Part shown: positions 1 to 64,000 of the stretch, piece after piece
How positions within the stretch are numbered: the stretch's first letter is position 1
Layout: every line of letters starts with the position of its first letter
NCBI RefSeq assembly: GCF_964204865.1
Contig: NC_135253.1
Location: 13,144,001-13,208,000 of the forward strand
From: Styela clava
Taxonomy: Eukaryota
Length of the DNA: 64,000 nt
Reading direction: 5' to 3'
Notes under the pieces: model-generated
What the model saw: the letters and a program-made list of their open reading frames with translations, nothing else
Databases searched by the model: none
What the model was told of the DNA's origin: nothing
Position numbers and translations under genes: made by a program

Positions 1-3000
1 TAGCATGAAATTAAATTGAAAATATTTTATTGTTATTTTGCATACAAATTCAAAATTGTCATTCCAATTTTTATCTCTGTCAATCTCTAAATTAAATCAA
101 AGTTCAAAACTTTTCATCTGTAAAATATCTTTGAATATAATGATTGATATTACAAAAAAAAATGCGAGCAAGTATTACGTACTCTCAATCATAACAATTG
201 TCATTTTCTACGGACTCGTATAGCTAAAGCACAATCAATGCAAGGAAACGAAAAATGAAATGTTGTTATTGAAGTTAGAAAAAATAGAGCCTCAGTTGGC
301 ACTTCTCTTGCGTCTTTTACAAATAAATTCCGATATTACAAGGCTGGATAATGCCCGTCGAACATATCAATTAATCGCTTATCCTATATCTATTTCAGAA
401 TTATGCTTTTATGTAAAACTCGTACTAAGTGTGGAAGATATTTTTGCTACTTACGATTCATTTATCCAAAACCAAATTGAATCCACAGCAACTACCTAAA
501 ATAAATGTTTATTTTACCTGCTGCTATTCTTTAAAAAAACTACTTGCGAATTGATGTCTTTTATAGAAATGCTAAAGCGTGTACCAGAACACCAATACGG
601 TATTTACTCCTAGATATATTATTCAAAACAATATGCTCAATCACTCAATGAATATTATAAATTCAAAATTAAAATGCATAACTTCAAGGAAAGTTTATCA
701 AATTTATCTTTGAATGAAAAATTCCTAAATCTTTGAACCTTTCTTTTTGTTGTAAAGTTATTGGTCTTCGTATTCAACTTTCTTCATTTTCTGATATGAA
801 ATTATCTTATGGATTCTGAGAAACTAGAATGCAATTACAACTTTGCAAGATTACACAATGAACGTTTCATTTTTAATCATCTTACGCAATGAATGTGTCT
901 ATGAGGCACACTTCTACAGAACATAAGGCAAGAAATAACCTTTTTGTACGTCACATTTTTAGGTTGCCTGTTGAATCTCTTATAAATAATAAATGAACAT
1001 AAAAATCTTTCATTTGGCCGACCGATCGCAAAGTGGTAGAAACCTATATCCCGCATCAGTGAACAGACTCATTTAATTTTTCTCCTCGCCGACGTTTAAT
1101 TATGGAACAGCTAATTTGCTCTTTCGCTTGTCCAGCGCACGCTTCGAATAGCGACAATAGCCATGAACCTAAAGGTTTTCGTAAATTAAAATGTCAATTT
1201 GTACGGCATCTAACTTGGTCCACGGTTAATTCTGCTACTAGTCACCTACTATTTATGTATCATGTTACGTCGAGCGACAAATCATATGATAGCTGTAATT
1301 TTGAATACGTCGTAACGAAGCGAACGCCCTCCATCATTTTACGCTAATTATTCAACTCCTGTTAGCGTGAAGGATACCTAAATTACTTTCACGACCTCAA
1401 TAACGCCATAATACATTTGGCTAACAGATGCCAATAAACTTTCCTTTAATCACTGTGCATATTCTATAAGTCATAAAATAAACTCTCATAAAAAATTAAG
1501 ATGAAATATATTTTGGGAAACAAACATTACTTACTGTTTTTGAGAATAGATATAGAATAATTTGCTCTAAGTTGATTTGAACAGAAAAAAGGTGGTGAAA
1601 TATTGCTGCATTTATACTTGGTAAAAAAACTATAATTTGTAAATCAAATGGAACATATATCAGAGTAGTAGCTGATCCTAACTTTCAACCTCGTAAATGT
1701 TTCAATTTTTATTTGGTCAGAAAACAAAATATGCTGGTAAAAAGTGTGATAAAAATTGAGTAATTCAAGTATTTTAGGTACAACATGAAATTTCGAACAA
1801 ACTTTCATCTAGAATAAAAACAATATAACTACCACAGTAAAAATACTTTGGTGCATATCCGCCAACTGGAATCGTAAAATTTCCCACCTCACGAATTTTA
1901 TTGGCGATTGGTCATCATGCGTGTTTGAGAGTGACTAATTACAGGTAAAGCCTAGCAGTTTTTCAAAGACTCACAAAGTTTAATAGTATTTTACAGTAAT
2001 GTAAGACACTTACGTTCAAAAACTTGCTGAATAAAGGAAATCGGTATGCATTATACTGATAAAATCCGATATCAATAAAGGAAGTTTTAAACGCAAGTTA
2101 GTAAGTTGCTGGATGGTTAACCATTTAATTGGTAAACATTTTTACATGCCAAAATCATTAATTTCATCGTGTAACTTATTCTTATGCAGTAATTGAATGA
2201 GTGGCTCCAGGTCAAGGCGGTTTCAATTAAAGAAGCCGTTGTGGCGAACCCTCGACTCCGGAAAAATTAGCGCAAGTACATCTATGACATAAAATCGATG
2301 ACAGTCAGACCTCCAGGGACAAGACCTCTCAATCATACCCAAGAGGTTACGAATAAGGCTGGTGTATTCATTAACGAAGTTTCCCTTCAGCCAATATTTG
2401 TAATTGTCTTGTTCAACGATTGAAGGTAAGTTCGTTCTTGTGGAAACAAAATTTTTTTCTCTGACAACCTTATCAATGTTTTTCCGCATTCAAAGAATAT
2501 TTACCAATACGACGAATAGAAAGTTTCTCATAAAGTTTTCATACTAGCTAAATAAATGCGATTCGTACTTTGGATTTGTATGCGGACTAACAATAAAATT
2601 CACTAATATCAAAACTCAAGTAATGCATACAGCGTGCTGATATATTTTTAAAATTCATCTATAAAAACCAAATGCAGAATTCTATTTTATAAAAGTTTGA
2701 ACAGGTTTTTTTGCCAGATACAGACTCATCACTGATATATTCATACACACAAATTGAAAACAACTTATGCAGAGTACAAAACTATTTCTATAAGGGTTAA
2801 CTTATTCAAAACTACTATAAAATATTATTATCACAATAGATCAGGTCAAGCTATATTTGCCAAAATATTGAAATCGTTTGGTTTCGAAGCATTATTAAAG
2901 AAGGGCAAACGTAAACTGGATTTCGTACTGCGGTGAGATTTAACCAATAATGGAAGGAAATGCAAAAAATACTGATTATTTTCAAAATGGTCATAAATCC

Positions 3001-4134
3001 TTTGTAGAGCTAGTAATTTGTTTTAATTATTGGTTGGAATCATTATATTTTTAAGTAATGAGGTTTTTTGAGATGTTATTTATAGGTAAATTGGGTACAT
3101 AAATTGGAGTTTTAAAAAAATTCGAATTATATTGAACATCTTTATCCATCTCTCTAGAGAGATTATTAAAATACAATCAATCGATTATTTCTTTTTTAAA
3201 GAACCGACACACAGTAACAAAGTAAATACTACAATAAGTGTGGTTAGCTTGAAATTAGGTAGATCTCAAAAATCGATTGGAACTAAAATTAAGTGTTGGA
3301 TTTAAAGACATTGACATTCCAATTGAAAATTTATCATACATAGTTGAGATACGGCTTCATTTCAAATGTAGTAACATTACGATAGCAAAATGTCTAAAAT
3401 TTCGGAAAAAAATTCTGATCTTTTGCCTTTCTTTTTTGTTTCTGATCAAATCACAAAACTGACAAAGTCTACGACTGAAATGCAAGTCCTATAATGTACT
3501 AACATGTAAATACTAGGTTACACATATCAATACTACCGCCACATACAGTTTAACCTTGAAAATGTTCATAGGTTTCTACGTGAATCATGCATGATGAGTT
3601 ACAAGTTAACAGAATTAAATCTCTAATTTGCCGAACGATGTATACAATTACCTCGTTCCACCAGCGTATTTTAAATCTGCGGGGGATGAATTATTATAAT
3701 AGATTACGAACACAAAAACTTCAAAACCTGGAAGATTCATGGAGCGACAATATAACAATGGATCGGCTTATTAGTAGGTGTATTATTATTCTGAGCGTCA
3801 TAAGTTATTGAATGGGCAAAATCGTGTACAGTTGTTTAAATACAATGAGCATCGGCGTAAGAATGCTGTATCATAACTCGACCATTCATCCTGATAGTTA
3901 TTGTTCGATGTCTTATAAATTCTCACGAGCGTGTACAAGATATGAACATTAGTTATTGAAAATCTAAATCCTTTCAATTCCCTGACTTACTTATAATTAT
4001 ATCCTGGGTCAATCGTATCGCCTTTCGATGATTTGCATCACAAGGAAGAATTTTCCCAGCAACGTACATTGAAAATGGGATGTTATAAACATGTTTGTTG
4101 ATGATTTTGCGTATATTGTTGTGTTGGACTAAGA

Positions 4135-4957
4135 CAGTGGTTCTCAGCCTTTTCCGACCCCGCACCACTTTACTGTTTTTCTTATGACCGCGTACCACTG
4201 TAAAAGTCCCATTTTGGCGCGGGGAAACAATGGCACAAGACACGCGCTATGGGAGTATTTTATCATGTGGCACTGCATCCTTAGTGACCTAATTCGCAAG
4301 ACGGACGAACAAATGCCCATCTCGATTCGCTCGTGGACAATAGCAGGCGAGGGCGATCTCTAAATACTGGACTGGCCCATACGACGTTTTCCGGCCCTTG
4401 TCCTCAGAAAAATTCTTCCTATACTTTACTATTGCAAAAAAAATGTACTTATTTTGAGAGTGTTTTGATATGTTGGCGCTTATAAGCTGGTTTTGTTTAC
4501 GTGTTTGAAAACCCTCATTTTTATTAAAATTATTCAACCATGTGCCGTTTACAGGCACTGATAGCTTAGTTTAGATTAGTCTATCGCAGAATTTACGAGA
4601 CTCATTTTTGATTACAGCAACTAAATTAATGCCCTTTTGAAGACATAATGACAATTAAGATATTTAATTCACAACTATTTTTTTGAAACGCAACTGAAAA
4701 CTGGCAAATAACACGCAAAACTACAATAACGAGGAAATGCTTACTGATTGTTGCTGGTTACGGAAGTAAACAAGGAAATTGATGCACGGGGAAATATTCA
4801 TAAAGCCCGTTCGGCGAATACATACAGTATGGAAGATGAAGCGTGTCGGTATTTGGCCAACTGTTAATTGTTGCAATAATTCAAAGCTACTCGCGTGCCA
4901 CTTGTTCATCATCCGTGTACCACTAGTGGTACGCGTACCACAGGCTGAGAACCACTG
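4135..4957. mobile_element. Non-autonomous hAT-type DNA transposon (MITE)
   Basis: Perfect 16-bp TIRs CAGTGGTTCTCAGCCT / AGGCTGAGAACCACTG with subterminal (G)TACCAC repeats; no recognisable TSD. Confidence 0.8.
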
Positions 4958-6700
4958 CATTGCAATCATTATCTCATCTAGTCTGTTTTTGGTAAAGGAA
5001 ATATGAATTCATCGATCGTATTTTATCATTTCTTTATATTGCGATATGCAAGTTATTATACGGATCTTACAACTGAAGAAGTTACTGTTTGTTACACAGT
5101 AATACTATTTTAACTGTGGAAATTCAACAATACTTTATATATAGCTAGACAAATCAAATTGAGAATCTGTGTCGTCATATTCCCCTGCAACCATTCTATC
5201 CTAGCAAGTACAGTGAGTACACTATACAGTGGAGTATTTTATATTGTATAAAAATCACAAAATCGATATTTATTTTATTAAAAAAAAGTCACATTGATGC
5301 CAAACCATAATTAGATACATGAAACTCCTAAAAAGTTTTTTTGCAGAATAAAATTATATTGTTATATAAATGAAATAAAAAGAAAAACATAAAAACCAAA
5401 GTGTCTATAACATATAATATATAATCAACCCCCAAATTAATTAAGGAGTTTTTGTAATTAAATTTTAGTGTTATAATTAGATTGCAGTTTTAAGTCTAAC
5501 AGTTTATATGTAAATAGCGATCAATAGTAATTTTTGAGTTACCTAGAGATTTAGAATTTCAGTAACAAAATTTTCCTTAAAACTAAAATTAAAGGTTTTG
5601 CGGCGCAACAAAAAGCCGACTGGGATTTGGTATAATTGAAAACATTCTATGTAAAATTAAATTTGCCAATTTCTTTAGATATTCAGATTGAAAGAGCGGA
5701 TTCGCAAAAATAAAACATTTAACTATTAAAAAATAATTTGAGTGCAACGTTTGATTATATCATATTTTTAGTTGAACCTAACAATAATATATTTTACAAA
5801 TTCTTGAGACATTTTATTGCAGAATTTTTCAAAATTGTTAGTGTCTCTAAGTTAAACCTGGCGACTGAATATAATAGCGTGCTTAATTAAATATATATAG
5901 GGTATAAAACAATATCACAGTCGACGCAAAATTCATACCCAAATTTCGAGTACCCTACTCATGCTTATTACAATATGTGTTATTAGTGAGATATATACAT
6001 GTGGTGTATATGTATACTAAGGCGAAGTTAATCCATACTGAGACGGGCCAACGGGCCCGAAAATGGAAAAAAGTCATGCAAATAAGTAATCGAAACTTAC
6101 CGACTTTGGACATGAGGTCTACTACCTGAGGGGTTTGGTTTAAAATCTCGTTTTGCAGCACCGCTTGGTGTCGAGTAAGGTAGCAATCCGTGAGGGATTA
6201 TGGGCGTTCGACGTTGTTGAATAAGTTTTTGAATGGTGGTAAATATACAGTGACAATTTATGAATTTCCTGGACACGACGTTGGCCTATGGATCGTTTTG
6301 TTAAATGTTTATTGTCCCTATTGTTACCTTGTCATATTTTAAACGTTACCTTTGATCTTTGCTCGCAAATTGTCGTGAAGTTAGCTTGATGGTTAACTAA
6401 AATATCCTAATAGGATTTAACAGATGCCGAAAGTTGAGTGATTCTTCCTACTTTGCGCTTGGTGGAAGGTTATGAATGACTCCTAAAAATCCAAGCTGAC
6501 TTTAAAAATGTATATACTATGTTAGTACATAATATAATTGGTATGAATATTTTTATATTTAGGGATTATTGTACACGAGTATTATTTGAAAATTCCAAAT
6601 GTTGCCCACTATGAATTTGTTTCACCATGTGCAACTCAGACACCACTTTTTAAACCATTGAGCTTTTCGAAGCAAAAAGTAATATCGGTATGTTTGAAGA

Positions 6701-7063
6701 GTGACGTCACCGAATGCTGTATACAGAATCTAGAAGTTTTGTTTGCACTAATATCTGGTGGTGATTTTCGTGATTAGTATCTGGCATTTTGTTAGTGCCG
6801 TGTTGGAACACGAAACTTCAGTAACGCTGGAATTTGTGGATATGACTAACTTTAGCGGAAAGGTTGTTATAATTACAGGTAAATTAAATGAAAACCCATT
6901 GATTCAACAGTAGGAAAAGGAATAACAAACGATTGCCGATCGACTAAAATTAATACTACCGAATGCCTATAATACAGAGAAGAAAATTCAGGATATCAGT
7001 GGGAAGAACTGAAGTAGGAATTAGGAAAATGAAGTGACGTCATAATGCCGAAAGTTGACGTCA
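6701..7063. promoter_or_regulatory. Three full CRE/ATF palindromes (TGACGTCA) flanking SDR paralog 1 exon 1
   Basis: TGACGTCA at 6702, 7035 and 7056. Function is not shown. Confidence 0.3.
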
Positions 7064-9801
7064 TAATATAAAAATATATCGTAAAATAAATCTTCTACAG
7101 GTATGCTGATTCATTTAAAATCTAAATAAAGTGAAAAACTAAATAGCATTAATGTCCTCAAAAGTACAGCAGGCTATATAAACTTGCTATCACTTGAAAA
7201 TAGGTCTGTTTACAATTTATAGGTGCCTCTAGTGGAATCGGAGCAGCCACTGCAATTGAACTCTCAAAAGGAGGAGCCAAGTTAACAATCTGCGGAAGAA
7301 GCAAAGAAAGATTATCAGAAACAGCCAAAACATGCAAAGAAAATGGTGCCAAGGTATTTGTATTTTTGAACTTCTTGATATAAATAATTACAATAAATAA
7401 ATAGTGCTTCAAAATAAAACATTTTCAAGTTTTCTTTTAAAAGAGAATAAAGAATGCAATTTCAGTAGATACCGTGCCAGTAAAGCTTGCAGTGAATAGA
7501 CTTTAAAAAAATAAACAAATGAAGCTGAAGTTTTTTGAGTTGGACTAAAATTTCAAGTTATATGCTTATGCTGTAAATTATATTTCAGGTTCTTGAAATA
7601 GTTGGAGATTTATTAGAGTTTGAACATTTGGAACATATTATTAACAAAACAGTCGAGAAATTTTCTACTATTGATGTGTTGATTAATAATGCAGGACGTG
7701 GCTTGGCTAAACCTTTTGAAAATGTGAGTGGTTCAACCATGTAAATCTTGCCAATCTGAATTTCTCAAAAAAATTTTTTTAATATAATGTAACATATTTT
7801 CATCGGTAAACAGTCCAATGTCGATCTAAATCAATGTTTGGCAAACAGTGAAACACTGCGTACAGTGAAATGAAATTGGTTGATATTCTTCCAACAATAC
7901 AATTATTTAAAGGGCAATGCACGATAACAACGAGTATATAAAATAACGTAAAATACTGTTATTTTTTTGTACCTATAATGCAAAAAATTTAACATTAACT
8001 ACTATTTTTTTTAATCCAATCTTAACTTATGTGGTATGACATAAAAAACAAGCGGTGCCACTTTACCTAACATTACCCCAATCGCATAAAGACATTCTAA
8101 TAGAATTCAGGTTCTAGAGTCAATCGAAGTCAATATCTGGGTGTTTTTTTTCAACTAATCGGAAGTTGTGAGCAAAGCTTATTTCCGAAAAGTCAAGTTT
8201 GATTGAAAATTGACTTATAATGCGCAATCCTCCTCGTTACGAAAAATAACGTGAGTCGATCGATATGCATACCATTTGGAACTATAAAATTTATTTCATT
8301 TAGCTCTATGACTTTAACAAAGTATATTTTCAGGTAGAAGTAACTGATTTTGACATGCTGTTTCGGATACTGGTTAGGGCTCCTGTGTTTCTCTGCAAAT
8401 ATGCATTACCATATCTAAAGAAAACAAAAGGTGAATCTGAAAAAATATTTTGTAACAGTATTAACCATATACACTTATATATCCATATTGTTATTAATTA
8501 ATTTTACATGTGGTATCCACATAAATACAATGTATAAACAATGTATAATAAACCCATCGAACTAAATATTTAATGAATAATTTTAGGATGTGTAGTGAAT
8601 GTGTCGAGTATTGCATCACTTGGTACAAAAATATCGAGTATTCCATACCAAATGTTCAAATGTACTTTGGATTACTTCACGAAAGGATTTGCAGCAGGTC
8701 AGTGTTATTCAAATTGTTTTAGTAATGTACCCCATTAACATTTGGTACTCAATTCCGATACGATATCATATAAGATATAAATAGTCGAGTTGCAGAATAT
8801 GGTAAATTACTTATTCTGGTAAACAATTTTCAAATACTAACCTACCACTTTTAGTGGATAAATTGGGACATATCTCAAATTGCAAAAATTGAAGAATAAA
8901 AAAGTTTTCAGAATGTTATTTTGTTGTTTATATGAAATGATAACAAAGCAGAAAAAATCTGATGGCAGATTAACGGAATTTTCATTTTCAACTCTAAATA
9001 GATTGAATTTCATATAATCGACATACTGAAGATAATTCAATAAATACTACACTTATTATTTTACAGAGTGCAGTCCATTTGGTGTCCGTGTGAATTGCAT
9101 AAAGTAAGAAAATTTTGAAATTTGAATTTTACTTTCTCATACACTCAAATTTCTTATTAACATCTACATATAAAATTTTTAAATTTGCATCTTGTAGTTC
9201 TAACTTAATCATAAATTTGTATAACGCATCTTACTTTAAGGCTTCCATATCATCAACGTAATAGTTATTTTATAATTACAGTCCAGCACTGGTGTCGACA
9301 AGAATCGGAGAGACAACTGGATTGTCAAAGGAGAGCACAGAAAAGGCGAGCAAATACAGCATATTTTGTCATAACCAAATAAGCGTATCATAACTTGAGT
9401 GAATTGGTTAAAAAATATACTATTTTTAAAACTTGTGAGAAAGACTGGGAAAGATTGGCAACGTTACTTTTATTCCAAGTTCTAATCACCATACTGAAAA
9501 TGAACCAATAGATCATGGAATTCCCTACGCAAAATTCAAGAAACAACGTTTTTGTGAACATTTTTGAATTTGATCATTCTCATACCATCTTTACTTTCAT
9601 TTATTTCTGCAAACATTTATGTTTAACAGTAAAGCAATTTAATAAAATTATTCTTAGATCGTTGAGCAGTACAAGAAACATCACCCTTTTGGAATAATGC
9701 AACCTGAAACAATAGCAGCAGGAATCATGTTTCTGTGTTCCTCCCCACATGTTACCGGGATATTATTGCCTGTTGACTCGGGGTTTTTGGGCACATTTTG
9801 A
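6842..9801 (+). CDS. Classical SDR oxidoreductase (FabG-like), paralog 1; 8 exons, 251 aa
   Basis: Exons 6842-6878, 7223-7353, 7589-7723, 8334-8430, 8587-8697, 9067-9103, 9282-9345, 9658-9801 join in frame (756 nt). Motifs: TGASSGIG, NNAG, NVSS, YQMFK, VRVNCINP, PVDSG. Intron 7 donor is GC (AAG|gcgagc). Confidence 0.93.
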
Positions 9802-10758
9802 GATTCTTGGTTTTCAACGATTTTTTCAAAATACAGTACTTCGTATAATGATGGTAATTTTTTAGTAAACAATTGAATGAGTTGTTAGCAGAACATCTGT
9901 GAATGTCAGACCAATGAGTTTGTATATATATATATACTACAATAGCAAGTTACCTATAGGAATACCTCTTTAAGAAAACGATAAAACAATTTTCCACACC
10001 AAGTCTTTGACCAGAAAATGTAACTTATGCTGATTGCTTAATGCACAAATTATTATTGATAAAAAATCATACTAGATATTGATAACAAATCTCCAATATA
10101 TAATAATCCAATAAATCTCCAAACTTTGCTCCAATATATATTGCAAAAATCTCGATATTTTGGGCTGTATGGCTCCTTGATAATGTCGCATACGTTAACA
10201 TATTTTGACATTTGACAACGTTAGCTGAAAATCGATGTAAACGCAAAGAGTCAGTAATCAAATTGCAAATATCCCATTCATTCAAAAACTTGCTTTTGAT
10301 GTTTTTGTGTATCATTGTTTCCGTAATAAGACTAAATGTATTTTTATTTTTCAAATCAATCTTGATATGAACAAATTGAACGTCGATCATTATGTTCGGT
10401 ATTACGGTAATTCGATGGCTACAAAAAAGACAGTAAATATAACTACCAATACATTTACCCATATATATATATATATATATATTCAGGTACATCAGGTTTA
10501 CCTAATCTTAAAAAATCAACACTTAATTCAGCCATGGCAGCACATTGTTGTTTGTCTTTTTATTCAACCGCAGAACGTAACATGAATTTAATGTAATATT
10601 GTACAAACAAGATGAGACAAATCATATAATACAGGTACTACCTTTGTCCACACACAAAATCCAATATTACGTTATTGTCAATGATTAATAAAATGGACAT
10701 TGCGGAAAATTTTGCGGTATGCCGCGTTGCACTATGACACTCGAGTAACGCGACAAAT

Positions 10759-13700
10759 ATGTTAAACTTTAGCGGAAAAGTTGTCCTAATTACAGGTAAA
10801 TCAGAAGGAAACCTATTGGTTGAAAATAGGAAATAAAGTAACAGGCGCTGGCCTATCGACAGAAATTAACCTTATAACCCAGAAAATATATATAATTTAG
10901 GATAACAATGGGAATAATGAAAGTAGAAATGAGGAAAGATAAAAAGAAGTCATACTGCGAGAACTCGGAGCAATACAGAAAAATATCACAAAATATATGC
11001 TTGAAGAATGCTAGATCATTTCAATACCTAAACATGATGGTAAATAAACCATCATTATCAAATAAAAATGTACAGCAAGATATATAAACGTGGTTATCAC
11101 CTAAAATAGGTCTTCTCAATTTATAGGAGCCTCTAGCGGAATCGGAGCAGCAACTGCAATTGCATTTTCAAAAGAAGGAGCCAAGTTAACAATCTGCGGA
11201 AGAAACAAAGAAAGATTATCAGAAACAGCCAAAGAATGCAAAGAAAATGGTGCCGAGGTCTATTTATTTTGAGTTTCTTCGAATAAAATAATTACACTAA
11301 AGAAGATATTGCTAAAAAAAAATAATACATTTTTTGTGTTTGGGCACTAAGACCAAAAACGAAGTTTTTTACCCACAATTCCCCCATCAAAATCATCTCA
11401 AAGCTGGAGCCGTGGAACAGCTACCATAACTTATCATTACCGGCACCAGGGCACGCGGAAATTTTTAAAATAAATAAAAATGCTTCTAGCGACAACAGCA
11501 ATCTTAAACCACTAAAAATTTCAGAATAATTGGTCCAGCAGTTAAAGGGGAAAGTTATTTTTTATAGACAAGAATGTCGACAGTAACAGCATAGCAAAAC
11601 GATTCGTAGGTCCACTTCGCGTTCAATAAAATAAATAAAACTTTCAATAATATACAAAAGGGTTATGGTATATTCTATAAATTATATTTCAGGTTTTTGA
11701 AATTGTTGGAGATTTATTAGAATTTGAACATTTGGAACAAATTATTAACAAAACAGTCGAGAGATTTTCTGCTATCGATGTATTGATTAATAATGCAGGG
11801 CGAGGATTGGCCAAAACTTTCGAAAATGTGAGTACTTTAACCAGGTAAATTATGTTCTTCTGGGTTTCTTGAATTTTTTTAAAAATATGCTCTATATATA
11901 TTTAGTTAACATTTAGTTGATTCATTTCGTTGACAGACTGTCTACTGTCCACCTCAACCAATGGTGGACAAACAGTTACGGTAGGTTGAGAGGTACTCAG
12001 ATTTTGACTCATTTGAGTGAAATAAAACGCCAAATCAAAATAGAAAACTACACTGCCGCCCTGTCAAAAAAATGAATCCGAATTGGTTGATATAGTCTCA
12101 ATAATACCGTAATTTAGAGGGTAATGGTGCGACAGCAACTGGGTGGTTAATAATACAGACGCAATAAATTTGAAAACATCGCACATTTCATTTTAGTACA
12201 GAAAATATGAGAATAACCTCTAAATCTTTGTTACTCATGAGTGCACACTTGACTTGCTTAACTGATGAAGTTTAACCTGAAATGATGTGGGGAAAATGCA
12301 AGTGAGAAAATTTGGCATCGAGATATTGCGATCATAAAAACATTTGAATACTAATTTAACAAACAAAATTTTAAAAATCTTAAATTATTTTATAATTCCG
12401 AATTCATTATCTGGCAATGTTCAAACTAATCGTAGGTCGCGTGTCAAAGTAAATTGGCTCTTACTGAAAAATCGTACATGTTATTAAAATCGTGAAACGA
12501 CATGCATGCCAGGAGGATAAATCTAAAATATTTATTTCGTATAAATCTATGACGTTAACAGGAGATGCATTTCTAGGTAGAAGTATCAGATTTTGATATG
12601 TTGTTTGGGATACTCGTTCGGGCTCCAGTGTTTCTCTGCAAATATGCTTTGCCTTATCTAAAGAAAACGAAAGGTGAATCGGAAAAATTGTTTTCAACAG
12701 AATAGTATTAACCATATACAATTATCATATATATTGTTGTAATGTGATTGTGAATGCGATTTTCACATAATTCCATTGTATTGTCAAAAATTCATGTGGC
12801 TCAATATTTAATGAATACTTTTAGGATGTGTAGTTAATGTGTCGAGTATTGCGTCGATGGGTACTAAAATAGGGGATATTCCCTATCAAATGTTCAAATG
12901 TGCTTTGAATCACTTCACGAAAGGATTTTCAGCAGGTCAGAGTTATTTGTATTGTTTTATTTAAATTGTTGAATGTTGTTATTTCATTCGGTTATGATGA
13001 AATATAAGATATAAACAGTCGTATCGAGTTGTTGAAACTAAGTAAAATCTAATTCATTTTTTCTTGTGACAATTTGCAAATATTAACCTGGTACTTTTCA
13101 GAAAGTTACATGTGAGATGTTTCAAATTGCAAAAATTGAAGTAATTTTCAGAATGGTGATTCTGACATTTCCTAATTTATATAAAATGATAACAAAACGT
13201 AACAAATCTTGTAGAAGATGAATGAAATTTTCATTAAATAATATAATTATTTTACAGAGTGCAGTCCATTTGGTGTTCGTGTGAATTGCATAAAGTAAGA
13301 CTATTTTAAAATGTAAATTTTGCTTTGTCACACAACATAGAAAAATTTTAAATTTTCATCCTGCAGATTATAATATTCAAAAATTTGTATAACGCAACTG
13401 ATCAGAACTCAACCATTTTAGGTGACTGAGCTTGGTTTTGTACACTGTACAATTCCTCCAAGTTTTTTACTTCGAGCCTTCCACTTGTATCAGCAACCGG
13501 AAAAATAATTTTCACCAAAATCAGCGTTCTATATTTACAGCCCCGCATTAGTGGAAACAAGAATTGGTGAATCATCTGGAGTGCCAAGGGAAGTTATGGA
13601 TGAGGCGAGTAAAAATATTTTGTCGAAATTAAAATAGTTTATCATGACTTGAGTTAGGAATATGCCATTTTTACACTTGTAACATTACTTTCATTTTAAG

Positions 13701-14031
13701 TTTTGATCACCGTATTGAAATCATGTAATTCCTTCAAACACAAAATTCAAGAAACAAAGTTTAGTGAATAGTTAGTTAATGGTGTTTACATTTGGCCACA
13801 CTTAATGTTCATAGTTTGCCACTTTCCAGCTTTAATTATTTTGGCGAATATTCATAGAGTAAAACATTTCGATAAACTTATTCTTAGATCGTTGAGCAGT
13901 ACAAGAAACATCACCCTTTTGGAATAATGCAACCTGAAACAATAGCAGATGGAATCATGTTTCTGTGTTCCTCCCCACATGTTACCGGGATAGCACTGCC
14001 TGTTGACTCGGGATTTTTGGGCACATTCTGA
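10759..14031 (+). CDS. Classical SDR oxidoreductase, paralog 2; 8 exons, 251 aa
   Basis: Exons 10759-10795, 11127-11257, 11693-11827, 12577-12673, 12825-12935, 13258-13294, 13541-13604, 13888-14031. Exon sizes identical to paralog 1; TGASSGIG/NNAG/YQMFK present; GC donor at 13605. Confidence 0.93.
11341..11627 (+). mobile_element. DINE-1/HINE-like repeat, truncated copy (SDR2 intron 2)
   Basis: Shares TTTTACCCACAATTCCC, AATTGGTCCAG and the terminal AAACGAT...GTCCACTTCGCGTTCAAT block with other copies; absent from SDR1 intron 2. Confidence 0.6.
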
Positions 14032-14982
14032 GATTCTTGGTATTCAGCGATTATTTTCAGAATACAGTACATTCCAGATTGAAATTTATTCGTTATGTAA
14101 ACAAATAGGTGAATTGTTAGTTCGGAAGCTCCAGGGCCAATTAAGTTTTAGATAGCAAGTCGCAGAGGAATAACATTTCATAAATTGATAAAACAATTTC
14201 TCACACCAAGTCTTTGACCAAAAAATGTAACTTGCTGCATGTACAAATTAACATTAGTAAAAATGTCATACAAAATATTGATCACAAAGTTTTATCTTCG
14301 TTCTAAGTTATAAACTATAACAAAAATCCAAATATCTTGATCCGTTTGGCTCCCTGAAAATGTCCAAAGAGTAACATATTTTGTCTTTCGACGTCGATGA
14401 GAATCACTGGAAACACAAATCAAATTGCAAATATCTTGTTCATTGGATAACTTGTAATGTTTTCGTGCAGCATTATTTATGTAACGGGACTAAACAAATA
14501 TTTATCTTTCTAATCAATCTCGATATGAACAAATATTCAACGTCAATCATGTTCGGTATTGCGCAATTCGATGCCCAGGAAAGAGCCATTTCACTGTCAC
14601 CACATTTCTCATATTTTCCTAATCTCAAAAAATCAACACTTAATTGCATAATCAGCCATGACAGCACATTGTTGTTGACCTTTTAATCAACAGTATACGT
14701 GTGGTGGTCTTTTTATAAACAGAGAATAATATAACGAAGCAAACTATCATCAACTGTTGCAAGCTATTAGTTTACGTATGAGATAACGTAACCTAATTGT
14801 AATGGAATGGTGTACAAACAAGACGAGACAAATTATATAGTACAGGTACTACCTCTGTCGACCAATGATGCAGACGACATGTAAAATTCCATGTCACGGT
14901 AATGTCAATGATTAATAAACGTTTCTCAAAAACAATTGAAGGGCTGTACGCTATAGTAGTCCAGTAAGACTGAAGTGGCGCG

Positions 14983-17900
14983 ATGAAATTTTTTGGGAAA
15001 ATAGTGGTTGTCACAGGTGAGATCACGTGTAATAAGATAAAGGCGTGTCGAGAAATATGTCTGATGTGAGAGTACTGGTACGTAGCGAGCCTGCCAGCCA
15101 TGAATTTCATGTTAGTGGTAGACATGTTGTTCTATATTCAAGCGTCCGATATCATATTACTGATTGAAAACTTTGTCCTTTTTTTTCTGAAAATTTTAAG
15201 TAGTTTTTACGACAGAAACGAATTTGTCAATTCATATTATAAGTTGCTATTGTAATGGTTTTATATTTAGTCCATGGAGTATATATATAACAAGAGTGCA
15301 ATGCCCAAACAAATTCCCACGAAGATCCCAATGACTAATCACATCACAATTACTTAGCCTATGCAACTTACATATTTATGATCGATCAAAAGCATCAAAA
15401 TTGCAAATCTAGCGCACTGTCGAAGCAAATCAACGAGGTACCGGTGAGACCTTAGCTGAGAAGCGAGCCCCCCCTTTGTCGGAAAGATATCAGACTAGTC
15501 TGGCATGATGCCACGTGATGTCTCAATATTCAAAGAAATGGCAAAATTTTAAACGACATATCGATCTCTATAGGACTCAGAGGAAATTTAGGGAAATTAT
15601 GTACCCGATTTTTACAGTAACAAATGTTACACCAACACTAATTTAGCAAGGCCTTACATTTCGTGTCCATTGGCTTATTCCGTGTTTATTTGTATTTATG
15701 TTTATTTGACTGTGACAAGTGTATCAGTTGCGTTTCTCTATTTCATTTCAATTCACATTTAATAAATAACACAACATTGTATGTTTATTCATGGCAGGAG
15801 CATCGAGTGGGATCGGTGCAGCTACCGCAATAGCATTCTCAAAAGAAGGAGCTAAGCTGGCAATTTGTGGGAGGAATAAAGAAAGATTATCAGAAACAGC
15901 AAAAATATGTCTCGAAAATGGTGTTGAGGTCTGTTTTCTGATTTCGTGTTTGATTAAATGCCGATGACAAAAAAACTACACGGTACGATGACCAGATCCA
16001 CATGCCCGTATATTTTCTTGGAAAACAGTTGGGTAATATATACATGGAATTATCATCAAGAAAGTGATCTGCTTTATTGCATCAAAATTACAGGCCGAAG
16101 AGCTGTAAAATAACAATTTGTTGGGTAGGAAAATATATTATTATAATAATATTCACAATAATAATATTTTAGGTTTTGGAAATTGTTGGAGATCTATTAC
16201 AATTTGAGCATTTGGAACTAATCATCAACAAGACAGTCGAGAAATTTTCTGCAATTGATATTTTGATAAACAACGCAGGACGAGGATTGCTTAAATCTGT
16301 TAGTGATGTGAGTACATTTCAATTGTTATTAGAAACAATATGCAAGTCGGTAAGATGACTTTCCCTATTGTACTTTGTTGGGCTTTTGGCATCAGGTCAT
16401 CTGAAGTTCTTTGGGTTCAAATCAATAATTTGGAATCAGCAAACAAAAATGTATTAAAAACTTGACTCATAAAGTAAAAAAAATAACAGATTTCCAAGGC
16501 TGCCAAAATTACGTTTACCAAATTAAGATAAATATACATGCTTGCCTGAGCTGAATATTTATTATGCATAACAAACAAACATACAAAATTTAATTTCAAT
16601 GGAAAAGTTATAGTTGCTTTTCTTTGCTAATACATATCTAAAATCACTATCAAGCGAACAAAAGGCCATGAAAGTGACAAAGAAGCAATGTTTAATTATA
16701 CAGATAGGAATTTCCAATACTTGATAATAGTATAGCAGTAACCATTTCGATCTACACTAAAATTTGTAATTTGATCGTTCAAATGCTTGAAAGCGATTTT
16801 GAATTAACGCAGCAATCCACTTGGTTGTCGTATGGCGTTAGATGAACAGCGGGTTTACTGAAATAAAACAAAATTAAAGCAGAAATTTCTGAGTGAAAAT
16901 CAACAAAATAATTCATATATCCATTTCGTGTTCAACAATGCTAATTTCATTTTAGGTGGAAGTTCCTGATTTCGATCTATTATTTCGCATACTTATTCGT
17001 GCTCCTGTTTTTTTATGCAAATACGCTTTGCCTCATCTCAAGAAAACAAAAGGTGCATCGAATTATTAAGATTTTTATTGTGTAGGATATATATATACTG
17101 AATTTTAAACGCATTTTTCAACATAACTGTGATGAATTGTACAAAAGAATACAAATATAAACAGGACAGCAAAGCTCAAATATATGACACGAAGGCTAAA
17201 TTGAAATATTTTACCCACAATTCCCACAAAACCATTTCTCGATCGAAGCTGGAACTGTGGAACGGTTATCGTAACTGCATAATTCAAAAATTACGTCACT
17301 GCTACCTCACTAGACACCTGCTATACACAAGACCCTCAGTTACCTACTGTAACCCTTACCAAAACATTTCCGTAGAACGAGCACTGACTTTGCCAAATCA
17401 AAACGTAGACATCCTGATGTTGATGTGAGCCGTCACGCTTGGCGGAATAAATACCATGCTCCCACGAAAAAAAAAAACAGCGAAATTTTGAATTTAATAT
17501 CGGATCTTATAGGATTCATAGAAAATATAGGAGTAATAGCCTTCAAGCGACAACAACACTCTTTAAACCACTGAAAATCACAAAGCAATTGGTGCAATAG
17601 TTGGAGAGAAAAAAAATTCTCAACAACAACAAGAATATTAATAGCAACAACAAAACGATCGATATGTCCATTTCGTGTCCAACAAATGAATTTTCCTCTC
17701 ATAGTCATCGATATAATAATCTCCCGTCTCATACATACACTTACAAATTCTTAAAATTGTAGGGTGTGTAGTGAATGTGTCGAGTGTAGCGACGTTTTGC
17801 AGTGGAAAAACATCTACTTGTTACAAAATGTTCAAGGGTGCTTTGGATCACTTTACATCAGGATTCTCTGCAGGTCGATTTTCGATTCGAATATTTGATA

Positions 17901-19228
17901 ACTTATAGTGAGGAAAGTAAAAAATATTATGTCACTCTTTAACCTGATGGTGTGAATCTGAGCTGTTGGATAAAAAGCCTTTTGTCGTGACTCGTAGACA
18001 ATTGGTATTAATATGTTGCAAAATGAATGATCATAATTATATGATGTAGAAGATGAAAAACTTCAATTACTAAATAAAACATAATGAGTATTAAAATATC
18101 AATTTATCCCATGAATACGATCAAACCTGTACACATATATATAATATTCTGTAGAAAATTCAACGTTATTCTCCGTTTGATATCCAATCGTGATGTTATT
18201 GTATCTACGGTTCCAAACTGTAAGTCAAGCTGCTAATTTCTTCACATTTTATAAAATTATTTTACAGAGTGCTGCCCCTTCGGTGTCCGTGTGAACGGAA
18301 TCAAGTAAGTGAAGTTAAACTAATTGAATTTTCAATTTGCCATGTTGCGTTTTCCTCAGTGTGGATACTTTAGGACTTATGGTATTCAATTATTATTCCT
18401 AACCCAGGGGTTTCCAAACTAGGGTACATGTACCCCCTGGGGTACATTTTGACTTTTCAATGCGTCCGTGGAATTAAGTACAATGATATTCTTCCCATAT
18501 TTATGGCTTGGGCTTCTACAAAAGATCTGAAAATTTCAAAGCCATTGGTCCAGTGGTTGAAGCTTTGCGATATTTTCACAACAACAAGAACAACAGGAAG
18601 CAAAACGAAAATATCAGCAACAACATAATATATACCTAAACGATCCCGGATCCATACGTCCATTTCGTGTCCAATAAAAACAAAACTATCTTTAGACCCA
18701 TTTCGTGTCCAATAATTACAGAACGATTCATAGACCATTTCGTGTCCAATACGTTGTGCATCAAAGCATGTTAAGCTTGAAGATATGATAAAATTCGGGG
18801 GTACACTAGCAATTTGAAAAAATATCAAACTGGCACCAATGAAAAAAAGCAAACCCCGTCCCAGCCTAATATTCCTATACCGTTGTTGAATGTCCTGCTA
18901 TAGCACATATGAAAAAAATGATGCAAATCCTAACCTACATCTCTTTTCCACAGTCCAGCTGTCGTTATGACGAGAATTGCAGAAACATCTGAAATGCCGA
19001 AGGATTCCGCGGAAAAGGCAAGTTTATGTAATTAATAACAGGACTAAAAAGAACAAAATAATATAAAAAATTGTTTTTATTCAGATGCTTGCGAATTTGA
19101 AAGATCAACAACCGTTTGGAATTATTCAACCAGAGGCAATAGCTGATGGAATCTTGTTTCTTTGTACCTCTGCTCATATCACGGGAATATCACTGCTCGT
19201 AGATTCGGGATTTTTGACTACAATTTAA
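14983..19228 (+). CDS. Classical SDR oxidoreductase, paralog 3; 8 exons, 250 aa
   Basis: Exons 14983-15016, 15798-15928, 16173-16307, 16956-17052, 17763-17873, 18268-18304, 18954-19017, 19085-19228. Starts MKFFGKIVVVTGASSGIG; NNAG; YKMFK; GC donor at 19018. Confidence 0.92.
17159..17682 (+). mobile_element. DINE-1/HINE-like repeat (SDR3 intron 4)
   Basis: Starts AACAGGACAGCAAAGCTCAAATATATGACACG; ends AAACGATCGATATGTCCATTTCGTGTCCAA. Confidence 0.68.
18405..18857. mobile_element. Degenerate hAT-type MITE in SDR3 intron 6, containing HINE-like end sequences
   Basis: Left end CAGGGGTTTCCAAACT with GGGGTACA subterminal motifs; decayed right end near AAACCCC at ~18857. Confidence 0.5.
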
Positions 19229-19579
19229 AATGCTCTGTAAAATCTTGCTATTTATATTTTAAAAGAATGAAAGAATATTAATTCGTATGTTTGAGTCTGC
19301 TGTAAACTGAGAATTATTTGTATATATAATCAAAATGTTCAGGAATAAAATGGCTATCGAATGCTGGAGAAAGCAACACACACGGACATTTGCACGCCCG
19401 CTCATTTGCAACAATCCATATTTGCACCACATACGAGTACATTTGCATCCACTAATATTTGGGTTTCAAACAAAATTTCATTTTGTCATTCTAATTAGAT
19501 TTCTCCCTAGGTTACTTTGGGGCACTGTAACCGTTTGTACAAGTCAGTAATGTAAACCGATGAGAATATATACATTGTG

Positions 19580-20041
19580 CAGGGGTGGCCAACCTACTTT
19601 CGACCGCGATCGACTGAAGGTAACGAGGTCATGCACAAAAGCGATTGTGTACAGAATATGCAGATAACTGCACACACGCATAAAAAATTTCCATCGCTAC
19701 CAATAAGCTCGGCTCTGTGGGCGCATTTTTAATGAAATAACTACAAAAATTCCATTACAAATTAAGTTCATTTTCAAACCTTGGCAGCGGCGAAATTTCC
19801 TTAGCTACGAAATATAATGCTCTATCGGGCTTGCCCAGACTCAAATACTGTATGACTATATATATATCGTATTTGGCGCATGTACAGTAATTTATTCGTC
19901 CTGTTTTAAAACACACAGCAGGCGGTGCATGGAACTGGTTCAAGACAATTTTCTATCAAAATCACTCAACATCAGACGCGATGGACTACTCGAAATGTGA
20001 CGATCGACCGGTCGTCGCGATCGACGTGTTGGTCACCCCAT
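19580..20041. mobile_element. Non-autonomous hAT-type MITE
   Basis: TIRs CAGGGGTGGCCAAC / GTTGGTCACCCC; CGATCGAC subterminal repeats at both ends. Confidence 0.72.
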
Positions 20042-21184
20042 TGAATACGGAATCATTGCAAACTTGCACGCGATTGCTTTGGATTTCCACTAATCAACTT
20101 CAAGCAAGAACTGGAAACTGTTTTTTATGCTAAAAAAATCTGCCATTGTTTCACCAGCACAGACATTACCGATTTTAGCACAAAACTTCCAATGAGTAGT
20201 GTTATCTATTCTTTGAACGTGTTGAATTTCAAAAAATAAGGCTGTGAGCTTAAAACTCATTAAATTTACCAAACTATTTCTTAACGAAACTTTCTACTAT
20301 TGTATTCGAAGACACTTTCCATTGGCCCAGTTAACTAAATAATTCAAAATTACCATTTTTTCATTTGTGGGAATCCAGCATGAGAGTCTGAACGTGATTT
20401 CCGCCGGGAGTGCAATTATATGTCCAAAAAAGGTCTGAAGATCACAGGGATGGCTCCTGAACTGACATCTGTTGTCTGAACATCCCAATACCCCAAATCG
20501 GCACAGTAAATTAATTTCCACCGTTATAACAATTCATATTAGTTGGGCATAGGGTATATCGTTCAGAGTTCAGACGACGCGTTAGTTTGACTTAATGCCA
20601 CGCACTGGCCCTATATGAGCAAAATAGAAAAGTTGTGGACGAAACACCGATCCCGGAAAATTATGAAAAAAAAAAGGGGGGGGGGGGAGGAAGAGCATTA
20701 TGACATCCTCCTATATATCGAATTATAACAATTTAAATAAAACGTTCATATATATGTAAATTTTGTGTTCTAAAAGTGCGGCTGTTATTTGACGGTAGCG
20801 TGATATTGGTGTTAAGGGGCTGAAATAGCAATTTGAGGGTTGCCTAGACGAATGTCATTCATCATCAATCGTACCAGTCATAGTCAACCTTAGCGACTTT
20901 TGTCGGATGGATTTGCCTGATTATTGATACTCAATGTAAAATTGTTTCACATTCTAATACTTGGAAATCCGTTTATCAAAGCGTGGATTTAGCTCAAGTG
21001 TGTAAATAATGCATTGGTTGTCAAACAAGTATCATGGCTTTATGCGAAGTGTAAAGCGCATCCTTGTTTGCACTGACATTCACAGAATGTTAGCGTGATG
21101 AGATTTATCAGTCTGCGTATATTTTGTTAACAGTTTATGGCAGTGTTGGACTGTGATAATTCAGAAACGCCAAGGTAGATAGAG

Positions 21185-24100
21185 ATGTCATTTAGCGGAA
21201 AAGTTGTCATAATTACAGGTAAATCAGTAAAATACAAGTTTGATTAATAAAAAAAGACTATGTGCACTTGTATGCAGACAAGTATCAATACTTCTAAGTA
21301 GCTTATCTATCACTGGTGTTATAAAGAGTTGACAGCATATCGTCCTAATGTCTTTCAAAATCACGAACAAGCTTGAAAACGCATTTCACCACAATTTTGA
21401 TTAGGTCTTCTTAAATTAAGGTGCCTCCAGCGGAATCGGAGCTGCAACTGCTATTGCATTTTCAAAAGAAGGAGCCAAGTTATCAATTTGTGGCAGAAAC
21501 AAAGAAAGGTTATCAGAAACAGCCAAAGAATGCCAGGAAAATGGTGCCGAGGTTAGTTTTAGGCTGGTATTCTACAAAATAATCCCAATCAGGTAACATA
21601 TTTCCTTATAATATATATTTTTTGGAGTTCAAAAAGTATATAAATTTTTATATTAAATTAAACAGATATTCAAAACAGTAGTGTTTAGTAACTACCCCTT
21701 GAAGATGGGAATTTTTAAAAGTGTACAAAAGTGTATGTTATACATGCTTACGTTATAAATAATATTTCAGGTTTTAGAAATTATTGGAGATTTGTTAGAA
21801 TTTGAACATTTGGAACATTGTATTGACAAAACAGTCGAGAAATTTTCTGCTATTGACGTGTTGATTAATAATGCAGGACGTTCATTGGCTAAACCTTTCG
21901 AGAATGTGAGTTTGATATAACCGCTTTTGATATTACTGTTGGTAGGAATACTGACATTTCTTTATATTTTGCTCCGAGAAATACAGTAACCTTTAAGGAA
22001 TGAATGTTGCATTAAATATTCAAATTTAACGTGTTCACCTAATTTTAAAGTTCTAAATCAGCCGTTCCCAACTTTTTGTTCTCGCGGCGCCAAATTATCA
22101 GGAAAAAAACTCACGGCGCACTTGAAAAAAATTGCTGGTTTTTAAAGAAAACTCAATTTTGTGATCGTTAATGTGTACTTTACGCTTTTTAAAGTTTGTA
22201 AACATGTAGGCCTAATGGAAGATTGTATTATGGTCAAAGAAAAGCCAATGGTGTAAATTATACAAGTGGGGAAAATGTGACCTAAAAATCTACCCATTGA
22301 CATATTAATTTACTCAATTAATGAAAAAAGGGAAAACAAATATAATATAAATGTGAAAATGTACAACAATTATGATGTCGTCGTCAGGAGCCAAGTATAT
22401 TTTTTCTTATCTTACGAATCTTATTTTTCGACCACAGTAAAAAGTCGAAAAATTGACTGCACAAATCCACATATTTATTTAACCTAACTTCTAAGCCTTG
22501 AAAGAAATACTTTTCAGTTTTGATATTTTCAGACAGAAGAAACTGATTTTGACATGATGTTTCGGATACTCGTCCGAGCGCCCGTTTTTCTCTGCAAATA
22601 TGCTTTGCCCCATCTGAAGAAAACAAAAGGTACTTTATATAAAAGTTTCCGTGATGGCCATGGAATATATGCATTAGCTTATCGACGTCTCGTACCAGAC
22701 GTTACAGCTCAGACATTTTGGACCAATATACCAATTTCTTTACTACAAATAGTAAAAGTAACGTATTTTGGCAATGGAAGTTAAACAGTTCGTCATATTA
22801 TTCAGTTTTTTAGTAAATACAATTCACGAAAATGGAGGGGAGCGTAAAAGTTTGACGCAAACTAAACAACACGATATTTGATTTCTAACACTCGGTATAG
22901 GTCGTGGAACCGCCACACGGTGCGCAATTTTTAATTCTGATGACCTCTAGACACAAAATCAAAAAACGAATCGCATAGAGCCCACATGAATTTTGTCGTA
23001 ACAATGATAATAAAAACAAGTAGAACAACATCAAAATAACAAAACAATGCATAGGTTCACTTCTTGTTCAAAAACAAAAACAAATTCGGCCTCGTGGACC
23101 CATACGGGTGTGTAATGATGTCAATACATAATATTTAGCGACGCTGATAATCGATATATAAATTGTTGAATTGATTTTTCATTTGAAACGCACATAAATC
23201 AGGTTTATTGAGAGCTAATGTGTATGAATTAATATATATAATAAAAAATTTCAACATAACAAATTATGTTTTGTAATTCGAAATTTCAGGATGTGTAGTG
23301 AATGTGTCGAGTGTTGCATCACTATGCACAAAAATAGGAGACCTCCCATACCAAATGTTCAAATGTGCTTTGAATCACTTCACGAAAGGATTTGCAGCAG
23401 GCAAGTATTATCTAAATAAATTCAATTATTTGATAACACGGATGTCTCAAAAAGTTCGTGTCCCACTTGTCTAACGTCTCCCACTTGTTTCAGGGCAAAG
23501 TGGGACAAGTGAGACACTTGGGACAAGTAAGACAAGTGGGACACAACATTTTCGATACACCGACACATACTAGCCTACTTTGTTCGATTGCAATAAATAA
23601 TAAGATGAAAACAACTTTTTATTTGCTGTACTATTACTACAGTAATAATCTTTAGTTCTTTATTATTACTAAAATTTAATAAATTTTTTGAAAAAAGTTA
23701 AAATCGTCACACTATACCGTTTTCATTAGCAAATATTTTTTTAAATCTATTTTAAAATTGTGATCCTGATTTTGGAGATTTGTATAAAATATTGATAAAG
23801 CGTTAAGTTGAAATATAGCTCCAGCTTGATAAAATTTTTGCTTTTAACTCAAATTAGATTGAATGAAATGAAAATAAATGATACAACCCATTAAATGTAT
23901 TTCATTAAACAATATAACCCTTATTTTACAGAGTGCAGTCCATTTGGTATCCGTGTGAACAGCATCAAGTAAGAAGATTTGGAACTAAAAATAAGATTTA
24001 TAAACAACTTGAATTTGTTATCAACAGATAAAACTAATAAATTTCTACGGAGCAGAACTAAATTGTTCATAAATGTATTTTTTACTGTTTTTGATTGGAA

Positions 24101-24722
24101 TTATATCATTGGATGATTGCAAGCGCTTCTTTTTATTCTTGTATGGTAAACTCTATTTTCAAGCTTTTTGCCTTGACTTCGACTGTCTGATGCTTGAACT
24201 CCTTGAGCAAGCTCTATTTAAATAATAAAAATATCACAAGTATCGTATTTACAGCCCAGCTGTGGTCATGACAAGGTTTGCAGAAACATCAGGATTTTCA
24301 ATGGAAGTCATGGACAAGGCGAGTAAATATATTTTGTTATTGAATTTATCGATTTATTTTACGACTTGACTGAATGCATCATATAAATATCATCGCCCCA
24401 GCTCGCCGGAGTCGAAAAAATTTCAACATAACTTTTATTTCAAGCTCCTGTCCACTCAGACTCGCTACCTCACGAAATGTCTAATAAATGAGATTTCCAC
24501 TAAAATTATTTAAATTTTATTCGAAATGAAAACGAAGTTTTCTCAAGAGTTGAAATAATTCAAATTTTAAATTTTTAGGTCGTTGAACGGTTCAAGAATA
24601 ATCATCCTCTTGGAATAATTCAACCTGAAACAATAGCTGCTGGAATCATGTTTCTGTGTACTTCTCCTCATATTACCGGAATATTATTGCCAGTGGACTC
24701 GGGATTTTTGGGTACAATTTGA
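21185..24722 (+). CDS. Classical SDR oxidoreductase, paralog 4; 8 exons, 250 aa, two GC-AG introns
   Basis: Exons 21185-21218, 21421-21551, 21771-21905, 22533-22629, 23290-23400, 23932-23968, 24255-24318, 24579-24722. YQMFK; GC donors at 23401 (CAG|gcaagt) and 24319 (AAG|gcgagt). Confidence 0.91.
23439..23562. mobile_element. 124-bp foldback MITE in SDR4 intron 5
   Basis: Imperfect ~33-bp TIRs (CGGATGTCTCAAAAAGTTCGTGTCCCACTTGTC / GACAAGTGGGACACAACATTTTCGATACACCG), internal ACAAGT(G)GG reiterations, possible ACA TSD. Confidence 0.7.
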
Positions 24723-25161
24723 GATGCTGTGAATAGCCTATATTGCCTTTCATATTTTGACAAAAAAGAAAACTTGCCGTTAAACGTTTTTTTTTTTGAA
24801 AATACAGTACTTCAACAATGAGGTTAATTGGTTATGCATGATTAAATTGGTTATGCAAAATGTTCAGAAATATTTGTTTCAAAACAAGCCTTGTTACCTT
24901 GTTACCGGTTTTCATTTTTCTCCATTTATATAGGTGTTTGAAAGTTTACCATTCTGAAATAAACACAGAAACATGTAACAAAAATACAAATCGTGCGCAA
25001 TAAGTATATCATCAATGACACAAAACAGAATCAAAATGAAGCGATAACATATTTCTCAAACAATAATATGAAACAAAATTATTAACACACACATGTGCAT
25101 TTCAGAATGTTTTTTGAGTGTGTTTTGGGGAGTTGGCGCTTACAATCTGGTTTATATATAT

Positions 25162-25895
25162 CAGGGGTGGGCACACCGCGGCTCGCGAGCCGCATGCGGC
25201 TCGCCAGACTTTTTGTGCGGCTCTTCTCGCTAACATAAATTATTATCCAAATTTTAACTAAGAGAAAAACTTTAATGTAAACTCTGTTAATTTATTAAAA
25301 GTCGTAAAGAAGTTTTCGTCAATGATTAATAAGACAAATTATGTTTTAGTATGAAAATCGCTTTAGCGTTGAATTTAAGTCAGCAAATCTTTCGTCACAA
25401 TGGTCAATGTTTATTGATGCGTCGGCTGTATTGCAGCTTGATTGCGGTTAGTTAGTCTAAGTTACTGGACGATATGTCCTCAATTAAGAAACTAAAGTAC
25501 GAAGATGAAAACAGAGTTGTCAAGTCAGAATGGGAAGAAGAATACGCATTTACCAGTCAGGAGAATAAACCTTTGTGCTTAATCTGACATAAGCTACTAA
25601 GTCAGAATAAAGTCAGCAATGTTAAACGGCACCATGAAACAAATCATGAAAGCTTCTTACGAGACTACCCTCGTAAATCAGCTATAAGGAAACACAAATT
25701 AAATGAGCTCAAATTGTGCATATATTTGAGCATAGCTGCCTTGTTTATATATTTATTGTTATTAGACTCTTGTGTGAATTTCTTTTCTGTTCATGGTATT
25801 TTGATAATAATAATAAATTCACAAATTCTACGGCTCTTATAAAGTTCTGACTGGCAGCATGCGGCTCTTTTACTAAAAAATTGTGCCCACCCCTG
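25162..25895 (+). mobile_element. Internally deleted hAT (Charlie/SPIN/Buster-like) transposon
   Basis: TIRs CAGGGGTGGGCACA / TGTGCCCACCCCTG; perfect 8-bp TSD ATATATAT; GCGGCTC subterminal repeats; absent from the homologous sites at ~26975, ~34575 and ~34950. Confidence 0.92.
25474..25715 (+). pseudogene. N-terminal zinc-finger fragment of a hAT transposase (GTF2IRD2/Charlie-like)
   Basis: MSSIKKLKYEDENRVVKSEWEEEYAFTSQENKPLCLI*HKLLSQNKVSNVKRHHETNH...; CxxC...HxxxxH pattern with the second Cys mutated to TGA; truncated. Confidence 0.82.
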
Positions 25896-26304
25896 ATATA
25901 TATGTTCAAAAACATCATTTTCATTACAACTATTTGACCACGTGTCGCTTACAGGTTAAGCTTGTTTGTCGCAGCGTTTGCTGGACTAATTTTTTAACTG
26001 CAACTAAACTAGAGCTCCTCGGAAGACATAATGAATATTCAGGTATTTAATTTAGAACTAGTTACTAGATTCCTGAGCATGAAACATCGACATGTAGGGC
26101 CGGATCATGCCTTTCAGGTGCCTCAGGCACTTGAGACTTTGGTGTCCTATATATATATAAAAAGTAATAATTATAGTATTGTAACTACTGTTCCATGTTA
26201 TCTGAAATTGAATAAGTAAGTTTCAATAGGGATGTTTTCACGAGAATCGATTTCTTTTTTGATTGCGTGACAGTGACCAATCAGCAATGAGTTAACAATG
26301 ACGA

Positions 26305-26709
26305 AACAAGAGAGCAACGCTCAAATATATTGACACGTGGACTAGAGCGAAGCAGGGTTTACCTTTGACGTTACCGGTACCGTGCCCTCAAAAAGTTCCG
26401 GGTTTTCAGTCGCAAGGATTTTCACAGTCAGCCGTCACGCTTGGCGGATTAAAAACCGTGTTCCCATAATTAAAAATTAATACAGCGCAATTTTGGATGA
26501 AATATTAGATCTCATAAGATTCATAGAAAATTCAGGAATAAATGAAAGTAATAGCCTTTTGGCAAAAAAATCAATCTTTCACTGAAAATTCCAAAGCAAT
26601 TGGTCCAGTATTCGAAGAGAAAGGCGATTTTTTAATGATAATGACGAAAGAAAATAACAATAACAACAAAATTTTGAAACGATCGTTATGGCCACTAAAC
26701 GTGTCCAAT
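26305..26709 (+). mobile_element. DINE-1/HINE-like repeat
   Basis: Starts AACAAGAGAGCAACGCTCAAATATATTGACACG; ends CGTGTCCAAT; absent from the inverted homologous segment at ~34851. Confidence 0.72.
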
Positions 26710-27373
26710 GATTGCACTTCGTCTAACCACCCAAACAGATATCCAAGCATCGTTGTAAGCTATGCTTTGTTTTCGTTGTTTTGCGCGTTACTTGTCAATT
26801 TGAATTGTGTTTTCAAAAACTAGTTCTAAATTAAATGATTCAATATTCATTATGTGTTCCGAGGGGCTTTAGTTTAGTTAAAAATTAGTCCAGCAAACGC
26901 TGCGATAAACAAGCTCAACCTGTAAGCGGCACGTGGTCAAATAGTTGTAATGAAAATGATGTTTTTGAACATATATATAAATCAGATTGTAAGCGCCAAC
27001 TCTCCACAACACTCTCAAAATAAGCATATTTTGCCATTATTTTAAAAACTCTTATATTACAGGTTTATTTTAATTTTTTGTCAAAATCACAAACTTATCA
27101 ATAAATATCAATTTGGTTTATAAAGCAACCATAAATAAATTAACAAATCATGCATTGATCGATTCGGTTGAAAACACCTTTTTTATAGAAGGCTCTAACG
27201 CTGTTAACCGTGATATATTCTTTTTATACAACATCCTTATAGTATCTGTGAATGTGCCAACAATTTTTTAAAGACTACCGAACATCAAAACAAGTGAACG
27301 ATGCTCAAATATATGGACACGAAAGCCAAAACGAAGTAGAACGGGCATGAAATCTGACATAGTGGACTACAGG

Positions 27374-28276
27374 CAGTAGCGTAACTACCCATTGGATCTT
27401 GTAAATCCAGGGGCGGTACGTTGCTGCAGGGCAGCAAAATGTGGCAAAACATTATAAACGAAGCGGAAAAATGTTTTAAATGAACCAAGGCAGTCACATT
27501 AAACGACCTAATTCACCAATGAAGCCAAAAAATTACACAAGATATACGTCTGAACCAGGTGTTTTATGGCTCGTGGCCCCCTTCCAGCGCCTATTTGCAC
27601 TCGCGGTCTTCGTGTTCGCCATTCCAAAAAACGAAACGTGTTGGATTGTATTATGTGTTCACGACGTATTATGGAATGCAAAAGCAATCCACAGACAAGA
27701 AAGTAAACGCTCTCCAGTATACAATCAAAGGGAATCTTGCGCTTAGGACCGTCTGACGAGGTTTATCGTATTAGGCGCAGTTTTTTTTTATAGCTAGACG
27801 AATGTAAACATCAAGACGGTTTATAAATTTTGTTTTTGTGGTAAGAAAAACTGGCTTTTGCTCTGACAGAAACCCGAACTTAGTCAATGTGCGTTCCTGT
27901 CAAATCTAACTCGCTTGGCAGCAAAGAAACCGATGCCAACGTCTTTCACCGGGGGGGAGCTGCGAATTACGAGGTCAAGGCCTAAGTTGGAAAAGTTTTA
28001 CTACTTGAGATCGACTATGGGAGAAAGCAGGCTGCCTGTGCCAGCAATACTGCCCATTTAAAGTGATTTAGTCGAGACATTATCTTCTGACGATATAATT
28101 TCTGAATTTGCTTCAATGAAAACTAGACATTGAATTAGAAATTTTCGATAAAATTTACTATTCACTGCTTTAATTCTTCTATTGTGTGGAATTTTATTGA
28201 GCTTTTACGACGGTGTTGAGGGGGCGGTATTCCGGGCAAAGATCCAGGGGCGCCACATTGCGTTGTTACGCCACTG
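27374..28276 (+). mobile_element. Non-autonomous hAT (Tip100/ZMYM1-like) element nested in a HINE-like repeat
   Basis: TIRs CAGTAGCGTAAC / GTTACGCCACTG; perfect 8-bp TSD ACTACAGG; empty site at ~35360. Confidence 0.9.
28002..28133 (+). pseudogene. hAT transposase C-terminal dimerisation-domain remnant
   Basis: YLRSTMGESRLPVPAILPI*SDLVETLSSDDIISEFASMKTRH* fits the LRSTM..RL..LAIL.I.....DDII.EFA pattern of hAT transposase C-termini. Confidence 0.78.
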
Positions 28277-28899
28277 ACTACAGGTAAGGCAGTCTTCACG
28301 AATATCGTGAAAATGGAACCGCCACAAGGCGCGCAATTTTTGATGATATCATCGCACACAAAAATGAAACTCATACTCATACGCACACAAAATTTTGACA
28401 TAAATAAAATTAATTACTTTCTAGAGAAATACACAATCTCTAACCAAAGAAAGTTGATCCAGTAATCAATGAAAAAAAAAGAGATTTTTATTCGGTGACA
28501 AACAAGAATTAGAAAAAGAATTCGAACAGCAAAATAATAATAAAACGATCCATATGTACATTTCGTGTCCAATAATTTCATGTTCAGTCGCTTGAAATGC
28601 ATGGTCCTGCAACAGAAAGAACCAATTTTGATAACAGCACTTATGGCTAATTGGTATAAGCAATGATCTCATAGCTAAGAATTTTGATTAACCTACTCGC
28701 AATTGAATAAATCCCAAGTTTTTCGAATTCTAACATGTTAGTTACTATCATTATTTGTGTTGCAACATACAAGCATTTGTCCCAGCTGTGATTATACGCG
28801 ACCTACATTACTGCTAAGTCAGATATTTGGTTAATAATTTACAAGCACTAACGGAACTTGGTAGGCTGTGTTAATGAAATGAGTCAAGAGTAGGAAGTC

Positions 28900-31800
28900 A
28901 TGAAGCAATTCAGCGGAAAAGTTATCATAATAACAGGTAAAGTAAACTAGATTATAGGCCTACCAGTATAACAATGAGAACTTTAAATGATTTATACTTG
29001 AAATAATATTATCAAATAAAACAAGAGAGCTACGCCCAAATATATGGACACGTCTGTTCGCAGTACAGTACGTTGTACCGTACCGTCAGATCACAGTCTA
29101 CAAATATATTCACACCAAGCGAAGCAGTACAGTAGGACACAAAATGGCGTCCCATGACAGCAGAACGTTTAATGACGTCATAGCAAACAAAAACAAATCT
29201 CACAGAGCTAATAGAAATATTTAAAATGAATAAAAGTAATAGCCGTCTGCGGAAAAATTTTATCTTCAACCACTGGAAATTTCAAAGCAATTGGTCCAGT
29301 ATTCGAAGAGAAAAGCGGTTTTTTAATATTTCCATTTGGTGTGTTATTCTGTGTCAAATAACAACAAGAACAAGAACAACATAATATTGAAACGATCGTT
29401 ATGTCCACTACGTGTCCAATAAAAATAATAATCTGTAGAATAATATCGTCATTGGGTGATAGCTTAGCGACTTTGATATCCAGAAAGTTTATCGTGGGAA
29501 ATTCAGACAAACAGCTATAACAAAATACCACACCGGTATATTTCACAGAATACACCTTAAATAGTGTTTAAAAAACTAACTGTCTGTAAATTGCGCATTT
29601 CATTACCGCGATGGGGAATGAGACTATTGATTATAACGTTAGAAGGATTTAAACACAGCGGCGGCCATTCTATACTACAAACTTAGGTTCCCAAGACATT
29701 GTCACCAATTCGTATTTATGACCTGATAAATAGCAATTAAAAATTTGAAAACTGGGTGCCTCGCGCTTTCAAAAATTGTCGTATTCAGTTTTATGTAAGT
29801 CAATATCTTCATCAAATATTTGCGAAAAGCAGGATGTGATTGTTCCATCTTTAAACCCTTTACAGTCTACAATTACGTGGAATCATAGTTGTTTTCCCAT
29901 ACCTTTGAATTGATGATAAACTTGGATCTTCTACTTTTAAACGGCATTCGCTGGCTTCTTTCATGGGAAATACATTTCAAAAATTATTCCAGGTGCTTCT
30001 AGCGGAATTGGTGCTGCTACTGCAATAGCGTTCTCGAAAGAAGGAGCCAAGTTGACAATTTGTGGAAGAAACAAAGAAAGGTTATCAGAAACAGCAGAAG
30101 AATGCATAGAAAATGGCGCTGACGTTAGTTATTAAAAAACATAATTCCGGTTACGCCGTATCCGGTCGATAAATTCGTAAAATAAGGAGATTTTTTTTCA
30201 TCAATTGCTTCCGTTCTCAAAATTAAGAGCCACGCATAAAAAGAAATTTGTTGAAGTTCAATGGAGTCCGCGATGTATATATATTTTTTTTATTTGTAAC
30301 TCTTTACATATAAAGGGTTCTTGTCGATGTGTCAGTATGAAAACGTAAAGTAATGTGCAAGATATTACAGGTTTTGGAAATAGACGGAGATTTAACGGAG
30401 TTTGAACATTTGGAACCAATTGTCAACAAGACTGTTGAGAAATTTTCGGCTATTGACATTTTAGTGAACAATGCAGGATGTAGTGTGTATAGATCTATTG
30501 GCGATGTAAGTTATTTTCACTAAAACTTCACTTTTTTACTGAAACATGCCATATATTGAATGAACGAAAAGGCTCAAGCACCAGAAAAATTTAGTTCTGC
30601 TTTGGTATTCTATCTCATCATTTGTACCAATTTAAAACCAGAACATGTTGTTAAATTTTATTCACCACAAATTCAATTAGAATCTTATTTTAAACAGGAC
30701 TTAGTCCTCGTCTAATTTTGTTCACTGATAATTACGACCTAATTACTTATTGCATTTAATCGATATGTTTTTATTTTATGTGGCGTCGCATAACAAATTA
30801 TCAGTACCAGACGAGGACAAAGACCCATTGCTACACTGAGTGTACTTTTGGATCCTTATACCTACCAATTTAATATTTTTACTACAAGAATTTTATTCCT
30901 ACATACCCACATAATTAATTTTTGCAATTTCTCAACTCCCAGGGGTGGCCAAACTGGATAGACATAACTGATATACACAGTATTATGAACCAAGCCTATT
31001 TTAGAACACTCAATAATAGCTACCGCATCGCACCTCCTAAAAAGGATGCCTTGTATTGTTACCCAAAACAATATTCATGCATATTTTCGATCATTTTCAG
31101 ACAAAGGTTGAAGATTTTGACAAGTTATTTCAGATACTACTTCGGGCTCCTGTATTTTTGAGCAAATATGCTTTGCCTCATTTGAAGAAAACAAAAGGTT
31201 ATTTATTTTTTAATTTGACTTTTTTCAAAGAAAAATATAGGGTATAAATTTACAAAAGCTCAAAGATAAAAAAAAAAGGGCAAAATTTTATCTTTAATGC
31301 AACCCAAGACTTCACTACATCTTAGGCTTGTCCATTCCATCATACAAATGTTTAGTCATGGAAACTTAGCGTCACAACTGTCACTTGAAACAAAAAATGT
31401 CTCAAATGTTTTTAACCATGCCGAGTCAAAAGCGAGCATGTCAAATAGTAACAATTATCTGTTTTTTTTCTGATACCATTTCAGGATGCATTGTAAACGT
31501 GTCGAGTGTAGCAGCAATGATGAGTTCACCAAACGGTGTTCCTTATAAAATGTTTAAAGGCGCTCTGGATCACTTTACAAAAGGTTTTGCTTCAGGTCGG
31601 ATACGTATGCTAATGATTAAATACCCTACGTCTAATAAAATATTCATCGAGTAAAATAGCATTTTGTGCAAAATGACGGGTTTCAGTATAGTTGATAAAA
31701 GATGTAAATTTTCCAAAGTTCTGAATTCTGAGCTAAATGGGGTCTGGGTATTTTTCAAGAACATTATTGAAGTATTAACACATAAACATTTTAAATAAAT

Positions 31801-33049
31801 GAGAAGAAAGATCCTGCCTTGAGGTGAGGAGCTGAACGTTACGCGTTAAGTGGACGAAGAATATTTTATGCACAGAAACGAATCAGTGGGTTCTCCCACT
31901 TCGATCCAGAACAAAAGCAAACGTAGCGTTACGTTACTTCTATTTGTTAAAGATTTTATATTTTGGGAACTTGCTGACGAATTGTAGGCTACTGAAGGAA
32001 GTTATATCTCATTAAATCTAAACGGTTAGTAGTGACTGGGTCTGATGAAAAGTGCAGTGGAGCAGTAACTGTTGTATTAATGGAAGTTGCAACGAACGCG
32101 AGTTAGTAATTTGAATTGCAGTTTTCTCTGCATTATTAAATTTTACTATCAGTCTCCGGGGATGGCGAAAAATTGGCCTTGCCATGTGGTTAGTAATGAA
32201 AGGGGTTTAAAGAACACTTTAGCACTTGCGAAAACGATAGACAAGTAGTCTATGACTCTATGATACCAAAATAACCGCGACTATAAGTAAGAAGTCGTGG
32301 ACTATGTAAATAAGCACAAAGCGCTATGCCCAATATATATATATATGTGTCAACTAATTATCACATTTGAAAAATCGTCTTTGCGTGTTTATTTTTGTTT
32401 TACAGAGTGCAGTCTGTTCGGTGTTCGTGTAAACAGCATAAAGTGAGCATAAAAAAATTCTTATTGGAGCTGAACTATTGCGTGATATGTATATTGGCTA
32501 AGAGGAGAGCTAGGAGATCAAAACTCGTTTCAAATATTTTAATTCAAGACACAACTAGTAGTGATATGCTTTTGAATTTTATTCTCATTGTGTTACTACT
32601 ATTTTCCAAGTGTACCATTTTAAAATAAAAATCAACTATTAAACCTTCCATGTATTAATCGTTCATTTCAATTTACTAGCGTCATAGATGTACCGAACGT
32701 AATTTTTTTCAATTAGAGAATTAAATTAAGAACTGATTTAATTTTACAGTCCAGCTCTTGTCCATACAAGAATATTAGACACATTCGGACTAGCCAAGGA
32801 CGTACTAGAAAAGGCAAGTGAATTTATTATTGCACCAATAAACTCAATAAGAACGAAAACTGACTGACGAAAAAATATTAATAATATTTAATTTAATATT
32901 ATTTTGTTTAGCTTATCGAGAAATCTGAAGCCCTGCATCATTTTGGGGTAATGCAACCAGGAACAATAGCAGACGGAATCAAATTTTTGTGCTCATCTCC
33001 TCACATTACTGGAATTACACTACCAGTTACTTCGGGTCTTTCAGTATAA
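28900..33049 (+). CDS. Classical SDR oxidoreductase, paralog 5; 8 exons, 249 aa
   Basis: Exons 28900-28936, 29993-30123, 30371-30505, 31101-31197, 31485-31595, 32406-32442, 32750-32813, 32912-33049. TGASSGIG/NNAG/YKMFK; ends PVTSGLSV*; GC donor at 32814; AATAAA at 33056. Confidence 0.92.
29020..29420 (+). mobile_element. DINE-1/HINE-like repeat (SDR5 intron 1)
   Basis: AACAAGAGAGCTACGCCCAAATATATGGACACG ... CGTGTCCAAT; empty A-rich site without TSD in SDR6 intron 1 (~36110). Confidence 0.72.
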
Positions 33050-33440
33050 ATGTGTAATAAAAGTTTCTTTCTGTGGTTGGAAAAATATAAAGCTTATTGG
33101 CATGTTTGCTCGATTGCAAACCAATGGGTAATGAAGACACAAAAAACTAGATAATGTACTTGCGGGAACGATCGATAATGTAAATCAAGAAATGAGGACT
33201 TGGGCTACTGACAAACATTCTAGGCAACCAATCCATGTTTATAGTTACATATAAGCTGGCTGCGCTGTAGGATTTTGAAATGTAACTAATGTCTGAAAAA
33301 TATAAAAATGAAATAAAGTCAAGTTGAGCGCCTCATTTCACCAAGGTAGATAAATAATGTGACAAATACAATAAGACAAGTACCCGTAACAGACAGCATA
33401 TAATCATATACTTATTGTTAAAATTGTCAAAGGTTTACGG

Positions 33441-33914
33441 CAGGGGTCGGCAACCTTTTGTCGCTCACGGGCCAAAATTAAGGGTTGCAACTTGCAAGTC
33501 ATTGGCGGGCAGCACATATTTTTAGAAAGTTGAAAACAGAACAAATGAAACTTTTTATAATAAAAATCAAGCAGTGATACATCTCTCCAATAGAATATAG
33601 ATTTATTTCGTCATTGCATTTCAAAAAATTTCATTTGAATATTTTCGGCGCCAATGAACACTTTGCACTTAGCATCAAAAATGTCTGCGTTTTGTTGCCA
33701 TTTGTCTAGCTATAATTATAGGCTCATTAAACGAGTAATTGTGATTATATACATGTTAGGTTATAATATAATTTAGTCTACACGTGTCTCACAATAAATT
33801 CTGTTACGTAAAGAATGTAATCGTCGAAACAGCTGTTTTGTTACTATAATTCAGTGAAGCGTCGCGGCCGGATTATATTACTCGGGCCCGCGGGCCGTAG
33901 GTTGCCGACCCCTG
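33441..33914. mobile_element. Non-autonomous hAT-type MITE
   Basis: Perfect 16-bp TIRs CAGGGGTCGGCAACCT / AGGTTGCCGACCCCTG; TSD GTTTACGG / GGTTACGG; empty site at ~40266-40273. Confidence 0.9.
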
Positions 33915-35283
33915 GGTTACGGCATACAGTCAATCTGCAATTTCGCGTATAACTTAAATTCGGCAACCACATAAACTTGCTGCAAAATATACACCAAAAT
34001 AATAAAAGGTCCGAACAACGGAACAGGCGGTATGTGTAGGAAATGAATGCCCGAATTCGATTTAAGCCGGAAAACGTTATTTGTAATCGATCTTATTGAC
34101 GCGGACTACTTTTTTCAAGTGCAGCAAATCAAGTGCAAATCAGTTTAACCGAGAGGATGTCATTGAATTGGTAATATTTTTATCCTTTTTTTTATCAAAC
34201 GTTTTTTTGAAAATACAGTACTTCTACAATGAGATTGATTGGTTATGCGAAGAATTAAGTGGGTTGGTGGTATACAGACAACATGTTCAGAAATATTTGT
34301 TTCAAAACAAGCCTTGTTACCTTGTTACCGGTTTTCATTTTTCTCCATTTAGATAGGTGTTTGAAAGTTTACCATTCTGAAATAAACACAGAAACATGTA
34401 ACAAAAATACAAATCGTGCGCAATAGGTAAATCATCAATGACACAAAACAGAATCAAAATGAAGCGATAACATATTTCTCAAACAATAATATGAAACAAA
34501 ATTATTAACACACACATGTGCATTTTAGTTTTTTTGAAAGTGTTCTGGGGAGTTGGCGCTTACAATCTGGTATATATATATATATGTTCAGAAACATCAT
34601 TTTCATTAAAACTATTTGACCACGTGCCGCTTACAGTTCGAGCTTGTTTGTCACAGCGTTTGCTGGATTAATTTTTTAACTGCAACTAAACTAGAGCTCC
34701 TCGGAAGACATAATGAATATTGAGTTATTTGATTTAGAACTAGTTTTTGAAAACACAATTGAAATTGACAAGTAATGCGCAAAACAACGAAAACAAAGCA
34801 ATGCTTACAATGATGCTTGGATATCTGTTTGAGGGGTTGGACGAAGTGTAATTGTTTCGTCATTGTTAACTCATTGCTGATTGGTCATTGTCACGCCATC
34901 AAACAAAGAAATCGATTCTCGTTTTAATGAAAATGATGTTTTTGAACATATATATAAACCAGATTGTAAGCGCCAACTGTCCAGAACACTCTCAAAATTA
35001 TTTTAAAAACTCTTATATATATTACAGGTTTATTTTTATTTTTTGTCAAAAGCACAAACTTATCAATAAATATCAATTTGGTTTATAAAACAACCATGAA
35101 TAAATTACCAAATCATGCATTGATCGATTTGGTTGAAAACACCTTTGAACAATAGAAAACATATATGTATATTGTGTTTATAGAAGGCTCTGACGCTGTT
35201 AACTGTGATATATTCTTTTTATACAACATCCTTATAGTATCTGTGAATGTGCGAACAATCTTTTAAAAACTATCTAACATCAA

Positions 35284-35667
35284 AACAAGTGACCGATGCT
35301 CAAATATATGGACACGAAAGCCAAAACGAAGTAGAACGGGCATGAAATCTGTCGTAGTAGACAACAGGTAAGGCAGTCTTCACTCTTCACGAATCACGAA
35401 TAACGTGAAAGCGGAACCGCCACAAGGTGCGCAATTTTTGATGATGTCATCGCACACAAAAATGAAACCCATAGAGCACACAAAATTTTGACATATATAA
35501 ATAAAATTAATTAATTTCTAGAGAAATACACAATCTTTAACCACAGAAAGTTGGTCCAGTAATTAATAAAAAATGAGATTTTTATTCGGTGACAAACAAG
35601 AATTAGCAAAAGAATTCGAACAGCAAAATGATGATAAAACGATCCATATGTACATTTCGTGTCCAAT
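35284..35667 (+). mobile_element. DINE-1/HINE-like repeat
   Basis: Duplicate of 27289-28573 lacking the nested hAT element. Confidence 0.68.
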
Positions 35668-35993
35668 AATTTCATGTTCAGTCGCTTGAAATGCATGGTT
35701 ATGCAACAGAAAGAACCAATTTTGATAACAGCACTTATGGCGAATTGTTATAAGCAATGATCCCATAGCTAAGAATTCTGATTAACCTACTCGCAGTTGA
35801 ATAAATCCTAAGTTTTTCGAATTCGAACATGTTAGTTGCTATCATTATTTGTGTTGCAACATACAAGCATTTGTCCCAGCTGTGATTATACGCGACCGAC
35901 ATTACTGCCAAGTCAGACATTTGGTTAATAAGTTACAAGCACTAACTAAACTTGGTAGGCTTTGTGATTGAAATGAGTCAAGAGTAGGAAGTC

Positions 35994-38900
35994 ATGAAGC
36001 AATTCAGCGGAAAAGTTATCATAATAACAGGTAAAGTAAAATAGGTTATAGGCCTACCAGTTTATAGATGAGAACTCTAAATGATTTATACTTGAAATAA
36101 TATTAATAAATAAAATAATAATCTGTAGGATAATATCGTCATTGGTTGATAGCTTAACGACTTTAATATCCAGAAAGTTTATTGCGGGAAAATCAGTCAA
36201 ACAGCTATAACAAAATACCACACCGGTATATTTCACAAAATACACCCTAAATAGTGTTTAAAAAACTAGCTGTCTGTGAATTGCGCATTTCATTACCGCG
36301 ATGAAGTGAGACTATTGATTATAACGTTAGAGGATTTAACTAAGGTTCCCAAGACATTGTCACCAATTTGTATTTATGACCCGATGAATAGCAATTAAAA
36401 ATTTGAAAACTGCGACGACCAGACTCAAACATAATGATAATATCAAGTTTGTTCCATGTATTTTTTAAAACATTTGCTACGAATCTTTTAAGTCCAAGCT
36501 CTTAGATTAGTTTGTGGTTTCCAATTGCTTAAAAATGCGTACGATTTATCATATGGGTGCCTCGCGCTTTTAAAAATGGTCGTATTCAGTTTTATGTAAG
36601 TCAATATCTTCATCAAATATTTGCGATAACAGGATGTGACTGTTCCACCTTTAAACCCTTTGCAGTCTACAATTACGTGGACTCATAGTTGTTTTCCCAT
36701 ACCTTTGAATTGATGATAAACTTGTACCTTCTTACTTTTAAACGGTATTCGCTGGCTTCTTTTATGGGCAATACATTTTAAGAATTATTCCAGGTGCTTC
36801 TAGCGGAATTGGTGCTGCTACTGCAATAGCGTTCTCGAAAGAAGGAGCCAAGTTGACAATTTGTGGAAGAAACAAAGAAAGGTTATCAGAAACAGCAAAA
36901 GAATGCATAGAAAATGGCGCTGACGTTAGTTATTAAAAAACAAAATTCCGGTTACGCCGTATCCGGTCGTTAAATTCGTAAAATAGGAATATTTTTTCAT
37001 CAATTGCTTTCTTGCTTTTGTTCTGAAAAATGGAGAGCCACGCATAGAGAGAAATTTGTTGAAGTTCAATGGATTCCGCGATATATATATTTTTTTCAAT
37101 TGTAACTCTTTACATATGAAGGGTTCTTGTCGATGTGTCAGTATGAAAACGTAAATTAATGTGCAATATATTACAGGTTTTGGAAATAGACGGAGATTTA
37201 ACGGAGTTTGAACATTTGGAACCAATTGTCAACAAGACTGTTGAGAAATTTTCGGCTATTGACATTTTAGTTAACAATGCAGGATGTGGTGTGTATGAGT
37301 CTATTGGCGATGTAAGTTATTTTCACTGAAACATGCCATGAAATGAAAAAATGAATAGGTTAAACACCAGAGATTTAGTGTTGCTTTGGTATTCAATCTC
37401 ATCATATGTACCAATTTAAAACCAGAACATGTTGTTAAATTTTATTCACCAAATCCAATTATGATCTTTTTTTTAACAAGACTTTGTCCTAGGCTAATCT
37501 TAATCAGTGATAATTACGACTTAATTACTTATTGCATTTAAGCGATATGTTCTTATTTTATATGGCGTCGCATAACAAATTATCAGTACCAGGCGAGGAC
37601 ATTGCTACACTGAGTACACTTTTGGATTCTTATATATACTTACCAATTTTATATTTTTACTACAAGCACTGCATTCCTACATACCCACTTGAATATTTCT
37701 TGCAATCTTTCAACTCCCAGGAGTGGCCAAACTAGATGGATATATCTGATATATACAGTATTACGAATCAAGCCTATTTAGAACACTCAATATTTGTTAC
37801 CGTCCCGCACCTCAAAAAAGGATGCCTTGTATTGTTACCCAAAAACAATATTCATACATATTTCCGATTATTTTCAGACAAAGATTGAAGATTTCGACAT
37901 GTTATTTCAGATACTACTTCGGGCTCCTGTATTCTTGAGCAAATATGCCTTGCCTCATTTGAAGAAAACAAAAGGTTATTCTTTTTTTCATTTATTTTTT
38001 TCAAAGAAAAATATAGCATATAGATTCACAAAAGTCCAGAGATAAAAAAGGGCGACATTTTATCTTTATGCAACCCCAGACTTTACTACATCTTAGGCTG
38101 GTCCATTCCATCATACAAATGTTTAGTCCTAGAAACGTACCGTTACAACAATCACTTGAAACAAAAAATGTCTCAACAATTTTTATCCACGCTGAGTTAA
38201 AAGCGAGCATGTCAAATAGTATCTATTATTTTCTGATACCATTTCAGGATGCATTGTAAACGTGTCCAGTGTAGCAACAATGATTAGTTCACCAAACTGT
38301 GTTCCTTATAAAATGTTTAAAGGCGCTCTGGATCACTTTACAAAAGGCTTTTCTTCAGGTTGGTTACGCATGCTAGTTAGAATAGAATAGTTACCCATCG
38401 AGTAAAATAGCACTTTGTGCAAAATTACGGGTTTCAGTATTGTTGAAAAAAGTTTAAAATTTTCCAAAACTCTGAATTCTGAGCTAAATGGGGTCTGGGT
38501 ATTTTTCAAGAACATTATTGAAATATTGACAAATAAACATTTCCAATAGATGAGAAAAAAGATCCTGACTTGAGGTGACGAAGCTGAACGTTAGGTGTTG
38601 AATGGACTTAGAAAATTTTATTCACAGAAACGAACCAGTGGGCACTCCGATCCAGAACAAAAGCAAACGTAGCGTTACTTACTTGTTAAAGATTCTATAT
38701 TTTGGGAACATGCTGTAGGCGACTGAGGGAAGTTATATCTCATTAAATCTAAACAGTTAGTAGTGACTGGGTCTGACGAAAAGTGCAGTGGAGCAGTAAT
38801 TGTTGTATTAATGGAAGTTGAAACGTACGCGAGATAGTAATTTGAATTGCAGTTTTTAACGGATTCTCTGTATTATTAAATTTTACTTTTAGTTTCTGGG

Positions 38901-39762
38901 GTCGCGAAAAAATTGGCCTTGTCATGTGGGTAGTGATGAAAGGGGTTTAAAGAACACTTTAGCCCTTGCGAAAACGATAGACAAGTAGTCTATGATACCA
39001 AAATAACCGCGACTATAGGTAAGAAGTTGTGGACTACGTAAATAAGCACAAAGCGCTATGCCCAATATATAGATATGTCAACTTATCATCAAATTAAAAA
39101 AATTGTCTCATTGCGTTTATTTTCGTTTTACAGAGTGCAGTCCGTTGGGTGTTCGTGTAAACAGCATAAAGTAAGCATAAAACATTTCTTATCGGAGCTA
39201 AACTATCTCGTGGTAGGTATATTGGCTAAGAGGAGTGCTAGGAGATCAAAAACTCGTTTCAAAAATTATAATTCAAGACATTAACTAGTAATAATATGCG
39301 TTTGAAATCTATTCTCAGTGTGTTATTATTATTTTCAAGTGTACGATTTCAAAATAAAAATCAATTAATAAATCTTTCATGTATTTATCGTAACTTCAAT
39401 TTACTAGCGTCATAGATGTACCGAACGTTTAATCTTTTCAATTAATAGTGAATTAAATTAATAACTGATTTAATTTTACAGTCCAGCACATGTCCATACA
39501 AGAATATTAGAGACACTCGAAATAGACGAACTAGAAGAGGCAAGTGAATTTATTTGCACCAATAAATTCAATAAAAACGGAAGCTGACCGACGAAAGAAT
39601 TAAATTTAATATTATTTTGTTTAGCTTATGAAGGAATCTGAAGCCCTTCATCATTTTGGGATAATGCAACCAGAAACAATAGCAGACGGAATTAAATTTC
39701 TTTGCTCATCTCCTCACATTACTGGAATTACACTACCAGTTACTTCGGGTCTTTCAGTATAA
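35994..39762 (+). CDS. Classical SDR oxidoreductase, paralog 6; 8 exons, 247 aa (recent duplicate of paralog 5)
   Basis: Exons 35994-36030, 36794-36924, 37177-37311, 37878-37974, 38248-38358, 39134-39170, 39482-39539, 39625-39762. Exon 7 is 6 nt shorter (in frame); YKMFK; GC donor at 39540. Confidence 0.9.
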
Positions 39763-39780
39763 ATGTATAATGAAAGTTTC

Positions 39781-39887
39781 GGTACTCCTGAAGTATGCGC
39801 ACCAAGATGTCGCAACCTGAACCCTAACCCGGTACACCACCTGGGTTCAGGTTTGCGACATCTTGGTGCGCATACTTCAGGATGTCC
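39781..39887. mobile_element. 107-bp hairpin MITE with 8-bp TSD, just downstream of the SDR6 stop
   Basis: ~44-bp near-perfect TIRs with GG...CC termini; TSD AAAGTTTC at 39773-39780 and 39888-39895; empty site in paralog 5 at ~33060. Confidence 0.9.
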
Positions 39888-41866
39888 AAAGTTTCTTTCT
39901 GTGGTTTGGGAATACATAAAGCTTATTGACATGTTTGTTCGATTGCAAACCAATGGGCAATGAAGTTACAAAATAAACTAGAAATGTACTTGCGGGAACG
40001 ATCGATATTCATTTCTTGATTTACAACATTCAAAAAAATATTCGGTGCGGTAGGCAACCAATCCATGTTTATAGTTACATTTGAAAGCTGGTTGCGCTAT
40101 AGGATTTTGAAATGTAACTAATGTCTGGAAAATACAAAAAAATGAAATAAAGTCAAGTTGAGCGCCTCATTTCACCAAGGTAGATAAATAATGCGACAAA
40201 TACGATAAGAGAAGTACCCGTAACAGACAGCATGTAAGTATATACTTATTGTTAAAATTGTCAAAGTTTTACGACATACAGTCAATCTGCAATTTCGCGT
40301 ATAATTAAATTGTGCAATCACATAAACTTGCTGCAAAATATTAATAAGGTCGAACAACGGAACAGGCGGTATGAGTAGGAAATGAATGCCCGAATTCGAT
40401 TTAAGCCGGAAAACGTTATTTGTAATCGATCTCATTGACGCGGACTACTTTTTTCAAGTGCAAATCAGGTTTGTCATTGAATTGGTAATATTTTTATTCT
40501 GCCTATTCGCAAACGCTGATTTTCTTTATCAAGCGTGGGGTCGTTTCGACCAGTCCAACATTTCATAGCAGAGCAAAGCGAGCTCTTTTAGAGCACTGCC
40601 TGTCAATTCAGAGGAGTTATTAGTATTTTAACAGTCTCGAAAGTAGGTAAGGATTTTTCTGCTCAAGCTGATTTTATGTCCATTTCGATATTTTTATTGT
40701 TTTAAAACAACCAAAACTTTCCAGCCAACTGGAATTTAGTGACATCGGAAGTCCATTCTGCTAGGTCTATCATACATTCATTCATTTGATTAGGATTTTC
40801 GGCAACCTTGTTTCGAAGTCAAGATAAATTGAAAGATTCTGCAGCCTAGTTTGATCTAACTGAAAACGTCATCTTTGGAATCAATTTTTCTGGAGCCAGC
40901 GATTGATTAATTAATTTCACAATCTGTCATACAGAAGCCTATAAACATAAAAAAACAAACATTGATGTGACAAGCGGGTTTCCGACTCTAAACACAGTGT
41001 GAAAACTGTCAATAACAAAACAAATATGCTTGGAATGGCTGAAGCCTCAAAAATACTTGTTCAAACACGTCGCCAAACTTCTGATTCTGACGTCTATTCT
41101 ACAAAAGTTTTATAAACCATGATAAAATCTCCGAGATGATTAGACAAAATATAATTATATTTCTTAGAATAGATATAGGAGAATAATTTGAAGAGTATGT
41201 ACTAGATCTGGAATAAAAATTGCACATATTTTACTTATAAGAAATTAATGATACACTGAGCAATGAGCATGTACCGAAAATAGTTATAACAAAATTTAAA
41301 ACATATTTTTCCATTGCATAAAACGTCAAACTATTCATTTAAAAATATACTTTGAATTTTCCAATGTAGACAAACTTTCTTGACTCAATGTACTATATGG
41401 AATCTTTCTTTGCTCATGGATAATTGTGCCCAGTTTTACCAAAGAGATAAATAAATTATTGGTAAGGGCTTATAAAAGAAATGGAACATGAAAAAATTAG
41501 AAGAGCCATATTTCGTAGATATTCATAGGAATGCTTAGTGATTTCAGATAGGTAAATTTATTATAATAATGAAAAAAAAATTAAAAAAAAAACGCCAATA
41601 ACACTGATAAAATTGATTCTGCAATTAATTCCGTAGAATTGATTTGTCAATTGTCATGCATAAAATAGATAATAATACATACATTATTTTACAATGAAAT
41701 ATCAGAAATATGAGTTTGAGTAACAGAAAATATGGTGAATTACAATCAATCGACTGTGTTCCTTCCGGACAGCCTATTACCCTTCCTGCATTGGTGGTCC
41801 ATGCGCCAATAACGCATGAGACAGAGCTTGTATCATTCGAAAGTAAGTACTGTGTTTCATCTAAAA

Positions 41867-43498
41867 TTAAGAATTAGGGCTTCCATAACCCTCGGAGCTT
41901 GTAAAACTAACTCTGTGTCGTGACATTCCTGAATTAATATCTGTATCACAATTTGATTGTGGGAATATATTTGATTGAATATCCTTCTCGTGTATTACTT
42001 CATCATGTTGACTGGCGTCATTCAAGAATAAAAATTGAGAACGATTCCATTCTTGTTCTTCCCCAGATGCAAGAATGATAAATAGAATTGTGCCAATGAT
42101 GTAAATACCAAATGCAATGAAAAAAACGATTCGCCATTGCTCTCGAGTTTCATTATCTCCTGTTAATTTCTCAACAACAATGGGAGAAACAAATCCAGGT
42201 ATTGTGCCAATTGTATTGGTGATTCCCATAAGTATTCCCGCGTATCTTGAAGCTATATCAATATGATTCGAATTAAATCCATTAAGTGAACATCCATTAA
42301 AAGCAGTAGCAATGCATATGAAAACTATAATTAGCGTGTTATTGCAACCGACATATCCAGCAGCTACTAAGAATATTGCAGAACCAAGAAAACCAATCGA
42401 ATTGAACAGCTTTCTGGCTTGTGTAGTGTTCAATATTCGTTTTTCTCTTAAATAATCACATAGGAATCCTGATATATTGACAGAACTCCACATTACAAAA
42501 TATGGTAATGCTGAAATGATACCACTCGTAGCCATATCGAACCCCAGAACATATTTCAAATACATTGGTAAACATGTAAGAAGAGTATAAAATCCCCAAT
42601 TGCTTGCAACATTAGCACAAACAATTCCCCATACTGGTCGGCTAGTAAAGATATCTTTCCCTGGAATATTGAATTCAATTTGTTCCTGTGGTACTGTGCT
42701 TTCAATGTACTGCAGTTCAGCTGCACTGATTCTGGGATGGTCTCGAGGTTTATTGTGAACCAAGATAAACCATATCACACACCAGAAAACTCCAACTAAA
42801 CCAAATACATAAAAAACTGACGGCCACCCACCCAAAAAATCAGAATTGCATAATATTCCAGATATTGGTTGAGAAACAAATGTTCCAAAAGAACATCCAG
42901 CATATCCCAGAGACACAAGCTTACTTCGTTCCAGGGGTGGAATCCAGACACCCCACATTGCATGCATAGCTGGAAAGGTGATACCCTCACCTAAGCCCTG
43001 GATCACTCTCGTGGCAATCAGGAATGAAAAACTTGTCCTGGCAGCGACAGGTGTTAACAAAGCCAATAGAGAGGTGCACAATACTCCACATCCGAATAAA
43101 TACTTACCCCCGAATTTGCTTGCAAGGATACCACCAATAAACTGGGTACAAATATATCCATAGAAAAATGCTCCCAATACCAGAGCCTTCTCATTGCTTG
43201 TCCAATTAAATTCACCTTCTACGGGTGTAGAATTTGTATGGGAAACAGGACATTCATCAGAAGCATTTCGGGTATCAGATGTGTTAGTCATAGATAGTAA
43301 GGCAACACTGAGATTTACACGAAGAGCATATATATTGAAAAATCCGAAAAATGTTATGTACGCCAAAACATATCTCGCTGAAGTCCATGTTGGTACATTT
43401 AGAGGTCGATCTATTAAATCCTCATGTTTGCCTATTTGTTCTTTCGAATTGTTTATGCTTTCTTCCGATTTCCATCTTACATAGTTCTCAGAATTCAT
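41867..43498 (-). CDS. SLC17A5: Sialin-like MFS anion/sugar-acid:H+ transporter (SLC17 family), 543 aa, single coding exon
   Basis: Continuous ORF with sialin-like motifs SARY..A...FFGF, ALRVNLSVA, GAFFYGYI.TQ..GG.LA.KFGGK, QGLGEGITFPAMHAMW...PPLERSKL, GGWPSVFY and NHIDIA.RYAGILMGITNT. Exact orthology within SLC17 is not proven. Confidence 0.88.
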   Translation of the reverse strand: MNSENYVRWKSEESINNSKEQIGKHEDLIDRPLNVPTWTSARYVLAYITFFGFFNIYALRVNLSVALLSMTNTSDTRNASDECPVSHTNSTPVEGEFNWTSNEKALVLGAFFYGYICTQFIGGILASKFGGKYLFGCGVLCTSLLALLTPVAARTSFSFLIATRVIQGLGEGITFPAMHAMWGVWIPPLERSKLVSLGYAGCSFGTFVSQPISGILCNSDFLGGWPSVFYVFGLVGVFWCVIWFILVHNKPRDHPRISAAELQYIESTVPQEQIEFNIPGKDIFTSRPVWGIVCANVASNWGFYTLLTCLPMYLKYVLGFDMATSGIISALPYFVMWSSVNISGFLCDYLREKRILNTTQARKLFNSIGFLGSAIFLVAAGYVGCNNTLIIVFICIATAFNGCSLNGFNSNHIDIASRYAGILMGITNTIGTIPGFVSPIVVEKLTGDNETREQWRIVFFIAFGIYIIGTILFIILASGEEQEWNRSQFLFLNDASQHDEVIHEKDIQSNIFPQSNCDTDINSGMSRHRVSFTSSEGYGSPNS

Positions 43499-45654
43499 TT
43501 TATCCAGCTATTGTCAATTGAAAACATAACTTTTTTTTGAATGGTTCCATAAGGTCAATAAATAATGGGACATACAGACATATATGTACAAATAAGAAGG
43601 CAAATATAACAGCAGGATCCATCACAAGTATTTTATTAATATAAATAGATATTGTTCCATTGTTTGTCAAGTTGATTTCACAGTATAGGTTTAGTTATTT
43701 ATTTTTAATTATCGAAAAAATAAAAAAAAGAATCATAATGAGTAACAGGTTGTTACAAATACTGTTATTTTGTGTAACAAGTTTCTCTTCTCTGATATAG
43801 TACATTATTGACATTTAAATCAATATTTTGAAATTATATAGAATTTCGTTCCAATCATATCTCATATCTTGCATTACACAATAATAATAAAATAGCATTA
43901 GATTCTGAAATTGAGATATGAGAATCATTGAGAACAGTGATTTATTTTTTTAGAAAAAGTATAGTTGTACACATCTTTTGTGAAAACATAATTTCAAAAT
44001 AGAAGAGATACAAACTCAGATTCCTGCTTACACAACCTGACAACACTCAACATAATATAATCCATAGCCATAAATATAACTTTTTCTTAGTTTCATTTTG
44101 ACTGAATGAAAGTCCCACATTAATTTGTAATTAAATGTTTCATAATATTGGCAATATTTTAAAGTATAGACTATATTTGAGCATGGCCCTTTCAAATTAC
44201 AAAATTACCATTACTGCATTACAAAGAATTTCTTCTGAGTCCCAACCACAATCTCCTCCTTCTCAGGTCTTTCAACTAGCAGTGTATTGATAGTTAATAA
44301 TTAGTATTGATCAAAATTTACACAAATCAACAACTTCCTCTCAAAAGTGTAGGGTAGTTTTCTATTGATTCCTTATTTGCAATCATTGAATATTGTACTC
44401 GCAGATATATTTTTCGTTTTTCAGGACGTCATGATGATCAATTTAAAAGCTGGCTAATTCATCTTAAAGGTGTATACATCAACAAAACTTGCAGACTGAT
44501 GAACCATCCGTGATGAATTCAAACTGATAGCAGTGATCAACAACCTCATTAAACTTGCTTGCCTATAATCCATGACTTTGGAAATCTTACTTGAACCTTT
44601 AATATCCTGTATATTCTCGTAACCAATTTCTCTACCTCTGTATCATACCACCTTAATTAATTTTAATTATAATTACCCGTACTTTTATTGATTAATAGTA
44701 TTTAAAATAATTTGGACGTTAATTTGGGTTCTCTCTGGTGAGTGAAACATGTCTTGCCAACCGTTTCATGCATCCAACTTGGCAATTCTAATTGGGCAAT
44801 TTGGCATTAGGTGACTCCAATCATAATCAGCTTGACATATCTTTTGAGGAATATTTTTCTATCCTAAAAAATTTTTCTATCCTATTTTCTATCATAAAAT
44901 TATTAATTTGGTGTGGCCAAAGAATTCATTCATTTTTTTTTTATTTGTTCGTATATTTTTCTTTACTGAGTAATTGATTTTATGTCACAGTTTTTTCACT
45001 TCCGACCCTATCATGTCTCGATGATTGTAATTGTATGTGTGTGTCTTAATTAGTTTTAATACTTTTGGGTGAGCGAACACGTACTACTTCTTTTATCAAT
45101 AGCCTACCTTCCCACCTTAAATCCGTACGCTTTAAACCTCACATAGTTTTGTTTGCTTTCCCGATTCTATAATCACTTTTATTTGTTTTGTTTTTATCAA
45201 TTATTTTATCGTCTATTCCTGATCATGGAGTCGAAATAAATTTATACTTGAATAAGGAAAAAAAAAACAGTAAGATCTCCACCCATCAAATTACTTTTTA
45301 TCTTACAGTTTTTTCGAGTGGAAACATAAATTTAAATTCTGAAATACCAATGCAACCAATTACCCAAACATGAAAAACATGAAAACAGAGAAAAACACCA
45401 AACCTACACAACAGCACAAAGAGAACGCTGTACAGGGAAGTTTATGCAGAAACATCCTACAGCAGCAAGCAGCAGCATTTCGCATTCCAGCAAAGCAAAT
45501 TAGACTCGTACAAAATTTAATTTGTGAAACTTTATTTTAAAGAGTTTTCCCGCAACAGATTCAAATAATAATTCAAATAACACTAAACGTTGTCAAATGA
45601 TTTTGGTAGTTCGATAGTGGGCGCCAGCGGGCCGACTGTTGGATAAATTACCCT

Positions 45655-45668
45655 GTTGGCATGGTAAC
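45655..45668. promoter_or_regulatory. RFX X-box upstream of AK7
   Basis: GTTGGCATGGTAAC closely matches the RFX palindromic consensus GTTNCCATGGNAAC. It lies ~810 bp upstream of the ATG of a motile-cilia gene, in the divergent SLC17/AK7 interval. Confidence 0.7.
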
Positions 45669-45747
45669 GCAAGCTCAGAGTTGAATCTTGTTCAGCATAA
45701 TGAAGCGACTTGGGTAAACGTATTTTGTTTTTGTTAGTATGTAAATT

Positions 45748-45922
45748 TATTTATTCCCGGGGAGAATAAAGTTAATAAGACGGTTCGATCATATGGCGAA
45801 CCATGTCCTCCTCTGTTCTTGGATGCATGGGCTTGGTGATGGAGGAAGCTGTACCCGACCAGCCTTTATGTGAACCACTAAAATGCGATTCCAGCAGTCC
45901 TCGCGTACATATTTATCCCCCC
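45748..45922 (-). mobile_element. Truncated copy of the same SINE
   Basis: Shares TCCCGGGGAGA..ATAAGAC..CATATGGCGAACCA..GCATGG.CTTGGTG.TGGAGGAAGC.GTA.CCGACCAGC with 50318-50659. Confidence 0.75.
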
Positions 45923-46479
45923 ACCGGACACAGGCAGACGGAATGATATTTTATTTTTATTTTACGAACCCCAATGCTTAGCCTATCTTATCATTTGTAT
46001 ATGCAAATGTCCATTGTTGAAAATAATCAAGTAAGTTATTCAAATAATATATAACTTCATAAATATGTAACTAAATTTCATGGAATTCGAATGTCTAATG
46101 TTTAAATTATAGATTTATTGATATGACAGTTTAATTATAGAACTCAGGATGGTTATTGAGAATTTTACTATCGTACATTACTATACCATATCTTTTTTTA
46201 TACTTATATATCAACAAGCTTGCAATTAATTAAACTCAATGCACCTTTTTTTGGGAATAATGGCATTAGAAAGATATTTTATATTCAAGTGTTCAACATG
46301 GTTTTCAAACAAACTATCATAGGTGTAGAGCCTTTGTTTGCAAATTTATTGCATATTGTTAAGAATTTCAAAAAATAGTTAGTAAACGTTTCACACTTAT
46401 GATCAATGGTAAATTGATACAGAAAAGTTTTCTTTTTTCAAATGTACAGTTCATTTCTTTGATTACACTTTCATAAAAT

Positions 46480-49400
46480 ATGTCTGAAATTGATGCAGCC
46501 GAGGAACCACCAGGTAAAGCAAGAAGTAAAAGAATTTTTATTAATCATGTTGACTCCTATTCTGGACACAACATAGGCAAGGTAAAAATATTATCCAGAA
46601 GAATGTTGTGCTCATATCTTTGTACTATTCAATTTATAGTTGATAGTTATATAACTAACTATATTTTGCTTTTATAAAATTTAACATCTTCAGTTGTATA
46701 TTTATGTTCCTTTTTATCATTCTTTAATAAATATTTTCTTTGTAAATAAGAGAAGTTTTCATGAAAAGCAAAAAATTATAATATTTTATATAAAATAACA
46801 ATAATTGATAATAATTTAATACATTTGAATATATTTGAAACAGATTTAATACAGTGCATAAGAACACAAATCTTAATTAAGATGATTCAAGAGAATAAAT
46901 ATTTTTTAATTTTCCAATACTGGAGCCAGGTGTGGCCAATATGAACAATTCCTCATTAAATCTGAAATATTCTCAGCGAATATAAAGTATCAAACTTATT
47001 CAAAAATGTGTGTTCAACAGAGAAGTTAATGTAGAATATTCAATGATTTTGAATGTAGAAAAGTTGCAACAAACATTTGATTTGATTGGTTTCCTACTTT
47101 TTAGTTTTCATAAATCACATAAACTTTTTAAGGTCATAATGTAAAACTTTAATTGCTTCAAATGATCATTTTTTTCAAGTACCGGTAAATCTATTATAAA
47201 TTAGGCTACTCCTATAATCAAGAATTTAAATCGTTGATTAGTTTTGGACATGTCGAATGAAGCAAAATTCTGCTTTCAAATTGACATATATAGGGTATCC
47301 TTTAACAATCAATCAACAAATATTACTTCATTTTAGTATCTTTCACAATGCATTGTGGGAGCATCACTAGAGGACATGGAGGAAGAGGAAGATGGAGATG
47401 CAGGATCTGTTCATTCTGCAGGAGATGAAGCTTCACATAAGGAGGGATCTTATCGAATAATTGGAACTCTCAAAGATCAAAATGCAAAAGCTCCTGATTT
47501 TGTTACTCAAGTTGTCAATGTATGTGACGTTTGCTTTTGTTTAATTGCTATTTGTACTGTATTTCATAAGAGAGATAATTACCATTGTCAATTATAGAAG
47601 TGACAATCTAAGTTACAACAGAAAGATTGATGATACTAGGCAAAATCTGACTATCTGCATAAAATATTGAAATACGTATACTTGTTGACATTCATTGATT
47701 TCACACCAGTATTATATGCCATCGTTACTTTATTATTCAGTTATATTGCTATTTTATATATCATGAGATGCAATATCATTTTATTTGGAATATTGAATAT
47801 TGAAAGATTGAACAGCATCAATAATTAATTCGATTGACTAAATATAATCTTCAAAAATTATTTCATACTTCAGAATAAGTTGTTTGTTTTATCAAATTTA
47901 CAGCTTAAAATAATGACCATATAAATCCAACCTAATATGTAAATTTCTAAAAACCTAGAAAATTAAACATTGTATTACTCCTATTCTAACAAATATCATT
48001 TCAATTTCAGTTTAACACAAGAGAAGAACTTCTTGAACATTTGTTGGAATGCGACATCATTATTTACAATACCAATGAAGATTTTGATGTAATTGATGAA
48101 GCTGTTTGGTCAGTTTCATCTCTACATACAGAGATTGAACATTTTGATGGACCAAAAACCTTCATCCTACTTTCTACTGTGATGACTTGGGCAAAGAGCA
48201 AGCCTTTGGATCCTGTAATTATTTTTTTCTCTTTTTTTTTGTTTCAGTGATTAAAAATTCTATGGTAATGTTTCATTTTGTTGTTATGCAGTAGTGTAGC
48301 ATTTTAAAAAAGTATCACAATTGGGGTGAACGAAATTACCGGACTCAGTATCTTAATAATCCTATCCAATGAACTAATTACATTGAAATTATAGTTACCG
48401 GTATATTTTTGACTGATTACAAAACATTAAATTTTGTGGTCACATCAACACGAAATAGTAAAATAATAACAGACTTTTAAAGCAAGAATATTGGGACATT
48501 AAACTAAGCAAAGAACTAGACTTAGAATTGAGTTTTGAATCATGATAAGCCAACCAGTTCAACTATGTAATTGGAATAACTGGGTCTTGAATCTGAAATA
48601 TATAATCTGCTTTTATCAAACTATTTCAATCAATGAATCTAATTCGGTCAAAGTATTAGTTCCAATGGGATTTTTTAATGCATGGAATTAATTTGTCAAA
48701 ACCAAGTTATTATCATTTATGATTATCTGTTATCTTTTAGGATGATCCTGAGATTCCATTCACTGAAGATGATTACAGAAGAAGAAAGGCTCATCCTAAT
48801 TTCAAGGAACATATCAGCGCTGAAAAGATGGTCATAAAATTTGGAAAGACGGTAATGTTTCTTGTTGTATTGCTTCTCTTGAGCATGACGTTAGTTAGAG
48901 CTCGAAATTCATGTATTTCGTCAATACCTTCTTCATAGAACCTCCCGTTTTCTCCAAAATTTTAGTTCTCAAATTGTGTTTTATTAATTTATACTTCCGA
49001 ATTGTCTAAAGTTGTTTGGCGTCATCTGCTGCTAAACCCAGCAGAAATGGTGTCGCTGACTCGATGACTTTGATGGTTTTTCGCGGCCCCTCGTCCCTTG
49101 CAGTTTAAATTATGTACCTTTTTTCAATAAATTTATCTATTTTTCTGTTAAAATATACAACGTTTTTTGCGCGACAAAAATAGATAACTGAATCCTGAAC
49201 AATTGTTTTTAGCTATTTACTCCAATCTAAAAGCCACTTTTTTTTTAACTTTTATACAGCTTTTCACTATGAATAAGTCTCTTTACAATTTTTCTTTATT
49301 TTTCAATTCTTCATTACAGAACAAACAAAAATTTACAACATATGTAATTGCAGCTGGCTTGACTTATGGAATGGGAGAAAATGTCTTTCATTTTCTATTC

Positions 49401-52400
49401 AAGGTAATCCTATAATACTTGACTAACAATAAGGAACATGCTCATCATACCCAATAACAAACAGTGTAAGGTACCAGGACTGTGAGGTCTGAGTTAATAT
49501 TCAGCATATTTTACTGACGGCAAGAGCCGGAGTCACATTTTTAAACAAGTAGTTCTAAATTTTCTGGAGTTTTTGTTATCTAAATTTGATTTTTCCATAG
49601 TTTAGAGCTGAAGTCAGTGTCTAAGTCAAAATTTTCTTAACGGAGCCAAATTTTTCCTACAACTCATAGTCAGAGCCGGTTATAAATACCCTGACTTTAC
49701 AATTCTGCAAGATGACATGGTTTGCTATCAGTTAATTTGCTCTTTGGTATAAATATGGAATTATGTTCATTCAAATACTTTATTCAAATTCAGTTATATT
49801 CCGCGTAGTGACTTAAGTAGCAATGTAGGATACATATATTTGAAAAATTGCCATTTCGAGTATCCAAAATTTGACAGTTATGAAAAAGACTAACCACCAA
49901 ATAATAGTTGTCCACAATTCAATAATGTTATTCAAATTGCAAGTTTTTTTATTGTCGTTGTCATTTTGAAATATGGTCGATCAGTAACAATGACTTTTTT
50001 TAACTGCCCCCTAATCTATTTGATTTTAGACCGCATGGTTAGGTGAAGCTCCAGCACTTCAATGTTTTGGTACGGGAACTAATATTGTACCAACAATACA
50101 TATTAGAGATCTGGCTTGGTAAGTTGTTCAATTAGTTTTTAAGTGTTCATGATGGTGATGTTTGGGGAGTTGGTCAACTTCTGCTGTATTTATTTATTAA
50201 CAGATAAGGTATTTTTTGTTTCGTTATTTGGTATATATTATTGTATTGCAAATTTTAACTTGGTAGGAAACCGTATATCTTTACCTAGAATGTATGCTAT
50301 TGATAGGATAGGATTTACATATTTATCCCGGGGGAGAGGAAAGCCGATAAGACAGCTTATCCATATGGCGAACCACGGCCTCTCGTCCGGTTACCATTCC
50401 AAGTCGGGTATGGGATTAGTTATATAGTTTGTTTTCGGAAGCATGGACTTGGTGGTGGAGGAAGCCGTAACCGACCAGCCGTTACGTGAACCACCCAACG
50501 ACGGCGAAGAGTCCAGCAATCCTCTCGCACATACCCATCCCTGCATGGGATTCGAACCTGCGAACCCACGCAGAGTAATTAGAGGTGCGGTGGCGAGCGT
50601 ATTCCTAACGCTTAGCCCGTTGAGCCACACCGCCGCGCCTTGAGCCACACCGCCGCGCCGCTGCTGTTCAAAATTTTTCACTCCTAGGTAATGTACACAG
50701 TACAATCTACACAGCTATATGTATCTAATTAAATACTGACGGAGACCACCTTAAGATAATCATTTTTGCCAAATTGGAACCTTCACATATTGCAATCATC
50801 TTCAATGTGCATACTTTTCTTTTTATATTTTCCAATATAACATTTATTTCCTTTGTACATGACAGTGTCATTCAGAATGTATGTGATGGTCATCCAAAAA
50901 CTCGGTACCTTGTTGCAGTGGACGATTCACAAAATTCACTCGAAGAAATTGTTCGGGTATGTGTATATTAACTTCTCTCTTGTCTTTTTATGCACTGTTC
51001 ATTTAATGGTATATCTACACTACATATCATTTGAGATATACGTATGTCATATTGAACTGTGTTATGTTTCAGTGCATCAGTTATTACTTGGGTACAGGAA
51101 AAATTCGTAAAATTGCGAAAGAAGATTATGATTATATGAGACAAGTATGAAATGTGTGCTTGAACCTAAACTTAACAATGGATTGCTTTATATTAAGTTT
51201 TTTATGTATTTTACATTTTTGTTTTCAAATAATGATTCACACTAACATGCTGCTGTGAAACTTTTTACAGTCGCAAACTCGCAATACTGTAATGTTTACT
51301 CTTTCCATAAATAAAATACAAGTCGTAGGGTTCACAAAAAAGTTGGAAATTTGTAAATAACTTGCATCAAAAGTGGCATGATAGCTGATTTAATCAAGCC
51401 AAAAACATCTTATGATAAATTCTGTCTCGCTATGAAAATAAAGAGAAAGAGTTCTTTTGTGCAATAGAATAGTAAATGTATTGTTAATTATAAAGTGTCT
51501 GATTGTATTTTATAACACATTTGAAATCATAATTTGGTATAGTTTTTTTCGGGAAATCAACAAATATTTAACTGGACTTTACTATATTTATTGACGTAAG
51601 TGAATAACCTGTGTGAGTGTTGTTGAATTTTCATTGTTATTAAACTATGGGTGACTAACATTGTCAGTAATTATTTGAAGAGCCCCACTTTATTCCCAAA
51701 CCATATTCGTTGGTACTGCAAATATCTAAAGATACATAATATGTATACATATTGTGTAATGAACGTAAGTGTTAAGAAAGGAGTTGTATACATTTATGGA
51801 TCTCGCTAAAATATTAGAGTGAACAATAACAAAACAATTTCAAAATTGAGTTGAAGAAAATAAAAATTAGCGAAACATTTCATAATAATAATTACAACAA
51901 ATGATTGCTACCACCTGTGTAAATATGGAGCATTTACATAATCGGCAGCTATCACACCTAACTTAGAAGGGTAGCTGGATGAGATGCCATGGTGTGCAAT
52001 AATATTAGGCTATCTCACTTCTTTTGACTATGAAAAGTGTAAAAATCCTATTCCAGATGAGCTTTTTAATGAAGGTTTCATGACTTTTCAACTAGGTTGT
52101 CAGTACAAAAGTTGGTCCGGGAAAGGTTGATCATATTTCCAAAGAAGATGCATTGCTGATTAAAGATCTCAAGGTTCCTTTTGAATTATCTTTTTAATCA
52201 TTTCAGTCATCAGTCAATTTTTTGGTGTATAAAAAATGAATGCAGGAATATACTACTCATTCTCTATAGCTTATGATGTACAGATCCCTGTTACATAGAA
52301 TGATACAGTATCTGAGAAAAATTGCACCAGACTAGGAAATAATCTACGACCTGTTTTCCCTACGTACTTATTTATACAACACCTAAACTGACCAAAACAT

Positions 52401-55400
52401 ATTCAATACCAAGAAGTATTTTCTATCTGGTAATTGTCAATATATATTTTTAGCAAAGTGAATTCGACTCACTTCTTGTTAACCTACGCATGGAGGCAAT
52501 GTTTGTCAAAGAATCCATGAGTGTTAGATGGGTTGCTGAGACTGGTTTGGTCGATTCAATCGAAAAGATTATCAAGGAATATAAAAACACAAGAGGATTA
52601 CAGGTATTGACTTCAAGAAAAAAAGCAAAAAATTTTTACTAATTGCGATTTTGAGATGTACAGAAAGAATATCATATGAACATAAATTCACATAAATACA
52701 TAATATTTCACATAATTCACATAAATTCTGAGAACCAGCGAAGTATGTTGGGAAATATCGGACCTTGTGGGACTTCATAAAAGTAATAGTGTTGCAGCAA
52801 TTTTCCTCCATCTTTAATTACTGAAAACTTTTATTTAAATTGATTGATCTATTAGTTAACTACAACAACCATTTTTCCAAATGCTCTATAGATACACTTT
52901 TTGTTCTATAAGCAGTCTTCAGGTTTGCAAGAACTAATTTTTCATATTAATACAGACTTATACTGTGCTCATTAATAAACAAATCATTCTTTCTTTTTCA
53001 TAGCCCATGCGTGCGTGTGTACTTGGTCCACCTGCATCTGGTAAAACAACATTGGTTGCCAAGATCTGTGAACATTATAAACTTCATCATATTAAAATCA
53101 AGGATGTCATTGATGAAGCAATACAAAAACTAGAAGCCAGTGCTGCTAGACTGGAACAGGTAGATGATAATTTGTTATTAGTATTTTATCCCCTTTTCCT
53201 CAATTTAATACATTTCCTTTCAAGTACTGTAACTAAGAAAGCAGGTACTGTTACTTAGGTAACTTTTTTTATTGAATTTTATTTTCATTCAATACCCAAT
53301 AATTTAGGGTCGTAAAGTCAGAGTGTGGCGTGTTTTTATTGTTATTGAAGTCACATTTCCAAACTTTTTTTCATCTTTCTTCTCGTCTTGCATATCGCTA
53401 AATATGAAAATTCTTTCCTAAAAATGTCATCTTTTTTCCTACAGGGAAGCGCTGAAGGTGAAGGGGAAGAAGAAGATGAAGGAAAAGCACAAGAAGATGC
53501 TGAATTACTGGAAGCAGTGAAAGACAGCAGAGAAAACAATAATGGAAGATTGGAAGATCAATACGTGATTCGATTCTATCGTGAAAAACTTCATTCCATG
53601 CCTTGTCAAAATCAAGGATTTGTTCTTGATGGATTTCCTAAGACTTACAACCAAGCAAAAGATCTGTTTGCAGGTTGGTCAGGGTATTTTTTTGTGCTTT
53701 GATTTAGAGCTCTTCAAAGTATTTTAACATTCTATAATTCTACTTTACAGTTTAGTATGATGCATTGCGAACAAGGCTTTTTACAAGCAGGCAAGCTGAT
53801 ACTTAGCGAGTTGCTATTCTGCGGAAGTTACATTGTTGCCTAGTTACTTACATTATACTATTTAACTTATTTAGTTGAAGACGAGGATGAAGGTGACGAT
53901 GGAAAACGTTTATCATATGATGCATCGATCATGCCTGAAGTTGTTATTTCTCTTGATTCTCCTGACGACGAATTCTTGAAAAACAGAATCATGAATTTAC
54001 CTGAAGAACTAGTACAGGTAAGACAACATTATTTTGACTTGATAGTTGGTACGTGATGATGAGACCTAAGAATGTGCTTGAAATTTTACCGCTAATTACT
54101 TTGTGTGAGACATCATATGTGGGAAATATTGATGTCTATCTTGTGGTCTTAGGGTGTTCCACGTAACCAGTTATTGACAATTTACACAGCAATTTGATAG
54201 TTATGTAATCTCGCTCTTTATTTTGAATTGAATTAAATTGATCCACTTTGCGGCAAAAGTCAATTTTGTCAAATTGCATGTAAATCACGTAAATCATGCA
54301 TAGATATATTGTTGAAAGTTATTGTTGTAATACTGCACCTTACATTGGTAATAGAAAGGCAAATACAATAATCTACAAAAAAAGTTCTGTTTTGTTATGC
54401 ATTTTCCTATTTATCTCAGAGCTAAGGAAAGCTGATAATATAGTGAACCTGAACGTCACATCATGGTTCCGTTATTTATTCAAACCTGGTGTGGGTATGA
54501 TTTATTTTGTGGTAGAAAAACGAACGGCTACATGAACTACCCTGCGACAGCAAGGAATCCATCAATGCTCATATGGAAAATGCAAAAACATGCAAATATC
54601 ATGGCACAGATAATAGCAGTATTCCAATTTTTTTAATCACTCCATTTGCCACTAATATAGCAACCTTTTCAGGGGACACACAACACAGAAGAAGGTTTCC
54701 TTCGAAGACTCCATGATTTCAGACAAATGAATCGAGAAGATGACACCGTACTCAATTATTTTGATGAGCTCGAGATTCATCCCGAACATATAAGTATGAA
54801 TTCATTTGATCAACAGAATTTATGATCAAAATGCACTTCTTTTGAGAAATTGAAAATTGCGAAAGCATTAGCTAAATGCAGTCTTTTTAGGTATTCCAGT
54901 TCTTCCAGTTTCAGATGCCATACCATGTGAAATGACTTTTTGTATAGTGTTGTACAACTTGTACTCCATATGAAATGTAGCGTATCCTGATTTCTTGTTT
55001 GGTCATCATAATTTGAAAGACAAGATTCAGAGAAAAATCTTATGATATAAGATTATTTATACACACCTAAGCATCAATCTTTTATGAAGAATGCCTCAAA
55101 GTATGGTCAGTCTATGGCATGTCTTGTATAAAAAATGAAATTAACTTTATGCCACCACTAAGCATTTTTATTCGTGTAATTAGTTGTGTAATATCAACAT
55201 TTAGGTTCATCACGTTTGGGAAAAAATTAAATATCTGAATGGTTTTCAAGCATTGATCAAGTGCACCTTGTGTATATGACTTGACAACTTCATTCTTGAT
55301 TGATTAATTACTTTTATTTTAACTATTCAAAGTATACAAAGACACAAATTACTGCTAAATTTGGTTTGGACTGATTAATGTTATTGTGAAATTACATTAT

Positions 55401-57252
55401 GATTTGTTCATTTAGCCCCTCTTGTGCTCCTGGTTTATTATTTTACTATATTTGTGTATATTATTATAAAATTTACCCATCAGTTGATATGTATTACATA
55501 TCAAATTTTCACCTGAATAAATGATGATCCTACGACAAAACATGGATCATAGACCCAGTCATACACCGAAGCATCTGTTTTTTTTTATTATATATGTTTG
55601 CATATTTTATATGTTTATGGTTTGATGAATGAAATGAACTCTCTCTCTATTCTCAGTACACTCATTGTCTCTCCATTTTACACCAACAGCACTCCACTTT
55701 GATTCCAGCTTGTTACTCGTAAATACCGTGTGCATCTATTGCACCAAATTGCCTGAAAACAAATAAAAATATCAATCAGACTTTTATTTGTTTGTTCAGA
55801 TGTCTCCCAGTTTGATGACATCAATTACAAGGCGATCATGAATAAAGTAAAAGGATGGTTGAAAGATCCAAGAAACTACGGACCTACTCCTGAAGAGAAA
55901 GAAGCAATGGAACGTGCTGCAGCAGAAGAAAGATTACAACAGGAATCTGAAGAAAGAGAGGAAAGGGAAAGAAGAGAAGCAGAAGAAGCTGAATTGATGA
56001 AACAGCGAAGAGAGGAATGGGTGAGTTGTCTTGTGAAGATGATTCTTTTAAATAATCAGAAACAAGTTCCTTATTTTTTTTTTTTCAAATATATTTGAAA
56101 GTTAAAAATGATTTAAATGTTATTTTCTACTGAATGTTTTGTAATTATTGAGACAATAAGGTAAAAGAGGCAACTTATTGAAACTTTGAATATTGTACAC
56201 ATTTCATTCTGTCTCAGCTGATAATAGAAAATATTTTACTTTCTGTCTTATTTTTACAGTGATTTTTTTCACTTTTTATCCCAAATTATAGGCTGTGGAC
56301 TTTTTCCTCTCTCATTTTTGTGTCATTAATTTCAAGAATGACGAACAACTTTGCTCATAGAAAATGTTTATAACGAGTTTGCTTATAGAATATCTTGAAA
56401 ATATAAAATAAAGTGCAGCTGTGGAAAATATAAAATAAAGTGTATATTTTAAATTGGATTGCTTAATTCTATCCAGGTCTCAACAACAATAGTAATTTTG
56501 AAGTCTTTTAAACTTATTATGTTACTATAAAGCCGATCATCTTGTGAGTGATTAATTTTTAGATGAATCGACTTGAAGAAGTTAGAAAACAGGAATTAGA
56601 TGTTCTCGAAGAACAATCAATTCCACTGAGAAATTATTTGATGAAACACGTCATGCCTACACTCACATCTGGATTGATTGAATGTTGTCAAATTCGACCT
56701 GGAGACCCAGTGGATTACTTGGTAAGATATGCGGTCTATCATTATATATATATAAACTTCCACAGTGATAAAAGTTAAACATGAAATCCAAGAACATAGA
56801 CAAATCAAATCAAGCATATCGAAAAACAAAATTTAGAGCATTGGCTTACTTAGACTTATAAGATAGATGTGGAATAGGCCCTTGTTGCTTTTGCGTTCTA
56901 TTTAACTTTCTTGCGGTCTTATTAGTTTTATTCAATATACAACACCAAATATGTCTATAGGGCCTATCTATGAATGAAGGTAAAATCTTTGAATGAATGT
57001 AAAAACGTCTGTCTATCATGTTTATTATTTTACTTGTATATTGTGAGCGTTTTTTTTTTGTTAATAAAACATTTGAAAAATACAGTTTTTGAATAGTGCG
57101 TATGACCTCTGTTTGTGAATTTTTATAAACACAAAATGTTTGTTACATGAATGTTCAACTAAGCTTCTTACTCGCCTATTTGATAATTATCTATGCGTTT
57201 TTCTTTTTTGCAGGCGGAATATTTGTTCAAGAACAATCCTCAGGTTGATTGA
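46480..57252 (+). CDS. AK7: Adenylate kinase 7 (ciliary/flagellar); 16 exons, ~719 aa with exon 8b
   Basis: Exons 46480-46581, 47337-47519, 48011-48214, 48741-48851, 49320-49403, 50030-50118, 50866-50956, [51073-51144 or 52096-52173], 52454-52603, 53004-53159, 53445-53673, 53875-54017, 54673-54793, 55800-56020, 56563-56721, 57214-57252. Contains [32 protein letters not shown]-loop [18 protein letters not shown], a coiled coil and a C-terminal Dpy-30 motif ([14 protein letters not shown]...[15 protein letters not shown]). Confidence 0.95.
50318..50659 (-). mobile_element. tRNA-derived SINE, near full length (AK7 intron 6)
   Basis: The minus strand has A-box TGGCTCAACGG and B-box GGTTCGAATCC followed by a ~230-bp non-tRNA body that recurs elsewhere in the window. 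Confidence 0.85.
51073..51144 (+). CDS. AK7: AK7 candidate alternative exon 8a ([24 protein letters not shown])
   Basis: tttcag acceptor, gtatga donor, 72 nt, phase 0/0, no stop; aligns with exon 8b ([26 protein letters not shown]). Confidence 0.72.
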
Positions 57253-57463
57253 AAAGCAAAAAAAAATTCCAGAATTTGATATATTTAATTTTGTATATAA
57301 AAATTATATTTAAACTTGTATTTGAATGGCATTAACAGTTTGAATAAAAGTTGTTTTGTATAAATATGTTGAATAAATGAAGTTTGGGCGACAGGACTTT
57401 CTAAAAAAGAACTACGGTAATTGGATTTTGGAAGAAAAGTAGAATTGACTAGAATACTAGCAG

Positions 57464-57705
57464 ATATCCCAGGGGAAGGAAATTTATAAGATGGCTTAAG
57501 CGAATATCGAAACACGGCATCTCGTCCCATTACTCGTTACCATGCCAAGGTGACCACTAGGCAGTCATTCGTATTTGGTGGTGGAAGGAACCGAGACTGG
57601 CCAGCAATTCCCTGTCATATAATTATCTTTACATGGAATGCGAATGTGCGCAGTGTAATTTGATTCAGATGGCAACGAGTTCCCGGGGCTTAGCACGATG
57701 TGCAA
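57464..57705 (-). mobile_element. Decayed copy of the same SINE, downstream of AK7
   Basis: ATCCCAGGGGAAGGAAA..ATAAGATGGCTTA..CACGGCATCTCGTCC..GGTGGTGGA..CCAGCAAT blocks align with the SINE body. Confidence 0.6.
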
Positions 57706-58603
57706 GTCATCTGCAGTCCGATTGTGCAGCCGGGGTAAATTGTTGTTTTGCTAATTTATGAAACTGCATATTTATTTGGTTGTAACTATCGATTTTATAA
57801 TTTGCGATTCCTATATTCTCTTTTAGCACGTATTTTTGGTAGGAGCATTTGTGTTTTGCAGATAATACGTCGGTCAAAGTCCAAGACTGGGGTTTAGACA
57901 TAGCTAGACCTCCAAGCTTATATGTTTTTGTTCAAAGATGGATCACTAATACGTTAACAGTATTGCATTAACTCAAGTGCAGAGTGGCAGGCGCTTCTTA
58001 TGCAAAAAAAAGCTGATGAGGTGTTAAAAATACTTCAACGAGGCACCGACAAAAATCGATTTATGTTTGGCTGTCGCATCCAAGTCAACGCTCTCATAGA
58101 AGCAGCTCGGATAGATCGAATGAGCAACAGATATAATATAGTGTCCGCCAACCAGATGGCATCTTTTTATGGTCAAGTAACCGGACTAGGCTCAAAGACG
58201 TTAAGTATTATTATGAAATAATTCTATGAGATGTAAAATATTGACTCAAGTATCGTTGGAAAATTCTTACATATATCTAAATCTACTTCTAAACTATAGG
58301 ATAGCACAGCCGTTTTTGCGCAGGAACACCTTCAACTAGACGCGGAGGATAGGTTAGACACTACACTTTGTTCCAAAGAATTGAACTTTTATTAAAACCT
58401 TTTTACTGATCATAAAATCGACTCATCTTAATAACAAAAGTGCGGTGGGATAGTGATTTGCTAAAACAAGAAGTTATACTAAATACTTTTATAATACAAG
58501 TTCTCTCGCCATAATTGCGTAAATTTTTTTACATTACGGAACTAATCTGAAGCATTGATATATATTTGAATAAAAAGTGTGAATAATTCTTCAAATAGTA
58601 TTG

Positions 58604-61600
58604 CTAAGTTGAAGAATAATGTGAAAATTCATTTTCAGCTGCAGTTCGTGATAGTTCATCGACAAGATCGTGCAAAACTCCTTCTTCCATTTCAAGTTTT
58701 TCAGAAACCGATAGTTTTGATTGTTTGTTTCGAACAATTTCGTCAATATAAGGTGCTTGTTGTGTTCCGTGGAGTAGAAGCGTCCACTCCCTCAATACTC
58801 CTGTCATAAAATAAGATCATAGTCAAATAAACAGTTATGTTGTTTGTAACGTTACTAAAAAAATATCGGTAATCACGCGGATTTGCCGTTATTGAACAGA
58901 TGTTTATTTAAAGTGCCGGATTTACATTTCCTCAGCAACATCGATTCGGCAGTAAAAATTACTGGCTTTTAAACGAGAAATCAGATGTTTGTTGAGTTTC
59001 TGCCCTTTTTTCTCCAAAGAGTGATTCAAAATCAGATGTTCTGGAAACGTGACGTAAAGGCTAGCTAATCTATTTGCTTTCTTAAATTCAATTAACACTT
59101 GTGTGACGCAATTGCGAACGTCATCAATTTGAATTCCAAGTACTTTAAATCCTTAATCGACGGATGCATAATATTTATTTATTTGTTTATCTCGTATATT
59201 GAATTCTTTTCCTCACCTTGCTGAGGTAAATATCCATTAAAAGCAATTCGTAATATCCACGTTCCGGCCGGATCTTCGCCCCAGGTATGAGTTGTCATGA
59301 ACGGCCAACTGAAAATTGTAAATGTATTTATGCTAACTACAATAGTGCAGTGAAGTTCTATAATGGTTATGTATAGCATTATTCTCAAACGATTCAACTT
59401 GATTTGAAATCAGTTTAATTAACTTGTACCCTTTATTTTGATTCGCTAAAAGCAACAAGGCTATGATTCAAGTGGTTGACTCATAAAATTATACGAAAAC
59501 GGTTTTTACTAAAATACTAAACTAAGGATGACTCGAGATCATGTCTAGACACGTCATTCATATGGTGCTGCTGCTCTGATGAAAATAGAATTTAACATGA
59601 TTGGGGATTGTGGTAATGATTTAAGTTTTGATTTTTTGATTTGCATCGAGATTACAGAATCAAAATATCAAAAGTAGCTATTGAAACCTAACCCGTACGC
59701 TCATGAACAAAATAAAAAATATCACCTTCTGAATCCTTGTGTAAAATCATCGTCACGTGGTCTCCTACTTAGCAAAAGGGAATTTGTGTTCATTGGAGAA
59801 GTTAAATTGATTGTGACGTCACCTCTACGTGTAGAATCCAAAGTTATGAAAGCCTGAAACAATTAGTGATAAAGTTGACTATTTTTCGAAGAATACTAAG
59901 AAACGCATATATGAACTCGAATATGGATAAAATGTGTGGATGGCGAAGTTACTAATATTGATATATTAGTCTGAAGTGGAATTTCTAATTTAAACGTTAC
60001 TCACCTGAACGTGCTCTAGATATCTGACATGGTTAAACAGTCCTGCACAGGCGTCAGTTTTCAGTGATATTTCCAAAACACCATCAGATGGAATCGCGTA
60101 TTGTTGATTTGTCGTTCCTGCGTTGCAACGATATCGTCCTGGAACGCTGGTCCAGTCTCGCGCCATTTTTACCTAAAATATATTAATTTTGTAACAATAA
60201 AAGTGATAACCAATGCTGTGTACGACCAATGCTTTTATTATAAGGCGTTAACAAACTTTTCGGTATTTTCGATATTTTGATGAAAATTCTGACACGTATA
60301 GGGAAAAAATTATATACCAATTCAGTGCATCACATCATCAGGAACCGCTTACAAATTCGAACCATTTTTACGCGGTTTTTGATGCAAATATGATTTGCGT
60401 ATTGCAGACTGAAGGTAGGAGAACACGAAAGATATTATAGAGCCGATAGATGGAATATTAGCCAAAGAAATTTTCAATAAAAGATTGAAGGTTTGATGAG
60501 TCCTATCTATGTATTAAAGCAAAACATGACCGGGGATGAACCTTTTAGCCTTGATTTAATCATAAATACGTCTGTCCCGTCTGTTAATTCCATAGCTCGA
60601 TAAATCTGTATACTGACTTTCATTGACGACATTTTAATATCACTACAGTTTATATCAGCCTACCATTCGCCCAGCATTTAGAACGCCAAATCCGAATAAA
60701 TGATTGAATTCCAAGCCGACGCCATTCGTTTGCCATTTATGAAGATTATCGAATAGAGAATTCCTTGTTGATGTGAGAACAGTCAAATGCTGAAAGTAAT
60801 TAAAACAGTTATATACCGATGACTATAAATTGAGCATCAGTCTCATTTATGCATGGTAGCCTACAGATAAAAAATATGACAAAATATATCTGGCAATTTG
60901 AAATATGTGCCAATAGAAATGAGATATCCAAAACTAATATAGCAAATATACCTATTTGCGTATATTTGAAAATTATTTATATGTATATTACTGATATTCC
61001 CGTTACATGTAATTTTGAAAAGTAGAAGTAAACAAAATTAGAGTGACAGTTCAGCATCATTTTGTTACAATATTACTATCATGTATACTGCATAGTATAA
61101 CTGTTGACATCTCAACTGGATCATCTAACTTAGAATACGAAAAACTAAACTTAACCGAATGACTCGTTTTTATTTGAGCAAGGGATCTAACTTTAAAAAT
61201 TAATGGGTACAAATGGAGAGCGAGAAAAAATGGTTTGAAAAATCTGTAATAGGATGATTCACACTGATATAATGATACTGACTTTGCTTTGAAAAAAGCT
61301 TTTACATTAGGCGAACTTGCAAGATACTTATAAAAAAAAAATTCTCCTGGACACTTGGACAGCAATAAAATGTACCAATTTCGCTTCGCGGATAAAAGAT
61401 CTAAGAGTTCTGACCGGAATTTTGTTTTATTTTTCATCCAGTATTAATGTAAACATTTGACACAAAAATATTCTCTCAGGATAAACACTCTCCCAGACAA
61501 AAGCGAAAGTGTTTTCTTGGCAAAACATCATACATTTAGGGCCATTAAAATCGCATAGTACTCTATAATATATATATCCCAATATATTATGAAATATGAT

Positions 61601-63817
61601 GTTAATGTTTATCGACCAAAAAATCAGTTCAAAATAATAAGTGATGATATCATACCTGAACATCTCTCCATGTCAGTCTTGGATTGGCTTCCAAAGCAAG
61701 AGCAAATACGCCTGCCGCTTCCGGTGCTGCGGCGGAAGTACCGGAATGATGCAAAGTACAATTACCATACAAATCTGTTGTTGCCTAAATATTGAAATGA
61801 AATTTTTAAAGGAAATTTAACAAAATACAATGACGTTATACTGAAGTGCATACAAAAGCCCAAAGGAATCGCATAGGAATGAGTGTCCAATGTATAAACT
61901 ATAACTACAGATTAAGATCATTAGGGCATGTCAGTTTTGAACCTATGGTACTGTCAACAGAAATATAATAAAATAGTTCAATTAGAAAGATAATTTTGTG
62001 TCTGTCACCTGAACATCATCGTATTATATTCGGGGCCTGAGTGTTGACAAAATGGAATTGTGTTTTCAAATTACTTAAAGATTTCACAACTGTAATCATT
62101 AAATGTTGTCCAATTAGGAAATGGACCAGAAAACCTCATTATCAAAAAATCACTGATTATTCCGTACTGCCTTCACAAAATAAAATGATCGGATGAATCA
62201 AGAATGACCTTATTTCAGAAAAAGTTCCCACCAATAACATTAGATTTAAATGTAGATAACTATGAATAATGTTAACAATGCAAGTTGAATGTTTTGAGTC
62301 GTTTGTTTAGCATCGCCATTTTCTCGACAACATAGGGCAAGCCTGATCAATGAAACTGAAAACACCAAACTCCCAAATGAGATTTTGCCTCCATGCCTGG
62401 CTCTGATTTTCTGCATAATTTATAAGTCTGAGGTCAGATTCTTGAGAACCGATCGATGCTAACGTGGTAAATGAAGTGGAAAATGGCGTTTTCGTATATT
62501 AGCCATCTATATATTATCATTCAGAAATCAGGAAAATTTTAGAATTTCATCACCTCGAGTACGTGTTTTGATCACATATACGACATGTAGAGGCTCAATA
62601 TAGTCCTCGTTGGGAATATACATCCGAATATATTATTAACTATTTATGAAATTGTTAATATATATGTCGCTTAGCACTAATAGAAATACCGCAAGTGAAA
62701 TACCGAAATATAAATAGCTTTTATTTAATGGTGAAAAGACACAAAACAGAGAAACAGCCTGTAACATCATTAACCAGATAGCTGTAATTTTCTCCGCATT
62801 TTCCATGTTTGCTTTTTCACAGGAGGCGACTCGTATAAAGAGAAATTATAACACATTAGATGCTTGACGAAATATTATGTTATTATTTATAATCTTTAAA
62901 CAAGTGGTCGTACTTAACAGTAAACGTCAATAAACCAATTGAAAACGCTTCTGTAATTTCCTATATATTGATTTTTAAAGGAAATATACGAAATATAAGG
63001 ATGGGTCATGATGAATATCGTCATTTCGTTCCAAATCAAACCAAATTAAATTAGGCATACAAACACAATGCGGTTCAATTTAAACAATGTTCCGGTCAGA
63101 TTTTCGCACTTCCTTTAACGACGATATTTCATTTTATTGTTGTTCAAACAGAAATATCGATTATGGATTTTGTAATTTTGCGTCAGTGTGATGATGAGTT
63201 ACGTCGTGTGCATCAGGACACTCAAATATATCATTGAATAGCAACATCGATTGTTTTTGGTGGCCTTTGCCATGACGATATTCTTAATCACATATTTTGG
63301 AAATTATAGGTTGAATCATCACAGGAGAAATTGATTTTATTCAAAAAAAAGTCGTTTGTTTTATGATAAGCCAATACTGAAAAATGGCATTATGAAATTT
63401 AAATAACGAGGTCCTAGATTGAAGACACATTTGAAGTCAAAGCGTCTAATATGTTTCAGCATTTTTCCATTTCTACGGTTAAATTAGCGGTTTTATAATG
63501 GATATTAAAACATAGAAATTTGTCTGAAATGGAAAACCACACTTTCTATTTTAAGTTTGATTCCAAATTGAGCGATACCAAATAAGAAAAATCCAACTCA
63601 CCACACCAGATCCGGGAATTTGCTTTCCGCTGTTGCTAAATGTTGATGCCAATGTCGACGAACAACTTTCATCATATATTGCTGTTTCTCCATCATTCAC
63701 TGCAGAATTAACTGATATCGTCCACATGGAAGCTGCATATCCATCACAGTTACAATCATCATATTCTCCGCCATCCCCGGATGCCCAAACGTATATTGAT
63801 CCAAGACCTCTACGGCC
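58604..63817 (-). CDS. PCSK2: Neuroendocrine/prohormone convertase 2, 3' portion (5' exons lie beyond the window)
   Basis: Exons 63817-63602, 61784-61656, 60789-60664, 60172-60005, 59853-59726, 59308-59217, 58800-58604 join in frame. WASGDGG has the PC2-diagnostic oxyanion-hole Asp instead of Asn; catalytic Ser in HSGTSAAAP; P-domain RRGD; [11 protein letters not shown]. Confidence 0.94.
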
Positions 63818-64000
63818 CTGTAAGTAAGGACATAGTAAGTTTCGATAAAAACTAAAAAAGTGAAAAAAAACACCTATGTTGGATAGTTTCCCTTGTACTG
63901 GTCGCATATTTCCTGCGAGTTTTCACTATTCGTGATTGTCTTCTACTTCATGAACTATGCCCGCAAAAAAACATAAAACATTTTAAAATATGAACATAAT

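Follow-up and report, generated by a model that had tools for sequence, protein, structure and literature searches.

Tandem classical SDR genes of Styela clava carry a lineage-specific variant of the active-site scaffold

The stretch of Styela clava DNA analyzed here (64,000 nucleotides, hereafter the window) encodes six intact short-chain dehydrogenases/reductases (SDRs) in tandem, in which Leu takes the place of the helix alpha-E Asn of the catalytic tetrad and the residue ahead of the catalytic Lys is Phe. The arrangement is genuine and represents a variant, specific to this lineage, of the active-site scaffold of classical SDRs. We consider it likely (probability of roughly 0.65) that the genes encode ordinary NADP(H)-dependent carbonyl reductases in which the Leu/Phe pair is a compensated structural swap and the pockets are diverging.

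Gene structures of the array

The six genes, which were built exon by exon and denoted g1 to g6, lie head to tail on the plus strand (Table 1). Each consists of eight exons with identical phases and a coding sequence of 744 to 756 nt, and none of the six contains an internal stop, which bears out the six intact paralogs of the preliminary description. Intron 7 of all six genes and intron 5 of g4 have a GC donor; the remaining donors are GT, and every acceptor is AG. Pairwise identity among the proteins ranges from 67% to 91%.

Models g4, g5, and g6 are letter-identical to the database proteins P0325, P0321, and P0326, respectively; residues 13 to 251 of g2 are contained in P0005, and P0323 corresponds to the full g3 with 2 of 250 residues different. 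In other database models, g1 is truncated at intron 3 (P0002, 107 aa) or lies inside a fusion (P0324), and g3 is truncated at its GC intron 7 (P0322, 208 aa), an intron that is removed in an RNA contig. No broken SDR pieces were found in the window or in 10 kb on either side, and pseudogenes within the window were rejected given this result and the six open frames. The earlier statement that six copies persist without pseudogenization thus holds within the window but not for the family, which has three more such copies on C10 along with broken pieces there, including an exon 2 with a stop.

Table 1. Positions of the SDR genes and of the g4 active-site residues in the window
Feature	Position	Strand	Protein (aa)	Exons	Leu codon	YxMFK motif	Remarks
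SDR gene g1	6842..9801	+	251	6842-6878, 7223-7353, 7589-7723, 8334-8430, 8587-8697, 9067-9103, 9282-9345, 9658-9801	8370-8372	YQMFK from 8646	
SDR gene g2	10759..14031	+	251	10759-10795, 11127-11257, 11693-11827, 12577-12673, 12825-12935, 13258-13294, 13541-13604, 13888-14031	12613-12615	YQMFK from 12884	
SDR gene g3	14983..19228	+	250	14983-15016, 15798-15928, 16173-16307, 16956-17052, 17763-17873, 18268-18304, 18954-19017, 19085-19228	16992-16994	YKMFK from 17822	
SDR gene g4	21185..24722	+	250	21185-21218, 21421-21551, 21771-21905, 22533-22629, 23290-23400, 23932-23968, 24255-24318, 24579-24722			
g4 Leu113 codon	22569..22571	+					Column of the tetrad Asn; Pro117 at +4; from alignments
g4 Tyr153-Gln-Met-Phe156-Lys157	23349..23363	+					Phe156 where Ser/Thr/Ala usually precedes the catalytic Lys; from alignments
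SDR gene g5	28900..33049	+	249	28900-28936, 29993-30123, 30371-30505, 31101-31197, 31485-31595, 32406-32442, 32750-32813, 32912-33049	31137-31139	YKMFK from 31544	
SDR gene g6	35994..39762	+	247	35994-36030, 36794-36924, 37177-37311, 37878-37974, 38248-38358, 39134-39170, 39482-39539, 39625-39762	37914-37916	YKMFK from 38307	Recent duplicate of g5

Family assignment and fold

All six proteins match the Pfam family adh_short (PF00106) with 149 to 166 bits against a cut-off of 26.6. AF2 modeling of P0003, an allele of g4, from a 109-row alignment gave a pLDDT of 94 and a pTM of 0.93. The best Foldseek matches of this predicted model are the C. elegans SDRs 1xhl and 1xkq (TM 0.94 to 0.95), and DSSP assigns its residues 103 to 131 to a single helix. 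The length of 247 to 251 aa and the TM of 0.94 to 1xhl correspond to a single Rossmann domain of about 250 aa. The C. elegans proteins 1spx, 1xhl, and 1xkq, animal classical SDRs labeled "FabG-like / TM_0325-like," are the best matches by both sequence and fold (E values of 2e-40 to 1e-36) and have the TGxxxGxG motif, GR after strand 2, NNAG, the Ser, and YxxxK in common with g1 to g6; at about 34% identity, 1spx and 1xhl differ in keeping the alpha-E Asn and in having Ala before the Lys.

None of the best 25 NCBIfam models listed for g4 or g5 reached its cut-off. The top match is NF052558 (meso-2,3-butanediol dehydrogenase; 187 to 188 versus 270 bits), the family of the Serratia enzyme (6xew/6vsp) from which the automatic name of these proteins originates; this name is no functional assignment. 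The Serratia enzyme also lacks the Asn, with Asp in that column. Scores against TIGR01963 (3-hydroxybutyrate dehydrogenase) are 139 to 144 bits, below the cut-off of 307. Plasmid and prokaryote searches returned distant SDRs only (identity of at most 44%), and a search of the PDB with an exon-4 profile gave nothing useful.

Active-site motifs

The motifs TGASSGIG, CGR, NNAG, and NVSS are each present in all six genes. Helix alpha-E has the sequence (R/G/Q)IL(V/I/L)RAP and the catalytic site Y(Q/K)MFK in every one, in agreement with the YxMFK noted earlier for all copies. According to Table 3 of PMC2792337, which defines the motifs of classical and divergent SDRs, TGASSGIG is an instance of the classical cofactor motif TGxxx[AG]xG, and the combination of YxxxK with an upstream Ser is found in all nine genes of the Leu type (the six in the window and three on C10); the motifs of the divergent, enoyl-reductase SDRs, GxxxxxSxA and YxxMxxxK, are absent, the genes in the window having TGxxxGxG and YxMFK. 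What is missing is the alpha-E Asn, which is highly conserved in classical SDRs and lies outside the definition given in Table 3. The nine Leu-type genes all contain ICGR, with Arg37 after strand 2 and no acidic residue, and a basic residue in the absence of an acidic one after this strand indicates a preference for NADP(H) (PMC2792337). By this motif, the Leu-type enzymes are predicted to prefer NADP(H), as had been proposed.

Leu113 (g4 numbering) is aligned with the tetrad Asn of 1spx and 1xhl, and this column contains Asn in 108 of the 108 near homologs not labeled S. clava (120 listed of 844 matches, minus the rows with that label). A misaligned Asn column was accordingly rejected, the structures and homologs agreeing on the register, and no other Asn is placed at the tetrad position, so the original reading of Leu in this column was correct. 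In the same 108 homologs, the residue before the Lys is Ser (94), Thr (9), or Ala (5), never Phe, so that Phe156 is as unusual as Leu113.

Paralogs and phylogeny

Two exon searches (16 of 16 and 16 of 19 candidates) yielded the identical 16 family loci in the 377-Mb genome, so the family comprises at least 16, all counts being lower bounds. The ILxRAP form occurs at nine loci, namely g1 to g6 and three further genes on C10 (10228082-10245920) that are intact and nearly identical to one another; the Asn is kept at the other seven, one each on C1 and C14, two on C13, and three on C10. The Asn-bearing paralogs (P0056, P0058, P0059, P0060, and two domains of P0001) are 54% to 64% identical to g4, have exon pieces that match g4, and, in all but one case, contain Pro at +4; they differ from the Leu type in keeping Asn, and the residue ahead of their Lys is Thr on C1, C13, and C14 and Leu on C10. 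Across the nine Leu-type genes, Leu113, Ser140, Tyr153, and Lys157 are fixed, and the Pro, Arg37, and NNAG are likewise unchanged, with four codons used for Leu113, three for Pro117, and two each for the Tyr, Phe, and Lys. Both Leu113 and Phe156 are retained in eight of the nine, one C10 copy having Ile for Phe.

A phylogenetic tree of 26 rows was built under LG+G4 with the three trait columns dropped and the three C10 Leu/Phe copies represented by one row. The six window genes form a clade (99/98) inside a ten-row clade (97/95) that adds the C10 Leu/Phe row and three Asn genes with YGMLK; the motif in deeper paralogs is Y.MTK. Of the 18 rows in the wider clade, 16 have Pro at +4, among them the YGMLK genes and deeper branches. 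The simplest reading would be that the Pro came first, that Leu then replaced Thr before the Lys, and that Leu for Asn and Phe for the Leu before the Lys followed. All Leu/Phe rows together have a support of 23/0 in this tree and, when the trait columns are kept in a quick tree, of 85, so this order is a reading rather than a result; the possibility that the Leu/Phe genes on C4 (the contig of the window) and C10 arose once was also considered and loses its support when these columns are dropped.

Outside S. clava, the Leu and Phe pair was found neither among the 120 listed of 844 near matches nor among 150 listed representatives, and a short-fragment search with residues 100 to 180 gave one weak match only; tunicates are thinly sampled, so missing relatives elsewhere do not equal absence. 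The view of these genes as a lineage-specific subfamily is supported. Our literature searches found no work linking S. clava with short-chain dehydrogenases and, among the papers listed, no natural Leu or Phe variant at these SDR positions. The available text of the S. clava genome paper names no SDR expansion, and its supplementary family table may bear on this point.

The Asn column in other SDRs

Among 158 domains from 145 representatives (150 listed; S. clava rows and domains gapped at the scored columns left out), the Asn is missing in 25, with Asp (9), His (9), Leu (3), Ile (2), Val (1), or Met (1) in its place, and the Tyr and Lys are retained in 24 of these 25. One of the Leu cases is a snail protein. 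Ser or Thr precedes the Lys in 117 of the 133 domains with Asn versus 3 of the 25 without (p = 8e-14 by Fisher's test, without correction for kinship). Phe occupies the position before the Lys in a single domain of the 158, which also lacks the Lys. In SDRs, the side chain of the Asn reportedly contacts that of the residue before the Lys. The co-variation fits such a contact between the two positions and suggests that the residue before the Lys is the partner of the Asn. Given that these residues co-vary, the most plausible reading of Leu with Phe is a structural swap in which the two are coupled, and Asn to Leu and Ser/Thr to Phe are probably one change. Pro at +4 was rejected as a general compensator: in this wider sample, it is found in 5 of 25 domains lacking the Asn versus 24 of 133 with it, and the association holds only in TIGR01963 and in the present lineage.

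The closest parallel is (R)-3-hydroxybutyrate dehydrogenase (TIGR01963; 6zzq/6zzs), with an IMLxAP consensus that resembles ILxRAP in the Ile before and the Ala-Pro after the Asn column. These enzymes are not orthologous to those of S. clava, were solved with NAD+, and have Ala before the Lys; the likeness is convergent. We sampled 41 loci of this family (from one bacterial class the best 30 of 34 matches, from a second class 10, and 1 more; three fall under the cut-off, and one neighboring ORF was left uncounted). The column contains Met in 32, His in 5, and Asn in 4, so that the Asn is missing in 37 of 41 loci, although these are kin and the counts are not independent events. Pro at +4 accompanies 30 of the 32 Met loci versus 0 of the 9 Asn or His loci. 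Ala precedes the Lys in 40 of 41, and with Ala rather than Phe in this position, the family is a precedent for half of the swap only. Among solved 3-hydroxybutyrate dehydrogenases, 6zzq, a complex with NAD+ and acetoacetate (PMC12994016), has Met in the column without Pro at +4, and Asn is found in 3v2h and 1wmb. Hydrophobic side chains in the Asn column, as in TIGR01963 and 6zzq, are thus compatible with ordinary SDR chemistry and, a known family tolerating a similar swap, the S. clava copies are probably ordinary working enzymes. As to whether such substitutions are common in characterized families, the answer is split: in the Asn column, they are common in 3-hydroxybutyrate dehydrogenases (the Met of TIGR01963 and 6zzq) and also seen in a 2,3-butanediol dehydrogenase (Asp), whereas Phe before the Lys is far rarer.

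In published accounts, the Asn kinks helix alpha-E, and the relay water is held by its main-chain carbonyl (PMC2792337; PMC3662788 for the carbonyl as well); PMC3922912 describes the same role and also allows His. In one SDR set, Asn occupies the position in just 58.9% (PMC10579966). PMC4635001 terms the residue essential while acknowledging a dispute over whether its role is catalytic or structural. The natural series of Asn with Thr, Asn with Leu, and Leu with Phe, within one genome at 54% to 64% identity, bears on this question; in other respects, the array is a tandem expansion of an enzyme gene of the ordinary kind, with pockets that diverge. It also calls for caution, the Asn column alone being insufficient to call SDRs inactive or novel.

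Proposed mechanism and alternatives

In the favored scheme, the Tyr would donate the proton, the Lys would lower the pKa of the Tyr, and the Ser would hold the carbonyl, with the relay water still bound to the backbone carbonyl of residue 113. We propose that Pro117, at +4 and without an NH to pair with this carbonyl, would keep it free in the absence of the Asn side chain. The polar pair of Asn and Ser/Thr between alpha-E and alpha-F would be replaced by Leu/Phe packing, probably in steps from Asn and Thr through Asn and Leu to Leu and Phe, and the copies would differ in substrate rather than in reaction type. A role of the array in specialized metabolism or detoxification is a guess.

The preliminary description took loss of the Asn to imply altered chemistry, which finds no support given that the relay uses the main-chain carbonyl and that TIGR01963 has Met. 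A more elaborate version, in which Leu113 and Phe156 rebuild or seal the relay site, is improbable in our estimation. The pair would shut the water channel and change the chemistry or its direction, with catalysis proceeding without the classical water relay, or with metabolites of the animal itself undergoing a different reaction, such as reduction of C=N or C=C bonds. Reactions of this type are known among SDRs (PMC2792337), a bulky Phe beside the Lys could fill the water site, and the conservation of both residues in eight of nine genes, together with the absence of the pair from the 108 near homologs and the 158 representative domains outside S. clava, would be expected. The unchanged Ser, Tyr, and Lys in all nine genes, the alternation of Met and Asn within a single function, 3-hydroxybutyrate dehydrogenase, and the Ile that replaces Phe in one C10 copy all argue against it. 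The intermediates (Asn with Thr, Asn with Leu, Leu with Phe) are still present in the genome, so that on this reading the route could be replayed.

Still less probable is that the proteins have little or no catalytic activity and persist as binders of NADP(H) or other ligands or as partner subunits of the Asn-bearing paralogs, of which seven are available. An engineered Asn to Leu change reportedly inactivates a bacterial hydroxysteroid dehydrogenase, in which the compensating change is absent. Against this reading, the S. clava genes hold the Ser, Tyr, and Lys constant across synonymous distances greater than 1. The beta subunit of petunia benzaldehyde synthase is a non-catalytic SDR with a degenerate tetrad, but it has lost the Lys, and its orthologs vary at the Tyr and Ser (PMC13418739).

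Selection and divergence of the pocket loops

By simple counting, dN/dS is 0.13 to 0.23 in 14 of the 15 pairs of window genes, the exception being g5/g6 (0.54 at a dS of 0.08); together with the invariant Ser, Tyr, and Lys, these values agree with the earlier view that the copies are kept by selection. In a comparison of seven genes (g1 to g6 and one C10 copy), pN in scaffold segments is 0.03 to 0.13 at a pS of 0.54 to 0.65, which shows purifying selection acting on the core. In the three loops that contact the substrate in SDRs (PMC11926874), pN reaches 0.46 (residues 92 to 104), 0.51 (141 to 152), and 0.37 (184 to 213), and only 4 of the 55 pocket positions are invariant. Pocket pN is 3 to 8 times core pN in all six pairs tested and exceeds pS in none of them (0.138 versus 0.14 for g5/g6), so that positive selection is not demonstrated. 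Of the altered chemistry or substrate range suggested at the outset, the second part is favored by these diverging pockets, and the first is weakly supported. Maintenance of the array for dosage or expression differences over one substrate range, with loop divergence reflecting relaxed constraint, is the least probable explanation: different runs cover different copies, pocket pN stays at or below pS, and no part of an SDR varies more than the pocket loops (PMC10579966), but the excess of pocket over core pN in six of six pairs and the few invariant pocket positions make identical specificity unlikely.

Transcription

Transcription was assessed from spliced joints in contigs of runs that we took to be RNA, RNA being on record for none of the runs listed. 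At least three of the six copies (g3, g4, and g6) are transcribed and spliced, so the array is not one in which most copies are silent, the outcome that would have counted against the initial interpretation. The exons of g1 and g2 are partly covered by RNA contigs shared between both and not assignable to one, and among the joints listed, none is specific to g5; the missing cover of these three genes is no evidence of silence. For g3, introns 2 to 5 and 7 are removed in X5, in which intron 1 is covered unspliced. Introns 2 to 5 and 7 of g6 are removed in X5 and X11 and introns 2 and 5 in X2 (three studies). All seven introns of g4 are removed in X1 and X3 and at least six of the seven in X5 (two studies), and the segments removed in the RNA contigs are exactly the modeled introns.

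Splicing of the SDR genes

All six tandem SDR genes of the window (g1 to g6) were modeled with a GC donor at intron 7, whereas the exon models of three copies on another contig of the same genome, C10, have GT at this position; g4 carries a further GC donor at intron 5 (see the table below). Removal of intron 7 was borne out by RNA contigs for g3, g4, and g6. For g3, the database model on the window's own contig runs on through intron 7 and ends at a premature stop.

At the 5' end of g3, unspliced contigs from X5, a sequencing run presumed to be RNA, cover intron 1 (window 14988-15795), and one X5 contig over this intron has a 96-base gap ahead of exon 2. The database isoform P0006 of g3 lacks exons 1 and 2.

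Features in the window and on C10
Feature	Position	Strand	Evidence
Intron 7 donors, g1 to g6	window 9346, 13605, 19018, 24319, 32814, 39540	+	GC in 6/6 gene models
Intron 5 donor, g4	window 23401	+	GC
Short repeats	window ~29020-29420, 33430-33910, 39780-39850		hundreds of contigs match
Transporter frame (major facilitator), single exon, 546 codons	window 41867-43507	-	PF07690 match
Multi-exon gene, adenylate-kinase and Dpy-30 pieces	window ~47300-56800	+	domain matches
Subtilase exons	window ~58500-64000	-	PF00082 match, weak
Second SDR family cluster, L005-L011	G000:C10:10192000-10262000		three Leu-type genes, three Asn genes, broken pieces

Duplication of g5 and g6

Flanking DNA was duplicated along with g5 and g6 (window 24791-29024 versus 34202-36118, 84-91% identity), which marks a duplication unit of roughly 8-9 kb. 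The short repeats nearby look like small mobile elements. A single X5 contig joins a g5-type 5' end (window 28542-28933) to g6-type exons 2-3 (from 36791) across 7.9 kb with GT..AG borders. The upstream regions of g5 and g6 differ at 19 of 395 bases, and the contig shows 5 differences from that of g5. The joint could stem from a hybrid allele or from splicing that spans the duplicates; alternatively, the identical exon 1 could have led the assembly into a chimera.

The C10 cluster and neighboring genes

The motif YGMLK is present in all three Asn genes (paralogs retaining the tetrad Asn) on C10. One of these has DKEK in place of GRNK after strand 2, a substitution that hints at NAD(H) use. The 500-aa database model P0001 is a fusion of two C10 Asn genes.

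Downstream of the array, the transporter, sialin/SLC17-like by its look, is intronless and could be a retrogene. The multi-exon gene presumably encodes adenylate kinase 7, and the subtilase is probably a PC2-type proprotein convertase.
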